Shown here: one piece after another, positions 1 to 64,000 of the stretch
Position numbering within the stretch: position 1 is the first letter of the stretch
Layout of the letters: the number at the start of each line of letters is the position of its first letter
Assembly: GCF_003704095.1 (NCBI RefSeq)
Contig: NW_020845673.1
Coordinates: forward strand, 124,001-188,000
Source of the DNA: Pocillopora damicornis
Lineage: Eukaryota
Reading direction: 5' to 3'
DNA length: 64,000 nucleotides
The notes under the pieces: generated by a model
What the model was told of the DNA's origin: nothing
What the model saw: the letters and a program-made list of their open reading frames with translations, nothing else
Databases searched by the model: none
Made by a program: the position numbers and the translations under genes

Positions 1-109
1 AACTTCCTTTCGGCAAAATTCGCGCAAATTCTGGTAGGATGTGCTTGTTTTAATGTTATATATTTACTTACTGTCAACCTTTTGATTGTTGTCCTATGCT
101 GCTTTGCAG

Positions 110-414
110 ACCAATGCCGCATGCCTCTTGGTGCAGAAGACGGCCGCTTGGTCCCAGGTTCTTTCTCGGCCTCTACTTACTATAATCATTATCTGGCACC
201 ATGGCACGGTCGCTTAAATCACCGCTGGTCATGGAGCGCACGTTACCGCCGGCACGGCCAATGGATGCAGATTTCTTTTGGAGGAAGTGCAACAGTGAAG
301 GGAATCGCGTCACAAGGCAGACAGGACGCTAACCAATGGGTAACGCAGTACACACTTGGTCGCAGTACAGATGGCATGAAATTTTATCCATACCACGAGG
401 GACGAGGAACAATG
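110..414 (+). CDS. FA58C domain A1, long exon
   Basis: AG/GT, 305 nt; DQCRMPLGAED..YYNHYLAPWHGRLNHRWSWS. Confidence 0.9.
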
Positions 415-3400
415 GTAAAAGAGATAGAGATTATTGTTACGATTTAATTTTTTCAGACTAATCCTTCACTGAATCCGTGCATTTACTGGACCATATCATA
501 GTATGCAAATGTTCTAGTGCTGCACGTAGCAGGAAGTATGGGCAGATATTAAAATATAGTTCATTACACGATGAGCTTGCATTTTTTTTCGCTCTTGTTC
601 AGATTCAAATTCGAAAATAGGAGTATCATTAAAGTGTATGATTGAGTACAGGGAAAGCAGACATTCCCGTCGAAGCAGAGGAGATAGAAATTCGCGTTCA
701 TGCTTTTTTTTCAAAGTGTTTCCTGTAGTACACATGGAAACAAAGAGGAGAACAAATAGAGGAGCAAGGAAGCTTCCCTCATTTTAATCCTTTAACTCCC
801 ATGAGTGACCAAGACAGAATTTCGCCATCGATACAATAACAAGCAAACAATTGATGGGAACAAAGAAAAAATATCAATTAAGGGATAATTAGTTGTTTCA
901 ATACCAAATTCTCCGCACCACGACAGTGAGGAGGAGTACAAATGAGATCTTGAGAGTTAAAGATAAATGAAGAAAGTCATTTATTTTTGTATGAGTCATT
1001 TGAAACAACTCTAGCCAAGCAATTTGTGCATTTATTTATTTCTATTTCTTTCCTTGTTTTTAGATGTTTAGGGGAAACATGAATCGCTTTGGAATCGTTT
1101 TTCACCTCATCAACAGACCGTTTGTGGCGAGTCACGTTCGTTTTTATCCTCGTGGATGGTACAGCTGGATTTCAATGAGGGTCGAAGTCTATGGATGTTC
1201 CACAAGTAAAGTTCTTTCTACTTTTTAGCCACATTACACTATATTCAAAAACGTTTGAGGATTCGAGTGTACACTGAGAAAAGCGAATTTCCATGTTTAA
1301 ATAATGACAAAAAAAAGCAAATCAGGAAGTAAGATGCCAATCAACAGTACTCAGCGACAGCCATGATTTATCGCTTGCGGGGGAGGGGAGGGGGGGTCGG
1401 AGGGAATGGAGGGAGGCCAGTCGTCGCCAAAAAGGAAAAAAAGGGGGTACTATAGAAAATTGACTACCGACTAACTGCCGATGAGGGGGGAGGGGGTCAT
1501 AAGAACATTACAGAGCCTTATGGGGGGAGGGCAGGTAAATTGTATCGTGACTCGACGAAAATCCTCCGACCATCCCCTCCCCTCCTTCCGCGAAAAAAAA
1601 TGAGTGGTCTTTTAGATTAACTAGATTAACGTTTATCCCTAAATTCTTTTACACCAGCCATGATTGAATGATCATGATAAATCCAAAGCTTATTGCAGTA
1701 TTTTTCCTTTCAGTCGGTCTCTGTAATGGTGTTCTCGGTCTTCAAAATGGCCGTCTAAAGAACAAGCAAATCACAGCATCCTCTTCGTGGCCAGGCCTTT
1801 ACACTTGGCGCGCGAGACTGCATCACAGTCAGGCATGGTGCGCACGGTATAACAATCACAATCAGTGGCTCAAATTTGACTTCCTTCGGCCCACAAAAGT
1901 GACAGGAATCGCCTTACAGGGGAGGTCTAATGTGCACCAGTGGGTAACTCGGTTCCTTTTGCACTCAAGTCTGGATAACGTGCATTGGAATGTGTACAGA
2001 TACAAGAATAATGATAAGGTAAGTATTTACGGTTACATAGGTTTTGCTTTTCTCTTTTTTTAACTCAAAGTGAAAGCTAATGTCGTATCCGGATCCTCCC
2101 GTTCAACTGTAACTGAAATAGCCGTGGAAGGTCTGGGTACGAGACAAGGTCAAAGCAGCAATGGAACTGAGTGGCCCACAAGGCGCCGGAGCTAATCCCG
2201 GTTTTCTTAGCAGTGAGGGACAAATTATTATTCCTTAATGAAAGTGTATGGTGAATTTATTAATTCATCCGTTCCGTTTAATGTCTCAGTACTTTCCTGG
2301 AAGCCGCGATAAAGATTCAGTGGTGACGCAGCCAATAAACCCAGCAATCATTGCAAGATTTGTGAAAATACAACCACGTGGCTGGCGGAGTCATATTTGT
2401 ATGAGAGTCGAATTTTACGGCTGTCCAGCAGGTAAATAGATATTTAACGTAGTTAAGTATGGATGCTGTAATTCTTATGGCAATGGTTACTTCTCTCATC
2501 TCTAAGAATTGCAAAAGACATAACAGAGTATGCGACAATATGGATATTTTTTTCATTGATTTGTCTTTGTCTCTTTTTTATGAGCTCTAAGAGATGGCTG
2601 TCCGGTTTAAATCGCTGGCAGAACTATTTACCCCTTTATATCTCCCACGAGTGTTAAAGAAATAATCTCTCCTCACACTATCAAAATTATATCAAGCAGA
2701 CAAGTGACGAGATTAAAAAAAAAAATTTCAACGAGGGGATTATTAGTCGATCCAATACCTATTTCTCTGAACTAACATCATAAGAATTTTATGGCAGATA
2801 GTAAGGAGAATTTTTAATGAGAAAAGGTTAAATTGATTAAATCGATTGAAACAAAACCCCGCAAAGTAAAAGGGAGAAGCTAGTGTTTGCTCGTGAACCA
2901 TTTCCATAAAGATATTTACCAGCATGGGTATAAACTATAACTTTAAAGTATTGCTCCTTTTGCAGATCGTTGCTTCGTACCTCTCGGAATGCAAGATGGC
3001 CGCATTACAAAATCCCGCCTTCGCGCATCTTCCATGTACAACTGGTACTATGGACCATACAATGCTAGGCTACAGGCGCGAAACTATGGCTCCACACGAG
3101 GAGGTTGGATCGCCAAGATAAGAAACACTCAGCAATGGATTCAGGTTGATTTGGAAAAACCCTCTACACTAAAAGGCGTCGCTACCCAGGGTCGCTATGA
3201 CGCATATCAATATGTAAAGTCGTACCTCATCACTTACAGTGGAAATGGAAGGCGCTTTTATCCGTACAAAGAAGGGAGCCGGACAAGGGTAATATGCTAC
3301 TATCATCACTGTTCGTTTTCTATCTGCAGTATTCAGAAACGTTCAAAATATGAGCTACTCTCGATGTAATAAAAATTTTTTTTTTTTAACGTGGTTAAGA

Positions 3401-6400
3401 AGTTTTAACCCTTTACGCCCTAACATTAGGATTCATATTCTCCACACTTTCCCTTTACAAGGAAGATTTTTTTGACAACAAGGAGCTTCTTAAATTGGTG
3501 ATAGTTTCCTTTATTTTTATTACTTTTACATTTGATTCAATTGATAATTCATTAATAATTATTATTAATAATTATTAATTATTAATAATTATCATTAATT
3601 AACATTAATACTTTAAGGAGAAGTTAAAAGCTAGTCACTCTTAGGGGTAAAATGACTGAAGAGGAACAAGCTTTTACATTCATTTGCTTGGTTTGTGAAC
3701 CCTAGGTTGAATTGATCGAAATAGCCTTTTGTTCTTGAAATAAAAAACCATGGTTTTGATCTTTCACTACTTTTCACAGTCTCATTAGTGTCTTCAGGTC
3801 TTTGCTAACGTCAGTCATCTTATTGGTCAAATATATTGTTTATAGATGTTTAGTGGCAATAGTGACAGATACCACGTGGTCCTACATCGCTTTGTAAAAC
3901 CATTCAGGGCACGGTATGTACGACTGCATCCGAAATCCTGGTTCCGGTACATATCTTTGAGAATGGAACTGTACGGCTGTAGACACGGTGAGTGTGGCAA
4001 TTACAGAGAGTTCATTCACCTTTTTACACCCTAACATTAGTATGCATATTCTTCATACTGTTTTCTATACATTCTCTAAAGAGTCGACGAGGAGAATTTG
4101 CTTAACAATCAAGAGCTTCTTTACCGTTTTATCGTTTCCTTTACACCCGTTTGAAAGATTTCCCTCTGGCTTAATTATTGCTGTGTTTGACGCCATTTTC
4201 CACTTTAGGTCCTCTGTGTAACCGACCGATGGGAATGCAGAGTGGTCGTATTCACAACAGCAAAATCACTGCTTCGTCTAATTGGGACCCATTCCATGCC
4301 GCGTTTCGCGCCAGATTGCATCATGGTAAAGCTGGACGCTTCATTGGAGCATGGAGTGCGAAAACTAACAATCGTTATCAATTTCTGCAGGTGAATACTA
4401 AAAAAAAATCATTGTCGATAAATGAAAAGCTTGTTGGAAGTATATGATTCATGGTTGAGTCAAGTAAAACGCTATTTTATCCAATGAATGTTATAAATAC
4501 AAACGTAACTAGCCATGAAGATTGTTCGGTGTTAGCACATATCAGGCTCGCTAAATGCTTCCTGACAATTGTTCCGACGAACGTGGAAGGACATTAAATA
4601 TTTCCTTCCTGGCTTTGCACACAATGTTGTTGCACAAACTCGGCCAATCCGTAAGATAGGGACTAAATTCCACTCATCAAATCGACTCACCCCGAATAAG
4701 CCGGTTATTGGTCAGAGTGACCTATGCAAGAGGCTCTTAGATTGATTGAGTTATTGCCTAGCTTAGTGGGCGCTTGGCTAGAAACAGCGTCATTTTTAAA
4801 AGCGCATGGTTTTTCATTTATTTTTTCCCGCTCATACTGGAACATGCGCCCTCCGTACTCAATCGTTTGGCACGCTGCTTAAGAAGTTATTCAGCTGTTG
4901 GATAAATGTTTTTTTTATTTTAAAATAGGTGGATTTTTCAAGAGCTGCTCTCATCGTCAGAGTCGCAACTCAGGGGCGACAGGACTACAGACAGTGGGTC
5001 ACACAATATTATTTGAGATACTCTTTAGACGGAATTCACTTCGTTGACTACAAGCAACGTCACACTAGAAAGGTAGATATTTATAATCAAAGATCGAGCA
5101 ATTTTCAATTGATTGTCGAAAGTAATCCGCAATTGCTTTGGTTTTGCTTAAATTTGTTCTGCGGGTGGTCTGAGAGTTATTGCACGGGAAAATTTAAAAG
5201 AAGACTTGAAGGATTTAAATCCACGATCCACTCGGTATAAAGCTACTTACATGTCTTGTTAAGGTCTGAAGTTTCTAAAGAAATTCTTTACGAATTGCAG
5301 AAGTCGCTCAGGCGTGTTAACACCCATTAAACTGGATCTTAGCCGAGAACGCGCCTAAATTGCCTTCGGGACGACGTTCTTTTAGTATATCTTTAGGCTA
5401 AGCAGTGATGGTGTCCTGTTCCTAAGTGCCTGATGTGTTATGCCCTTTGTTTGTCTTAGTATTTCCCAGGAAATCGCGATCAGAACACGGTTGTATCACA
5501 CGCGCTGGTACCCAATATAAGAACGAGGATTATCCGTATTGTGCCCTGGCATTGGTATGGGCACATCTCCATGCGAGCAGAGTTTTATGGATGCCTTACA
5601 GGTTTGTTATGAATATGAAAGCGATTTTCGCGGTAATAAACACTTTCAAGCAGTAGAGAAAATCACACAGAGTGTATAACTGAGTATAGAAGTCTGGCTA
5701 CAAGACTGACTTGCTCAGCTACCGAAGCTTATCCCAGTTTCTGTGGCATAGAGTGACTTAGCCTGCAGAATAGGCAGACACGTGCGAGAGGCGTCCGTGA
5801 AAGGCGAGTCACACGCGAGATAGAGAACTTTGATTCTCGTATACGACTCTTTTCCGCACTCACATCTCCTGCTTGTCTAAGCTCTCTCATAAACAATGAA
5901 ATGACTCCCGCAGGCCACGTTACCCATAAGTATTACGTTTATTTTTCTTTACATGTCATTGACACTCATTATGTAACTCGGTCGATCGAGGCTCTGTGGA
6001 ACGCAATGGCCTGATCAGGGTTTGCACTGATTAAGACATGTAGTTGAGACCAAAATTATTTTGCGTGCGGTTTTAAATTAAATCATAAACGCTACTGTCA
6101 CTAGGTCTTGTGAAACAAGACTCACTATGGAGTTCTGAAGCTTTGCAGAAAATTATAGTTTTTGTAAAAGAACAGTCATTCACAGATTACCAATATCGAG
6201 AGACTCATTTTAACTGCATATTTCTTTCGTTCTCTTAAAGATCATTGTAAGATGCCTCTTGGTGTGGAAGACTATCGTATCCCTTCTGGCTCACTTCAAG
6301 CATCATCTTCCTGGAACTACAACCATGGTCCAGACCGCGCGCGAATCAACTTTCCTTCGGGACATAGTCGGTCAGGGGCCTGGGTTGCGAGAGGCAGAAA

Positions 6401-9400
6401 CACAAATCAGTGGCTACAGGTGGAACTGGATCGACCGGCCAAAGTTACAGGCGTGGCTACTCAGGGTCGGCATGATGGCCACCAATGGGTTACCAGTTAC
6501 ATTGTGTCTTACAGTTTAGATGGAAAGTCGTTTAAGGCGTATCTTGAATTTGGTAGAACCAAGGTTGGTAATTATTTCTATGTAAAAGTCCTTTCTCGAC
6601 TCTTTTCAAAATCTATCTGGGGAATAAAATGAAATACATTGCGACAACTGAATACCATTCCTACTATAAATTGAAAAAAAATTGAGAATGTCTGTTGTAA
6701 GGTTACAGACGATTCCGGTATTCAGATTTCTCTAGATTTCGTTGTCAGTTTGTTTTCTAGCTTTTTCAAAGTTTATCAGAGTTGAAGAAAGATTAAGAGA
6801 GATTAAGTAAAAATAGCGGAATTGTCTGCCAAGTGGTAAAAACAGTGTCTTCCGATATTTTTTGGTTGACCTTTAAAGTAAGCAGATTCACTACATGACT
6901 TAATGACCTTTAATTATTCTTTTGCTGGAAGTTAATACTGGAATAAGTAATTCCTGCTTTTTGAACTCGCCAGCTGAGCGGTAGGCTATCGCTTAAAACT
7001 AGAAACAGGATTTTAAAACAGATGCGGCATCTTTCAGTGTAAATTTTTATTGGTTCTCAAGTCTTATAGTAGTGTGAGAAAAATGTCACTTTCGAGGATG
7101 TTTTTGCAACTTTCCAAGTTGCAAGTTGTATCCCAGTTGCATATTTCTTCAATTTTTTCGTACATGAAATGTTCTATACACCGATTCGCAGGTATTCAGC
7201 GGAAACTTCGATCGCTACACGATCGTGATACACGAACTTGCTCCTCCGATCAGAGCCAAATTTGTCCGATTTTATCCGAAGTCGTTCCGAGGCGGCATCG
7301 CCATGAGGGTAGAGGTTTTTGGCTGCTATTATGGGGGAGGTAAGGATATCTTTGTGACAGGTGCAGTTATATGAGTATACGAGGGAACATATTTGGTTGG
7401 TTCTTGAGTTAAAAGAAATTGGGTTTGGCTATCATCATAAAATTTTGCCTGTTTTTAGTGTACAAGAGTTTCAATAAGCTCCTTCTCTAGGCAAGCTTTG
7501 TCTATCTTCCTGTTACATCTCTGCATGAGTATTGTGGTCAAGATTTTGGTCAAAAGCCCAGGGATTGATTGACAAGCTGTAAACTAAAGCGTTCGAAGTA
7601 ACCATTGCAAAGCAGAGGCTCGATTTCGATAGCGAACGTTAAGAATTTCTTTTTCCTCTTCTGTGGACATGCCATCGGATGAAAAACATTGTCTTTCACT
7701 ACAGAAGATTCGTCGTCGTTGATTTGTTTATCAGCTCAATTAATTTAATGGTTTATTTTCCCATTTGTCAACAGCTCGTTTCTGTACCAATCCAGTCGGA
7801 ATGCAAAATGGGAAGATCAAAAATGGCCAAATCACCGCCTCCTCAATGTACAATCAGTTCCACGCACCGTGGCTTGCCAGGCTCCACCGCGCCAAACATG
7901 GCCGCTACATTGGCTCTTGGTCATCAAGACACAACAATCACAATCAGTGGCTACAAGTTGACCTGGGAAAGACCATGAAAGTGACTGGTATCAATACTCA
8001 GGGACGACAGGACGCCCATCAGTGGGTGACTGCTTATTATGTGTTCTACAGCTTGGATGGAATGTACTTTGCTAAAGTGAAGCACTGGTGGAATTATGTG
8101 AAGGTTGGTGACTGACGTTGTACAGCTCTGTTTAGTTCTGTTTTAGCTCACCGCACAGGGAAATCTACTTGGAGGTAAATGTTTGTGCGCGTTTACATGA
8201 ATAAAGACGTTTAGGCGAGTCAAACCCTCGTCGAGAGCCGAGTTGAATGGTTGAAATTTTTTTGTTCCTTTTTCTTATGAAAAAATTGCCATACGTTGCC
8301 CACTGACTCATGTCGGTTTAAAAACTGACCACTTGTTTTTGCAATTTTCTTCCAATTCTAGGTTTTTGATTATCATTAGCGCTTTTTGCGATAATTCAAT
8401 CCGAAATCGTGTGAGGAGCCTTCAGTGAAGCTTGGTCAAAATGTTATCAAGGTTTATGATTTGGTCAGCTTTCCATATATATTTTTCCATGGGCGATAGA
8501 CTTCACTTCACTTCAAAGTTTAACCCGCAAATCCTAACATCAGTATGCATATTCTCCATACATTTCCTAAGGTGCTGAAAAGGAGAATTTTCTTAACAAT
8601 CCAGAGCTTCTGTAGTCTTTGATCATTTCCTTTATTCTTATAACCTTTATATGTGATTCAGGGTTGATACTGTAATGAGAAGTTAGAAACAATGCAAGTC
8701 ACTCTAATGGACCAAAGAGTTAAATTGGCACACACAAAAATTGTCCAAATATCTTGAAAGAACTAGAAAGGATTCATCAGTGGTAACAAAACACCTACGC
8801 ACTCCATGCCGAAGTAGACAAGGGGAAGACCTACCTGATTATAATGACATAACCTTCATGGATTTTTTTAATGTTTCTTTCGCAGCAATTCCCAGGCAAC
8901 TACGACAGATATTCTCTACGTACGCACGCTTTCAGGCCAGCTATTTACACCCGCTTCGTTCGTATCCAACCACGAGGCTGGAGATCACATATTTCCATGA
9001 GGATGGAGCTGTACGGATGTCCGTGGAGTAAGTGGGGCTCTCTACACTTTAAAGAACTATAGGAAGCTATTTTCGAGAACCCTCCCTTAAAACCTCTTTC
9101 AATCCAGCATAACTAGAACCGTAGACGGAAAGCTGAATGAAAAGTCAAACCTTAACTTAACTTGTGGTCGGTGTAAGTGTAGACATAACTTCGCTTTCTG
9201 TGGAGATTTTTTGACGATGATTTCTCCTTCCAAGCGTTTCTAAGCTAAAAAGAAGTATTAAACTTCTCTTGAGCAATTTTGATAGAATTGTTTTATTTTT
9301 TTTGTTTTGATTCAGTTATACCATCTACAAATAGTTCTCTCAAGCCGCGACACACTTTTTTGCCCACTCTTGCTTTACATCAGTCTCTACTTATTTAATA

Positions 9401-12400
9401 CTTTTTTCCTTGTTTGATGACCAGAAAGACGCTTGTAACATTGATGATCCTAATATTACCCAAGACGCTTTTGCGTAAACCTATTCTATGGAGTCGGCCG
9501 ATCAGAACTGGCTGAACTAGAGTTCAATCTGTCCCAAGCTAGTCACTAATGTTTAACGTATTTCTGTAAATTTTGCTTATGTTTTCTAGGTCATTGTGAT
9601 ATGCCACTCGGTCTCGAAGACGGCCGTGTGCCAGACCAAGTCATGACTGCTTCTTCGTACAACAATATTTACGATGCGCCATGGAACGCCCGTCTCAACA
9701 GGCGGCGTTACAGTCGTTTTGGCGGAGGATGGTCACCGCGTAGAAATGACGGACATAGGTTTCTGCAGGTTGACTTCCAGGCTTTGGCGAAAGTGACACG
9801 TGTCGCTACCCAGGGAATGCAAAATGCCAATTACTGGGTGAAGAAATATTACATTAAATACTCAAGAACTAGAACTGGATTTGCTACATATCGCGAAGGT
9901 AGAACCACAAAGGTATGTTTTACTTACTTATGTGATGTTAAAGCTTCATCTCCAGACTTTGCTCAGATTCTCAGACGGTTCGAGGACGCTCTTTTCAAGG
10001 AGATCACCTTAACACTTCCGACCGATTGAATAGATTCTTCCATTAGCTCAATCGTATCGATCGTTTCATTTGTATTTCCTTTTTTTGTAGATTTTCCGTG
10101 GAAACAATGATAGATACATCACCGTGGAAAATAGGTTTGCCCGGGTTCTCCATGGAAAATACTTCAGAGTTTACCCTGTTTCTTGGTACTCTTGGATTGG
10201 CTTGAGGGTCGAGTTCTATGGATGTGTGTACGGTAAGATTTCACTTGAGTGGCGAAGTTTCTTCATCTCTAAAACTTGAAATTAGAAGTGCCGAGGTAAC
10301 TGTACTCTTACTGAGTTGAATTTCAAATCTGACAGCGCTTGACAGAAGGCAAAAGAGACATCGATGTGATCAACGAAATATCGTACGAAAAGGTAGAGTT
10401 AACTTATTGAAACCCCGAGATCACAAATTTTGCGTGAAGTGTCATTTGAAAGGGCAGACTAAGCTGATTGGAACACTCAACTCAATATCACAATTCAGAA
10501 TCTTTCCGCTTTCCGGATATAATTACACAAATTTTCTCTAATCAATTTCTGTTTCATTAAGAGTGGAAAAGAATATGTGAATATGTGAATGCTGTAGATT
10601 TTGATATCTTATCCCAAATTTAACGAAGTAAGGAAATTTATTTCTTACCTGGTTAATTTGCCCATAAAAACACAAGTGTTGAGAACTTAAGGTAACATTT
10701 TTTATAAAAATTCTTAGTAATACATTAATTTTACCCCTCAATTTACAGGAAAGCGATGTAACCAACCTTTGGGCATGCAAAATGGTCGCATAAAAGCAGC
10801 ACAATTATCCGCCTCCTCCAGTTGGGACGGAAATCACGTGCCTAACAACGGCAGGCTTCATCTCCGCCGCGTTGGCCATCGAGTGGGGGCCTGGTGTGCT
10901 CGACATAACACTCGGTACCAGTGGTTTCAGATCGATTTTTACCGCGCTGTAAGACTGGTAAAAATCGCTACACAAGGAAGACAAGATGCTGCTCAGTGGG
11001 TCACTCAGTATTATCTCAGCTACAGTCAAGATGGCGCACACTTCGCGGAGTTTAAACATAACAGCAACCGGAAAGTAAGTTCGGTTATTTAATTTAGAAG
11101 CAGTATTTTTGTACTACTTTATTGGACCATGTCATTCGCCGTGCAATAAACTTTCGGAAGAAAGTAGAAAAGAATCGTTCTAGCAATTATAAAAGCCTAA
11201 ATCAAGGATAAGTATCATATCTAAATAATTCGCCAATGCGTGCTATTTCTGAACTGTAAACAGAGATTTGTAAGTCACGTTTGCCACTAAGTTTTAGTGC
11301 TAATAGTAGTATATGATTCAAGCGTGGCGCTAACCTGGAGGTTAGGAATTTTTTTAACACTTGATATGCTGCTTTTGCGACGTTGCTTAGTGGGCGATTT
11401 GATTTCATACACTTGCCCTGAAATAGCGCCTAAAGCCATTCTCAGAATAACTCTTTACACTTAAGCATCAGTATCCATTTTCTCCCTACTATGCTCTATA
11501 CATTTCCTAAGGTGCTAACAAGGAGACTTTGTTTAACAATCAAAAGCTTCTTTAGTTGGAGATCATTTCCTGTATTCTCATGACCTTAATGTTTGATTCG
11601 GGAATGACGTTGTAAGGAGAAATCAGATGTTAGTCACTCTTAGCTCTCAAAGGGTTAAAATTTAGGCTTTAGAGAACGAACAGTAAATAACGGTTCGTCT
11701 TTTTTTATTTTCCCAGTACCTCACGGGTAATAGAGACCAAAACAGCGTGGTACAGCATCGTTTATTCCCGCAAATCAGAGCGCGTTTTCTCCGTGTCCAT
11801 CCTTGGGGCTGGTACCGACATATCTCTATGAGAGTGGAGCTGTATGGGTGTTCTACAGGTTTGATGTCGTCCTTATAGAAATCAAAGCAAAATTACGATT
11901 CCTGGGTGTTACATGGTTCATCCTGTTCTACCTAGTATAGTACACGCAAAGTGCTTTAAGTAGGACGCGCCTTATTCAGCGCTAATATTGCCTTCTATCT
12001 ACCCCTGCCTACCCCTCCCCTAACCCAAAATAACTCTGACTTGTTATCAGTTGACTGTGGTCGGGGTAGGGAAGGGGTAAGTATAGATTTGCTCAGATAC
12101 TGACTCCGATTCTACGATTCATTGGAAATACGTGTTGAAATAAGACATTTTTTCCTAAACATGTATGCTTGATCTTTTTTCCTTTTTTTAAATTTTGGTA
12201 TACTGTATTGTGGGGAAGAATCAAGGAAAATTTAAAAAGGTCCGAAAAAAACCTCTATTTCTAGGAAATAGCCTTATTAATGAACCAATACCTGACGTTA
12301 ATGGGCTCAAATATTTTTTTTTACCTACCCTTGCCCCTTGTCATCAGTATATTCTATTTGTCGTTTGTAACTTTACGATTTCGTCCTTTTCATTTTCTGT

Positions 12401-13313
12401 TTATTATTTTTATCTTTTGAATAAAAGGACGTTGCTCTCTTCCTCTTGGTTTGGAAGACAAACGTATCACTAATGGCCTTTTATCGGCGTCTACATATTA
12501 CAATCATCATCTGTCCCCTTGGCATGGCCGGTTGAACCACCGCTGGTCATGGAGCGCAAGGACCAACAACCATAACCAGTGGTTCCAAGTGAGTTTCGTG
12601 GGTGTGGTCAGGGCGACAGGGATTGGTACCCAGGGAAGACAGGATGCTAATCAATGGGTGACAAAGTATATTGTGTCCTACAGTCCTGATTCAACCCACT
12701 TCCGCTTTTACTCTGAAGGGAGGGGAACCAAGGTAAGAGTGTGCCTTGTGTGCCACTTTTTTGTTCTAACCAGATTCTTACGTCGTCTTTAATTTATCAC
12801 TGAAAAGTCGCACGATAACATGGAGTCTTTTTGTTAAACGGTTAAACCAGAGTGTAAGGCTTGATGAGTAAGGCAATCTTGCTAATCACCTTAATCACCG
12901 TGATTACTCATCAATCACCTCTTTGAAATTTTACTATTCTAAATCCTGGCAGGTTTTCACCGGAAACAGCAACAGGCACCCGATTGTGTACCATGATTTT
13001 GTTAAACAGTTCAAAGCCGTGTATGTTCGTATTTATCCAAGAAGTTGGTACGGCTGGATGTCTATGAGGACCGAGATATACGGCTGTTATGGTATGTTAG
13101 AGTTTGCGCTTCGAGGGTGTTTGAGAAACTGAGGGACGAAAATGTTTCATTATTAGTCCGGGACTCACCGATTGATTGATTGGTTTATTGAATGACAGAC
13201 AGACAGACAAGAAGACAGACTAATATGTAGATTGGTGATTGATTGATGGACTGATTGGTTGACTGGTTGATGGACTGATTGACTGATTGACTGGTTGATT
13301 GACAGACAGATTA

Positions 13314-13351
<38 letters not shown>

Positions 13352-16300
13352 GGATTGATGGAAGAAACTTTGTTCACCAGCGTTATACCGATCAATAAAG
13401 TTACAATCAGTCTAACTTTTCATTTTTGGCCTATGAATGTTTAGATAAAAATTTTATCGTTCCTTGTTCGCTTTTCCACATTTCAGCAGTTGCTGATTAC
13501 CTTGAGGTTATGATCGAAGTAGTATTGATACTTTAGAGTGATGAAGTATGTACCGATCCTATTTCAATATTTTCAAGAGTTTTGTCACTCACCGATAGTA
13601 TTTTATGAAAATTTTTTCCTCTTTATCAATAAAAACGTGAAAATATACAATATGAGATTTGAGTCAATAAAACTCTTGCTATGAAATGAAAAGTTTTCTA
13701 TCAAGATGTTGACATTCTATAAGTTAATTGTGGCAAAATTTCGATGTTTTGCAGTATTTTCATGCAGCAGCCCACTGGTTAGAAAGCTACCGAATTCCAA
13801 GATCACCGCGTCTTCGGAATACAACAAATACCACGCGCCCCGGCTTGTTAGATTGGGTCAAGTGCGGCATAGAGGTTACGTGGGAGCCTGGAGCTCAAGA
13901 CACAACAATCACAACCAATGGATCAAGTTTGACTTCTCTCGACCAATGAAAATCACTAAAGTGGACACTCAAGGTCGACAGGACTCTAACCAGTGGGTAA
14001 CGCGTTATCTGCTTTCCTCCAGCTTGGATGGAATTCACTGGCAGATTCATAGGATTAACAGTCAGGACAAGGTAGGACACCTACGATTAAGGAGTCATTT
14101 GTGAAGTTATCGCATGCAATTTGAGAATGCTCACTGTGACCGTCACGCAACATGCTCTCTCAGGGAAGAAAGTGCGTTGCGCGACAATGGCAAATAGAGG
14201 CTACTAAGGCGACTATACCCTACTTTAACAGACGTAAATACGACTCGTTACCTTCAAAGTAAAGTAGATAGCCATAGCTTTAAATACAACTGACCAACAA
14301 ACTGAATTTTTTAAGCTCCATCACGGGCCTCAGCGCGGAAGACATGTGTCGCCTGACGAGCTCGAGTTTAAGGCGTTTCCTCGTCGTGCCATTTTGACAT
14401 AACGCAAGTTGCATGAAAACCTAAAAGAAACGCCTTTGAACCTTAGCGTCCCCCAAGAATTTGATGCTCGGTTTTCTTGATTGTTGTGATACTAACGCCT
14501 CTCTACTAACTTTTCGCTAAACGTTATCTTCAAATTTTCTCTTAAAGTACTTTCAAGGAAACCGCGATCGTAACAGCGTAGTCACGCAAGCTATAAATCC
14601 ACCTATCTTGGCGCGTTACATTCGTTTACACCCGAAGGGATGGAGTGGCCACATTTCTATGAGAGTCGAGTTCTATGGATGTCGCGCAGGTAGGGACCAA
14701 TTTCTATGTAAATACATGATGCGCAATAATTCTTCAATAATAATAGTAGTACTATGAAAAATAATTCATAGAATTTTATTGAGCAGTTATCAATATAAAA
14801 TTTTCAATTTTGCATTGACGGCCAGGGTCTGTTTTTGTGTCTTTTTATGAACGTGGTCTGTTTTGTATTATTATTGGGTCTCTGTACTGTGTTCATATTT
14901 TTGAGGTAAATGGAGGTTTTTATTCATTTTTTGTCTATGTACTGTATTTTGACTATATTATTAACATTGCAATGATTGTTTCAGATCCGTGCGATGTTCC
15001 GTTGGGAATGGAAGACGGTCGAGTCACCAAGGGAATGCTCACGGCATCCTCCATGTATAACCATTACTACGGTCCCTGGAGTGCCAGGCTTCAGGCTAGG
15101 AACTATGGCTCACTCCGGGGAGGCTGGATCGCAAAGTACCGCAACACTCATCAGTGGCTGCAGATTGACCTAGGAATCTTATCCAGAGTAAAGAGAATCG
15201 CTACTCAGGGTCGGTACGACGCTAATCAGTGGGTGAAGTCTTATACAGTGTCTTACAGCAATAACGGAGCGAGGTTTTATCCTGTCAAACAGGGAAGGAA
15301 TGTCAAGGTACTAGATTTCAATATCTGATTTGATTCAAATCTTGCTTATTCGTACTTTAAAGGACCTGCTTACTTATGTGCTTCGTTTCTTTCCTTTTCT
15401 TTTCAAGGTATTCCAAGGCAACATCGAAAGAAATCATGTTGTCTTCCATAAATTCAGGCCTTCATTGAAAACGCGTTACGTTCGCGTACATCCCAAGTCA
15501 TGGTACAGCTACATTTCTATGAGAGTAGAGTTATATGGTTGTAGGCTCGGTAAGTGTGCTCCCTCAAACCCTTATAACGTTTTCCTTGATTAGGGCAAAC
15601 TCAAACTAAAGCTTTCCACTCCGCCGGTCACTTATGTCAGAAATGCATGCAATAACGAAAATGACAGATTTGACGAAATTTCACCAAACCCGTGGATTTC
15701 ATGGATTTGACAATTTTGGTGAATTTTAGTCAAATTCGTCAAAGCGAAATCAGCGGGGTGGTTTTGACGATTTTGACGAATTTTCGCCATTTTCGTTACA
15801 GCATGCATTTCTGGACGTATCTCCCGCAGGCAGAACAACGTTAGTTTTAACTACTGCTTTGTCTACAGCACTTAATTCTAATGATATTCTTTGGAATTTT
15901 CGGTCGTGATTTTCTCGATTGGTTACCTTTTTACACTTTTTGAGTGTAATTATCTCTGTGTTTATTTTTATCCTTCTGAACTTAATTTTGTTTGCTTTGA
16001 TTTCGTAAAATACGTTTCTGCCTTTCTCCTCTCTGCAACCGGTGTACCTAGACATAGCTGTAATGACTTTCTCTTATTGCTCTGCTCGCAGGCCCACTAT
16101 GCAACCGACCAATGGGATTACAGTCTGGCCGCATTAAAAATCACATGATGTCAGCCTCATCTTATTGGGATGTGAACCACGCTGCTCACTTTGGTCGGCT
16201 TCACCACCGCCGCCGCGGTCGTTTCATCGGGGCTTGGTCCTCAAAATACAACAATCGGTACCAGTTCCTGCAGGTCGACTTTGGCGGAGCGTCTAAAATA

Positions 16301-19300
16301 ATTCGAATTGCGACCCAGGGACGACATGACGCAAACCAGTGGGTGACGCAATACTATGTATCACACAGTTTAACCCGAATCCACTTCTCAGAGTATAAAG
16401 AACGAAACTCCCGAAAGGTAATAATTTATTTAATGATTATTAAGATTATCATAGACCAGACATCAAATAAAATATGATATATTATCTTGTTTATACCAGG
16501 TTTATATTTTTCTTTTTCTTTTTCTTCAATTAAGCCCTCGTTTTTTCTTCACTAACGGAGAAGAGTCCCCATGGATTTGTTGAACAAATCGTTATTATTA
16601 GTATCATTATTTTTCATTTTGTTAGTATTATCATTCTTACTATTGTTTTTCTCATAAGCAACCAAAATATTTGATTTTTGTTTGTTTGTTGTCTCGTTCC
16701 AGTATTTCTCTGGTAATCACGACCGGAACACAGTAAGGTTACACTCATTTATTCCTGCCATTCGAGGACGGTACATCCGGGTACATCCTTGGGGATGGCA
16801 CGCTCATGTCTCTATGAGATTAGAATTCTACGGATGTCGCATTGGTAAGAGGGAACACCCCTTTATTCTGCTCACTCGTTCGAAAACTGAGAGGAACGAG
16901 GACCTGGTGAATGCGTTATAAGCCTGATGGCAAGACAAACTCGAAATGTCATAGAAAAGTGTCGGGTTTTACATTAGAGCTTCCAGGACATGACTTTCTC
17001 CTTTAGGACCTCTATGCATTTATTTTAAGAGGACATTTTAAGTGTAATTCAGAAAGTAAATCATTAGGTCTTTTTTTGTGGCTAAACGTTAAATTTGTAG
17101 GTCGTAATTCGTCAACTAGGACGAACGTAAGACTCTTGAAGAGTCTTGTTTTCTGGAGAGAACATTTTGCTACTTACAGTTGCAAAATTATGACCTACAA
17201 GTTGCTAAAAAGCCTTATTCACATCTGAATGACTTATAAAATTTCCATTTTTTGTTGGTACGCCTTTTAAAACTTATCACTTGAATTTTTTCAAGATCGT
17301 TTCACCATGCCTCTTGGTATGGAAGATCGTCGTATTCTGTCGGGTCATCTTCGGGCCTCGTCGTCTTACAACTACAACCACGGACCTGACCGATCGCGTC
17401 TAAACATCGTCAACGGTCGTGGACGAACAGGAGCCTGGGTCGCCAGGCATCGTAACTATAATCAGTGGCTACAGATTGACCTCAGGGAAATGACTTTTGT
17501 GAAAGGAATCGCTACACAAGGAAGGAGAGAAGCTCATCAATGGGTGACAAAGTATCAGATATCCTATAGTCGATTCGGAGCGCGATTCATCTCTTACGTA
17601 TCTTTCGGGCGCGTTAAGGTAAGGCGAAGAAATTGTACTCTCAGGAAACTTGTTAGAGATTAATTGCAAGATTTCTGTTCTTTATGTTGAGTGCAGGGTT
17701 AAAGACCACTTTCTAAGAGGAGGCGTTCCAAATACTTGTTCCACTCAATGTAAATTTGGGCAGGTTCTACGTTTACCTTTTTTTCTACAGTTTTTTTACA
17801 GCATATAGAGATGATTTCTCTTTTGAAGATAAATTCCAAACTTTATACCCTGTTATTTTCATATTTAGTCACAAACGGCGTAGTTTGATTGCCGCGCAAA
17901 GTTATTCCGAGAGAAGTTCAGTGTACCAACCCTGAACATAATTTAACAAATCTCGCAGCGTTCCCCCTTCATTCAACATTTGCAAAACCAGGTTTTTAAT
18001 TTTCTCGCAAGTAGTGTAACTATAAAGAAGAAGCTACCAACAAACTGTTAAACTTCAGGGGGCCGACTTTGTTATTATCAAACATTTTGTTGGATTTACT
18101 TCGATTTGTTTAAAGCAAACCCATCTGCAATTAAAGATGTAACAAAATTTGTCCCTGTTCCCGTTCTTGCATTTTCGGCTGTAAGTAAAATTTGTCTTTT
18201 ACTCTTATTTTAGATGTTCCGAGGTAACTACGACATTTATCACACAGTGGCCCAGAAGATACTTCCCGCTATCAAAGCACGCTACATCAGGATCCATCCT
18301 AAGGGATGGCGTTCATACATCGCCATGAGGGTCGAACTTTATGGAGGACGATTAAGAGGTGATTACATGACTAATATCATGGGTCAGATGTTTAAATATT
18401 TGGTCCATCAAGAGTTAAGCATTCAATACTTCATTTACTTTGTATACAGAAAACTTCTGCGATGCGCCAGTAGGTCTTCAATCCGGTCGTATAAAAAACA
18501 GCCAAATCACAGCTTCCTCTCAGTGGAATAAGCATCACGCGCCCTGGCTTGCTCGTCTGCACCGAGCCAAAAGGGGGCCTTACATTGGATCCTGGTCTTC
18601 CCGACATAACAACCACAATCAGTGGCTACAAATCGACTTTAGAAGGGCAATGAAGATCACTGGTATTGCCACTCAAGGTCGACAGGACGCTGTCCAATGG
18701 GTGACCGCGTACTATATCTACTATGGTTACGATGGTGTGTACTTTTCTCAAGTGAAATATTGGTGGAGTTATGCACCAAGGGTAAGATGGTTTTTAACTA
18801 AAGATCGTTAGGAAGTATGACATGATGGCAAATTTAGTTGCATTCTGGCGCGAAGGAGCACATCGATTGAAATTCAAGTGATGAGTTTGGGAACTCATCG
18901 GTAACAATACAGGACTACCGATTCCTTTCCATTCTAATTTTGTATCCTTTTGCACTGCCTAAGAAAGTTTTACCTGATTTAAGCAAGTGACAGAAGTCGC
19001 CTTAGGTTAGTCTCCCACTTATTAGGTTACTGAAGTTACTGATAATTTAGATGAGGTAACTTTGTTGTGGGCTTTGCAGTATTAATAAATTTTCGGCTAG
19101 CAAGTGCTCAATATTTCTTCATGAAAAATTTTGCCGACATCATGGCGTTTTAGAGTGGAAGAAAGATGAGTACAGCAAATAAAGTGAGGAAAGACGACTG
19201 GCAAAAAGAATGTAGAAGGAAGGGGGAGGGGGAATCAAGAGTGGATCCGTGAACGATCGTTTTTTTGTAAGGCAAGCTCGCTCTACCTGATGAAATGCTC

Positions 19301-22300
19301 GAGGTGATTCATGTATTTCCATGCTAATACATTATTGCTTCTGTTGTGTTTGTCCTTAAACAGACTTTCCAAGGCAACCGAGATCAGCTGTCTGTACAAA
19401 CACACCCTATAAACCCAGCTATTTACGGCAGATACGTGCGAATCATACCACGAGGCTGGAGATCACATATTTCAATGAGGCTAGAGCTTTATGGAAGTCC
19501 TTGGAGTAAGTTTTTCAAAAACGCCATTTTTGTGTTATTTTTGTGTTTGTTATTTCTGTTGTCTGGAGTAAACCAATAATCACATACAAGCTCCAGGGAG
19601 AAGTTGTTGTCAGTTTAACCCTCTACTCCCTAACATCAGTATCAATCTTCTCCCTACTCTTCTCTATACATTCCCTTGGTATTGATACGGAGAATTCGTT
19701 TCACAATCAAGCTTCTAAGGTTGGCGATCATTTCCTCAATTCTCATGATCTTAATTAATGATTCAGCAGTATCACTGTAAGGAGAACTTAGAATCTGGTC
19801 ACTAAAGGGTTAAGAGAGAAATTCAATATTACACGCATCGCAAATCTCTACATCTACATTAATACGTTGAACGACACTAAATGATTCTTAGGTTTTCCTG
19901 TTTTGTGTTAAATCCATTTGAACCTCACCTCTTCACCTTCTTGTGCTCGTTCAATTATCAGTTAAATATTACGTTTGTCATTTAAAACTTTCCCCTTCCC
20001 TTTTTGATTTTTATCGTCTAAACCCACGCGTGACACTCGAAAAAAGAGCCAAGTCGACGAAGCCCTACGTGTACTTAATTTTTTTCTGTTGTAGATCGTT
20101 GTGATATGCCACTTGGTATCGAAGATAAGCGCGTCCACGACAAAATGATGCGCGCTTCTTCGCACGCCAGCTACTACTGTAGACCAGGAAGTGGACGGCT
20201 GAACGGCCGCCGATATGGTCGATACGGAGGGGCCTGGTGCGCAAAGAGACGAGACAGGCGCCAGTGGCTTCAGGTGGATTTTGGTGCATATACCAGAGTG
20301 TCTCGTATTGCTACGCAAGGAAGACAGAACTCCGCTCAATGGGTGAAATCGTACTCTCTTTCATACAGCAAGAATGGATACGCATATGTACCTTACAGAG
20401 TGGGAGGTCGAACAAAGGTTAGTGAAAGAATATTCAAAAGAATAACATCCACTACCCACTCAAGACTTAGGCTTCTAGCTCTTCTGTCTTATGTGCCCAC
20501 AGCTCTTGCCCAGGAGCCGGTTGTTCAAGGGTGGTGCTAGTGCAAATGTAGGATTAACTTTTAAACTCGGTTTTGACTTCTCTTGTTTAGCATCGCACAT
20601 TACCGCCAACATTTAGTGAGGTCTCTCGGTGTTTTGAATAATTCATCTCAGAATAACGCATAGACCCCAGTGGACTGGAAATACAGTCTTCTTTTGAGCA
20701 AGGAAACTTTGTAGCGCTCTTTCAATTTTTTCTCCCGATCTCTTAGTCTAACACACACTTTTCATTGGGACACTTAGGTTTTTAAACCTGATATTAATGA
20801 TCTATTTTACTTTCAGATATTCCTTGGAAACTATGATCAGCACGTGATTGTACGCCACAGATTACGTCACCATATCACAGCGCGCTATTTTAGATTCCAT
20901 CCCATTACGTGGTACAACTGGATCTCAATGAGAGTTGAACTGTACGGTTGTGTCGTTGGTGAGTTTCCCTCGCCCTTAATTAAGTTTCTTATTGCGATTT
21001 TTTTCAGAACGTTTAAAGCGCGTTTCGATCAAGTGAAATAAAATTATGACCAAAGAAATCACAATGGCCGGCCAAAACAAGGGCTAAATTTACGATCTCT
21101 AACCGGAGAAGTAAGGTAAATTTAGGCACCAACTTGAATTTCTGAGTGTCTATGCGGAATTTGAAAAAGTTCGGCCAGGTTCTAAACAAGTACTCTCAGT
21201 CTAATGTCCATGGCACCAGCCACTGCCTCCTGGCTTTCTTACTTCACTGTCACGTCAAAAGAGTAACATCCTTCTGAACATGGAACAACTCCCACTTTTT
21301 ATGGAAGAATGAAAACCATATCGTATTAATTGTCGCATGCGCTCTTTGGTTTATTCGTTTTAGGTGCACGATGCAACAGGCCTTTAGGAATGCAAAATGG
21401 CCGCATACGTGCAAACCAACTTACTGCTTCTTCCAGCTGGGACAAGAACCACGCACCCAGCTACGGCAGGCTACATTTCCGCCGCGCTGGTCATCGAGTG
21501 GGGGCCTGGTGCTCGCGGCATAACAACCGTCTCCAGTGGTTTCAGGTTTACTTTGGTCGCCCCACCCGGGTGGTGAAGTTTGCTACACAAGGACGACAGG
21601 ATGCCCGTCAATGGGTGACTCAGTATTATTTGACATTTAGTCAGGATGGAGTGCATTCTGCTGAATACAAAGAAAACAGTAATCGAAAGGTACATCATAA
21701 TTGCTCGTTGAAATTTTTTAAAAGATCATTTTTTCCAAACAGTGGACATATGTGGAAACTGAAATAGAAGCAAATAGAGATGTAAGCTTTAAGAACATTC
21801 CTCACTAAGTATTTCTTCTTTACGTACCTTGGTTGCTTTTCCGCCAGACATGTGTTCAAGGAAAAGAAAAATTGATTATCTAAAAAAGAGGACAGAGAGA
21901 TAGCTAGATTTTTGGAAACCAGTAAAATATGTGCCCCATTTGAGGATCGTACCCACGACCTTTAAATTTCTTCAACTTTTTCACTTTTGCTTGAGACTGA
22001 TGCGCTGCTGCCTATTGTGCTAACAAGGCACCTTGGATATCGACAAACATGCATGAATATTTATTTGGTGTGCTTCTAATTAAAAGACAGGGCAAGGGAT
22101 ATAAAACCAATGGCAATATTTAATTTTTCTATTGCAGTACTTCCAAGGAAACAGAGATCAAAACAGTGTTGTCCAACATCGCCTCTTTCCTAATATTAAA
22201 GCGCAATATATTGAGATCCATCCATGGGGTTGGTATGGACATATCTCCATGAGGGTCGAATTCTATGGCTGTGCTGAAGGTAATCGAGAAACCATTTAAC

Positions 22301-25300
22301 CCTTTCAATTCCAAAACCTCAATATAAGTTCTCCTTATTGCTTGCCATACATTTCATACTCTCTCTCTCTTTATCTTCTGTTTGGTGGTGTATTGATATC
22401 GTAAGGAGAAATTACGTATTGGTTTTCCTGAAGTGAAAGTGTTGGATTGTAAAGCCGAGGACGATCTATCATTGAGTGTTTGGCGAGGGACAGTTTCTAG
22501 TCTTCTCTCTTTCGAAAAAAAAAACAAAAACAAACAATTACATGGAGCAAAATTTCTTTGTTAACACAAGCGTTCTGCTCATATTTTTTATACTTGTAAG
22601 AACCTTCTTTTCGTCCAGTGTCAAGCCTTATCAAGAGTCATTAAAAGCTCTTAAATACATGGCTTCTCTCTCTCTCGTCTGGGTACAGAACGAAAGAATC
22701 TAACCCCTCTTCCTCTAACACTTTCAGATCGCTTTGTTATGCCACTTGGTTTGGAAGATAAGCGTATTACAGATGGTTCTCTCACCGCATCCACTTACTA
22801 CAATCATCACCTCTCTCCATGGCATGGCCGACTGAACAGCCGCTGGTCATGGAGCGTGCGCCACAACCGCAGAGGGGAATGGTTCCAAGTGAACTTTGTT
22901 GAGCTGATGCGCATAAAAGGCGTGGCTACCCAGGGAAGGCAGGACGCTTCCCAGTGGGTGAGAAGCTATACAATTATGTACAGCGTGGACGGAATGAATT
23001 TCGTGTCTTACAAGGAAGGACGTACCACCAAGGTAAATGTCTAGTGTGATTTTCAAAGGTAGATGTATTTGGTTCACAAGTGAAACCGTATGACATTGAA
23101 AAGTGCGCAAGTGTTATTCGTTTTATGTTTTCGCGGGATGTCAGTTTCTAACAAATATGGAAGTATTCCGCTTCCATTAAGAATCAGCGAAAAACTCAAT
23201 TGAATGAAACTGTTCGTTATTTCAATACACTTTGCGTCAACTTTTAAGTAATGCGATAATCTCAAGTTCCCGGCTGAGAAATGCAACTATACGAGTAAAT
23301 TCTGGTTTTGAGTATAAACTAGTATTTTTTTATGCTACTAACGAGAATAACAGAAACGTCTTTTTTTTGGGTTACGACGCTTTAATTGGAATGCGCAGAT
23401 GCCCGCTGAGGGACGTGGATCCCTGGCCTTCCGGTTAATTAGAGAATACTCCTCTAGTTTAATTGGGGAACTCAGCCAAGACAACCCTCCGTCATTCATA
23501 TGTAATAGTTTTTCCCCTGTTGTGTTTTGTGGCTGTTTTAAAAGATTCATGGTTTTATCTTAGGTCTTCAGTGGAAACACAAACCGCCATTCCATCGTGT
23601 ATCACCAGTTCCTCAGGCCCTTTACGGCCATAAACGTTCGTTTTTATCCGAAAACCTGGTACGGTTGGATATCTATGAGAGCTGAAGTTTATGGCGCTTC
23701 AGGTATGCCTTAACTTTCTATGAAAAATGTCTAAGCGATGAAATTACGACAAAAAGTAAATAAGAAATTTATTGACAAAGAAATTTAGTACTGTGCAAAT
23801 GTAATGCGAACGATTATCGTAGAATATTGCGCTTTGCTCTGCCGAGATATCGCCGATATTTTGATGATTTATCGTACACTTTAACGCCACGTGTGAACGA
23901 TAAATCGACGAGATATGGGGGCTTTTCTACGATCTTTCGTTTCTTATTTGTCATTAACCGAAAAAAATTGTTGTTCACTGTTTTTATGTCCGATTATACA
24001 GCCTCTCCGTGTAACAAACCTCTGGGATTACAAAACCACCGTCTTCCCAACAGCCGTATTACAGCATCATCGGAATGGAATCAGTTCCACGCAGCCAGAC
24101 TTGGGAGACTGGGTCAAGTCAAACGTGGCAAATATGTAGGGGCCTGGTGCACACGGTACAATAATCATCTACAATGGTTCAAGGTGGACTTTGGTCGACC
24201 AATGAAAATCACTAAAGTAGCCACTCAAGGCCGACAGGATACCAACCAATGGGTGACTTCTTTCTATCTGTCGTCAAGTCAGGATAACGTGCACTGGGAG
24301 GCATTCAAGTTTAGAAGTGTATTCAAGGTAAAAACATATGAAAATACCGATAAAATCAATCCTTATAATCAGGTGTTAGATTTACAAATTTTCTGCCCGA
24401 ACTATCTAAATAAACAATTATAGCAAAGCTGACATTTGCAGCTGTACTTGTGAACGCTGTTGTGTAGAAGCTAAAAATCTCATTGCCAACCATTTTAGAT
24501 TTAAATGTGCCCTTTTGTTTGTATTCTTGGAGAAGAAATTCATTGAATGATTTTCTGAGTGAGTTCTGCTCTACCTTTCAGTAAAAACTTTCCAGGAATC
24601 TCGCTGCTTTAATACTTAGTGGTTTGTCAAATTTTGCGAATGAAAATAAGGATAAAGTAGGAATAAGTTTTTCAGACTCTTATGCTCAGAAACTGTGATT
24701 CTAAAACGTATCAGCAGGATTGCGGGACACTGGCTTTCTAGTTTTGAGCCAATACCCCTAACATTTTTGCGAGGCTCGTGATTATTATTTCGCTCTTTCA
24801 GCTTTTTCAAGCCAATCGTGATCAAAACAGCATCGCTAAAAATGCCATAAACCCACCAATCTTGGCCAGATATGTCAAGCTTAATCCACGTGGCTGGTAC
24901 AGACACATTTCAATGAGAATCGAGTACTATGGTTGTGTCGCTGGTAAGTTTCTTTCACCTCCACCTTTCACTTTCGACCAGAATCCAATAGTACCCTGTT
25001 TCCTGTCTCCGTTGGTGATGTTTATCGTCGAGTCTTTATTTAACCCTTTCAATTCCATGCGTGACGAAAAGGTAACTTCTTCTTTTCTACGGCAATGAAT
25101 TGTCTAGAAGACAAGTGACGGAGGATAAAATCTCATTATCATCAAAATCTCCAAAGGAAAAAAATATAACGAATGTATTTTTCCACTGAAATCTTGAGAT
25201 TTAAGGGACCAACGTTAGACCGAAAGGATCATAGATAGTCAAGCGTGTCGAAAATTAACACGCTTTGAATGGAAAACTTGAAATTTTCAACAAGCAAAAG

Positions 25301-28300
25301 TTGTGAATCGGACCATCAGGAATGTTAAACTTTTCAATTTTACTGTCACAATCTAGATCGTTGCGATGTTCCCCTTGGAGTCCGGGACGGTCGCGTCACA
25401 CGCGCAATGTTCACCGCCTCATCCATGTACAACCACTACTACGGTCCTTGGAGCGCAAGACTTCAAGCTCAGAATCATGGTGTAACCAGAGGAGGCTGGG
25501 TCGCTAAGTACCGCAACACTCGTCAATGGCTACAGATTGACTTAGGAACTACTTCCAGAGTAAAGAGGATAGCTACCCAAGGCCGGTATGATGCCAACCA
25601 GTGGGTGAAGTCTTACACTGTATCGTATAGCAACAACGGTGTGAGGTTCTATCCTTACAGACACGGAAGGAGAGTAAAGGTTAGTTATATAGAATTGAAC
25701 GTGTCATACCTCACTTTGGCCAGTTTTATTCCACGAAGAAGCAATATTTATTTAACATGCGAGCAAATCGTAGATAAAGCGTAAATTATCAACGCAAGGA
25801 ACAAAGTGCTAATGCAATTTCCAGATGAAAAATTTGACAAGATTCAAAGCTTTTGGAAATCTCTGTAATGAAATGCACTTGGGTATTCAATACATTTCAA
25901 TTAATTTACGTTGTGTAGTTTAAGGAAAGAGCTTTAAGCTACCCATACAAGGTAGGAGTAACATAAAGGCTTCTTTTTTGCCCTTTTACTTTTACTGATA
26001 CTGTTGCTCTGACTGCTACGATGTCGCATGGTCGTCAACTGTATATCTTAATTGAAGACGTACTTCAGTTTGCGAATTGTGTAGTCCTTAGATGTCTCGA
26101 GACACGTTAGAGGCCTACGTACGGGGGAAAATCATTACAGTCAGAATTACATGAGAAACCGAAGCGAGGAGCAGATGTCTCAGATGTGACTTAAGTATTA
26201 ATTATCAGGCACAGGCGATAAAGTCTCTCTCTTCATTTGCTACAAATGTTATAATAACTAGCCAATCTAAAGACACATTCTCATAGCACATTTATTTTGT
26301 AGATATTCCAAGGCAACACCGAGAGATATTATGTAGTGTACCACAGGTTTCGCCCGTCCATCAAGGCCCGCTATATACGTATTCACCCACGGACTTGGTA
26401 CAGCTGGATCTCTATGAGGGTTGAACTTTACGGCTGTCGACTGGGTACGTGTAGTCCTAGTGTATGAAGAATCCGGGGCCAAATTTCTCAGAATGCTGAC
26501 AGGATATGCAATCGAAAGTTCGCCTTGGTGCTGACTGAATTATAATTTGGAGGTCACGGATCTTCGACTCTGCAACAAGCCTTGTTTTGTTGTAGCTCCG
26601 AGTTCATCTCCTCAACTGCGCTCAGTAAATTTCAACTGGTTTGCTAAATATCAATCAGACTTGAAACAATCTACTTTGTATTGTTTCTATCTGCTGATTT
26701 ACTTACCGCGTCCCCAGTTACTCAGAAGTCTAAAAAACATTGATATCTTATCAACTTAATTTTATCGCCAGCTGTTATCTGGGAAAATATCGCAGACCTC
26801 TGAGAAATGATAACTTAATCTACATGCGCTTAAAACTCGCAAAAATCATTCAAAATTTGATCAAGTTCGCCGGTTTGATAATCAGCCTTTTTTAAGAGTT
26901 ACCAGCATAGCATTGACCGCAAAATTTTAGTAGACTACTATGTCGTTATTCCAAAAGCTTTTTAGCCCAGATTATAGGTGACAAGAATCAGGAAACTAAT
27001 TAAATATGGGCTAATATGTATGGATGTGACGAGAAATTCTTGCAAATAATTTTTCTTAAAATGTGTGGTGATTGTGAGGAAAGTCGATGTTTTGATCCCA
27101 AAAATAAATAGGCCAAGCGTCGTAGATAGTTATACAGTATTTTTTTTCCTCTTAGCCTCTTTATTTTGTCTTTATTAGGTGTCCTCTGCAACCGACCAAT
27201 GGGAATGCAGACAGGGCGCATCAAGAACTACCAAATCACGGCGGCATCCATGTGGGATACATTCCATGGTCCTTATCTGGCAAGACTCCATCGGCCGCGT
27301 CGGGGACGATACATAGGGGCCTGGTCAGCAAAATACAATAACCATTACCAGTGGCTGCAAGTGGACTTTAAAAGAGCAGCGAAGATCATTAAGATATCTA
27401 CACAGGGACGGCAGGATACTTACCAGTGGGTTACACAGTATTACGTCACCAGGAGTCTCGACAGAGTTCACTTTATGCCATATATGGAAAGGAATAGCAT
27501 TAAGGTATGAGGCAGAGCACGAGTCTAGAACTCATTGGTGAAAATCTTTGAACAGGGTGCTGGTTGTCTGTGTTTCAGCACTAACTAAACTAGGACACGG
27601 TTGTGAGTTTGTTGGCCTCAAACTCCCGTAGGTGATGTGTCCAGTTAATAAGGCGCCCGTCACTATGGTCACTTGATGGGACAGCTAAATGTCCTAAGAC
27701 GAGTAAGCCAACAAATTCCAGATCCTCCAACAGGGAATCAATTGGTGCGATCGAACCTTCGTTATCTTGCAGGATAAACAATGTTGCCCTTAACATGAAG
27801 GGAGGATATCGTCACGATAGCAGTTTTATTGTCCCCCAGCCCCCTTCATTTTCCTTTAAGAAAAGGCGCAGTTGCACTCAATACCAATATTGTAAACTTT
27901 TTTGCCCACAATGGTCTCCGTGAAACTTCTCGATATACATATATCATGTGTGGGTCGCATAATCACACTCTTCTGAGAGTCTAAGGGCCTGTCTCCCTCC
28001 TACCATGGTTACGGCCATGTTCTCCTGGCAGCCGTAATACGACGGTTTGTTATGCAAAAAGCACCCAGCGGCACAAGAACATCTCACTGAGACTATCTAC
28101 GAGTATTTCAGGAGTAAAATTCAGTTAAAATCTTACTAATAATATATATTCTAATATATATGTTCTTTTATCTGTTGCAGTACTTCACGGGAAACCGTGA
28201 CCAAAATACTGTTGTCACCAACTCCTTTGTTCCTATACTGCGTTGTCGTTACATCCGGGTCCGTCCCAGAGGATGGTACAAACACATATCCATGAGAGTA

Positions 28301-31300
28301 GAGTTTTACGGTTGTTTCACAGGTGAGCATCATTTAAATTTAATTCACTTAAAGTTGGAAAAATACTGAAACGTTTTGGCGAGATATGAAGTTTTTACTT
28401 TGTCTCTGTTTTGCTCTTAAGATCGGTGTGTTATGCCTTTGGGTATGGAAGATCGTCGTATCCTATCGGGTCGTCTTCGTGCCTCGTCGTCGTACAACTA
28501 CAACCACGGACCCGACCGAGCGCGTCTGAACATCATTAATGGTCATGGACGAACAGGGGCCTGGGTAGCCAGGCTTCGAAGTGCCAACCAGTGGCTACAG
28601 ATTGACTTGGGCCAGAGTAGTATCATAAAAGGAATCGCTACACAAGGAAGGAGAGAAGCTAATCAATACGTGAGAAGTTACACACTCTCGTATAGTCGCT
28701 TTGGAATGAGATTCAAGGCTTATGTATCCTACGGAAGAGTTAAGGTACGAACAATCGGCCTGTAAAACTATCCTTAAGACCTTTCACCCTTATATCAGTA
28801 TGCATATTCTGCATAATGTTCTCCATACACTATCTACAGGGCTGATAAGGAGATTCTGTTTAACAGTCAAGAACTCTTTATGTTGGTGATCATTTTTCCT
28901 TATTCTCGTGACCTTAATGTTTGATTCAGAAATAATACTGTAAAGATAAATTAGATTTGAGTCACTCCTATATTGGGGTACAGAAAGATCACAGTTTGAT
29001 GAAATGTGTGAAAATAAATAGAACTGAAGGTGGCAAATTGGAGAGAAATCAGATGCCAAATGCAACATGTTTACTGAATTTCTTATCATGAGCGTTTAGT
29101 TTGTGGCTTTAGATACTTATCTGTGATCTCTACAGGTATTCCGAGGTAACTACGACATTTATCATACGGTGGGGCACAAGATCATGCCAGCAGTAAAAGC
29201 ACAGTTTGTCCGAATTTACCCAAAGTCGTGGTACAGCTATATAGCCATGCGTGTGGAACTTTATGGATGTCGCCTGCGCGGTAAGGCTCAAGCATATCAG
29301 TTAAGAATTAACATTCATTTTAACTCATAAGAAATTCAATTTCAAGACTATAAAGAGATAAAAACTCTTAGGATTTTATTCATTTTAGATCAGAGGCGTA
29401 CAAAAAATTCAAAAAGATTTTCAAAAGCCATTTTACATTTCTGTGAAACTTTTGTTTGTCACGCTTGAAAATTAAAGGCTATTTAACACACAAATGTACC
29501 AGCAATGTGTCCCCTCAAGGAAATTGTCTTGTCCATTTACTCCAGAACGATTTTGCGACAGTCCTCTTGGCCTTCAAAACAATCGAATCAAAAATGCCGC
29601 CATTACAGCCTCGTCTCGGTGGGATGCGAACCATTCTCCTTGGTTGGCGCGACTTCATCGTCCGCGTCGAGGTCGGTTTATTGGGGCCTGGTCCTCTAGA
29701 CACAATAATCATAACCAATGGCTGCAGGTAGACCTGGGAAGGTCAATGAAGGTGACGGGAATTGCTACTCAGGGTCGATACGACGCTGACCAGTGGGTTA
29801 CGGCGTACTATCTGTATTACAGTGCGGATGGAGTCAACTTTGCCAAAGTAAAGCATTGGTGGAATTATGTTAAGGTACAACAGTAATCATTTTCTAAATG
29901 CTAATTGCAGTTTTGATATACCGTAAACGAATCAAAAATTTTGACAATATCAGCTGGGGCTATATTATGCGGATATGTAATCAAATTTTTAGGACCAGCC
30001 AACCAAGGGTTTGGTTATCTGTTTAGTAGAGTTAGCTTTTAGATCCTGCAAGGTCAAAGGTTTGTTAAACAGTCTGAGACAATAGCGGTTATCATTACCG
30101 CCTCTTTTGTTAGGCCAAAACTCAATCAAAAAAGCTCAATCAGCTCATCATTTATCGTGTTGCAAGTGACCTGAATAGCGGTTGATTCTCTCTTCTCAGC
30201 TCTCTCTAAAGGCATTTGTACGTTTTTCAATATTTATCAATACTTCCACGATTTTCTTCGGTTCCATAGACTTTCCAAGGCAATCGAGACCGACTGTCTG
30301 TCCAAACACATCCAATTGATCCACCACTGTACGGCCGATATGTTCGAGTGATACCACGAGGATGGAAGTCCCACATTTCCATGAGACTGGAATTGTATGG
30401 AGCACCATGGAGTAAGTTTTGCAACCTACGTACTTCTTATTACGAGTTCAATGTCCGTACTGTAAGTTACGGCCAGAGTTTTTTCGTGCTCAGGCCATAA
30501 ATCTGAGCGGGAAAAAACTGAGGTTCCGTATCGTGGGCTCCTTTAATTTGTTTTATCAAGTGTATCAGTAGTCAAGATTTACGGTCAGACCTTTTTTCAA
30601 AGGCAACCTATAAGGCGTAACAGCAAATAGGGTTCGATATGAAGGTATACTGATACCATATTGTTTCTGCAAGCTACCAGCCAGTCTCGTTTTGACACTG
30701 AACATTCTTGTTAACTGATAACAACACGTATTTCTCATAGATCGTTGTGACATGCCACTCGGTGTAGAGGACGGCCGTGTTCCAGATCCACTCATGCGCG
30801 CCTCATCGTTCTACAACTACTACTGCAGCCCGTTTAATGGTAGACTTAACAGACGACGTTATGGCCGATACGGAGGGGCCTGGTGCGCAAAAAGACGAGA
30901 CAGACGTCAGTGGCTGCTGATAGATTTTGGCGCGGCTACCAAAGTATCACGTGTTGCCACTCAGGGAAGACAGAACTCCGCTCAGTGGGTGACGAGTTAT
31001 TACATATCGTACAGTAAAAATGGGTATAAGTACACACCTTATAGAGAGGGCAGGCGTACTAAGGTAAGATCATCTTTGAATGGTCCACAATCGATACTTT
31101 TGGATGTATTAGTATGTATATTCCTCACAGTGTTCTCTGAACATTGTTTATGATAATGACCAAGATAATTTTATGAACAATCAAGAGAGTCTTCGGTTGG
31201 TGATCAGTTCTTGTACCATAATGTTGATTCTGCAGTGATATTGAAAAGGGAAACTAGGTGCGAGTCACTCTTGTGTCTTGCTCAGTGCACATCACTGACA

Positions 31301-34300
31301 ATCAACATGGTTGAAAAAATAATCAAATAAACGTTTCTCAAAATAGACAAAAATGGTTTTAACTGAAGGTTTTTTACTTGTTTGTCGTGTTGTGTCGCTT
31401 CTTTCCAATCTCCCTACTTGATTTTAACCATAAAGTGTTAAAATGATGTTGCTCAGAAACCTAAAAATTAATTTACTCTTATGTCTTTCAGATATTCCAG
31501 GGTAATTATGATCGGTACATTATCGTTCGTCACAAACTGGCGAGACCCATAACAGCACGCTTTTTCAGGATTCATCCAGTCACGTGGTACGGCTGGATCT
31601 CAATGAGAGTGGAATTTTATGGTTGTGTAGTCGGTAAGTGTACACTTACATCCGGGCATCAGTAATAATGGGTAAATCATAGGTAGCATCAGTTGATTCA
31701 AAACTCCTAAAACTTTTTTATCTGTTTTAAGGACCAAAATGCGACAAGCCTTTAGGACTGAAAAATGGCCGCATTCGTGCAAACCAACTTACTGCTTCTT
31801 CCAGCTGGGACAAGAACCACGCACCCAACAACGGCAGGCTTCATTTCCGCCGCGTTGGTCATCGAATGGGGGCCTGGTGCGCGCGACATAACAACCGTCT
31901 CCAGTGGTTTCAGGTTTTCTTTGGTCGCCCCACTCGGGTGGTGAAGATTGCCACACAAGGACGACAGGATGCCCGTCAATGGGTGACTCAGTACTATTTG
32001 TCATACAGTCAGGATGGAATACACTATGCAGAATTTAAGAAGAACAGCAATCGAAAGGTATGGACTTCTCTCCTTTTAGCATCTAGTATGCTTTAAGTGT
32101 CACACAATTTAATTGCTTTCCATGAACCTTTTGCGTCTTGTAAAGGTAATATTATTTTCAAATTTGTGCGAAAAGTACGAAAGCTATTAAGAATTTCTGT
32201 AACTAATGCATCCATTGAATCATAAGATAAAAATGGTTCAAAGAAATCTCTCTTTCAAACTTTGTTGAAGTCAAATCCTGCGATTATCATTTCAATTATA
32301 CACTGTTCTGGCAACTTGTCTTCTCATTGGCTAAGAGCTGGTTCTAAGTTCTGGACATCAGGGAACCGTAGCAGTTATCTAGTTGCAGATACCTTCTCTG
32401 TGTTGAGGTCAAATCCTGCGATTATCATATCAACTATGCACTGTACTAGCTACGGGTCTTCTTATTGGCTAAGAGCTTGTTCCAATGGCTGGATGTCAGG
32501 GGACCTTAGCAGTTATCTATTTGTAGATATCTTCTTCATGATCTTCTGCTTCCACACGGCGCCGATGGTTTTCTCCTGCTCTATTCTGATCAAAATGTTA
32601 AGATCGGATGCACCCAAATGTTTAGATGAAGTATCTTTGGGTCGACTTAAGCACATGTTATATGTAAATTCACAATGTAGTATCCAGTGTTTCCTCGTTA
32701 TTTGCAGACACTTTACAATTTCGTCGATTCCTGTAGTTTGCTCCAGATGGAGTGATTATTTCTTTTTGGGTTATTTGCCCTTGTTGTGCTGTCTCATCTC
32801 TCTGTTTTCTGAAGCAACAGCATAAAATATTTCGTAATCCTCGACGATAGCTCTGAACAAATGACAAGCAAATGACGGGATTGATGACAGTCGATGCGTA
32901 ATGGCAAACATCTGCCGTAACTCTTAACACTTCAATCATGGTGCAGGAAAGTGGCAAAACTCTGCTGAAATGTAGGCGAACAAGCATTGCTGGTGAAACG
33001 GACAGGAAATATGTCACCATGGTAACAACGGACAATCGGATGGCTCTTTTTCTCTTCTCGAAAATGTTTCGTTGAATTCTCGGGCCGGAATTCGCCAGCG
33101 ATTTACTTTGCTTATGTAGGGCAGAAGTTATGGCTGCGTATAAAAGTGTTGAGATAAACAACGGGACAAAATAAAGGAGAGTCGTTTGAAACCAAAGATA
33201 TATTGTGAAATATTTTTGGTTAATGGAAACGAACGTTGTGTGTTTACAGCAAGCGTGATTGCCTTCTTTACGAAGATCCAAACTTAGTAGGTATGTAAAA
33301 CAAAAAGCAGCAGCTAGACTCCAAGTAGAAGCAATCGCTATCATACGTATCTTTTTAGAAATAAACCCTAGTCTTACTGGAAACACAACGGCGAAAAATC
33401 TGTCAATAGCTATCCACACGAAGCTTTGGGAGGATACAAGAAAAGAAACTTGGGAGACGAAAATAATAAACTTGCAAGTAATCGATCCAAAGGTCCCACT
33501 AAGGTACCAACGCCACCATGTCGAATTGTTCGCCTTTGCAACGATTTCTACGGGGAGCCAAACTAACGGAAAAACGAGATCAGACACAGCCATGTTCACA
33601 ATAAAATAGTTCACTGTTTTGTGTAAATCCTGGTTTTTGTAAACGATGATGATTATGAAGATATTCCCGAAAAGGCTGCCAAGCAAAAGAAAGCAATACG
33701 TAATAAGTTTGAAGTTGTCCTCGGAAGCGGACAGTTCTTGGTAAGAACAGTTCATTTGCTGATGGTCATGTGTAGTCTCATTAAGACCTTGCATTGTATC
33801 TCGTGGCAACGAAATAGATGTTACTCTGTCAGGTCTCAAGGAAGTGGTATAACCTTTTTGCCTCGACAGGGCCTTGAAAAACCTTTTGACACTTGTGAAG
33901 TAAATTTGAACGTCGGTCCCTAGTCATTTAGAACAGACGAGTTTGTCTTACGGTGTGAAATTCGTTGTGTGCCTCAGTTAATAACAACAGCTCAACTAAA
34001 ATATTTGTTCAAGCTGAATGGTGCTTTTTCCTTCAATCTAATCATGTTGTTTTGCATATTGTAGTGATTGGATCTTAATGGATAAACATCCACTTCTGAA
34101 TTGTTCCATCTGAATAAACAAAGCATATTGAGCCTGGACATTTGATTTAGATTACATTTTCAATTCACATTTTCAATTCTTTTCCGTTGTATTGTTCAAT
34201 AAAGTCTCCACTACATTTTCAATTCATTTCCGTTGTATTTTTCAATGAAGTCTCCAAATTAATTTGTGAGTAGATTTCCCTTAATTCACCGACAATCCAC

Positions 34301-37300
34301 AGTAGCTACTTTTCGAGACACATGAAGGGCAAAGAGACTGAAAGATTATTGAAATGTAGTGTAATAAAACAAAAATGTTGATAATACTGAAAGTAAAATG
34401 ATTTTAAAAAGTTGTGTTTGTGAAGACATTGGACAACAATGTTTGGTCCCCGAAATCTCTGGATGTGGCCGGAAAAGGGAAAAGGAGATCGGTTTCGACA
34501 GAAATGCAGTTTCGCTGCTGAATCAGTCGATTATGCTACCGGTAGTTAATGGTAGGTATAATTCGAGCATTGGACATTTCAGCCGATTCAATTCTTTGTT
34601 CAAACTAGTTCATAATAATAATACCTCGTGGTTGGGAAAGGTGGGGTTTAATGATGATAATGCCAAAGACATTTCTCATGTAGTCTTGCTGCTTTATTCC
34701 TGTATCCAGCTGCTGTTTCTTTATGATCTGCTGCCTTCTCACGCTACGATCATTGTCTCTTGAGAAATTTTTCATTCCTTGTACGTAATTCGCTCTAGTT
34801 TTGCTTTCTCGTTGCTCCGTTTACTGCAGCAGGAACATAAACGTTAGACGAGCGAACTTAAGTACAAAAATGCAAAGGCATTGGTGAAGGCAAAGGTAAA
34901 AGAAGTCCTTTCACGCTTTGCACCCCAACATTATTGGGCCTATACTGTTCTGTATACATTTCCTGTGGTACTGACAAGGATAATTTGTCGAACAACTAAG
35001 AGCTTCTTTGGTTGGTGATCTTTGGTTTTCTTCTCGTGAAATTACTGCAGTACCGCTTTGAGGAGAAATGAAATGCATGGTACGTCTAAGAGTTTAAGAT
35101 TTAATACTTGTAGCCCGCAGTATCCTAGTATTTCCTCGCTTGCAGCAGCAAATTCCGTTCTTCGCCAGTAGTGAGTCGTGATTGCCCGATAATGTTAGAA
35201 AATTTATTTTTGTTCCATGTCCCTTGCTTTTGGTAAATGATAACACCTTTATTTCATTCGATCACAGAGCTAAAAACTGTGATGGCTCTCACTATGTTTT
35301 ACAATATCATTAAAGTTGTCTATTCGGTACAATACACTAAGATCGGATACACTGAAATTGCTTTAGAATTTTAGACTAAGGTATGCTCGGATCGACTGAA
35401 GCGCACAATGTCTGTAAATTTACAAAGCAGTATCCAGTATTTCGTCGTTATTCGCAGACACTTTACAATTTCGTCGATTCCTGCAGTTTGCTGTAGATGA
35501 AGACTTCATTTCTGTTGGAGTTTTTTGCTCTCGTTTGCCTGTCTCGTCTCTCCTTGTCCTGAAGCAATAACATAAAATATTTCGTAATCCTTGACGATAG
35601 CTGTGAACAAATGACAAACAAATGACGGGATTGATAACAGTCGATGCGTATTGGCAAAGATCGCCCATAAAACTCACTACTTTCATTACGTTGCAGGGAA
35701 ATCGAAAAACCTTTCTGTGTTGCAAATAAGAAAGCATGGGTATGGTAACAGTTAGGTAATACGTCACCATGGTAACTGCTGATAATTGAATCGCCCTTTT
35801 TCTCTTCTTGAATACGTTTCGTTGAATATTTGGGCCAGAATTAGCCAGCGCTTTACTTTGCTTATGTAACGAAACAGCTATGGCTGTGTACAAAACTGCT
35901 GATAAAAAAAAAGAACCGAAAGTATTAAGAAACAATTGCATATAATAAGATATTGCGAAGTATGTTTCTTCTGTGATGGCGGAAACCAATTTTACTTCAC
36001 AAAAAGTCTTATTGTCTCTTATGTGAAGATCCTGGCTAACAAGATGATTAGAATTAATAGCGGCTGCCAGAATCCAAGTAGAAGCAATAGCTATGACTCG
36101 TATCTTTCTTGAAACAAGCCCAAGTCTCACTGGAAATAGAATGGCGACAAATCTGTCAATCGCTATCCAGACGAAGCTTTGGGAAGAAACGGCAGGAGAA
36201 ACTTGGGCAACGAAATGTATAGACTTGCAAGTAATCGATCCAAAGATCCCATCAACGTACCAACGCGTTAAAGTCGAACCAGTCGCCATTGAAACAATTT
36301 CAAGGGGAAGCAAAGCCAACGGAAAAACGAGATCAGACACAGCCATGTTCACGATGAAGTAGTTCACCGTTTTTTGTAGGTCACGGTGTTTGTAAACGAT
36401 AATGATTATGAAGATATTTCCGAAAAGGCTGCCAAGCAAAAGAAAGCAGTACATACAAAGTTTGAAGTTGTCCACTGCAGCAGGCAGCTCTTGGTAAGAA
36501 CAGTTCGTTTGCTGATGGTCATGTTCAGTCTCATTAAGACCTTGCAAAGGCATTGTATTTCTTGGCAACGAGATGGATATTACTCTGTCAGGTCTCAAGG
36601 AAGCGGTGTATTCTTCTTTTGACAGAACCTTTAAACACCTTTTGACACTTGTGAAGTAAACTTGAACTTTGTGTAAGTCTTACGGAGTGAAATATGTGCC
36701 TCTGTCAATAAGAACAGAATTCACTTCCAGGAGAGTTGCTCAATTAAAGAAAGCTTCATAGTGCTTTCCTCTCCAATTTAATCATGTTGTTTTGCATTTT
36801 GTAATTATTGGGTCTTAATGGAAAAACACTCGCTACTGAATGGTTCCATCTGAATAAACAAAGCATATCAATCTTGGACTTTTGATTAAGATGTACGTTT
36901 GATTAGGATTAACTTCCATTTAAATGAAAACTGTCTTCTTGACAACATATGTGAAAAAACTATCACCATCTTTGTTCTATTTTTTGAACTTAAGGTTAAA
37001 AATACAAAGAGATAGTAAAATTCCTGAAAAACAGTTCTCATTTACAAATAAAAAAAAACCAGACTCGGATAAAAAAGGAGGCGAAACTAAATCAGGCAAA
37101 CTCCTATAGCATTAAAATTTAAGCTACAGTCATATAAGACTTCATTTGCGTTACGAAATGGCGTTCTCAGCTAACTTGAACAAGGGTAACTCTATCTTGA
37201 GTAACTCTACCTCGAGCTCTCCATTAACTTGAACTAATTTAATTTCCCTTGGCTCAAATTTCCTCTAATAATTCGAACGTCAAAGTGTCAGAACAAAGCT

Positions 37301-40300
37301 CATTTACATACTTATTACTTACTCTCGCGCGATTGAGGAGAACGTGATAACATATATATGAAAGCCTAATACGTTTAGCTTAAAACTTTCCAAGCTAAAC
37401 GTTCTTATAAGACACACTAAACGTACGAAAATGACTGCGGCACAAGAATGGTAAAAAACATGAGTCCTTATTTTTTATTAACGAATGATTGAAATTCAAC
37501 ACTAGCCCCGACTTCATTACAATCTTTTTCCGTTGTATTGTTCAACGCGTTGTAATTAGACCTCCTCGATTTACAAACATTGAACAGCAGCTGTTTCCAC
37601 GACTCATGAAGGGCCAACCGACTGACAGGTTATTAAGCTTAAGATTAAGTGTATGAAAACGAAAAGATGATAATGGAAAATGCTGACTTTGAACAATTAT
37701 GTTAGGTTCTCTAAATCCTTGAGTCTGGTCTAGGGAGAAATAGTTCAGTTTCGAATAAAAATGCAGTTATGCTTCTGAATCAGTCGATTAAGCCACAGCT
37801 TGTTAATGGTACTTGTAATTCAGGCATTTCACTCAAAATCGACCTACGATTGAATCATTCCTGACACAAGTCAGTGTCAAAATCGGTAAAACGGATCAAA
37901 AACCTGCATTTTAAAAGAATATAAATAAACTTACGGCCGTATCTGAACGTGCGCACTGAAGTAAATCATAGATTTGGAGCATGTAGGCTCATTCGCTTTA
38001 AAACAGACAAACAAACAAAAAAACAAGTATTCTTTCTTTCTGTTTTCATCTATTTTGTGCGGATAATGTTGAAAACTGAAGTCAAATAATGTTGTCAAAG
38101 TTACAGAAATTTCTGTATTAAACAAGTTGGAGCAATTGTATAGTTTGTTATTCACTAGAAGGTATCATAGTGATATTAATCGTAAACCATTTTTTTCCAG
38201 TATTTTACGGGGAACAGGGATCAGAACAGTATTGTCCATCACGGTCTCTACCCTAATATCAAAGCTTACATAATCAGAGTTCACCCATGGGGATGGTACA
38301 GACATATCTCCATGAGAGTGGAATTCTATGGATGCACAGAAGGTGAAAATACAACACTATTTTTGGTGATCTATACTATACTAAGAGGCTTTTTTTTACA
38401 ACCTAAGTTTCAGGTACATTTTTTTTAGGAGTGAATGCAAAAATCGGTATTTCATTTTCAGATATTAGGCACTTTTCATATTAACATGGTATGCCTAAAT
38501 TCTCTCCACCCTAAAAATATTTGACGACAGGAACGCAAGAAACAACGGTGATATCTTTATGCTGTAAATGGTTTTCACATTTGATTGTGTAGTCTAATCG
38601 TCCGAGTGAGACTAGTCTTAAGTAGGACTGTTGTCGGTAGTAGTGACTGACGTTTCGACAATCAGAGCGGAAGTTATCAACACTCAGCTCAAGTGAAGAG
38701 TTATAAGTCAGTCGAGTGTTATAAGTCTGGTTTGTAAAAACTGATCGTTCAGTTTATGAAATAACAGGATGAAAAAAAGCTAACTAATGTTCTTCTGGAA
38801 ACTTTTCAGATCGTTGTGCTATGCCACTTGGTTTAGAAGACAAACGCGTGCCAAATGGTCATCTCACAGCTTCTACTTACTACAATCATCATTTGTCTCC
38901 TTGGCACGGCAGACTAAACAGCCGCTGGTCATGGAGTGTGCGAACGAGACGGGTTGGGGAATGGTTTCAAGTGAATTTTGTAGAGCTGATGCGCATAAAA
39001 GGCGTGGCCACCCAGGGAAGACAGGATGCCGCTCAGTGGGTGAGAGCATATTCAGTCCGTTACAGCCCAGATGGAATGAATTTTATACCCTACAAGGAGA
39101 ACCGTGGTGTCAAGGTAGGTGACTTAACCCTGTACACTCTAACATTAGTATGTATAATCTCTATACCATTTTCTTTACATTTCCCATAGAACAGTAAAGA
39201 GATTTTGTTGTAAAATCATCAGGTTCGTTACCAAGCTATCATTTTTTTCTTTTTTCTTGTGACTTTTAATGTTTAATTCAAGGGTAATACTCCAAGTAGG
39301 AAATAAATGCTAGTAACTCTTATGGTTCTAATAGTTAATTATGTTATAAAGCATGATAGGATTTGGTTATTGCTGTTGTTAAATCCTAAAAACTGCAAGC
39401 GCTTAAGCTGCAAGCATTAAATTTACCAGTAAAATGTTCACTTTAATTTTGCATTCTGGTCATAATGTCGTTCCCTTACGCAACTGCGTCACTGTCTTCT
39501 TTCCATTTTTGGACGTCTTTTTGCAGATCTTCACTGCCAACACGGATCGGCACTCAATTGTCTATCATCAATTCATGAGACCCTTCTCAGCCATTTATGT
39601 CCGCATCTATCCTAAGAGTTGGTACAGCTGGATTTCCATGAGAGCCGAGTTTTATGGCTGTTCAGGTACACTTAGATTAGAAAACCTACGAAACAAATGT
39701 TGTGTTTACTGTTTGGTCATCGGGAAGAATGAGACGATATCATAAATCATTCAAAACTGATTGGGCAGCAAATTTGAAGAAGCCGTCGCTTAAAATAAGA
39801 GACGAATGAGCTAAAATTGGCTTAATGGGCTACGTAAAACTCGCTTTTCTGAGTTTCAGAAGGATAAGGTTCAACTTTTGCGCACGGGTTTTGGAAGAAT
39901 AACAGTGTACCTTTCATTTGCACACACACAAAAAATAATATGGGAGATTTGCAACGAAGAAGGACTAACCTTGTACACATGAAAATGCACAAACTCGGTC
40001 AGTCTTGTTTGTTTACTTGTTTTTTGCTTTTGAAAGGAGGAATTTAATGGGATGATATATTGGTGTATGGAAAATGTCAATATGGCTTTTTGCTTAATTT
40101 CCGAAAAGAAACTGTATGGCTTATTTTCTATTAAACATTTTTGGTCTGTCACAGAACACCTTGCTTGACACCCCAACGAGACTTCGTAATCATCACGAAG
40201 TTTATCAAGGACAAATCAGGAATGCATTTAAACTTTATTTATCTTCTTTTATCAGCATCTTTGTGCAACCGTGCCTTGGGAATGCAAAATGGTCGTATTC

Positions 40301-43300
40301 GAAACAACCAAATCACTTCATCTTCAGAGGTTAACCGTTTCCATACTGCCTGGCTTGGTAGACTAGGGCGAGTGAAGACTGGCCGTTATATTGGGGCCTG
40401 GTGCCCAAAACACAGGAATCATCTTCAGTGGTTGAAAGTGGACTTTGGTCGACTGATGAAAATAACCAAAATTGCCACACAAGGAAGACAGGATGCTGGT
40501 CACTGGATGACGTCATACTATGTGTCATCTAGCATAGACAACGTTCGTTGGGCAATGTATCGCTTCAGAAGCTCTAACAAGGTGAGGTCACATCTTTTTT
40601 AAAGGACAAGTATATAGTTTTCATCTCTACTATGACAGTTAGCGCGTTTATAGTAACTTTACTAGCCTAATTGTGTTTTGACTGGCTGCGCCCATTGCGG
40701 GTTTAACGTTATTAGTTTTGAGCATTTCTACGTCATTTCTGCGATCAATGAGAGTTTACAAGGAAAAGTTTTGATAGGTTCTGCTTTCGATAATAGCTGT
40801 AGACCAATGGGTTAGCGAGAGTTCCTGTTCTTATTTATAGATATTGTATGCCTGATTTTAATGATCTTATCTCAAATAGCTGTTCCAAGCCAATCGTGAC
40901 CAAAACACTATCGTGATGAATGCAATCAATCCTTCCATAAGATGTCGATTTTTACGTCTAAATCCTCGTGGATGGCACGGTTGGCCATGTTTGAGGGCCG
41001 AATTTTATGGATGCCCAGTTGGTTAGTAATAAATGTGATTTAAAATTTTTGTATACATTTTACTGCGAGGTGAAAACTCGCCTGGAGCATGAAAGAGACA
41101 ATATCCTAAATCTTTGTTTTGGAAGGAAGAAAAGTACCAAAATTGAATGAAAATAGCAAAAATGAACAAGGGCGATGAGGATGGGAGAAACTGAAACTAT
41201 TGTAAATAACGACCTCGAAGATTATGACGTATACACTTTCCTTTGGTTAAGTTTGTCAAGGCACAGTGTTTTAGTTTTGTTTACAACTTGGATTTTAGTT
41301 GGTTTTTAACTTTCATTTGTCAGTATCCAGTTACCAAAAATGATAATATGTCTTAATAATGTCTTAATTTTCCCTCAGATCGCTGTGATGTTCCTCTTGG
41401 TATCCAGGACGGTCGCATCACACGCGCTATGTTCACAGCCTCCTCCATGTACAACCACTACTACGGTCCTTGGAGCGCAAGACTGCAGGCTCAGAATCAT
41501 GGCTCCTTCCGAGGAGGCTGGGTCGCTAAGTACCGTAACACTCACCAGTGGCTGCAGATTGACTTAGGAACAGTGTCCATTGTGAAACGCATCGCGACTC
41601 AGGCTCGATATGATGCAAACCAGTGGGTTACATCATACACTGTATCCTATAGTAACAATGGAGTCAGATTTTTCCCATACAAGCAGGCAAGAAGAACAAG
41701 GGTAAGTGGTTTTATTCTATTGAACAAATTCATATTTCCTTCCAGCTATATACATCCTGTTTTGTACGTTTTAACTGAAAGCGGAAGCGTATCATTGTAA
41801 TTTTCAAATTTTCCTGGGTTCCCATAAGGAATAGTTCCCTCGAACCTAGTCAGTTTTCAAAACGATCGATGAAAATTCAACCTTTTCTTCAATGTGACTG
41901 TACTACAACCGAACTATTTGTGTTTACAGCTCTTCCAAGCAAACACTGAACGATACTTTGTTGTGGTGCACAAGCTCCGCCCAGCCATAAGGGCCCGTTA
42001 TATCCGAATTCAGCCAAGGTCCTGGTATGGATACATTGCCATGAGGGTGGAGTTGTACGGATGCCGTCTGGGTATGTAACACAGTGATACGATCTTGTTT
42101 TACAAAGAAAACGGAGCAGAAATTAATAATCAGTTTGCGACTTCAGAAACAATTATCATTGGATGTGGATATTGTTAGTAAAAGAGCAGTTAGTACTGTG
42201 GGTCAGTGGGTGGGAATGTGTCTAGACACCGGGAACCTCAGAATGTTCCGCGGGTCCCGACACAACGGGACATCATTGTAGTTTATTAAACGTTGTGGCT
42301 GTCATATTTAGTGACAGGAAATGTGGTTTGCGTGGTTTTTTAGTTTCTGTCGCCTTATACAAATACTTGTTATTTCTTTTGCTCATGTACTTTTAAGTCT
42401 TTGTTATTTAGCCTTTGTTTACCAGTTGCACTGTTTTTTATGGTATAATATTTTATGCTCTTGCATAGTGACAAACTCTGATTCAACACTTTTCTTAGTA
42501 ACCGCTTTCTTTTGGAAACACAGGTCACTTGTGCAATCGGCCAATGGGGTTACAGAACAACAGATTGAAAAATCATCTCATGACGTCATCATCTCGATGG
42601 GACAACTTCCATGGTCCTTATCGAGCGCGGCTTAATATCCGTCGCCATGGCAGATGGATCGGAGCCTGGTCTGCACAGTACAATAACCGTTATCAGTGGA
42701 TTCAATGTGACTTCACTGGACCTGCAAAAATTATAAGGATTTCCACCCAAGGGCGACAGGACACTAATCAGTGGGTCACGCAGTATTACGTGACACGTAG
42801 CTTGGATGCGGTGAATTTTAGGCCTTATCAAGAGAGAAATTCTATAAAGGTAAGTAAAAGAAGGAATATCAAAGTAGTTGAACATTTCACAATATGTTGC
42901 TCTTGTTAGCCTTGATTGAGCATCATACTGTAAGAGTGACAAAGATACGTGGCTTCTGTTGCTCTACAGATTTCAGGCCGAATCAGAGTTCTTAGGTCTG
43001 TTTTCTTCTCGTTTGAGGAAGGGAGAAGAAAATTGTCGGAGCAGTTTAAACGCTGTTAGCTCTCAATAAGGACGAGATAAAGAGATAATTTCAACTCAAA
43101 TTTGACGCAAGGTTCGGTAATTGAGCCCCCCTAACACAAAAGTGATAGACGAGCACTCTTAATTTGGTGCCAGTCATCCTCCCCTAGGTACTTTCCGTTT
43201 CCTTGTTGTTACGTTGTTGCGTCGCTCGTCAGTGCTTCCGATCGAACGGACGCTCGGTAATACATCCGCACGAACGGAAGCTTGGTAGTACTTTCGAACG

Positions 43301-46300
43301 AACGGAAGTTCGGTAATACTTCCGAACGAGCGGAAGCTCGGAAATACTTTTGAACGCACGGAAACTCGAAAATATATTCGAACGAACGGAAGCTGGGTAA
43401 TACTTCCGAACAAACGGAAGCTCGGAAATGTTTCCGAACGAACGGAAGCTCCGAAATACTTCCGAACGAACCCCAAAATGCGCATGTTCTAACTGTCGTT
43501 TCATTACTTTTCTCTGTCCAGTATTTTACAGGTAACCGTGATCAGAATACTATTGTTAGTCACGCTTTCATCCCTGCGCTTAGATGTCGCTATGTTCGAG
43601 TTCACCCTTGGGGATGGTACAGGCATATCTCCATGAGACTTGAGTTCTATGGATGTCTAACAGGTAAAATGAATAAAAAGGTTTTCTTATTTCCACTGGA
43701 AAAACATAGCAAATTTTTAAAACGTAATCATCTAAACTAACTTTTGTTTTTACCTTCATAGACAAATGTACCATGCCTCTTGGTATGGAGGACCATCGCA
43801 TCTTGTCGGGTCATCTTCGGGCCTCGTCGTCGTACAACTATAACCACGGACCTGACCGAGCACGACTAAATATCTATAACGGACATGGACGAACAGGAGC
43901 TTGGGTAGCAAAGTACCGGAACGCTAATCAGTGGCTGCAGATCGACTTAAGAATAATGAGTATCATTAAAGGAATCGCTACACAAGGAAGAAGAGAAGCC
44001 CATCAATGGGTTAAGAGTTATACACTCTCCTACAGTGCAAAAGGTCTACGCTTTAGACCATATGTCGCGTATGGCAAGGTTAAGGTGAGATGGTGAGATG
44101 GTTTATCAAAGTATATGATAATTTCTCCACTTGTCAACTTTTCTTAGCTTTCTTTGATATTGAAATATCAAATTCTTGTTACATGGACTTGTATAACGTC
44201 TTAATCAATGATACCTATTCTGACTATCATTGTGGATGCTTCTGCGTCAAAAACTCCTCATCATGAACATAATTATATTTCAATGTACCTTTTGACTTCT
44301 GGCTTACTCTCTTCTCCAGGCTATGCTTGTATCAGTGAAACTAATCTTTGTTATCCGCCATTAGTTTATTAATACATCTTTTAAAGATGTGACAAGATTT
44401 TTGGACGATACCTAAACGTATCGATTTTCGTAGACATCACGTGCAATAAATTTTTCATGAATATTTCTAGCCAAGGTAATTAATTTGGAAGATCTTTGCA
44501 GATTGATGTATGTATCTGATTCTTATCTTTACAATCTCAACCTCACCGTAGCGTCTTAAAACCTTTCACTTTTTCATATTTGTATTTTCTTTTAAAAATT
44601 CTTTGTTTTAACAGTTATTCCGCGGCAACTATGATATCTACCACACACTTTCATACAAGATAATCCCAGCGATCAAGGCCAGGTTTGTTCGTATTCATCC
44701 TAGAAGTTGGCGCAGTTACATCGCAATGCGTGTAGAGTTGTATGGATGCAGATACAAGGGTACGTTTAAAGAGAATAAGATTACACCAGGCAGATTTTGC
44801 CCTCAATGCCAGGTTTAAATTCCTGTATTATAAACTCTATAAAAAGGTAACTAACGCCGAGTAACACATCGGAAATGCTACGTTGCGAATATGCAGCGTG
44901 CGGCGTGATAGACACAACTTACAGACGTGACTTGAGAAGTGATATAAGTTTTTCTTAAAACGTCAGTTTATCTCAGTTCAGTTATTAGAGGAAAAATCGA
45001 ATAGTATAAGAAATAGGCGAACGTTACGTGAAGTTACCAACGTATTACGTGCAACGTTATAGAAAGCAACTGAAAACTGTGATATAATTTGTCCTCAAAA
45101 CTTCAATTTATTTTACTTAGTTTTCGTTTCATTTCATTTGCATTCCTCAGAACGTTTCTGTGACCGAATCCAAGGACTCCAAAGAGGTACAATAAAGAAT
45201 GCAGCTTTCACTGCCTCATCCCAATGGGACAAATACCATGCCCCATTCCGAGCCCGGTTGCACATCCCCAGACAAGGACGGTACATTGGGGCGTGGTCCT
45301 CCCGCCATAACAACCACAATCAATGGCTGAAGATTGACTTAGGCAGACCAACCAAGGTGACTGGTATGGCAACACAGGGACGCCAAGATGCAGACCAGTG
45401 GGTGACAGCATATTATGTTTACTACAGTTTGGATGGAGTACGCTTTTCTCGAGTCACCTACTGGTGGGATGTTATAAAGGTTAGTGGTTGAACTGTACAT
45501 TTTCAAGTTCAGTTACCTGTTTGAACACTGGAATAAAAGTCGTTCGTCTGGTCAGTTCGTCTGGGTTTAGGCCTTAAAAGGAATGTTGTTGGTTACGTCA
45601 GAATCGCATGAACGTCACTCTGTCACTGTCACAGGAGGGAGTCGCCCGTAGACGATCAGTGTCAATGATCGACCATCGGAAATGTTTGTATTCTGCTCAT
45701 ATAAACGCGACCCATTGTCATGAAAAGCAAAACTAATTGACCTCAATTGAACCATAATCGGTTCCTAAGTTAAAGCTTTATATTTGGACTAATGGCTAAC
45801 CTGAAAACACGAATTAAGATTGGATTATTTACAAAACGATTTTACTCTTTTGTCTTTTTTTTTTTTTTAGTGTTAGTATAGAAAGACTTAAGGTTGCGAA
45901 GGAAGTATTTTTTGCGTAAAGTAATATATCACTGTGAAATATTTTTCTTAATTGTGTTTTAGACTTTTCGAGGAAATTATGATCGAAATGGTGTCCAAAC
46001 GCGCTCGTTCAACCCTCCTCTTTATGCAAGATTTATTAAAATCAATCCTCGTGGCTGGCGATCACACATCTCGATGAGGGTGGAAGTGTATGGTGGGGCA
46101 TGGAGTAAGTCAAGAACATTATAAGCTTGTACAATTTGTGAGAAGTGTAACGTTACACTGACTATGTGACCACATGAGAGCAACTTGTCACATAGAAATG
46201 CTATTTATCGGCTTTGCACAAACTACTTTCAATGTTCAAAATTTGAAGAAAAAAGTTGGTTAATCTCTGTTGAGCGTTGAATTTCCTCTTCGAAGAGATA

Positions 46301-49300
46301 ATTATTTAAGTGTTGAATTTGGAGACATATGCCCTGGAGTTGCTCTGGATTCAACTCATTGCCTCACTATCTCGCAGCGCTGTGAAAGTTGGAACTCTGA
46401 ACGATTTAAACTAAGCCATTATGAAGATGAAAGATAAATTGTAAATTCAATTTAAGAGAACAATATTGAAACTAGAAGAAGGTTTTCCTTCAATAACGGT
46501 GAAGGGTAAGAAGATTATGGGGGCAGTTTTTTAGCCATAGGTAAACTCCTTATTACATGAAACTTTATTTAGAATATTATCACATTTTTGCTTTGATTTC
46601 TTGAAGGTAAGTGCGATGTTCCCCTTGGAATGGAAGACCACCGTGTCCCTGATCAACTCATTACTGCCTCCTCCTACTACAACTACTGGGGTTCACCGAG
46701 AATGGCCAGGCTGCATCAGAGACGCGTTGGCAAGCTTGGAGGCTCCTGGTATGCCAAGCGAAGCGACAAACGCCAATGGCTGAAGATAGACATGGGTGGA
46801 CTGACACGGGTGTCACGTTGTGCTACTCAAGGCCGTCAGAATGCTGACCAATGGGTAACAAGTTATTACGTGTCCTACAGTGTGAAGGGATACCGGTTTG
46901 TGACGTATAAAGAGTACGGACGTACCAAGGTCAGTAAGATTTCTAATCAGGGCAGGTGGGGGACGATCTCTCCCACAAGTCATTTTTCCTACTCTCTGTT
47001 GCACACTTTTTTATAATGTTAGTTCGAAGAATTTGACGTGAAATCAAATAATGTCTCCCAGCTCATATTGTTCTTTATTATCACTTGTCGGCTTGTCAGT
47101 GTATAAGAGAAATGACTTCATGGTATTGGGGTGAAAGGACAAAAGGAGGAGTGGTGCGACCGAGGCCTTCAAACTTTGACTCTTTTTGAGTAGATCTTTC
47201 CATTTTGCTGCCTATATGAAGAAAAACAACAATCTACTTCATAGAGAAATAATACTTTATCCCCTTAACTCCTAAAATTGATTAAAATGTAACATCTCCT
47301 TGCAATACCAACACGTTGTAAACAAACAGATGACGAGAGTGGGCACATTTTATCAAACAGAAGGCGTTTCCATGATACAAAGCCAAATCCTCTGTAATGG
47401 AGAATTATAAATAAGATCTTGATAGTTAAAGCATAGAAGGGGCAAATGAAAAAGAGCTGATTGATGAAAAGCAAAGCAAATTAACACTTTGAGTGTTCTT
47501 ATTCTTTGTGCAACCGTCTCCTATTGCAATTATTAATTACATTTGTAAGAAATAATATATGAGTAAACTGCAATTATTATTATTCCATTTCAGATATTCC
47601 CAGGCAACTTTGACCGATATGTGGTCGTAACACACCGATTCCTTCGACCAATAGTGGGACGCTACTTCAAGATACACCCAGTCACGTGGCGAAGCTGGAT
47701 CTCCATGAGAGTAGAATTATATGGCTGCGTCATTGGTACGACAACTTGTGTAATATTATGATAGGTTATTCACTTAGATATAACACTATCTCATCTCTCT
47801 TTACAGCCCTAGAGCTATCGAGTGTAGATAACCAAAGTGTCGTCTAGATCCATTATATTAACTTGAATGAGTTGCACCTCGATATTTTTAGATCTTTTAG
47901 GCGACTTGCAAAACTACCTACAACTGAAAGAACTAAAAAATTTGAATTCAGTCAGAAGAAGAAGCACCGAAATGGAAGTGGAAAAAGAGCCAAAGACAAC
48001 TTTCGAGACGGATTGAAAATAATCTGAAATTGAAGCTAAATCTTTGAGAATTCACAACCTTAAACAGACCTCCGTTTTACAATAAAAGGTGCATTTCTTT
48101 CATGCGTTACGTATAAAGCAGTTGGTATGATTCTCAAAGAGAGAACTCTATCAAGGTGAACCTTACAAACAAAGTTAACAATACAATAACTTCTTCCATA
48201 AGCGGCTGCCTATGGTGTTATTTGCGGCTGTGCTCGAAAAGGTGACGTATGGCGAAACCCAAACACGAGAGAGTGCTTGCAGGTTCAAACGACAACGTGT
48301 ACGGTAGACCAGCGGTAACTTGCTTTTATTAAAACCCCTATGTCTTGAAAGCAAACCACATGCATTCTCGAATTCGTACTTTTCTCTCACAAAACGTAGG
48401 CCCGAGATGTGACAAACCTCTAGGAATGAAGAATGGCCGCATTCACGCTAATCAACTCACAGCAGCATCAATATGGGACCGAAATCATGGAGCAAATAAT
48501 GCCAGGCTTCATTGGCGAAGAACCGGTGCAAGAACAGGCGCTTGGTCAGCTCGTCACAATAATCATTACCAGTGGCTACAAGTGGATTTCAAACGCTACA
48601 TGCGTATTGTAAAGATTGCCACCCAAGGAAGACAAGATGCACGTCAGTGGGTGACGAAGTACTACGTCAGATACAGTCAAGACTGCGCGCATTTTGCCGA
48701 CTATGAGAAGAACAGCAATAGAAAGGTAACAAGAAACTATCTTCAATAGAACCATAATAAACATGACTTGTGTTCGAAATGTCTCCCAGGTTCAAATGTT
48801 ACGTGAGCTTTTCAATCTCTCTATCATACTTTCTAATACGGACAACCATACTCCAGCAAAAAGTGGGAATATTTATACAGTGTTATCGGTGAATCATATC
48901 CTATAATCGTCGTTAATTGATTGGAAAACCTTTTAAGGGAAATATTCTTGGGTAAAATTTGGTTTTTATGGGGGAGAAATGATATCTAAGTGAGCGTCGT
49001 TTTTGCCAGTTAAGTGGAATGGTTGGCCAAATGACTTTGCAAGCGAAAATCTTATATATCTTATATATACATTTATTTTTCCTCCTCCACTTTGTTTGTT
49101 TCTTTTTCAGTATTTCACGGGAAATAGAGACCAAAATACTGTGGTAATACACAGATTTTATCCACCAATCAAAGCGCGGTTCGTTCAGGTTCGTCCGTGG
49201 GGATGGTATGGACATATCTCTATGAGAGTGGAGTTCTATGGATGTGTTGAAGGTCTGACGAATTTGTATTTTGTATCAGTAAAATTATGGACTTAATTTG

Positions 49301-52300
49301 AGATAGCTGTTTTTATGCTAAGGCTATTAGTAATATTCCTTCATGTATCTGGCTGTTTTGGTTTGAAAGTATTTGAACCTAGGCCTCCCAAATACTACTT
49401 TTGTACCACAATCAAATGAGATACGAAGTCTCATGTTGGAAGCGTGGCAAAATGTAGTAGGCTGTTCGTTCCCGTGCATACTTAGCTTTTGAGTCCTACA
49501 AAAGTGTCAGGAAAGCCACTTCTACGTTCTCAATACTTGATCAATTAATCTCCTTTACCTTGCAGACCGCTGTAACATACCTCTGGGTCTAGAAGACAAA
49601 CGTCTCAGTCCAGGGTCTTTGTCAGCGTCTACTTACTACAATCATCACCTGTCACCATGGCATGGCCGACTGAACCACAGATGGTCATGGAGTTCTCGGC
49701 GCAGAGATGTTCACCAATGGTTCAAGGTTAACTTTGGTTACGTAACAAGATTTAAAGGAATAGCGACCCAAGGAAGGCAGGATGCAAATCAGTGGGTAAA
49801 GACCTACATTGTCAGATACAGTGGTGATGGTGTTAGTTATGTGCCTTACGCGGAAAACAGGCGCATTAAGGTGAGTTTTTATTAAAATATGGATGATGAG
49901 GGTGAAATTTTGCAGTTGATCGTTTTGGAGTTGCTGTAGTTTCCGATTTTAATTAAAATTGTAATTCTGAGCATACAGCGTTTCTTGTTGAATGGAAATA
50001 ATTCTTTCCACAAAAAAATTACTTCAATTTTCTTGACCTTGGACTAGTGCAATTTCAACTCAGCGGAGTTTTAATTTGAGTTAGAGATCACTTTCGCTCT
50101 TCTGAGTAAAATCTGTACTGAAGTTTGGACAATTTATTTTTCTTTATACAATTCAGATTACCGGGCATAGAAAGAAAAAATTTTCAATAGGGTGTCGAAA
50201 GTAATCAAGGATAACATAGCTTTTACTTTCTTATGTTCTATGATTGGCTAGAAAACTCGCGCCATCCTCTCAACCAATCAGGTTAAAAACCAAAACTAAT
50301 CGCAGCTTTGTCACGCACGTTTTTCGCGAAATTCTTGCGCTTTGAGCAGTTTGCGCACTTTTACTTTTAACTCTCATCGTATCGCTGTTATATATTTCCT
50401 TTCCTCTGAGTAGCTTTTGTAGTCTTTGTAATTTTGGTTTTACGACACTCAATCGAAATGCGCTATCTTGATGAAAGGCATATTATTTCTTTATGTTTGC
50501 TTATAACCTTCTCACGACCTTCTCATGTCTCAGGTCTTCTCTGGTAATAGTGACAGACATTCCATTGTGTTTCATCGTTTCCTGAAATCTTTCACTGCTG
50601 CTTTCGTGAAGATCCATCCAAAATCTTGGTACAGCTGGATTTCAATGAGAGTTGAACTCTTTGGTTGCACAAGTAAGGTTTTTTTTCTCATCTTAGAGAA
50701 GAGGAATATCGCTTGCAATGAAATTTAGATATACGTTTGTAGCAAACCTCTCTGTAAATAGAGTAGATACCGATGAAACGGACTGCAGTCTTCCCCTTCC
50801 GAAAACCAATGGAGAAATGTAACGACAACAGGTCCAATATAAGGTGTTCTTCTCCCCTTACCCCTTTTCCTATTTCGATGAAAAAATGAACAAGCAGCAG
50901 TTGACATGCATATTATTGTTTTGCTAGGTGCACTCTGTAGCACTCCGCTAGGTTTACAGAATGGTCGTATTCGTAACAGTAGAATCACTGCATCGTCCGA
51001 GTACAATGTGTACCATGCAGCCAGACTTGGGAGACTGCATCTGCATAAGAGAGGTAGATATGTGGGGGCCTGGTGCGCAAAGCACAAAAACAGAAATCAG
51101 TGGTTTAAGGTGAACTTTGGACGGCTGATGAAGATCACAAAAATAGCTACTCAGGGTAGACAGGATGCAGCCCAGTGGGTGACGTACTATAGAGTGTCAT
51201 CCAGCGTCGATGGAATACACTGGCAAATGTATCGCTTCAAAAACAACGATATGGTAGGGAAATGTGACATGTTCGAAATCTGCTTTTAATGTACACTTGG
51301 TTGGTAATAAGTGCGTTTTTACGGATTGAAAGTTTATAAGTTAAGGTGGTAGGGGGTTTCGAAGAGTGAGATTCTGATAGAACCAAATTTAGACAAGCGG
51401 ACCTAATTCAATGCTGTTTTACCTTCTTCATAAAAGTGGAAGGAGGTACAAGAGTTATTCTGCAGTTGTAGGCTTAGCGAAAGGACGAACCCCAATTGAA
51501 AGCATAGAAATGGGAACAAAACAGCGATTAAAGAAAACTTGGAACTTCTGACTGTTCTGAGGAGTATAACGCTACATCCCTTTATCCAACTCTGTTCGTT
51601 CACAGGCCTCGATAGGCCAAGGTGTAACTGTTTCAGTTGACTATTGTGCTAAACGTTTCGTTCATGTTTTGGCATAAAATCACTCTTGTTTTGTGTTTTC
51701 TCTTTTTTTAAGACTTTCCGTGGTAATAATGATCAAAACAGCGTCAAAATACAAGCTTTGACTCCCGCCATATATGCACGAATCATTAAGATTCACCCGT
51801 GGGGATGGCGAAGTCACATCTCGATGAGGGTGGAAATCTATGGATGTAAAGCTGGTTAGTAATTTTGTCAGCTTGTCGATGAGTATTCGCCAACTTTGAA
51901 TTATTACCCCTTCATTTTGATTAACAATTCTGAAAGAGAAATCTTACCAATGATTTGACGCGAAAATCTTTTTGCAGACCCCTGCGATGTTCCTCTCGGT
52001 CTTCAAGATGGCCGTGTTACTCCATCTATGCTTACGGCATCCTCCATGTATAACCACTACTACGGTCCCTGGAGTGCCAGGCTCCAGGCCAGGAATTACG
52101 GTTCCACCCGAGGAGGCTGGATTGCGAAGTACAATAACAATAAGCAATGGTTACAGATTGACCTGGGTACGAAGTGTCGAGTGAAGAGGGTTGCTACTCA
52201 GGGCCGATATGATGCTAACCAGTTTGTGAAGTCCTATACGGTGTCTTACAGCCTGAAGGGTGACAAGTTCGTGCCTTATACAGAGGGGCGAAAGATAAGG

Positions 52301-55300
52301 GTATGAAACTAGCCTTCCTATATTATCCTATTGAATTATTTAAGTAGGTCTACAATTTATGTTTCCCTCTTAGTTTTCTCTCTTAGCTTTTAGTTGTATA
52401 TAGTTTATAAATAATATTGAAATTGTAAGATAGCATATTTTTATTTAATTTTTTTTCTCGAAGATATTAGCTCTACAGCTACACTGAATTTCGTGCTTAA
52501 ATAAAGTATATGTATGTATGTATGTATGTGTTTGGTTGCTTGTCCTGTTTCAGAAATTTGATAATAACGGTTCTTTTCCTCAAAAAAGGGTACCCAGGGT
52601 CATTGTAATGGAAACAAATATTGCAAATAAACGTAGATTAGTTGGAAATTGCAGCAAGAAAAGGGAAGCCAGATACTTAGCTACTAAAAGAGCACATTCG
52701 AGGAGATGAACTTGGGGTAACCAGAAACGAATCCAATGAAAAGCAGGTCGGAAGACTTGAACTGAGGACCACTCGGTTACTGTGCCTCCTTATGAGATAT
52801 CCCTTTAAAGAATCATTCCTTTGAAATATTCAGATATTCGTGACGTTGTTAAAATTTATTACAGATTGTTACTTCATAGAAATGTTTAACATTTTTCATT
52901 ATTTCAGATCTTCCAGGCCAATATTGAGAGATATTTTGTCGTAACCCATCGCTTCTTTAGGCCATTTGTGGCTCGATTCGTGCGAATCAATGTCAGGAGT
53001 TGGTATGGATACATCTCTATGAGAGTTGAACTTTACGGCTGTAGATTAGGTGAGGAGAAAATGAGGTAATAGTAAATGACTTAATATTGCGTCAGATGTC
53101 AACGACTCAAACTTATTTCAAATTGAGTGGTAATGGTAATCTAGGATTGCTTTGGTTTTACTTCACTATGATTTATGATTGGTCTAGAAAATTCGAGTCA
53201 CGTTTATCAGCCAGGTATGTGCGAAACAGAAACCAATCACGACATGGTCACTTGAGTTTTCACCTCAGAAGCCTGAGTCTGATTTCAGGACCTGGTGTCA
53301 CATACGGGTTGAGTTAGTTGATGACTTTCTTGCTTGCTCCGAAAGTTATTCAACAGTTCCTCCAGTGTTACTTTCTTATAAAACCTAAATTCCAAATTCC
53401 AATTTGATTTAGAACCATGCGACATACCTACCTTGTGCATATCCCCCGCTAAAGGCCATTGAAGTTGTATAACTTCGTTACTTCTTTCTCTCACTCTTTA
53501 CTCAAGGCCGAATGTGTAACCAACCAATGGGCTTACAAAACGGACGCCTCAGAAACCACCTAATGACAGCGTCTTCTCAGTGGGATAAATACCACGCTGC
53601 TTTCCTGGCGAGACTTCATCGCCGGCGGGCTGGGAAGTACATGGGTGCATGGAGTGCCAGGAGTAACAACAGATACCAGTATCTACAAATTGATTTCACA
53701 AGGCCGTCCAAGATCATCAAGATAGCTACTCAAGGAAGGCACGATGCTGATCAATGGGTCACGCAGTATTATATTACGTACAGTGTGAATCTGGTCAATT
53801 TTGTGGAATACAAGGAGAGAAACAATAGGAAGGTTTGAACGTTTGTAATCATTAAGATATTATGCAGCGAGAAGAAATAGCGCCCCAGGGAAATTACGTG
53901 ACCGCATTCGATTGGGAAAACATTGTTCAAATTGAACAAGTAATTGGACATAACGACCATTAGCTCGACGACAATTGGTAAAAGAGGAAAAGAGCACAAA
54001 AGGAGGAAAGAAACTGTAAAGAAGAGAAGAAGGAAAGGAAAAAGAAAGAAAGAAAAAATAGAGGAAAGAAAATAAAAGTAAATGATTTACAACACAAACA
54101 TAAGATTATCCTCTGCTTGCTTAGCGTCCATGCATAACGTGAATTTTTACGATATACTGCCTTACTTTTCAGAGGTTGCTAATTCACATTTTTTCCCTAA
54201 CCCTTCAATAGTACTTCACCGGAAATCGAGACCGTAACAGTGTGGTCCACAACCCACTTAATCCTGCGATTCGATGTCGTTACATCCGGGTTCATCCTTG
54301 GGGATGGTACAGACACATCTCCATGAGAGCTGAGTTCTATGGATGTTTCACAGGTGCAGAAGTGTTCATTATATTTAGGTTTACAGCAAACGAATGAGGT
54401 ATTTTCCAAATTGGTTCGAAAATGGTGAAAAAAAAAGCTTTTAAGCAAGAAACAACATTATCCACATAGGAAGCAGACGTTCTTCTAACTGAGAACATTG
54501 CATTCAGCCCCAAGTTTTTTCTGAATCTTATTTCGGTTTGAGAAATACATGTACTTGTCTAAATAAAGCTTTTGGGACTACCAAGCAACTTCACATTTGT
54601 GGTAATGGAATGAATTCTTTGTGAAATGTGGCATCTAGTTGTTCTGATTGTTAGCCACGGTTGTGGAGTTGCTCTTACTTGTTAATTGAGGTTAATTTTT
54701 CCCTTCTTTTCAGACCGTTGCACCATGCCTCTCGGTATGGAGGATCGCCGTATCTTGTCAGGACATCTTCGTGCTTCATCATCATACAACTACAACCACG
54801 GCCCCGATCGATCACGTCTCAACATCTACGCCAGTCACAGCCGCACAGGGGCCTGGGTAGCCAAGTATAGAAACACCAAGCAATGGCTTCAGATTGACTT
54901 GAGGCAGATGTGTATCATCAAAGGAATCGCCACACAGGGAAGGAGAGAAGCTCATCAGTGGGTGTCCAGTTATGTTGTCTCATACAGCAAAGATGGCCGA
55001 AGGTTTAGAGCTTATGCAGTTGGTGGAAGAGTAAAGGTAAACTTGTACACAACTTTATATTTGTTTGTTCCTTTTTGTCTGAAGTGGTTGGCTTACGACT
55101 ATTCGATAACTTACGGCGGTCTGCCAGGGAATCTTAGAATAACGAACTGTCGGGCGCTGTTCGTTAAAACAGAGGTTTGCTAAAAAAAGGGAGCTCGCTA
55201 TAACGGACGTTCGCTTCAACAGACGTTCGTCATTACGAAGAGTGATCGTGGGGATCGTAATCACGCGCTTCTGCTTGGCTAAGGGAACGTATTTGTTAAA

Positions 55301-58300
55301 CGTTATACGTTATCTGGTATTCGTTATGTATTACTGAAAACGGGTGAAATAGCTCACTGTGTCTATAATAAGAAGACATAACCAATGTCAGACTTACTTA
55401 CCTCGTATGCTTCGTGGTTACTTTCACGCAGAGATTCCGTGGAAACTATGATATTTACCATACTGTTGCCCAGAGAGTATCACCTTTCATTAGAGCCCGG
55501 TATATAAGGATTCATCCCAAGACTTGGAGGTCATATATTGCCATGAGAGTGGAGTTGTATGGGTGCCGATATAAAGGTAAACATTTGAACACTGCAAACA
55601 CGATTGCTTATGTCTCATCTGGCAAATCAGCAAAAGATACTTTTGTTGACATCCTATTTATTGTAAGAAAACAAAAGCGACTTAATGTTGGAGATGATTC
55701 TAAGACTTAAGATGATTTCTGCTGGTGAAGGTATGAGTTGAATTTGAGGGAGAGAAGAAAAGTAATTAATATAACTCTGAGTAGTTAAACTGTAGGGCTG
55801 CGAAAAGCATGAAGCGATTGAGGTTTTTTTCCTGCTCTAAATCAAGGCTAAGGGAATTCGTCATCTTCTTGACATCTACTTTAACCCTTCAAAATAAGGA
55901 GAAAATGTTTATACATCTCTTTGTTTGTTTCTTTTCGGTTTGCCAGAATATGTATGCGACAGACCTCTAGGTATGCAAAGTGGCCGAATCAAAAATGCAG
56001 CCATCACAGCCTCATCTCAGTGGGACAAAAATCATGCTTCTTGGCTTGCCAGACTTGGGAACATGCGCCGTGGCAGACTGATGGGTGCCTGGTCTGCTAA
56101 GAAGAACAACTACAATCAGTGGATTCAAGTTGATCTGCACAGGTCCATGAAGGTCACTGGTTTGGCTACACAAGGCAGATATGAAGCTGCACAATGGGTG
56201 ACAGCGTTTTACGTTCTCTACAGCGCGGACGGAGTGAAGTTTGCTAAGGTTAAGAATTGGTGGGATGTGGTGAAGGTGAGCGTTAGTTTAAACTATCGTG
56301 TTATTTGTGTTTATTTTTGTGTGTTGGAAAAAGCTTTGGAATTGAAACGAATTCCCCATAAAGTATGCAAGGAAACAATGGACCCCTATGTGAGTTTAGG
56401 TGGAAGGTTAGAACCTTTACGCGACCAATTGCGAAAGTCACGGGGCAAACAATCTCTTTTGTGCGTCATCGCTGTTTCCTCTGTGTCCCAGGATTTTGGG
56501 GTACACAATATATGCACTAAAAGATCTAGTCCAGGCAAAACAATTACGGAGGGTTGGTTTCAAAAGCTTCAGGTGATTTTGTGCCGGAAGTGTGGGACAG
56601 AAATGTAGGCGTGTGATTTTTCAGACTCAAGGTAAAGGTTAGGTGGGTGGCTCATTAACACAGGCATAAGACGCGAGCGGCGACCAAAAGTACAGAGCCT
56701 CACGTCTGAAGCGCTTTGATGCCGAATAAAAAATCGGACATGCCTTGTTTTAGCCTTCTAAACTAAACGTCACATACAAAAGGTTACAGAGAAAAGAACT
56801 CCCAACTTTCGGTCATTGTCCATACATCTAACACTGACGTGTGTGCTTTAACTCCCTCTTGGTCATTAGAAAATCCACAGATGAAACTTCTTTTTTTCGT
56901 CTCGAAATCTACGTGAAGGTACCACTCTATGTCGTTGTAAGGAAAGATGCTCTTATTAATTGATTCCGTGAAAATAATTTTTTTTCATAGACTTTCCCTG
57001 CCAATGTGGACAGATATTCCATACGCAACAATCCTCTGCCGTACCCCATCTATGGACGTTTTGTTCGACTGCAAATGCGCGGCTGGCGATCACACATTTC
57101 AATGAGGCTTGAGTTGTACGGTTGTCCATGGAGTAAGTCTGTTTGCCATGTAGTTTTTGGAAAAACTCTAATCTCTTGTAAATGTTAGATGCTACTCTCT
57201 CCTGTAAATGTTTCGAAAAAGGAATGTGATAAGCAATGATTGGATGAGATTGAGCATGTTATCATGAACTATCAAAACCGGGGTCCAAGTTATCTTCCAA
57301 AGCCGAGGGCTGAGGCAGATAACACAGATACGAGGTGTGATAATTCATGATATCATGCGAAAACCGAATTTAATGATTAGTTAGTAAAGTAAGTCTAATG
57401 CATGATAGTATATTTCATGACAACCGTGTGATAGTGTCTTTCTATAGAGAACTTAGTATGCGTTATGTCTAAATTAAGTTTCTAGAAAAAATAACAGAAC
57501 GCTATATATGCAACTGCCATACTTGACCGTCAACCTTCAGTTATTTTCTATACCAATACGGCCTGCCAAAACTATCTTCAATCCGTGGGGTATCTTCCAA
57601 ATTTCCACTGAATTCGCGTTAACTTCAGATTTTTTCATACACAGATTGTTACTTCTTTTGATTTACTGCTAACACTCTGAATTAACTATATGTTAATCCT
57701 TTTTTTCTTCTTCAGACCGTTGTGATGTACCACTCGGCGTTGAAGATGGTCGCTTCCCCGACCAGCTCATCACTGCTTCCTCATTTTACAACTACTACTG
57801 TGCACCAAGAAACGCCAGGCTCCACCAGAGACGAGTCGGAAGATTTGGAGGAGCTTGGTGCGCAAAAAGAAGCGATAGACGACAGTTCCTTCAGTTCGAC
57901 TTTGGAGGACTTACTCGAGTAACCCGTGTTTCTACCCAAGGTCGTCAAAATTCAGATCAATGGGTCACAAGTTACTATATAACTTTTGGCCGAGATGGTC
58001 AACATTATACACCTTATAGAGAAGGACGCCGTACTAAGGTACACTAGTTTGAATCCTGTATAAAAAGGCATTTTGTTTCGGACTTAAAACCGCCTTAGCT
58101 ATACATTAAAGGTACGACAGAATAAGCAGTGTGCCTGAAGCGCGGGAAAACGCCGCTTGCTAAATGTCAGTTAGTTCTAGATTCGCTTCTGATTGGTTAG
58201 GAGGGTGGCGAAAATTTTTTTTAGACTAATCGCAAAGCAGAGTAATGTAAAGCCAATGCAAACCCGGCATACACCTGATACTTGCTCCTAAATCGCTCAT

Positions 58301-61300
58301 GATATGCAAAATAGTAAGTTTACTTATTGGTGAGAAGCCATTTTCCAAAAGCCTTAGTGACGGTGGCAAATTTGTTTCTCCCCCTGTATAGATATTCGCT
58401 GGCAATTATGACCGATACATGGTTGTCACCAATCGATTCCTGAGGCCACTGTCTGGAAGGTACTTTAGGATTCATCCAGTTACTTGGCGAAGCTGGATTT
58501 CAATGAGAGTGGAATTTTATGGCTGTATTATTGGTAGGTATAAAATAATTATAAATATCTTATAACAAAGATGCTCTGAGAGGAATATATTTTCTGCTTG
58601 AGTTTTCTGATACTTTAATTTTCTTATTTAGTTTTTGCGGTTTTTCTAGGCCTACGTTTTGGAGTTTTTTTTTCTCTCCAGTGTGGTTTAGCCTGCAAAA
58701 ATGCAAATTCAATAGGGGAAAGATAAGACGTTTATATCAACAAAGAGATGAATGAATAAAGAAATTGTATTATACATTTAGTGTTTGTTAAAATGAGAAA
58801 AAAGTTAGAAGAAACTCTTCAAGGTCAAGGAATGAGTGAATTTCGTTGGAATCTGGAAAAACTAAATTTCAGTGGAATACTCGTAGGAAAATGTGAGATT
58901 CGAACTTTTTAAAACATCCATTTCTCTCGGTTTCATTACATTGCTTTCTGTCGCGCTCAAAATTTCTTTCCGCGATTCGTGGAAATTTTGGTCTGTTGTA
59001 AGGGGGGTGCGGAGGGGGGGCTGAACGTTACCACAGTATGTTATATTTTGTCTTTATCTGATTAAGGGCGTTTTTATTTATACCAAGGAAAAGTCAGGAA
59101 AAGAGTAAGAAAACATTTGAAAACAGATGTGTGTATTTGTTTCCTTATTATAATGTAGCAGTCTCCTCATGCCTGAAATTTTCCTCGGTTAGGTCCAAGA
59201 TGCGACAAACCACTCGGTATGCAAAATGGCCGCATTCGGCAAACCCAACTATCAGCCTCTTCGAGCTGGGATGTTAATCATGGTCCTCGCAATGCCCGAC
59301 TAAACTTCCGCCGAACAGGTTCCCGTATGGGAGCCTGGTGTGCCAGGCACAACACCCGCTACCAGTGGCTTGCGGTAGACTTTTATCGAGCCATGCGCGT
59401 GGCGAAGATATCTACGCAAGGTAGACAGGATGCCGCACAGTGGGTCACGCAATACTTTGTAGAGTACAGCCAAGATGGTTCCACGTTCACTGACTACAAG
59501 GAAAATAGCAACCGAAAGGTAATAAACAGATCAGGTTTTATGAAATGTTGTAGGTATCCGTGTGTCTCGGATTAGCTCTGTTGCAGGTGCTGCAAATTGG
59601 AAATGAAGTCTGTGCCTTGTTTTATAGCTGCTAACTAACCCAACCAATCCTCCCATCCAAGAATAAAAAGACTCTCGAGGAAATGAGTCGCCTCATCAAT
59701 TGAGACAAGTTCACCCCGGCCTTTCCCCGTTCGCCCCCAAGTCTTCAACTCGACTCCTTTCGTCAGAGCGATACATAAGTGTGTCGGATTCTTCAGGGAC
59801 AGGTTCTGCCTTAAGGAAACGAGTCAAAAGATTCGGGGAGACCTTGTCGAGATGGAGGCGAACTAGTGTGGTCGAATTTGATACTGTGATATCTTTGATG
59901 AGAATTTTAAAGTTAATGGATTTCTTTTGATTAAACATGCATTGATTTTAGTCAGCCCTTTCCTTATAATTGCAAAATTCTTAACATAAATGCAAAGTTT
60001 TGACTGGTATTGTTACTTTCACAGTACTTTACAGGAAACAGGGATCAAAACAGTGTTGTGCAATATAGTCTGTTTCCACCAATCAAAGCTCGGTTTGTGC
60101 GCATTCGTCCGTGGGGCTGGTACAGACATATTTCTATGAGAGTGGAGTTCTTTGGATGCCCAGAAGGTACATTTGCTTAGACAAGAGAGCTCTGAAAATA
60201 ACTGTCGTAGTCCAAATATCTCTAAGTGATGAGCGCTTTTTACCCAAACGTGCTAAAAGATCAGTTAAATAGTGGCCTATTCAGAAGATTGATTTATCGT
60301 GAATTTTTTGCTCTGACAGAGGGCTGACGCTTAAACAACAACTTTTTAAAGTCCGGTACTTCTGTTTATCTACATGGGACGAATACGTAAATTCTACGCG
60401 ATTAGTACCTTGTTACTTCACTGGCCACCAACATGACACAACTTTTCTCAATTCTTAGAAGACAAGGTTATTATTCGTTTATAATTTTGCTCCAATATTT
60501 ATTAATTTAAAAAATCAGACTTCCATATAGATTAGTTTCTTTAAAGTTCTTTCTTGCAATATAATTTTTTTCTACTTTATTCGACAACTTGGACTGGTAA
60601 CGTTATTGAATTTGAGCCTTCAAAAAAAAAATCTGCTTGCCAGAAGGTTTCTCATTTGGATCATATTTTCCTTCCCCTGAATCCTAGACCCGTGTGGTGT
60701 TCCTCTTGGTTTGGAAGACAAGAGAATCCCAAATGGCCAGTTTTCTGCTTCATCATATTACAACCATCACCTTGCACCGTGGCATGGAAAACTTAATCAC
60801 CGCTGGTCATGGAGTGTTCGATATCGTAACAACAAACAGTGGCTTCAGGTTAATATGGTGGAAATCTACCGTGTGAGAGGCATTGGATCCCAAGGCCGAC
60901 AGGATGCAAACCAATGGGTGAAGACTTACACTGTGTCGTATGGAATGAATGGAGTGGATTTCACTCAGTATAAGGAGAATAGAAGAGTGAAGGTAACCGA
61001 TGACCAATTTTTTTACTTTATATTGGCTTTAAGGGAATGAGAGAGAGTAACTCTGATAGTAGGCCTCTTTCAAATACTCGTGATGATATACTTTTAGAAA
61101 TTTTATCAGTGAACAAATAATTGGCTCTTTTCACTTTATAACTATTTTCCACAAAAAATTGACAATGATGACTCCCGATACGCGTCGATTTTTTTTTTAT
61201 CAAATCAAAACCCACTTAACTACGCTTACAGAGATCTCCAGGAATATTTGAAAGGGTTAAGAGGTCTATGGTCATGTTAGTTTTCGAGATGGTTGCAATG

Positions 61301-64000
61301 AGGTTTCGACGTGGTCTCCGTAACTTTTTTTTTCATAGCTTTATAAGGATTCCAAACGAATCAGCTGATTGCACTCTATGTAACAGTCACATGAGTAATC
61401 GCTTGATACAATTTGACTGTACTCGTTATAATGAGGCCGTGAACAACTTTTTCACGTAATAACATGTGTTTTTGGATTGTTAAAGTTATTCACAGCCAAC
61501 ACAGACCGCCACTCATTGGTGTATCATCGATTCAGAAAGAGACTCCCAGCTGTGTATGTCAGGGTTTACCCTAAGACCTGGTACAGTTGGATATCAATGA
61601 GAATCGAATTGTATGGATGTTCAGGTATTTGAGAAGTTATGGCAGAGTAGAAAACAAATAGAAATCAAGTTTTGAAGCTTTCATCAATAAAAAATTGCTG
61701 TGCACAGCAGTCAGATACACTTTTATCAGTTTTCTTTTTCTTTTTTTTTTCCTTTGTTTATTTGTTTTGCAATTGCACGTATAAGAAAACCCGTTTACCG
61801 TGAGCCTATCGCTAAGCTATGAACCCCTCCCTCCTTACGGGGACTTACTAGATTTCAGGCTTGCCAGGAGTGGGGGTGCATGCACTTTTAGATAGGGAGG
61901 GGGTGTAAAAAAGGGGCGAATTTTCAATTCTTTAAATTTTCTTCGTTATTGTTTGTTGTTGTTTTTTCCAAAATGTTTATATTTTCGCAAATTTTTATTT
62001 TGATACAGCTGCTGTTTGTAACAAAGCCTTGGGTATGAAGAGTGGTGCTATCAGGAATAAGCAAATCACAGCTTCTTCAGAGTGGGACAAATACCACAAT
62101 GCCAGACTGTCTAGGCTGGGGACAGTCAAACGGGGTCGGTACAGGGGGGCCTGGAGCGCACGCCACAACAATCACCATCAGTGGCTTAAAGTGGACTTTA
62201 GACGACCGATGAAAATCAAGAAAATAGTCACAAAAGGTCGACAGGATACCAACCAATGGGTAACAAGATACCAAGTGACGTACAGTCAAGATGGAACACA
62301 CTGGACCATGTACAGATACAAGAGTAACGATGTGGTACGTATTATCAGCGGCACTTATTGAAAGAAAATATCGTATTACAAGGTTTACTCTGTCAACTAA
62401 ATCAATACAGGACTATTTTGTCGTTTCATCGCCTGAGTTAAAAGTTAAATAAGAAATTTGCTATTTGGGATTATTGTGAATCGTAATCATGGAAACAGAA
62501 AAAATTGGAAAGGAATTAGGACGAAAGTACTGAGTCTACCGAGGAAAAATTTTCCCAAATGCGTCTGTTTTAAGCACTGTTAAAAATGGGAAATCATTTT
62601 TAACCCACGTCTTCATTTCTCATGACACTTCCTTCAGTATTCTTCCTACGTTTTAAGGAAAAGCGCGGAAGGCATTGCGAAGGCTTTTCTTATAAATAAT
62701 CCGATTCATGAAGCGTTTGGAACTTTTAAACAAAACAAGCTTAAAAGTAACCCTTGACATTTCATGTGATATTTATAATGCATGTGCCATTTAAACTGTT
62801 ATTTATTGGTTGCATCTTACAGTACTTCCAAGGAAACCGAGACCAACACAGTCTCGTATGTAATGTACTTAACCCACCAGTGATCGCTCGTTTTATGCGC
62901 ATCATTCCACGAGGATGGTATCGGCACATCAGTATGAGGATAGAGTTCTATGGATGCAAAGCAGGTAAAAGAGAGAAGAAAAAGATGGTATCGAAGCTGT
63001 TGCGCATAGGTTATATGACATTAGGTCGTGTTGTATTGGGATCAATGGCTTAACGTTGGGTTGGCCTATTGAATTCACACCTCTTTTATTTGGAAAAAAA
63101 CCGTTCTAAGTTTAACCGGTTGATCAAAGTTTTCAAACGAGATTAAATAGGGTTCAAACGGTTGAAAATCTGAGAGTCTGATCACTCTTTCACAATTTAT
63201 TCCCATTATCAAAATTTTCTTAATTTTCTATTTTCCTATTAATCACTTGTTATGCTTTCATTTTTCGCCTCACCTATAACTGTAGACAAGTGCGAAGCGC
63301 CGCTCGGAATCCAAGATGGCCGCATAACGCAATCTATGATGTCTGCGTCCACGTTCTACAACCGATATTATGGTCCATGGTCTGCCAGACTGCAGGCTCG
63401 GAATCACGGTGCAACCCGTGGCGGCTGGATAGCTAGGATTAACAACAATCGACAATGGCTGCAGATCGACCTCGGAGCCAAATCTGTCGTTAAGAAGATT
63501 GCCACTCAAGGCAGATACGATGCTAATCAATGGGTTACTAGTTACACGCTTTCGATCAGTAACAATGCTGTCAGGTTTTATCCTTACAAGGAAAATAGGC
63601 GCACTAGGGTAAGTACACCACCTTTTTGTTTGTTTGTTTGTTTGTTAGTTTGGAGAACTACGTCGAATTAGTCAAAGACGATAATTGCAATCCTTACATT
63701 GACTTAACGTTTCCTTTGCCTCCGGCTCGTGATTTACCAACTTTTTTCGTGGGCTAATACGCTACTATTAACCCACGCTAGTAAACCAATGAAAAGTGTG
63801 CTCTGTTACTTTTTCTAAAATTTACCACAATTTTTAGTGGGTTTACCGGTGCAATTAACGAAACGTTTTTGGCGTTAATCGTACAAACAGGTGCTCTTGG
63901 TATTTCAGTCTTTACATAAAATTGGATAAGTACTGTTTATTAGACTTAAAATATTAATTTTTTACTGTCTCTCCTATCCTGTCCATATCAAAACAGATCT
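110..64000 (+). CDS. Giant multi-exon tandem F5/8 type C (discoidin/FA58C) protein, internal part only: at least 43 domains, about 6,600 aa, octamer super-repeat (A-H)n
   Basis: 86 exons bounded by AG/GT with consistent phases (long exons 3n+2, short exons 3n+1); FA58C motifs CxxPLG..TASS..ARL..GAW..QWLQVD..ATQGR..QWVTxY / FxGNxD..RxxPxxW..ISMRVExYGC; next short exon begins at 63997. Confidence 0.93.
784..966. mobile_element. MITE-like repeat family 2 (TTAA-flanked)
   Basis: TTAATCCTTTAACTCCC..CAATACCAAATTCTC..GAGATCTTGAGAGTTAAAG; related copies at about 2628-2831, 25040-25207, 47256-47440. Confidence 0.6.
1064..1205 (+). CDS. FA58C domain A1, short exon
   Basis: 142 nt; MFRGNMNR..EVYGCST. 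Confidence 0.9.
1714..2018 (+). CDS. FA58C domain B1, long exon
   Basis: 305 nt; GLCNGVLGLQNG..QAWCARY. Confidence 0.9.
2290..2431 (+). CDS. FA58C domain B1, short exon
   Basis: 142 nt; YFPGSRD..ICMRVEFYGCPA. Confidence 0.9.
2628..2831. mobile_element. MITE-like repeat family 2
   Basis: Shares AAGCA(G/A)ACAA..TTAGT..CAATACC core with 784-966; ends AAAAGGTTAA. Confidence 0.6.
2966..3288 (+). CDS. FA58C domain C1, long exon
   Basis: 323 nt; DRCFVPLGMQDG..ARLQARNYGSTRGGW. Confidence 0.9.
3405..3652. mobile_element. MITE-like repeat family 1 (TTAACCCTTT..AAAGGGTTAA type) with internal AT-rich expansion
   Basis: TTAACCCTTTACGCCCTAACATT..CATATTCTCC..GAGCTTCT..TAAGGAGAA..TAGTCACTCTTAGGGG. Confidence 0.65.
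3846..3987 (+). CDS. FA58C domain C1, short exon
   Basis: 142 nt; MFSGNSDR..ELYGCRH. Confidence 0.9.
4209..4390 (+). CDS. FA58C domain D1, long exon 5' part (split by an extra intron)
   Basis: 182 nt; GPLCNRPMG..YQFLQ|gt. Confidence 0.88.
4929..5072 (+). CDS. FA58C domain D1, long exon 3' part
   Basis: 144 nt; VDFSRAA..HTRK; 182+144=326 as in other D exons. Confidence 0.88.
5460..5601 (+). CDS. FA58C domain D1, short exon
   Basis: 142 nt; YFPGNRDQN..EFYGCLT. Confidence 0.9.
6241..6563 (+). CDS. FA58C domain E1, long exon
   Basis: 323 nt; DHCKMPLGVED..NYNHGPDR. Confidence 0.9.
7192..7339 (+). CDS. FA58C domain E1, short exon
   Basis: 148 nt; VFSGNFDR..EVFGCYYGG. Confidence 0.9.
7775..8103 (+). 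CDS. FA58C domain F1, long exon
   Basis: 329 nt; ARFCTNPVG..KHWWNYVK. Confidence 0.9.
8520..8723. mobile_element. MITE-like repeat family 1
   Basis: CCTAACATCAGTATGCATATTCTCCATAC..AGTCACTCT..AAAGAGTTAA. Confidence 0.7.
8886..9027 (+). CDS. FA58C domain F1, short exon
   Basis: 142 nt; QFPGNYDR..ELYGCPW. Confidence 0.9.
9590..9912 (+). CDS. FA58C domain G1, long exon
   Basis: 323 nt; SHCDMPLGLEDG..RRRYSRFGGGW. Confidence 0.9.
10091..10232 (+). CDS. FA58C domain G1, short exon
   Basis: 142 nt; IFRGNNDR..EFYGCVY. Confidence 0.9.
10749..11074 (+). CDS. FA58C domain H1, long exon
   Basis: 326 nt; GKRCNQPLG..RRVGHRVGAWCARHN. Confidence 0.9.
11448..11658. mobile_element. MITE-like repeat family 1
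   Basis: Same core; ends AAAGGGTTAA. Confidence 0.7.
11717..11858 (+). CDS. FA58C domain H1, short exon
   Basis: 142 nt; YLTGNRDQN..ELYGCST. Confidence 0.9.
11995..12105. repeat. Short palindromic element
   Basis: TACCCCTCCCCTAACCC..GGGGTAGGGAAGGGGTA inverted arms. Confidence 0.55.
12428..12732 (+). CDS. FA58C domain A2, long exon
   Basis: 305 nt; GRCSLPLGLED. Confidence 0.9.
12953..13091 (+). CDS. FA58C domain A2, short exon
   Basis: 139 nt; VFTGNSNR..EIYGCY. Confidence 0.9.
13170..13340. repeat. Compound tetranucleotide microsatellite (GATT/GACT/GACA)n
   Basis: Directly visible. Confidence 0.95.
13755..14071 (+). CDS. FA58C domain B2, long exon
   Basis: 317 nt; VFSCSSPLVRKLP. Confidence 0.87.
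14548..14689 (+). CDS. FA58C domain B2, short exon
   Basis: 142 nt; YFQGNRDRN..EFYGCRA. Confidence 0.9.
14985..15307 (+). CDS. FA58C domain C2, long exon
   Basis: 323 nt; DPCDVPLGMEDG. Confidence 0.9.
15408..15549 (+). CDS. FA58C domain C2, short exon
   Basis: 142 nt; VFQGNIER..ELYGCRL. Confidence 0.9.
15635..15817. mobile_element. TA-flanked MITE with about 30-bp terminal inverted repeats (Tc1/mariner-type geometry)
   Basis: TA|TGTCAGAAATGCATGCAATAACGAAAATG..CATTTTCGTTACAGCATGCATTTCTGGACG|TA. Confidence 0.7.
16092..16417 (+). CDS. FA58C domain D2, long exon
   Basis: 326 nt; GPLCNRPMGLQSG. Confidence 0.9.
16703..16844 (+). CDS. FA58C domain D2, short exon
   Basis: 142 nt; YFSGNHDRN..EFYGCRI. 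Confidence 0.9.
17296..17618 (+). CDS. FA58C domain E2, long exon
   Basis: 323 nt; DRFTMPLG (N-terminal Cys replaced by Phe). Confidence 0.9.
18214..18358 (+). CDS. FA58C domain E2, short exon
   Basis: 145 nt; MFRGNYD..ELYGGRLR. Confidence 0.9.
18450..18781 (+). CDS. FA58C domain F2, long exon
   Basis: 332 nt; ENFCDAPVG..YWWSYAPR. Confidence 0.9.
19364..19505 (+). CDS. FA58C domain F2, short exon
   Basis: 142 nt; TFQGNRDQ..ELYGSPW. Confidence 0.9.
19615..19813. mobile_element. MITE-like repeat family 1
   Basis: TTAACCCT..AAAGGGTTAA terminal inverted repeats with shared core. Confidence 0.7.
20095..20417 (+). CDS. FA58C domain G2, long exon
   Basis: 323 nt; RCDMPLGIED. Confidence 0.9.
20817..20958 (+). 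CDS. FA58C domain G2, short exon
   Basis: 142 nt; IFLGNYDQ..ELYGCVV. Confidence 0.9.
21364..21689 (+). CDS. FA58C domain H2, long exon
   Basis: 326 nt; GARCNRPLG. Confidence 0.9.
21932..22029 (-). pseudogene. Degenerate intron-containing tRNA-Met (elongator-type) pseudogene
   Basis: Reverse complement GCCTTGTTAGCACAATAGGCAGCAGCGCATCAGTCTCAAG-[insert]-AATTTAAAGGTCGTGGGTACGATCCTCAAATGGGGCA follows the eukaryotic tRNA-Met(CAU) layout as recalled (GCCTCGTTAGCGCAGTAGG..CAGTCTCATAATCTGAAGGTCGTGAGTTCGATCCTCACACGGGGCA); anticodon and T-loop mutated. Confidence 0.7.
22138..22279 (+). CDS. FA58C domain H2, short exon
   Basis: 142 nt; YFQGNRDQN..EFYGCAE. Confidence 0.9.
22728..23032 (+). CDS. FA58C domain A3, long exon
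   Basis: 305 nt; DRFVMPLG (N-terminal Cys replaced by Phe). Confidence 0.9.
23564..23702 (+). CDS. FA58C domain A3, short exon
   Basis: 139 nt; VFSGNTNR..EVYGAS. Confidence 0.9.
23810..23940. repeat. Imperfect palindrome
   Basis: ATCGTAGAA..GATTTATCGTACAC / GTGAACGATAAATC..TTCTACGAT. Confidence 0.6.
24002..24327 (+). CDS. FA58C domain B3, long exon
   Basis: 326 nt; ASPCNKPLG. Confidence 0.9.
24802..24943 (+). CDS. FA58C domain B3, short exon
   Basis: 142 nt; LFQANRDQN..EYYGCVA. Confidence 0.9.
25357..25679 (+). CDS. FA58C domain C3, long exon
   Basis: 323 nt; DRCDVPLGVRDG. Confidence 0.9.
26303..26444 (+). CDS. FA58C domain C3, short exon
   Basis: 142 nt; IFQGNTER..ELYGCRL. Confidence 0.9.
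27179..27504 (+). CDS. FA58C domain D3, long exon
   Basis: 326 nt; GVLCNRPMG. Confidence 0.9.
28181..28322 (+). CDS. FA58C domain D3, short exon
   Basis: 142 nt; YFTGNRDQN..EFYGCFT. Confidence 0.9.
28422..28744 (+). CDS. FA58C domain E3, long exon
   Basis: 323 nt; DRCVMPLG. Confidence 0.9.
28774..28985. mobile_element. MITE-like repeat family 1
   Basis: ATCAGTATGCATATTCT..TTATTCTCGTGACCTTAATGTTTGATTCAG core. Confidence 0.65.
29136..29280 (+). CDS. FA58C domain E3, short exon
   Basis: 145 nt; VFRGNYD..ELYGCRLR. Confidence 0.9.
29546..29874 (+). CDS. FA58C domain F3, long exon
   Basis: 329 nt; ERFCDSPLG. Confidence 0.9.
30270..30411 (+). CDS. FA58C domain F3, short exon
   Basis: 142 nt; TFQGNRDR..ELYGAPW. 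Confidence 0.9.
30741..31063 (+). CDS. FA58C domain G3, long exon
   Basis: 323 nt; RCDMPLGVEDG. Confidence 0.9.
31492..31633 (+). CDS. FA58C domain G3, short exon
   Basis: 142 nt; IFQGNYDR..EFYGCVV. Confidence 0.9.
31732..32057 (+). CDS. FA58C domain H3, long exon
   Basis: 326 nt; GPKCDKPLG. Confidence 0.9.
32263..32535. repeat. Two-copy direct repeat, about 138-bp period
   Basis: TGTTGA(A/G)GTCAAATCCTGCGATTATCAT..ATTGGCTAAGAGCT..AGCAGTTATCTA at 32263 and 32401. Confidence 0.85.
32670..33794 (-). CDS. Intronless rhodopsin-family (class A) GPCR, peptide-receptor-like, nested in host intron (paralogue 1, 374 aa from first ATG)
   Basis: Seven hydrophobic segments; TM1 GN, TM2 NMAVSDL, TM3 CK..IAIDRF, TM4 STW, TM5 VPLF..Y, TM7 INPVIC, C-tail LCCCF; ORF track starts at a TTG (33839), first ATG at 33794. 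Confidence 0.9.
   Translation of the reverse strand: MQGLNETTHDHQQMNCSYQELSASEDNFKLITYCFLLLGSLFGNIFIIIIVYKNQDLHKTVNYFIVNMAVSDLVFPLVWLPVEIVAKANNSTWWRWYLSGTFGSITCKFIIFVSQVSFLVSSQSFVWIAIDRFFAVVFPVRLGFISKKIRMIAIASTWSLAAAFCFTYLLSLDLRKEGNHACCKHTTFVSINQKYFTIYLWFQTTLLYFVPLFISTLLYAAITSALHKQSKSLANSGPRIQRNIFEKRKRAIRLSVVTMVTYFLSVSPAMLVRLHFSRVLPLSCTMIEVLRVTADVCHYASTVINPVICLSFVQSYRRGLRNILCCCFRKQRDETAQQGQITQKEIITPSGANYRNRRNCKVSANNEETLDTTL
34745..34843 (-). pseudogene. Remnant of a third GPCR paralogue (C-terminal tail only)
   Basis: Translates as LCSCCSKRSNEKAKLERIT-(frameshift)-GMKNFSRDNDR, aligning with LCYCFRTRRDETGKREQKTPTEMKSSSTANCR of paralogue 2. Confidence 0.55.
35420..36553 (-). CDS. Intronless rhodopsin-family (class A) GPCR, nested in host intron (paralogue 2, 377 aa from first ATG)
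   Basis: Same motifs (GN, NMAVSDL, IAIDRF, STW, INPVIC); clear paralogue of 32670-33794; first ATG at 36553. Confidence 0.9.
   Translation of the reverse strand: MPLQGLNETEHDHQQTNCSYQELPAAVDNFKLCMYCFLLLGSLFGNIFIIIIVYKHRDLQKTVNYFIVNMAVSDLVFPLALLPLEIVSMATGSTLTRWYVDGIFGSITCKSIHFVAQVSPAVSSQSFVWIAIDRFVAILFPVRLGLVSRKIRVIAIASTWILAAAINSNHLVSQDLHIRDNKTFCEVKLVSAITEETYFAISYYMQLFLNTFGSFFLSAVLYTAIAVSLHKQSKALANSGPNIQRNVFKKRKRAIQLSAVTMVTYYLTVTIPMLSYLQHRKVFRFPCNVMKVVSFMGDLCQYASTVINPVICLSFVHSYRQGLRNILCYCFRTRRDETGKREQKTPTEMKSSSTANCRNRRNCKVSANNDEILDTAL
38201..38342 (+). CDS. FA58C domain H3, short exon (after 6,143-nt intron)
   Basis: 142 nt; YFTGNRDQN..EFYGCTE. Confidence 0.9.
38575..38755 (-). mobile_element. 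Possible remnant of a Penelope-like retroelement terminus
   Basis: Reverse strand ..CTTCCGCTCTGATTGTCGAAACGTCAGTCAC..ACAACAGTCCTA resembles termini I recall from this class; no ORF. Confidence 0.35.
38810..39114 (+). CDS. FA58C domain A4, long exon
   Basis: 305 nt; DRCAMPLG. Confidence 0.9.
39124..39338. mobile_element. MITE-like repeat family 1 (diverged)
   Basis: TTAACCCTGTACACTCTAACATTAGTATG..; further decayed copies at about 4015-4145, 22296-22442, 31105-31275, 34915-35103. Confidence 0.55.
39527..39665 (+). CDS. FA58C domain A4, short exon
   Basis: 139 nt; IFTANTDR..EFYGCS. Confidence 0.9.
40256..40581 (+). CDS. FA58C domain B4, long exon
   Basis: 326 nt; ASLCNRALG..GAWCPKH. Confidence 0.9.
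40880..41021 (+). CDS. FA58C domain B4, short exon
   Basis: 142 nt; LFQANRDQN..PCLRAEFYGCPV. Confidence 0.9.
41379..41701 (+). CDS. FA58C domain C4, long exon
   Basis: 323 nt; DRCDVPLGIQDG. Confidence 0.9.
41930..42071 (+). CDS. FA58C domain C4, short exon
   Basis: 142 nt; LFQANTER..ELYGCRL. Confidence 0.9.
42524..42849 (+). CDS. FA58C domain D4, long exon
   Basis: 326 nt; GHLCNRPMG. Confidence 0.9.
43238..43471. repeat. 28-bp minisatellite, about 8 copies
   Basis: Consensus CGAACGAACGGAAGCTCGGTAATACTTC, head to tail, no spacers. Confidence 0.9.
43522..43663 (+). CDS. FA58C domain D4, short exon
   Basis: 142 nt; YFTGNRDQN..EFYGCLT. Confidence 0.9.
43762..44084 (+). CDS. FA58C domain E4, long exon
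   Basis: 323 nt; DKCTMPLG. Confidence 0.9.
44615..44759 (+). CDS. FA58C domain E4, short exon
   Basis: 145 nt; LFRGNYD..ELYGCRYK. Confidence 0.9.
45151..45479 (+). CDS. FA58C domain F4, long exon
   Basis: 329 nt; ERFCDRIQG. Confidence 0.9.
45963..46104 (+). CDS. FA58C domain F4, short exon
   Basis: 142 nt; TFRGNYDR..EVYGGAW. Confidence 0.9.
46607..46929 (+). CDS. FA58C domain G4, long exon
   Basis: 323 nt; SKCDVPLG; exon starts with GTAAGT. Confidence 0.87.
47594..47735 (+). CDS. FA58C domain G4, short exon
   Basis: 142 nt; IFPGNFDR..ELYGCVI. Confidence 0.9.
48400..48725 (+). CDS. FA58C domain H4, long exon
   Basis: 326 nt; GPRCDKPLG. Confidence 0.9.
49111..49252 (+). CDS. FA58C domain H4, short exon
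   Basis: 142 nt; YFTGNRDQN..EFYGCVE. Confidence 0.9.
49566..49870 (+). CDS. FA58C domain A5, long exon
   Basis: 305 nt; DRCNIPLG. Confidence 0.9.
50180..50467. mobile_element. MITE-like dispersed repeat (family 3)
   Basis: Ends TTTTCAATAGGGTGTCGAAA..TTTACGACACTCAATCGAAA form imperfect inverted repeats; related pieces near 5095-5165, 53115-53260, 58130-58300. Confidence 0.55.
50534..50672 (+). CDS. FA58C domain A5, short exon
   Basis: 139 nt; VFSGNSDR..ELFGCT. Confidence 0.9.
50928..51253 (+). CDS. FA58C domain B5, long exon
   Basis: 326 nt; SALCSTPLG. Confidence 0.9.
51713..51854 (+). CDS. FA58C domain B5, short exon
   Basis: 142 nt; TFRGNNDQN..EIYGCKA. Confidence 0.9.
51978..52300 (+). 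CDS. FA58C domain C5, long exon
   Basis: 323 nt; DPCDVPLG. Confidence 0.9.
52908..53049 (+). CDS. FA58C domain C5, short exon
   Basis: 142 nt; IFQANIER..ELYGCRL. Confidence 0.9.
53507..53832 (+). CDS. FA58C domain D5, long exon
   Basis: 326 nt; GRMCNQPMG. Confidence 0.9.
54212..54353 (+). CDS. FA58C domain D5, short exon
   Basis: 142 nt; YFTGNRDRN..EFYGCFT. Confidence 0.9.
54714..55036 (+). CDS. FA58C domain E5, long exon
   Basis: 323 nt; DRCTMPLG. Confidence 0.9.
55432..55576 (+). CDS. FA58C domain E5, short exon
   Basis: 145 nt; RFRGNYD..ELYGCRYK. Confidence 0.9.
55947..56275 (+). CDS. FA58C domain F5, long exon
   Basis: 329 nt; EYVCDRPLG. Confidence 0.9.
56991..57132 (+). CDS. FA58C domain F5, short exon
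   Basis: 142 nt; TFPANVDR..ELYGCPW. Confidence 0.9.
57716..58038 (+). CDS. FA58C domain G5, long exon (correct frame missed by the ORF track)
   Basis: 323 nt; RCDVPLGVEDG..YYCAPRNARLHQRRVGRFGGAWCAK. Confidence 0.9.
58392..58533 (+). CDS. FA58C domain G5, short exon
   Basis: 142 nt; IFAGNYDR..EFYGCII. Confidence 0.9.
59193..59518 (+). CDS. FA58C domain H5, long exon
   Basis: 326 nt; GPRCDKPLG. Confidence 0.9.
60025..60166 (+). CDS. FA58C domain H5, short exon
   Basis: 142 nt; YFTGNRDQN..EFFGCPE. Confidence 0.9.
60688..60992 (+). CDS. FA58C domain A6, long exon
   Basis: 305 nt; DPCGVPLG. Confidence 0.9.
61486..61624 (+). CDS. FA58C domain A6, short exon
   Basis: 139 nt; LFTANTDR..ELYGCS. 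Confidence 0.9.
62009..62334 (+). CDS. FA58C domain B6, long exon
   Basis: 326 nt; AAVCNKALG. Confidence 0.9.
62823..62964 (+). CDS. FA58C domain B6, short exon
   Basis: 142 nt; YFQGNRDQH..EFYGCKA. Confidence 0.9.
63286..63608 (+). CDS. FA58C domain C6, long exon
   Basis: 323 nt; DKCEAPLG. Confidence 0.9.

What the first reader, a model, noticed from the sequence alone, without database searches (positions are those of the whole stretch)
110..64000. Giant poly-discoidin protein: at least 43 F5/8 type C domains in one frame, open at both ends
Seen: 86 GT-AG exons join with consistent phase into about 6,600 aa (19,799 nt by my exon sums) of FA58C domains only. There is no signal peptide, TM segment, other domain or stop, so the full protein is larger. 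Known: well-characterised FA58C proteins carry few copies (factor V/VIII, MFG-E8, EDIL3, neuropilin: 2; sea-urchin nectin: 6). Inference: a titin-scale secreted multivalent lectin-like or adhesive polymer that I cannot assign to a named gene, and that automated annotation would probably split into many lactadherin-like fragments.
Basis: partly seen in the sequence, partly recalled or inferred. Interest (0 to 1): 0.92.

Follow-up and report, generated by a model that had tools for sequence, protein, structure and literature searches.

The report
Giant 75-discoidin-domain coral matrix protein gene
The whole window is the middle of one real, spliced, expressed stony-coral gene that strings about 75 discoidin (F5/8 type C) domains into a strongly positively charged protein of roughly 12,500 residues. 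Each domain has been kept one-for-one across distant coral lineages, yet databases hold only unnamed fragments of the gene.

Summary
My own model gives 86 GT-AG exons, 19,799 nt and 6,599 codons with no stop. That is 42 full discoidin domains plus one half, all on the + strand.

- **Transcription.** Poly-A RNA contigs confirm seven predicted introns to the base and join neighbouring domains.
- **Extent.** The window is Pocillopora damicornis contig C2308:124001-188000. The gene runs from about 118-120 kb to 239.8 kb of that contig.
- **Architecture.** An unassigned N-terminal beta-sandwich-like domain is followed by 63 discoidin units. Next come a VWD (GDPH motif) plus EGF module and 12 cysteine-poor discoidin units. 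A proline-rich linker and a C-terminal VWA domain close the protein.
- **Repeat order.** Units alternate between two types and form an 8-unit super-repeat, repeated seven times.
- **Conservation.** Porites and Acropora fragments match the units one-to-one and in order, at 67-91% identity. Same-class paralogues average about 67%.
- **Composition.** The product has pI about 10.8 and only 2 N-glycosylation sequons, against about 72 expected.
- **Annotation.** RefSeq holds a 13-unit fragment, LOC113674139.

Most likely this is a secreted, multivalent, polyanion- or glycan-binding matrix or mucus scaffold. The function is untested, the signal peptide is unresolved, and three units are cut by assembly gaps.

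The parts
110..11858 (+). Super-repeat 1, units u1-u8 (classes A-H). Exons: 110-414, 1064-1205 | 1714-2018, 2290-2431 | 2966-3288, 3846-3987 | 4209-4390, 4929-5072, 5460-5601 | 6241-6563, 7192-7339 | 7775-8103, 8886-9027 | 9590-9912, 10091-10232 | 10749-11074, 11717-11858
   Evidence: Exon model: all GT-AG, with phase 1 between units and phase 0 inside. PF00754 matches on 112-414, 1064-1204, 1716-2018, 2290-2430, 4929-5072 and 5460-5600. Porites P0183 is collinear with u0-u15.
12428..22279 (+). Super-repeat 2, units u9-u16. Exons: 12428-12732, 12953-13091 | 13755-14071, 14548-14689 | 14985-15307, 15408-15549 | 16092-16417, 16703-16844 | 17296-17618, 18214-18358 | 18450-18781, 19364-19505 | 20095-20417, 20817-20958 | 21364-21689, 22138-22279
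   Evidence: RNA contigs show GT..AG joints at 12732|12953, 13091|13755, 14071|14548, 15307|15408, 15549|16092, 16417|16703 and 16844|17296. One 810-nt poly-A contig spans four exons, covering units 9 and 10.
22728..38342 (+). Super-repeat 3, units u17-u24. Exons: 22728-23032, 23564-23702 | 24002-24327, 24802-24943 | 25357-25679, 26303-26444 | 27179-27504, 28181-28322 | 28422-28744, 29136-29280 | 29546-29874, 30270-30411 | 30741-31063, 31492-31633 | 31732-32057, 38201-38342
   Evidence: Model. PF00754 matches on 31734-32057 and 38201-38341. Unit 24 is split by the 6,143-nt intron 32058-38200. Porites P0174 is collinear from u21 onward.
38810..49252 (+). Super-repeat 4, units u25-u32. Exons: 38810-39114, 39527-39665 | 40256-40581, 40880-41021 | 41379-41701, 41930-42071 | 42524-42849, 43522-43663 | 43762-44084, 44615-44759 | 45151-45479, 45963-46104 | 46607-46929, 47594-47735 | 48400-48725, 49111-49252
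   Evidence: Model. An RNA contig laid on a paralogous place carries the letters of junction 43663|43762 (table 5c). RefSeq fragment P0187 starts inside the first exon of u32.
49566..60166 (+). Super-repeat 5, units u33-u40. Exons: 49566-49870, 50534-50672 | 50928-51253, 51713-51854 | 51978-52300, 52908-53049 | 53507-53832, 54212-54353 | 54714-55036, 55432-55576 | 55947-56275, 56991-57132 | 57716-58038, 58392-58533 | 59193-59518, 60025-60166
   Evidence: Model. P0187 (RefSeq LOC113674139) maps at 97-100% identity to these exons. Pfam finds 13 full-length PF00754 domains in it.
60688..64000 (+). Start of super-repeat 6, units u41-u43. Exons: 60688-60992, 61486-61624 | 62009-62334, 62823-62964 | 63286-63608, 63997-64000 (the last exon runs on to contig position 188138, 138 nt beyond the window)
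   Evidence: Model, with the extension. PF00754 matches 63288-63608.
32058..38200 (+). Long phase-0 intron inside unit 24. It carries two antisense intronless GPCR ORFs, which are not part of the gene product.
   Evidence: Intron bounds. ORFs 32670-33839 (-) and 35420-36598 (-) match PF00001 7tm_1 at E 7.5e-33 and 2.7e-28.

Best explanation
The window is the central third of one very large + strand protein-coding gene of a stony coral, by all signs Pocillopora damicornis.

**Layout along contig C2308 (contig = window + 124,000)**
1. A possible signal-peptide exon at 117,945-117,988. This is unresolved.
2. A domain of about 175 aa, unassigned and beta-sandwich-like, in two exons at about 120,353-120,711 and 122,066-122,216.
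3. 63 discoidin units, u0-u62, from 122,328 to 214,615.
4. A module of about 677 aa holding a VWD domain with a GDPH motif and a tenascin-type EGF (214,880-221,289).
5. 12 more discoidin units, u63-u74, which lack the flanking cysteines and are even more basic (221,4xx-237,924).
6. A proline-rich exon (238,071-238,169).
7. A C-terminal VWA domain with the stop codon (238,785-239,843).

The gene has roughly 170 exons, about 38 kb of coding sequence and about 12,500 residues.

**Inferred origin of the array.** A two-domain pair, like the C1-C2 pair of lactadherin or factor V/VIII, grew to an 8-unit block. That block was copied seven times before the two main stony-coral lineages split. Since then each unit has been held in place.

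**Inferred mechanism.** The protein enters the secretory pathway and stays free of N-glycans. It forms a nearly linker-free chain of about 75 beta-barrels, with 4-7 residues between the last Cys of one unit and the first Cys of the next. This chain displays many cationic ligand-binding faces. VWD, by disulfide multimerisation and possibly GDPH self-cleavage, and VWA, by matrix or collagen binding, would tie it into a network. The result would be a multivalent scaffold that binds anionic partners in coral extracellular matrix or mucus. Candidate partners are sulphated glycans, acidic matrix proteins, acidic lipids and microbial surfaces.

**Shown:** gene structure in the window, splicing and transcription in a 6-kb sample, domain identities, periodicity, purifying selection, unit-level orthology, charge and sequon depletion.

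**Inferred:** a single transcript over all 122 kb, secretion, multimerisation, ligand class and tissue.
For: **Gene model**
- 86 in-phase GT-AG exons with no stop.
- 72 complete units across 116 kb. Each is a multiple of 3 nt, GT-AG and stop-free.
- No FA58C exon lies on the - strand, upstream of 122,333 or downstream of 237,920 within 64-268 kb.

**RNA**
- Seven predicted introns are confirmed to the base in poly-A and random-primed coral RNA contigs.
- Contigs span units 9-10, 11-12 and 12-13.

**Domains**
- PF00754 exon by exon.
- 13 full-length PF00754 matches in P0187, which is identical to spliced units u32-u44.
- VWA PF00092.
- VWD PF00094 at 30.8 bits, and EGF_2 at 23.7 bits.
- Motif CHGTGDPHYRTFD.
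- The C-terminal exons read in frame to a single stop.

**Periodicity and selection**
- Mean identity is 67.5% at lag 8, 48% at even lags and 40% at odd lags.
- Classes A-H repeat seven times.
- pN/pS is 0.27 with synonymous sites saturated.

**Orthology**
- Porites P0174 matches u21..u49 and P0183 matches the N-terminal domain plus u0..u15.
- Acropora P0192 matches u59, u60, u62 and u64..u70, with the VWD module in between.
- All are in order. In nearly every case the positional match beats the best paralogue.
- Acropora has a FA58C+VWA model directly downstream.

**Secretion and charge**
- pI 10.55, net charge +702 in the window product.
- 1 sequon against 42 expected by global shuffle, or 18.6 by column shuffle with a minimum of 8 in 2,000.
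- 2 sequons against 71.6 expected over 72 units, pI 10.83.
- The orthologues share both traits.
Against: - RNA support covers only 6 of 116 kb. Contigs cannot show transcript starts or ends.
- A single transcript across the whole array, especially across the 6.8-kb VWD interval and the assembly gaps, is not shown.
- Three units (u55, u63, u71) are cut by N gaps, so an intact frame there cannot be verified.
- No signal peptide is demonstrated. The conserved ATG exon at contig 117,945 ends in phase 2, but the next recognised exon needs phase 1.
- The stop after the VWA has a strong alternative donor (CAG|GTGAGG) a few codons before it.
- No structure was predicted and no ligand is known.
- No tissue or proteomic evidence was found in the literature.
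- All units are phase-1 symmetric, so cassette skipping would keep the frame. This cannot be excluded.
Confidence: 0.8

Rival explanations
1. The locus is two or more adjacent genes rather than one. For example, one gene could end before or inside the VWD interval (contig 214.6-221.4 kb) and a second could carry the Cys-poor units plus the VWA. Alternatively there may be internal promoters that give shorter products.
For: - The two parts differ in cysteine content (2.45 against 0.5 Cys per unit) and in charge.
- A 6.8-kb interval and an N gap lie between them.
- Annotators in three species cut the locus into several models.
- RNA linkage was tested only for units 9-13.
Against: - The Acropora model P0192 runs through u59, u60 and u62, the VWD-EGF module and u64-u70 in one frame.
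- Every unit starts with a phase-1 acceptor and ends with a phase-1 donor. None has its own ATG or signal exon.
- All fragment models start at internal Met residues inside a domain.
- Inter-unit introns are only 91-780 nt long.
Confidence: 0.12
2. The array is a bank of alternative cassettes. Because each unit is phase-1 symmetric, transcripts may include only subsets of units, as in Dscam-like or titin-like differential splicing. Mature proteins would then be much smaller and variable.
For: - All units are exact multiples of 3 nt with identical flanking phases.
- The RefSeq relatives of other FA58C genes list many isoforms, for example X5 and X11.
Against: - Every junction seen in RNA joins immediate neighbours. 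The one apparent long skip (14683 to 17304) turned out to be the paralogous neighbour junction 43663|43762.
- Unit-by-unit orthology with strong purifying selection on every unit argues that each is used.
Confidence: 0.06
3. The array is an assembly artefact, or a decaying pseudogene array with no functional product.
For: - The assembly has N gaps in the downstream part.
- The genome paper states that repeats were under-assembled (PMC6208414).
Against: - No stop occurs in 33.4 kb of coding sequence.
- pN/pS is 0.27.
- Spliced poly-A RNA is present.
- Other sequencing runs hold 95-96% of the sampled words.
- Unit order is identical in independently assembled Porites and Acropora genomes.
Confidence: 0.02

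Closest known systems
Sea-urchin nectin (Paracentrotus lividus, 984 aa, six FA58C domains; P0005)
   Same: It is an extracellular-matrix adhesion protein made almost wholly of tandem FA58C domains. It ranks among the best hits to the profile of this gene's domains (628 bits, 6 stretches). It also lacks N-glycosylation sequons, with 0 against 8.6 expected.
   Different: It has 6 domains, not about 75. Its pI is 5.98 against 10.8. It has no VWD, VWA or N-terminal domain and no super-repeat. It is not an orthologue: the best local identities are about 55-59% over single exons.
Nematostella vectensis LOC5512761 (XP_048581428.1, 3,055 aa; P0155) and its coral and anemone orthologues (P0175-P0177, P0186)
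   Same: These are predicted secreted cnidarian proteins with a long uninterrupted FA58C array (15 domains) ending in a VWA domain. They are basic (pI 9.46).
   Different: They begin with a signal peptide, a Cys-rich head, two TSP1 repeats and a VWA. They have no VWD. Their arrays hold 11-15 units. They are at most about 55% identical to this gene's units. Pocillopora has its own separate copy (pdam_00013777, P0186), so this is a paralogous gene. They are uncharacterised as well.
Lactadherin / MFG-E8, EDIL3 and coagulation factors V and VIII (C1-C2 pair)
   Same: They share the FA58C fold family, PF00754. They carry a pair of two distinct FA58C types in tandem, which is echoed by the odd/even alternation in this array. 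They have basic membrane- or ligand-binding domains. Automated names for coral fragments are of this kind.
   Different: They have two domains only, attached to EGF or A domains. Their function is phosphatidylserine binding, which is not shown here.
VWD-containing gel-forming polymers (von Willebrand factor, mucins, FCGBP, VWDE)
   Same: A VWD domain with the GDPH motif and the GLCGN..NG..DD motif is present, together with an EGF-like Cys-rich stretch and a VWA. From general knowledge, VWD domains drive disulfide multimerisation, and GDPH sites self-cleave in MUC2, MUC5AC and FCGBP.
   Different: There is a single VWD. No C8, TIL or CTCK domains were seen. There is no Pro/Thr/Ser-rich O-glycosylated region; the bulk is folded lectin-type domains. 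Cleavage and multimerisation are untested.
Titin and other giant proteins with super-repeats
   Same: Size is above 10,000 residues with more than 150 exons. One small beta-domain type is arranged in a higher-order super-repeat whose individual positions are conserved between distant species.
   Different: The fold is unrelated (Ig/Fn3 against discoidin). Titin is intracellular and sarcomeric, while this protein is presumably extracellular. This is an analogy of design only.
Oculina patagonica LOC144659348 (4,077 aa; P0172)
   Same: It is a coral protein predicted to consist of 26 FA58C domains.
   Different: Its repeats are nearly identical to each other. All best-match the same unit here at about 54% identity. 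Its pI is 8.14. It is a different and recently amplified gene.

Membership tests
F5/8 type C (discoidin) domain, Pfam PF00754 | Sequence match to the family profile above the curated cut-off, over the full profile length | tested here: met
   N-terminal half exons score 42.7-68 bits against a cut-off of 28.2. C-terminal half exons align to profile positions 86-127. The database protein P0187 is identical to spliced units u32-u44 and has 13 matches covering 1-127/127.
F5/8 type C (discoidin) domain, Pfam PF00754 | Cysteine near each end of the domain (the disulfide that ties the N- and C-termini in factor V/VIII C domains, from general knowledge) | tested here: inconclusive
   The patterns 'C..PLG' at the start and 'YGC' at the end are present in most of u0-u62, at a mean of 2.45 Cys per unit. 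They are absent in u13 and u17 and in almost all of u63-u74, at 0.5 Cys per unit.
F5/8 type C (discoidin) domain, Pfam PF00754 | Eight-stranded beta-barrel fold with ligand-binding loops at one end | not tested
   No structure was predicted.
Nectin-type multi-FA58C extracellular matrix protein | Secreted protein with a signal peptide, consisting of tandem FA58C domains only | tested here: not met
   The tandem FA58C body is present. The full gene also carries an N-terminal domain, a VWD-EGF module and a VWA. The signal peptide is not established.
Orthologue of Nematostella LOC5512761 (TSP1-VWA-FA58C array-VWA) | N-terminal TSP1 repeats and closest mutual similarity | tested here: not met
   No TSP1 match lies within 64-268 kb of the contig. 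Unit identity is at most about 55%. A separate Pocillopora protein with TSP1 and FA58C exists (P0186).
Gel-forming mucin / von Willebrand factor type polymer | VWD domain with a GDPH motif | tested here: met
   PF00094 scores 30.8 bits (cut-off 22.9) on L014:533-733 and 34.9 bits in Acropora P0192. The motif CHGTGDPHYRTFD lies near contig position 217,080.
Gel-forming mucin / von Willebrand factor type polymer | VWD-C8-TIL assemblies, a C-terminal cystine knot, and long Pro/Thr/Ser O-glycosylated regions | tested here: not met
   Pfam scans of the module's ORFs and of P0192 list no C8, TIL or CTCK. The only low-complexity part is a 33-codon Pro/Arg-rich exon.
von Willebrand factor type A domain, Pfam PF00092 | Profile match above the cut-off covering the domain | tested here: met
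   Two exons match profile positions 1-60 (42.7 bits) and 53-168 (49.8 bits), against a cut-off of 23.8. They read in frame with the last FA58C unit to a stop.

The most novel reading that the evidence does not exclude
The protein could be an extracellular 'molecular ruler' or template. It would be a stiff chain of about 75 discoidin barrels, some 0.3 micrometres long on my rough estimate of about 4 nm per domain. Its 8-unit super-repeat would be about 30-35 nm, roughly half a collagen D-period. Each unit would have its own fixed partner or register, which would explain why every position has stayed distinct and orthologous since the two main stony-coral lineages split. With VWD-mediated polymerisation and VWA or discoidin binding to collagen, it would organise a periodic matrix specific to stony corals, possibly at the tissue-skeleton interface. 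I found one-to-one orthologues only in stony corals. Other cnidarian groups were not searched systematically.
Probability: 0.12. Interest if true: 0.92.

Novelty: new variant of a known kind. Interest (0 to 1): 0.74.

Why it matters
- **Size and domain count.** If it is one product, this is among the largest proteins predicted in any cnidarian. It is by far the largest discoidin-domain array I could find. In a profile search of 1.84 billion representative proteins, and in three word-seeded searches, no other gene exceeded 26 domains. The only 29-domain hit is a fragment of this same gene in Porites.
- **Conservation.** Each of about 70 repeat units has stayed individually recognisable and in order between Pocillopora and Porites or Acropora. 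Such position-specific constraint on a tandem repeat protein is rare and points to a precise structural role.
- **Chemistry.** Extreme positive charge, near-total absence of N-glycosylation sites and VWD/VWA polymer modules define a testable candidate for a major structural component of coral matrix or mucus. Current annotations hide this gene as scattered 'uncharacterized' or 'lactadherin-like' fragments.
- **Downstream analyses.** That fragmentation also distorts gene-family counts, orthology tables, and proteomic and single-cell analyses in corals.

Tried and rejected
- **Pfam, PDB-sequence and ESM-Atlas look-ups of the N-terminal domain exon.** There was no Pfam or PDB hit. The Atlas gave only an unnamed cnidarian cluster (0.97) and a weak lead to bacterial DUF4980 (0.83). 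The domain stays unassigned.
- **Search for a signal-peptide first exon within 100-120 kb by ATG, hydrophobicity and donor.** There was no convincing candidate. Comparison with Porites found a conserved 44-nt ATG exon (MLLRGPLPGLLLFI..., followed by GTAAGT). Its phase (2) does not fit the conserved phase-1 acceptor of the next exon, so this is unresolved.
- **P0001 (Pocillopora verrucosa isoform X5), the top profile hit.** It is a different EGF-FA58C gene with at most 59% identity. The look-up of encoding contigs had no record of it.
- **Search for annotated giant orthologues of 4-13 thousand aa, using an algal 7,401-aa protein as the length carrier.** It found other large FA58C proteins but missed the known 4,476-aa Porites fragment, so it is too insensitive to exclude a full-length model elsewhere. 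The search with P0174 (range 2.5-7.8 thousand aa) found no further orthologue.
- **Literature.** No paper describes this protein. A search for the phrase 'F5 8 type C' returned nothing, probably because of the slash in the printed name.
- Joins were made only inside local scripts for counting. P0187, P0174, P0183 and P0192 served as by-reference stand-ins. For the same reason no structure or complex was predicted.
- **Assembly gaps.** N gaps were not filled.

Full report
**Observation**

The window is about 40% G+C and contains no N. I seeded tblastn with the first two domains. This found 44 N-terminal-half pieces and 42 C-terminal-half pieces, all on the + strand.

Every piece has a phase-compatible AG acceptor and GT donor at the expected place. 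Taking the best-scoring sites gives 86 exons, all GT-AG. They sum to 19,799 nt and 6,599 codons with no stop.

- Each domain is two exons of about 305-332 and 139-148 nt.
- A phase-0 intron lies inside each domain and phase-1 introns lie between domains.
- Unit 4 has one extra phase-0 intron.
- Introns have a median of 457 nt and a range of 91-782 nt, except one of 6,143 nt (32058-38200).
- Pfam PF00754 matches the exons by reference.

**Transcription**

Several coral and marine metatranscriptome runs hold about 22% of the 31-mers of window 12001-18000. That is close to the exonic share of that stretch.

Contigs from two poly-A and two random-primed runs were laid on the stretch. They show GT..AG joints at 12732|12953, 13091|13755, 14071|14548, 15307|15408, 15549|16092, 16417|16703 and 16844|17296. 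All seven are my predicted introns to the base.

- One 810-nt poly-A contig spans four exons, covering units 9 and 10.
- Other contigs join units 11-12 and 12-13.
- The only junction in that stretch not seen (14689|14985) falls at a contig break.
- An odd 'skip' from 14683 to 17304 carries 14 foreign letters. These are exactly the letters of the paralogous junction 43663|43762, so it is incidental support for that junction and not exon skipping.

Contigs cannot show transcript ends, strand or expression level.

**Place and extent**

The window is G000:C2308:124001-188000, on a contig of 316,455 bp in a 234.35-Mb assembly.

- The size matches the published Pocillopora damicornis assembly of 234 Mb (PMC6208414).
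- A RefSeq protein of P. damicornis sits on a contig of exactly 316,455 bp and maps at 97-100% identity to window exons.

I fetched 64-268 kb of the contig. FA58C exons occur only on the + strand and only from 122,333 to 237,920.

With the same rules I modelled 75 units, u0-u74. Of these, 72 are complete. Each complete unit is a multiple of 3 nt, GT-AG and stop-free, and together they make 33,411 nt in 151 exons. Units u55, u63 and u71 are cut by N gaps, which I did not fill.

**Other parts of the gene**

*Upstream.* Two phase-1 exons (about 120,353-120,711 and 122,066-122,216) encode a domain of about 175 aa.
- It has no Pfam or PDB-sequence match.
- The Atlas gives only an unnamed cnidarian cluster and a weak lead to DUF4980.
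- The Porites model P0183 reads straight from this domain into u0. This confirms the join I inferred from the phases.

*Between u62 and u63.* A module of about 677 aa is conserved with Acropora P0192 at 54-77% identity in seven blocks.
- It holds a VWD domain. PF00094 scores 30.8 bits on the Pocillopora exon and 34.9 bits in P0192.
- Motifs CHGTGDPHYRTFD and GLCGNNNGNPHDD are present.
- It also holds a tenascin/teneurin-type EGF (PF07974, 23.7 bits).

*After u74.* A 33-codon Pro/Arg-rich exon is followed by a VWA domain in two exons (PF00092). All read in frame to one stop. A strong alternative donor lies just before that stop.

*In Acropora digitifera.* Three consecutive + strand models occupy the syntenic place: a 1,365-aa FA58C model, P0192, and a 331-aa FA58C+VWA model.

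*First exon.* A 44-nt ATG exon is conserved between Pocillopora (contig 117,945-117,988) and Porites. It encodes a signal-peptide-like start and ends at GTAAGT. Its phase does not fit the next known exon. The 5' end is therefore unresolved.

**Internal order**

Mean pairwise identity between units is as follows.

| Lag between units | Mean identity |
|---|---|
| Odd lags | 40% |
| Lags 2, 4, 6 | 48% |
| Lag 8 | 67.5% |
| Lag 16 | 64% |
| Lag 24 | 61.5% |

So two domain types alternate, and an 8-unit block (classes A-H) repeats.

- The block runs seven times, over u1-u56.
- u0 is H-like and u57-u62 are more divergent.
- u63-u74 form a separate class that is Cys-poor (0.5 Cys per unit) and more basic.
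- Between same-class units, synonymous sites are saturated (pS 0.77), while pN is 0.21. The pN/pS ratio is 0.27, with a range of 0.17-0.41.
- Only 4-7 residues lie between the last Cys of one unit and the first Cys of the next.

**Orthology**

| Fragment model | Species | Units matched, in order | Identity to positional unit |
|---|---|---|---|
| P0174 (29 domains) | Porites evermanni | u21 to u49 | 71-91% |
| P0183 | Porites evermanni | N-terminal domain, then u0-u15 | 67-82% |
| P0192 | Acropora digitifera | u59, u60, u62, VWD module, u64-u70 | 67-81% |

- In nearly every case the positional match beats the best paralogue.
- The orthologues share the high pI (10.6-10.95) and the lack of sequons.
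- The array, with its unit number and order, therefore predates the split of the two main stony-coral lineages. From memory that split is some hundreds of millions of years old. The array has not been homogenised since.

**Composition**

| Measure | Window product | 72 complete units |
|---|---|---|
| pI | 10.55 | 10.83 |
| Net charge | +702 (+10 to +23 per unit) | not computed |
| N-x-S/T sequons observed | 1 | 2 |
| Sequons expected by global shuffle | 42 | 71.6 (minimum 53) |

- The window product is 11.7% Arg. Over the 72 units, Tyr is 6.5%, Trp 3.7% and Glu only 1.7%.
- A within-column shuffle of the window product expects 18.6 sequons, with a minimum of 8 in 2,000 shuffles.
- Control motifs are not depleted in the same way.
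- I read the depletion as selection against N-glycosylation in a protein that passes through the ER. This is indirect support for secretion.
- Sea-urchin nectin and two coral EGF-FA58C proteins show the same depletion.

**Comparison with what is known**

A profile of 31 half-domains was searched against 1.84 billion representative proteins. It gave 11,552 hits.

- The richest in domains were an amphioxus protein (19), Nematostella LOC5512761 (15) and LOC5504709 (14), a P. verrucosa EGF-FA58C protein (12) and nectin (6).
- Word-seeded searches added a crinoid protein (20), an Oculina protein (26 near-identical repeats) and the Porites and Acropora fragments of this gene.
- None has a name beyond 'uncharacterized' or 'unnamed'.
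- RefSeq LOC113674139 (P0187) covers u32-u44 only. It starts at an internal Met and ends by reading into an intron.
- I could not exclude that a full-length model above 7,800 aa exists in some newer annotation. The one search reaching that range was too insensitive.
- No paper on such a protein was found.

**Reading**

This is a single giant gene for an extracellular, cationic, multivalent discoidin chain with polymer-type modules (VWD, VWA). Secretion, multimerisation, GDPH cleavage, ligand class and tissue are inferences.

Rivals are two or more genes, cassette use, and artefact or pseudogene. Each is weighed separately in the report. The last is contradicted by the RNA evidence, the selection signal and the cross-species collinearity.

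**Method note**

Joined sequences were used only inside local scripts for counts and identities. No fold or complex prediction was made on them.

Noticed in passing
window 32670-33839 (-) and 35420-36598 (-): Two intronless rhodopsin-family GPCR ORFs of 389 and 392 aa lie antisense inside the 6.1-kb intron that splits unit 24. They match PF00001 at E 7.5e-33 and 2.7e-28.
   Followed up: partly
window 778-975: A short interspersed repeat lies in the first intron. At least 47 copies at 73-85% identity are scattered over many contigs of the genome.
   Followed up: no
window 1376-1600: A G-rich run (GGGGAGGGGAGGGGGG...) is followed about 150 nt later by its C-rich complement (CCATCCCCTCCCCTCC). 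This inverted pair sits in the intron after unit 1 and may be a transposon remnant.
   Followed up: no
contig C2308:117945-117988 (6 kb upstream of the window); L020:14345-14388: A 44-nt ATG exon encodes MLLRGPLPGLLLFI(..) and is followed by GTAAGT. It is conserved with Porites (MIVRGLLPSVLLLL..), together with about 40 nt of upstream sequence. It is a likely first exon, but its phase does not fit the next recognised exon.
   Followed up: partly
contig C2308:96,400-103,000; L020:1-12023: The upstream neighbour is an RRM-domain gene. It is syntenic with Porites but in inverted orientation relative to the giant gene.
   Followed up: no
P0172 (Oculina patagonica LOC144659348): A different coral gene is predicted to encode 26 FA58C domains, 22 of them nearly identical to each other. 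This suggests a very recent tandem amplification or an assembly effect.
   Followed up: no
P0005, P0001, P0002: Sea-urchin nectin and two coral EGF-FA58C proteins also almost lack N-x-S/T sequons: 0 against 8.6 expected, 1 against 17.8, and 0 against 18.8. Sequon avoidance may therefore be a general trait of this discoidin subfamily.
   Followed up: partly
PMC6208414, section 8: The genome paper lists 'lactadherin'-like genes among coral-diversified families. Fragment models of giant poly-discoidin genes such as this one could inflate that count.
   Followed up: no

What the first reader, a model, noticed from the sequence alone, without database searches (positions are those of the whole stretch)
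110..63608. Strict eight-domain super-repeat (A-H)x5 + ABC with position-specific spike loops
Seen: each position has its own loop signature, recurring every 8 domains without a skip. A YYNHHLSPWHGRLNHRWSWS; B ARLGRLG.VKRG.YVGAW; C MYNHYYGPWSARLQARN.G..RGGW; D ..NNRYQ..ERNS.K; E YNYNHGPDR.RLNI..G.GRTGAW; F APWLARLH..WW.(Y/V)VK; G RRYGR(Y/F)GGAW..QGRQNS; H WD.NH..RR.G.R.GAWCARHN. Exon lengths are mostly position-specific too (A 305/139, E 323/145, F 329/142). Units start at 110, 12428, 22728, 38810, 49566 and 60688, about 1,239 aa each. Known: these loops form the ligand face (lipid, glycan, collagen) of discoidin domains. Inference: eight distinct binding surfaces held in fixed register, like titin or nebulin super-repeats.
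Basis: partly seen in the sequence, partly recalled or inferred. Interest (0 to 1): 0.9.

Follow-up and report, generated by a model that had tools for sequence, protein, structure and literature searches.

The report
Giant coral protein, eight-domain super-repeat
A stony-coral gene encodes a huge secreted, strongly positively charged protein made almost only of discoidin domains, arranged as eight distinct domain types repeated in strict order. The same eight-type order is found in a sea anemone, so this titin-like design outside the cell is roughly half a billion years old, and I found no description of it.

Summary

**Gene model.** The + strand holds 43 discoidin (F5/8 type C) domains on 86 GT-AG exons. 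They splice into 6,599 codons without a stop. RNA contigs confirm all 9 introns tested.

**Super-repeat.** A maximum-likelihood tree gives exactly eight clades by position (support 93-100). A deeper split separates odd from even positions (100/100). Identity between domains peaks at shifts of 8, 16 and 24.

**Full array.** On the contig the array is one leading domain, then A-H seven times, then A-F: 63 domains behind a signal peptide and a small N-terminal domain (both seen in an anemone orthologue).

**Age.** Nematostella has the same A-H order at least seven times. Its first and last units pair with the coral's. A second coral matches unit for unit. Synonymous sites are saturated and dN/dS is about 0.1.

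**Loops and chemistry.** Position-specific residues are concentrated in the ligand-binding spike loops. The protein has pI 10.6 and almost no N-glycosylation sites (1 seen, 42 expected).

**Open.** Ligands, three-dimensional shape and the 3' end of the gene are unknown. I found no prior description. It is a new variant of a known kind (super-repeat proteins; discoidin arrays such as sea-urchin nectin).

The parts
110..11858 (+). Super-repeat unit 1 (domains A1-H1), 17 exons
   Evidence: Exons: A1 110-414, 1064-1205; B1 1714-2018, 2290-2431; C1 2966-3288, 3846-3987; D1 4209-4390, 4929-5072, 5460-5601; E1 6241-6563, 7192-7339; F1 7775-8103, 8886-9027; G1 9590-9912, 10091-10232; H1 10749-11074, 11717-11858. 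This is the most divergent unit within each type clade. Its A-D block pairs with Nematostella unit 1.
4391..4928 (+). Extra phase-0 intron inside the first exon of D1
   Evidence: The two pieces are 182 + 144 = 326 nt, the usual length of a D first exon. Both ends are GT-AG.
12428..22279 (+). Super-repeat unit 2 (A2-H2), 16 exons
   Evidence: Exons: A2 12428-12732, 12953-13091; B2 13755-14071, 14548-14689; C2 14985-15307, 15408-15549; D2 16092-16417, 16703-16844; E2 17296-17618, 18214-18358; F2 18450-18781, 19364-19505; G2 20095-20417, 20817-20958; H2 21364-21689, 22138-22279. The nine introns from A2 to E2 are seen as GT..AG joints in RNA contigs from three studies. E2 has lost both conserved cysteines, as has its counterpart in the second coral.
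22728..38342 (+). Super-repeat unit 3 (A3-H3), 16 exons; H3 is split by a 6.1-kb intron
   Evidence: Exons: A3 22728-23032, 23564-23702; B3 24002-24327, 24802-24943; C3 25357-25679, 26303-26444; D3 27179-27504, 28181-28322; E3 28422-28744, 29136-29280; F3 29546-29874, 30270-30411; G3 30741-31063, 31492-31633; H3 31732-32057, 38201-38342. A3-D3 are sisters of A4-D4. E3, G3 and H3 are sisters of E2, G2 and H2.
38810..49252 (+). Super-repeat unit 4 (A4-H4), 16 exons
   Evidence: Exons: A4 38810-39114, 39527-39665; B4 40256-40581, 40880-41021; C4 41379-41701, 41930-42071; D4 42524-42849, 43522-43663; E4 43762-44084, 44615-44759; F4 45151-45479, 45963-46104; G4 46607-46929, 47594-47735; H4 48400-48725, 49111-49252.
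49566..60166 (+). Super-repeat unit 5 (A5-H5), 16 exons
   Evidence: Exons: A5 49566-49870, 50534-50672; B5 50928-51253, 51713-51854; C5 51978-52300, 52908-53049; D5 53507-53832, 54212-54353; E5 54714-55036, 55432-55576; F5 55947-56275, 56991-57132; G5 57716-58038, 58392-58533; H5 59193-59518, 60025-60166.
60688..63608 (+). Start of super-repeat unit 6 (A6, B6, first exon of C6); the unit continues past the window end
   Evidence: Exons: A6 60688-60992, 61486-61624; B6 62009-62334, 62823-62964; C6 63286-63608. The second exon of C6, then D6-H6, unit 7 and A8-F8 follow on the contig up to position 214617 of G000:C2308.

Best explanation
The window lies inside one very large gene of a pocilloporid stony coral. 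The genome has 234 Mb in 4,393 contigs, so it is probably Pocillopora damicornis; that identification is inference.

**Architecture.** The product is a secreted protein. It has a signal peptide and a roughly 170-residue N-terminal domain, then one leading discoidin domain, then eight distinct discoidin domain types A-H repeated seven times, then A-F. That makes 63 domains, joined by linkers of only 4-5 residues between the closing cysteine of one domain and the opening cysteine of the next.

**Origin.** The array grew from a two-domain (odd/even) ancestor into an eight-domain unit, and then multiplied by in-register unequal crossing-over. This happened before sea anemones and stony corals separated. 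Edge units have stayed orthologous since then. Inner units turned over early and have been fixed within stony corals.

**Selection.** Purifying selection keeps each type's own spike-loop face, the strong positive charge and a surface almost free of N-glycosylation sites.

**Most likely working (inferred, not shown).** It is a long multivalent extracellular scaffold or adhesive. It presents eight different aromatic and basic binding faces in a repeating pattern to polyanionic partners such as sulfated glycans, acidic lipids or other acidic polymers of matrix, mucus or capsules.
For: **Shown**
- Gene model without stops.
- All 9 tested introns, and the continuations H1 to A2 and E2 to F2, appear in poly-A and oligo-dT RNA contigs from 3 studies.
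- Pfam F5/8 type C matches above the cut-off, from first exons alone.
- Eight position clades plus an odd/even split at 100/100.
- Periodicity at 8, 16 and 24 domains.
- The array extends over contig positions 122342-214617 in strict register. Type models rank A-H in order for units 6, 7 and A8-F8. A-type domains occur nowhere else in the genome.
- Nematostella DS469515.1 320-408 kb has a leading domain, then A-H at least seven times, then A.
- Clades A, C, E and G each hold both species at 96-100 support.
- Block trees pair coral unit 1 with anemone unit 1 (91/98), and coral unit 7 with anemone units 6/7 (92/97 for A-D, 99/99 for E-H).
- Scaffolds of a second coral pair one-to-one with units 1 and 2.
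- dS is saturated and dN/dS is about 0.1.
- Spike columns: within-type identity 0.62 against between-type 0.31. The rest of the domain: 0.65 against 0.48. Permutation p < 1e-4. The pattern also holds across species, p = 3e-4.
- Exaiptasia XP_020911456 starts with a signal peptide and an N-terminal domain that is 71% identical to contig 120346-120822, followed by an even-type domain, then A, B and C.
- pI 10.6, Arg 11.8%, net charge +13 to +19 per domain.
- N-X-S/T sites: 1 against 41.9 +/- 6 expected in the coral, 1 against 62 +/- 7 in the anemone, 0 against 10 in the second coral.
- Single modelled domains superpose on factor VIII C2 and neuropilin b1 at TM 0.9, rmsd 1.6-1.8 A.
Against: - No full-length transcript was seen. 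The RNA evidence covers 6 kb.
- The signal peptide is read from an orthologue, not from this genome.
- The 3' end is open. A VWD/EGF stretch, 12 further discoidin domains without the A-H pattern, a proline-rich stretch and a VWA domain follow on the same strand, and may or may not belong to the gene.
- No ligand, cell type or localisation is known.
- The even types D and H are not cleanly separated in the anemone.
- A cyclic order is what block duplication produces by itself, so order alone does not prove a functional register. The latest block duplication (E2-D3 to E3-D4) is out of the A-H frame.
- Spike positions were assigned by alignment to factor V/VIII, not from a structure of this protein.
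Confidence: 0.7

Rival explanations
1. The period is a historical by-product. Unequal crossing-over between similar domains copies blocks of eight, so a cyclic order arises and persists without any function of the register. The domains are useful one by one, for example as a broad lectin or adhesive array, and their order and number do not matter.
For: - Inner units cluster by lineage, as expected from turnover by unequal crossing-over.
- The latest duplication is shifted by four domains relative to A-H.
- The array starts with an extra domain and ends with a partial unit, A-F.
- Other coral discoidin genes show repeats kept nearly identical by ongoing homogenisation.
Against: - The number of units is about the same in coral (7.75) and anemone (at least 7).
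- The first and last units are orthologous across that split.
- Units are one-to-one between two coral genera.
- No domain has been lost, gained or swapped in 62 consecutive positions.
- Type-specific loops are under long-term purifying selection.
Confidence: 0.2
2. Each eight-domain unit folds into a closed ring, a single-chain version of the retinoschisin octamer. The protein is then a string of about seven cog-wheels rather than a rod.
For: - The period is eight.
- Linkers are 4-5 residues long.
- In the discoidin fold both chain ends lie at the pole opposite the spikes. This is established knowledge of solved C2 domains, not tested here.
- Retinoschisin is among the sequence-related solved structures.
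Against: - Nothing structural supports it. The tools give no coordinates, and the 4-domain model has pTM 0.49.
- Two-domain superpositions on known tandems are poor: rmsd 6-18 A.
- The array is not a whole number of units: one leading domain and a final A-F.
- The block duplication is out of frame by four.
Confidence: 0.07
3. The stretch holds several adjacent genes or alternative transcripts, not one giant protein. This is how public annotations of the orthologous loci present it.
For: - Nematostella and Exaiptasia database models are short fragments of 150-800 residues.
- No protein longer than about 7,400 residues appeared in the profile search.
- Only 6 kb was checked with RNA.
Against: - Every exon fits phase 1/0/1 across 86 exons with no stop and no internal signal peptide.
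- RNA contigs run across the H1-A2 unit boundary and up to five exons in one piece.
- The old fragment models mix exons of different domains.
- The only signal peptide found in orthologues is at the 5' end.
Confidence: 0.08

Closest known systems
Sea-urchin nectin (Pl-nectin, Paracentrotus lividus, UniProt Q70JA0)
   Same: It is the closest named protein in the profile search, at about 104 bits per domain. It is a secreted matrix protein made of tandem discoidin domains only. It also lacks N-glycosylation sites (0 against 8.3 expected).
   Different: It has six domains, not 63 or more. It is acidic (pI 6.0 against 10.6). Its domains do not sort into types A-H and it has no super-repeat. It is from a deuterostome, and orthology is not shown.
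C1-C2 pair of coagulation factors V and VIII, lactadherin C1-C2, neuropilin b1-b2
   Same: Same domain family and fold. Tandem spacing is the same: two consecutive domains of the anemone orthologue align to these pairs in one stretch without a gap at the linker. Binding is through spike loops carrying aromatic and basic residues; that is established knowledge of these proteins.
   Different: They have two domains, combined with other domain types. They bind known ligands such as phosphatidylserine membranes or VEGF and semaphorin. The predicted arrangement between domains does not superpose (rmsd 6-18 A).
Super-repeats of titin (7- and 11-domain) and nebulin (7-module)
   Same: A giant protein with a fixed cyclic order of distinct module types. 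Same-position modules are more alike than neighbours, and the types are conserved between distant species.
   Different: Those are intracellular muscle proteins with other folds (Ig/Fn3, nebulin repeats), and their period is known to match a filament. Here the protein is extracellular, the fold is discoidin and no periodic partner is known.
Retinoschisin octamer
   Same: Discoidin fold, and the number eight.
   Different: It is a homo-oligomer of eight identical one-domain chains joined by disulfides. Here there are eight different domains on one chain, and no ring has been shown.
Other coral poly-discoidin genes (Pocillopora verrucosa XP_066029356, Acropora millepora LOC114977630)
   Same: They are the best-scoring database proteins, with 8-12 tandem discoidin domains, and are also poor in N-glycosylation sites.
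   Different: They combine EGF modules with one domain type repeated nearly identically (ongoing homogenisation). Their pI is near neutral (7.2-8.5). They are different loci.

Membership tests
F5/8 type C (discoidin) domain, Pfam PF00754 | Profile match above Pfam's gathering score | tested here: met
   First exons alone score 42.7 and 70.2 bits against a cut-off of 28.2. Second exons match profile positions 86-127.
F5/8 type C (discoidin) domain, Pfam PF00754 | Beta-sandwich fold of solved C2 and b1 domains | tested here: met
   Model of the Exaiptasia orthologue fragment: domain pLDDT 85-97; TM 0.90-0.91 and rmsd 1.6-1.8 A to factor VIII C2 and neuropilin-2 b1. This was tested on the orthologue because a spliced coral domain has no reference to hand in.
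F5/8 type C (discoidin) domain, Pfam PF00754 | Cysteine near each end of the domain (closing disulfide) | tested here: met
   37 of 42 complete domains keep both. E2 and A3 lost both together. F2, F3 and F4 lost the last one.
Super-repeat architecture (titin/nebulin kind) | Distinct module types in a fixed cyclic order without a skip | tested here: met
   43 of 43 domains in the window and 62 consecutive positions on the contig.
Super-repeat architecture (titin/nebulin kind) | Same-position modules more alike than neighbours | tested here: met
   64.5% against 40-48% identity. Peaks at shifts of 8, 16 and 24 domains.
Super-repeat architecture (titin/nebulin kind) | Module types conserved between distant species | tested here: met
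   Same order in Nematostella and in a second coral. D and H are only weakly separated in the anemone.
Super-repeat architecture (titin/nebulin kind) | Period matched to a periodic binding partner | not testable with these tools
   No partner is known. This needs binding and imaging experiments.
Sea-urchin nectin family | Six-domain architecture and orthology | tested here: not met
   63 or more domains here. Nectin domains score about equally on several type models.
Retinoschisin-like octameric ring | Eight discoidin domains closed into a ring | not testable with these tools
The 4-domain model has pTM 0.49.

The most novel reading that the evidence does not exclude
The protein is an extracellular molecular ruler or template. 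Its eight different cationic, aromatic spike faces, repeated about every 30 nm along a glycan-free chain, dock onto a periodic polyanionic structure of anthozoans and set its spacing. That structure could be matrix fibrils, mucus polymers or capsule contents. This would be the first extracellular counterpart of titin or nebulin, dating from before the coral-anemone split. The 30 nm figure is my estimate from about 4 nm per domain.
Probability: 0.2. Interest if true: 0.9.

Novelty: new variant of a known kind. Interest (0 to 1): 0.78.

Why it matters
Super-repeats, in which module types keep their identity by position, are textbook features of the muscle giants titin and nebulin, where they measure out filaments. 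Here the same logic appears in a secreted protein built from a lectin and lipid-binding fold. It has been kept for roughly half a billion years in animals without muscle sarcomeres of that kind.

The pattern is hard to explain without a precise function. It combines 62 positions in unbroken order, edge units orthologous between anemone and coral, type-specific binding loops, extreme positive charge and near-total avoidance of N-glycosylation sites.

The protein is invisible in current annotations, which break it into fragments. Nematostella is genetically tractable, so the question is directly testable by knock-out, localisation and binding arrays with eight recombinant domains.

It also gives a clean natural example of how tandem arrays evolve: stable edges, early turnover inside, and block duplications out of frame.

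Tried and rejected
**Joined sequence.** The joined (spliced) protein was never sent to any search or folding tool. Exons were searched one by one by reference. Joining was done only inside scripts, for trees and statistics. As a result there is no fold of a coral domain or of a whole A-H unit.

**Profile search.** A profile of 24 first exons was run against 1.84 billion proteins. It found no giant orthologue. The best hits are other genes. Very long proteins may be missing from the library, so the blank says little.

**Length limit.** The search for homologous proteins cannot see proteins outside 0.55-1.75 times the query length. The search with the N-terminal domain found only two orthologue fragments, plus many bacterial proteins that share that domain.

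**N-terminal domain.** The local Pfam copy has no match for it.

**Intermediate four-domain period.** Rejected. Identity at a shift of 4 is 0.491, against 0.481 at a shift of 2. Sister pairs of types differ between trees.

**Geometry between domains.** Inconclusive from AlphaFold plus Foldseek.

**Literature.** Four searches and the supplements of the Nematostella matrisome paper PMC12549020 gave no description of this gene or of a discoidin super-repeat. That paper lists several 'coagulation factor-like' proteins that I could not map to the locus.

**Assembly gaps.** They were left as they are. Domain G7 is partial because of one.

**Odd RNA joint.** One non-canonical joint (14683 to 17304, one run, short side, 14 foreign letters) was taken as a contig chimera between similar repeats.

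Full report
**What is in the window**

A search of all six frames with two seed peptides found 43 first-exon and 42 second-exon pieces of a discoidin domain. All are on the + strand and they alternate strictly. Scoring of splice sites gave one consistent pattern. Each first exon is entered in phase 1 and left in phase 0. Each second exon is left in phase 1. Every intron is GT-AG.

The joined model has 86 exons, 19,799 nt and 6,599 codons without a stop. D1 carries one extra intron but keeps the usual length. Pfam places the exons in F5/8 type C: first exons match profile positions 1-82 and second exons 86-127. The nearest solved structures are the C domains of factors V and VIII, neuropilin b1/b2, lactadherin and retinoschisin.

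The joined protein was used only inside scripts. No search or folding tool received it.

**The super-repeat**

A careful maximum-likelihood tree of the 43 domains puts each of the eight positions in one clade (support 93-100). It needs the minimum of 7 label changes, against 30.9 for shuffled labels.

Same-position identity averages 64.5%. Other positions of the same parity average 48%, and the other parity 40.5%. Identity between domain i and domain i+k is 0.675, 0.644 and 0.615 at k = 8, 16 and 24. It is 0.48-0.49 at other even k and 0.40-0.41 at odd k.

So a two-domain period lies beneath the eight-domain one. The tree splits A, C, E and G from B, D, F and H at 100/100. No four-domain stage is visible.

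**Extent of the gene**

The window is G000:C2308:124001-188000. The flanks hold one more domain upstream and 31 downstream on the same strand, 75 in all. Trees and type-specific profiles read the series as follows:
- a leading even-type domain;
- A1-H6;
- a more divergent unit 7;
- A8-F8.

That is 62 positions in unbroken register. Domains of type A occur nowhere else in the genome.

After F8 come a VWD piece and an EGF module, then 12 discoidin domains without the A-H pattern, a proline-rich stretch and a VWA domain. Whether these belong to the same gene is open.

Upstream, contig 120346-120822 and 122047-122220 encode a domain that is 71% identical to residues 22-142 of Exaiptasia XP_020911456. 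That protein begins with a signal peptide and continues with an even-type domain, then A, B and C. So the coral gene starts near contig position 120.3 kb, and the protein is very probably secreted.

**Expression**

Contigs from four RNA runs (three studies; poly-A, oligo-dT and random priming) were laid on window 12401-18400. They show all nine predicted introns as GT..AG joints, including the unusual acceptor of the shortened B2 exon. One contig spans five exons. Loose ends continue into the last exon of H1 and the first exon of F2.

**Age**

Between same-position domains, synonymous sites are saturated. Most dS values cannot be computed, and the closest pairs give 0.5-1.5. dN/dS is about 0.1.

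Old Nematostella gene models turned out to be fragments of the orthologue. Three loci from scaffold DS469515.1 were classified with profiles built only from the coral. They read: one leading domain, then A-H at least seven times, then A, with one 8-kb stretch unseen.

In a joint tree the clades A, C, E and G each contain coral and anemone domains (96-100). B and F nearly do. D and H of the anemone are unresolved.

Trees of concatenated A-D and E-H blocks give more detail:
- Coral unit 1 pairs with anemone unit 1 (91/98).
- Coral unit 7 pairs with anemone units 6/7 (92/97 and 99/99).
- Inner units group by lineage.

Two Tara Pacific metagenome scaffolds carry E-H, A-H and A. Their exons are about 83% identical to the window and their introns do not align, so they are not Pocillopora. 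Their amino-acid distance is far smaller than to the anemone, so they come from a stony coral, possibly Porites; that is inference. Their domains pair one-to-one with coral units 1 and 2. They share the loss of both cysteines in E2.

Two conclusions follow. The eight types, and at least the first and last units, existed before anemones and stony corals split, which published clocks put at roughly half a billion years ago (my knowledge, not tested here). The whole array has been frozen within stony corals.

Sister pairs A3-D3/A4-D4 and E2, G2, H2/E3, G3, H3 show that the last block duplication copied eight domains starting at E, not at A.

**Loops and chemistry**

I took spike columns from the alignment to factor V/VIII C2. 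In the spikes, within-type identity (0.62) is as high as in the rest of the domain (0.65). Between-type identity is much lower: 0.31 against 0.48. The excess of type-specific signal in the spikes beats all 10,000 random column sets. It also holds for coral-anemone pairs (p = 3e-4).

Type features that survive in the anemone include the six-residue deletion in spike 2 of A and the loop motifs of C, E and G.

The 6,557 residues in the window have pI 10.6 and 11.8% arginine. Each domain carries a net charge of +13 to +19, and the spikes are rich in aromatic residues and histidine.

N-X-S/T sites are almost absent:

| Source | Seen | Expected |
|---|---|---|
| Coral (window) | 1 | 41.9 +/- 6 |
| Anemone | 1 | 62 +/- 7 |
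| Second coral | 0 | 10 |

Such avoidance makes sense only for a protein that passes through the secretory pathway and must stay free of N-glycans.

Linkers between the last cysteine of one domain and the first of the next are mostly 4-5 residues.

**Structure**

A model of the Exaiptasia fragment gave confident discoidin domains (pLDDT 85-97; TM 0.9 to factor VIII C2). The N-terminal domain was poor and overall pTM was 0.49. Two-domain superpositions on neuropilin b1b2 or factor VIII C1-C2 are loose. The spatial arrangement of the chain is therefore unknown.

**Reading**

The shown parts are architecture, expression, age, selection and chemistry. The function is inferred: a long multivalent extracellular scaffold or adhesive that presents eight different cationic, aromatic faces in a repeating pattern to polyanionic partners.

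The main rival is that the period is only the footprint of block duplication. The frozen unit number, the orthologous edges and the conserved type-specific loops speak against it, but only experiments can decide.

Four literature searches and one supplement search found no description of this gene or of a discoidin super-repeat. The closest named relative is sea-urchin nectin, with six domains.

Noticed in passing
window 32670-33839 (-) and 35420-36598 (-): Two intact antisense ORFs of 389 and 392 residues lie inside the 6.1-kb intron that splits domain H3. Both match rhodopsin-family 7TM receptors (Pfam 7tm_1, 114.5 and 99.6 bits). They are nested genes on the opposite strand.
   Followed up: partly
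window 2622-2822: An interspersed repeat of about 200 bp in the intron between B1 and C1. It has at least 40 copies at 78-83% identity on many contigs of the genome. It is probably a short non-autonomous mobile element.
   Followed up: no
L009:6346-6822 and L009:8047-8220 (contig 120346-122220, upstream of the window): The N-terminal domain of the gene has no match in the local Pfam copy. It is 50-57% identical to domains in many bacterial proteins (planctomycete 'membrane-bound dehydrogenase-like' proteins and PASTA-domain proteins) and to repeated domains in two Stylophora proteins. Precomputed labels are PF26817 and PF23500. That is unusually high identity between animals and bacteria.
   Followed up: partly
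L013:533-733, L013:2195-2908, L015:718-1840 (contig 218.5-239.8 kb): A VWD piece and an EGF module lie between domains 62 and 63. Twelve further discoidin domains without the A-H pattern follow, then a proline-rich stretch and a VWA domain, all on the same strand. This may be the C-terminal part of the same gene or a neighbouring gene.
   Followed up: partly
proteins P0001 (Pocillopora verrucosa) and P0003 (Acropora millepora): Other coral genes carry 8-12 discoidin domains that are nearly identical to each other, next to EGF modules. This is the opposite mode of array evolution: ongoing homogenisation. They too are depleted in N-glycosylation sites.
   Followed up: partly
window 17296-18358 (E2), 22728-23702 (A3), and the last exons of F2, F3 and F4: E2 and A3 have each lost both conserved cysteines together. 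F2, F3 and F4 lost only the closing one. The double loss in E2 is shared with the second coral.
   Followed up: yes
window 14683 to 17304: One RNA contig of run X3 joins the second exon of B2 to the first exon of E2, with GC..TC ends and 14 foreign letters between. It is most likely an assembly chimera between similar repeats. Exon skipping is not excluded.
   Followed up: no
contigs C2019, C847, C4228, C3136, C698, C4317 and C2136 of G000: Many further clusters of discoidin first exons (36-51% identical to A2) lie in tandem on other contigs. The genome is rich in discoidin arrays.
   Followed up: no
L018, L021, L022 (Nematostella) and contig 198-237 kb: Extra introns inside first exons are common in the anemone and in the coral's distal units, at several different positions. 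The intron between first and second exon is always at the same place.
   Followed up: no

Follow-up and report, generated by a model that had tools for sequence, protein, structure and literature searches.

Retinoschisin (RS1) is the discoidin protein to which a preliminary description had likened the locus studied here, proposing that eight consecutive FA58C domains form a single-chain counterpart of the RS1 octamer. The RS1 ring comprises eight identical subunits, measures 14 nm across, carries its spikes at the rim and is paired back to back with a second ring (PMC4728063, PMC5418834, PMC6400569). Its subunits are joined tail to head (C223-C59) on the inner ring (PMC4728063), and its contact residues include E72, N104 and T185 (PMC5418834). 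Because of this tail-to-head link the analogy with the coral chain is a fair one: both have the discoidin fold, termini at one pole, tail-to-head neighbours and spikes free at the other pole, and RS1 also has the extracellular scaffold role (PMC4728063, PMC5418834, PMC6400569) that would suit the coral protein. However, RS1 is a ring of identical one-domain subunits with a central Rs1 domain, whereas the coral protein is one chain of ~75 domains of two types, strongly cationic and with two predicted junction geometries.

Other described systems also resemble the coral chain. Factor V/VIII C1-C2 gives the best sequence match among solved structures (E 9e-52 for factor V), with RS1 near the bottom of these matches (E 6e-24), and factor V C1-C2 has the same 4-residue Cys-to-Cys linker as the coral array. 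Factor V C1 and C2 lie edge to edge as a membrane platform (PMC9630041); factor V/VIII has two such domains only. Neuropilin and DDR1 are membrane receptors, likewise with two discoidin domains, unlike the coral chain. Sea-urchin Nectin is likewise a protein of tandem FA58C domains, and a secreted one, but has six domains, ~10 residues between domain matches, a slightly negative charge, and neither alternation nor super-repeat. A mix of EGF, VWD and FA58C domains recurs in marine adhesives (PMC10057474), and the coral gene matches Sfp1/hemocytin-type VWD adhesive or mucin-like proteins in combining GDPH-VWD, EGF and FA58C. Pfam lists no C8/TIL modules for P0002 or P0216 (both partial models), and a role as a glue would be speculative for the coral protein. 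Finally, other coral tandem-FA58C proteins (e.g., P0056, P0057, P0212, P0214) have 7-13 domains and Cys-to-Cys linkers of 2-5 residues, but these arrays have one domain type, a mostly near-neutral charge and a variable domain number, with no period in the two tested.

The window analysed here, i.e., the whole 64-kb stretch of Pocillopora damicornis DNA, covers the central part of a single + strand gene that is rich in introns and in which each FA58C domain is encoded by two exons (three in a few cases). The region 12428-22279 holds exactly eight domains, D9-D16 (classes A-H, 1237 aa, with units of this array measuring 1237-1239 aa), set between other domains of the same array:

110..11858, + strand: D1-D8, the A-H unit that comes before D9-D16 in this gene
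12428..13091, + strand: D9, class A (odd) FA58C domain, exons 12428-12732 and 12953-13091, with spliced RNA contigs
13755..14689, + strand: D10, class B (even), exons 13755-14071 and 14548-14689, in a 1342-nt RNA contig that covers D9-D11
14985..15549, + strand: D11, class C (odd), exons 14985-15307 and 15408-15549, with an RNA joint
16092..16844, + strand: D12, class D (even), exons 16092-16417 and 16703-16844
17296..18358, + strand: D13, class E (odd), exons 17296-17618 and 18214-18358
18450..19505, + strand: D14, class F (even), exons 18450-18781 and 19364-19505, in the D14-D15 RNA contig
20095..20958, + strand: D15, class G (odd), exons 20095-20417 and 20817-20958
21364..22279, + strand: D16, class H (even), exons 21364-21689 and 22138-22279
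22728..64000, + strand: D17-D43 of the same gene

We read D9-D16 as one eight-domain block of a ~75-discoidin coral gene with two alternating domain types, predicted to form a semi-rigid, likely sticky filament of pairs whose spikes likely bind anionic glycans or membranes at numerous sites simultaneously, and assign this reading a probability of roughly 55%.

The gene model behind this reading covers 62 domains (D0-D62, minus D55, which is cut by an assembly gap). Every splice end is AG/GT, and no stop interrupts the frame across D0-D54 or D56-D62, which puts 55 consecutive domains in one open frame, with successive domains joined by RNA contigs. Predicted exons are joined in one contig spanning D9-D10-D11 and another spanning D14-D15, and a further contig crosses the 6.1-kb intron in D24, past the end of the P0006 model. 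P0001 (= D32-D44) and P0006 (= D19-D23), two proteins that the databases label as Pocillopora damicornis, have cores letter-identical to the model; five stretches of P0006 match Pfam PF00754 (FA58C, E 4.5e-136), and the ESM Atlas returned F5/8 clusters only. Two ORFs in the long intron are GPCR genes rather than retroelements.

D0 lies upstream of the window, together with an N-terminal domain that belongs to no Pfam family and is shared with an Exaiptasia protein whose fragment starts with a hydrophobic, signal-like segment (judged by eye); a signal-peptide exon was not identified in the P. damicornis genome, and the gene product is likely secreted. Downstream, the gene extends ~52 kb past the window. 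D44-D62 come first, followed by a GDPH-bearing VWD domain (motif at contig position about 217080), EGF, a Cys-less set of 12 FA58C domains, a Pro-rich stretch and, finally, VWA; the EGF and VWA domains are each backed by exons. The VWD domain is found in orthologues, and an Acropora gene model links the periodic array to the VWD/EGF/VWA tail. From overlapping models and RNA contigs we infer that the whole chain is a single transcript, with an estimated total of ~75 FA58C domains and 12,500-13,000 aa. Databases carry this giant protein in fragments only.

The observation from which the comparison with RS1 had started, that only 4-7 residues separate the terminal Cys of neighbouring domains, is true at all 60 junctions examined (spacing of 4 at 35, 5 at 17, 6 at five and 7 at three), including the seven inside D9-D16 (4, 4, 5, 4, 6, 4 and 5). 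Of the two linkers originally given as examples, GCRLGPLC does lie within this block (D11-D12), but GCPADRC lies outside it, at D2-D3 (2431/2966). Short linkers are not special in themselves, those of factor V and other coral arrays being equally short. Their distribution follows domain parity: even-to-odd linkers have exactly 4 residues in 30 out of 30 cases, and the 30 odd-to-even linkers range from 4 to 7. Both terminal Cys are kept in 57 of the 62 domains of the periodic array, and two of the five domains lacking the pair fall within D9-D16, where three of seven junctions lack one Cys. D13 has lost both terminal Cys, as has its Montipora orthologue, and D14 the C-terminal one, as in Acropora and Montipora; more generally, orthologues show the same Cys-pair losses. 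The 12 C-terminal FA58C domains have no terminal Cys pair (by inspection). Linkers hold no extra Cys, and other Cys sit inside domains of some classes.

Comparison of the domains with one another recovers the period of eight and, more strictly, a period of two that the preliminary description had missed. Mean identity is 40-41% at odd lags, 48-49% at even lags, and 68/65/64% at lags 8/16/24. The lag-8 value (68.0%) compares with a best of 51.3% among 5000 shuffles of domain order, and the difference between lags 2 and 1 exceeds that in all 5000. Sixty of the 62 domains match their own positional class, the exceptions being D58 and D61, and class identity decays toward both array ends. The period-4 level is weak (49% vs. 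48% at lag 2), and only D-H stands out there.

Judged from the sequences, the basic unit is a pair of two alternating domain types. All 30 odd domains, but none of the 32 even ones, carry Asp at alignment column 13, which belongs to the N-terminal arm at the linker pole, and that pole as a whole alternates between acidic in odd domains (columns 3, 12, 13) and basic in even ones (columns 7, 17, 67). In a quick tree (7 of 59 branches starred), domains group by class, and the deepest fork separates A/C/E/G from B/D/F/H (SH-aLRT 93, midpoint root). Period 2 persists into the Cys-less C-terminal block of 12 domains, where first-exon motifs still show it; in the Acropora orthologue, the class letters of this block follow no A-H order. 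Within the tree, adjacent units are sisters and the end units are the most diverged, which is what block duplication predicts; duplication of a block of four diverged pairs by itself accounts for period 8.

Class-specific columns (21 out of 156) fall more often in spikes (11/30) than at the linker pole (4/45; Fisher p 0.007), with the caveats that we assigned these regions from homology and recall and that columns are not independent. The suggestion that position-conserved residues outside the spikes could form interfaces between domains is borne out at period 2, given the alternating pole charges and linkers; at period 8 the distinguishing columns are mostly spikes.

The geometry of the junctions was approached through AlphaFold2 models of two sister units of D9-D16, namely D19-23 (C-G) and D37-43 (E-F-G-H-A-B-C), built from alignments of 51 and 23 rows, respectively, that included unrelated arrays. 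The five-domain model reached pLDDT 91.7 and pTM 0.79, and the seven-domain model pLDDT 85.2 and pTM 0.62, as compared to a pTM of about 0.24-0.34 (i.e., ~0.3) expected for independent domains, bearing in mind that AlphaFold may over-rate repeats. At this level of predicted packing, the earlier view that the domains are not loose beads and hang by one pole off a spine holds up.

Single domains superpose on factor V/VIII C2 with Z 27-29 and rmsd ~1 Å. We fingerprinted each junction as the rmsd to solved tandems over pairs of ~300 residues, tabulating one best pair per chain; seven of the eight junction types are represented (G-H absent), and both models agree on an alternation. Even-to-odd junctions are 6.8-7.9 Å from neuropilin b1b2 (DE, HA, BC) and 6.0-7.1 Å from DDR1 (HA, FG), their nearest solved geometries (6-8 Å) without being a close fit, but 14-15 Å from factor VIII C1-C2 (DE, FG). 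Odd-to-even junctions are 4.7-10.7 Å from factor V/VIII chains (CD, EF) and 15-17.5 Å from neuropilin (AB, EF). The value of 4.7 Å is the closest fit of any pair to a solved tandem, so none is a close match. Taking the 4-residue junctions as factor V C1-C2-like pairs was considered and ruled out, those junctions being the ones 14-15 Å away from C1-C2.

The models thus predict two alternating junction geometries. Since C1 and C2 of factor V lie edge to edge, one junction in two is predicted to set its domains roughly side by side, with a turn predicted at the rest. The odd-to-even junction, of 4-7 residues, would be roughly factor V C1-C2-like and more mobile; the even-to-odd junction, always of 4 residues, would be nearer to neuropilin b1b2 or DDR1; and the spine may be locked by the acidic and basic patches that alternate at the linker pole.

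How rigid such a chain would be is the point at which a string of flexible, or pairwise-rigid, beads has to be considered, with period 8 a relic of duplication devoid of geometric meaning. The odd-to-even linkers vary in length and often contain Gly, the disulfide is lost in 5/62 domains, and the six-residue E-F linker has pLDDT <50 in the seven-domain model, in whose alignment domain E had only 5 well-aligned rows; the rmsd of E-F to factor VIII chain 5k8d also differs between the two models (9.0 vs. 7.0 Å). The pTM values well above those of independent domains argue the other way, as do the invariant 4-residue linker and the complementary pole charges, both kept across the array and across species, and we regard beads on a string as unlikely.

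The same alternation bears on the comparison with RS1. A literal RS1-type ring, in which eight equivalent domains of one chain lie side by side and rings stack back to back, needs eight equal junctions; the sequence and both models give two, with two alternating domain types, so such a ring is not supported. In its favour, RS1 itself is linked tail to head along its inner ring, which leaves the spikes on the outside (PMC4728063, PMC6400569), and the odd-to-even junctions of the coral chain are predicted to be roughly edge to edge. Yet the coral array has no Rs1 domain and no extra flanking Cys of the C59 and C223 type, RS1 ranks low among the sequence matches, the residues marking the eight positions lie mainly in spikes, and period 8 is already accounted for by block duplication. 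A continuous parallel chain could moreover hardly give antiparallel back-to-back rings on its own. We consider a ring of this kind very improbable.

A looser form of the idea would keep the eight-domain period as a geometric one, with four pairs making up one helical turn (~90 degrees a pair) and like domains (i, i+8) stacking. It would fit the defined packing predicted, the reach of a 4-residue linker (~23 Å, vs. an inner chord of 15-23 Å for an eight-ring of radius 20-30 Å) and the size of the array (63 domains, one short of 8 x 8), as well as the absence of domain gains and losses from all stony-coral fragments whose gene models are clean. Against it, position-specific residues are mostly in spikes, the error implied by pTM rises from ~5.6 Å for five domains to 9.6 Å for seven, a charge of ~+16 per domain disfavours stacking unless polyanions bridge the turns, class identity fades at the array ends, and block duplication suffices for the period. 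We therefore hold one turn per eight domains to be rather doubtful. Its fullest version, a titin-scale giant of corals and anemones with four pairs per helical turn and eight cationic tips in register, i.e., a four-fold, single-chain counterpart of the RS1 ring that would act as a ruler or scaffold, is likewise a speculative prospect that we would not expect to hold.

The array can also be followed across species. Porites has 29 domains in unbroken A-H order, and 27 of 28 scored segments best match the Pocillopora domain of the same position (72-90%), above sister units. Fragments from Acropora, Montipora and Orbicella show the same positional matching and the same linker lengths, and in two of them a G domain fills the D55 gap. 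This one-to-one conservation indicates that the units are older than the split of these coral lineages, which took place hundreds of millions of years ago. Between Pocillopora and Porites, the conservation of spikes (0.77-0.86) is only slightly higher than that of pole loops (0.74-0.79) and no better than that of the N-arm (0.82).

Among anemones, Exaiptasia has the N-terminus and four domains in even-odd order with linkers of 4, 5 and 4 residues, and classes B, C, D, E, G and H are recognisable in Nematostella fragments. In the old gene models of Nematostella, H is followed directly by C, and D by G, perhaps through mis-prediction or else through a genuine loss of pairs. A possible orthologous piece of the giant gene is Exaiptasia AIPGENE25564, a protein of 4262 aa with factor VIII hits over 94% of its length and a log2FC of -3.0 in pedal disc. 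Two other sets of candidates were rejected: Nematostella NvCoag-like 3/6, which lie beside annexins (this contig has no annexin match), and Exaiptasia AIPGENE8891, up in pedal disc, which does not agree with P0018 in length or coverage.

Titin and nebulin have super-repeats that match a periodic partner, and the eight-domain super-repeat could similarly be a ruler for such a partner, whatever the twist of the chain itself. Eight distinct spike sets in fixed order, one-to-one across corals, and the classes still recognisable in anemones would be in keeping with this; no partner is known, however, and the H-C and D-G joins of Nematostella also speak against it, so that we find a ruler quite improbable. 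For the filament of pairs, block duplication of four already diverged pairs would have given rise to the period, which would live on as eight different binding tips repeated in series.

What these tips might bind is suggested by their composition. Net charge per domain is +9 to +22 (mean 16.6), and the A-H unit has 193 Lys/Arg vs. 63 Asp/Glu, along with 178 aromatic residues. The chain would thus present dozens of basic, aromatic tips capable of high-avidity binding of polyanions, candidates being sulfated mucus glycans, microbial or prey surfaces, and anionic membranes, and the GDPH-VWD, EGF and VWA end may anchor or polymerise it in mucus, adhesive or matrix. We infer this polyanion-binding, anchored-filament role from discoidin biology and the domain mix of marine adhesives (PMC10057474). 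The text and supplement rows searched in PMC12549020 and PMC6626399 tie no ligand, tissue or cell type to the gene, and terms for this protein are absent from PMC13581030. Openly accessible literature, bioRxiv supplements aside, yielded no description of the protein and no mention of its gene ids; its fragments may be listed in the supplements of single-cell or proteome studies on corals.

Taken together, this is a very large coral protein, conserved and transcribed, which existing annotation breaks up into a series of anonymous fragments. It is a variant of tandem-discoidin extracellular proteins, notable for its size, two-level repeat, charge and conservation, and the repeat (pair, then eight) combined with ~+16 per domain was not found in other coral discoidin arrays. 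None of the solved-structure matches seen shows more than two discoidin domains packed in one chain, and the array predicts a specific alternating geometry for such a case. Should four pairs make one turn after all, the chain would be one of the rare instances in which quaternary-like symmetry is encoded by a sequence super-repeat. If the chain is a filament of mucus, adhesive or matrix, it would bear on how corals bind microbes, prey or substrate.

Along the giant discoidin gene, individual FA58C domains depart from the common pattern in exon structure as well as in sequence. At the start of D10 (window 13765-13800), the conserved PLG-x-Q arm reads PLVRKLP and is shorter by three residues, which is an in-frame loss, and the RNA contigs (assembled transcript sequences) matched to the exon carrying this arm contain no gap. 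In a few domains (window 4209-5072, D51, D53, D60 and D62) the first exon is split by an additional intron, at differing sites, and the gain or loss of these introns postdates the block duplications.

Cysteine content also differs between the positional classes of domain. Class G domains (e.g., window 20095-20417) have additional cysteines at alignment columns 31 and 51 (4 domains each), a pair which may form a class-specific disulfide close to the spikes. Classes B and H have a single cysteine at column 51, and class D at column 134; these lone residues could provide chain-to-chain cross-links.

The introns contain the following features (window positions):

32670-33839, - strand, intronless rhodopsin-family GPCR gene, inside the 6.1-kb intron of D24
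35420-36598, - strand, intronless rhodopsin-family GPCR gene, inside the same intron
about 11490-11650, 19600-19800, 22400, 28790-28930 and 34940-35020, copies of a short interspersed repeat, spread over several introns
13236-13359, TGAT microsatellite of 31 copies, in the intron separating D9 and D10

Both nested GPCR genes are antisense to the discoidin gene, and both are matched by RNA contigs. RNA-contig depth is very high over the short interspersed repeat, which looks like a high-copy non-autonomous element.

Upstream of the giant gene (L001-L004) lie + strand exons whose translations resemble a dynein heavy chain, and - strand exons whose translations suggest a glycosyltransferase-like gene. 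Elsewhere in the source assembly (G000), FA58C exon clusters are numerous (contigs C2019, C847, C4228, C3136, C698, C2136 and C4317; 150 matches scored among 502 candidates in the genome search); the coral genome holds a large family of predicted tandem-discoidin genes.
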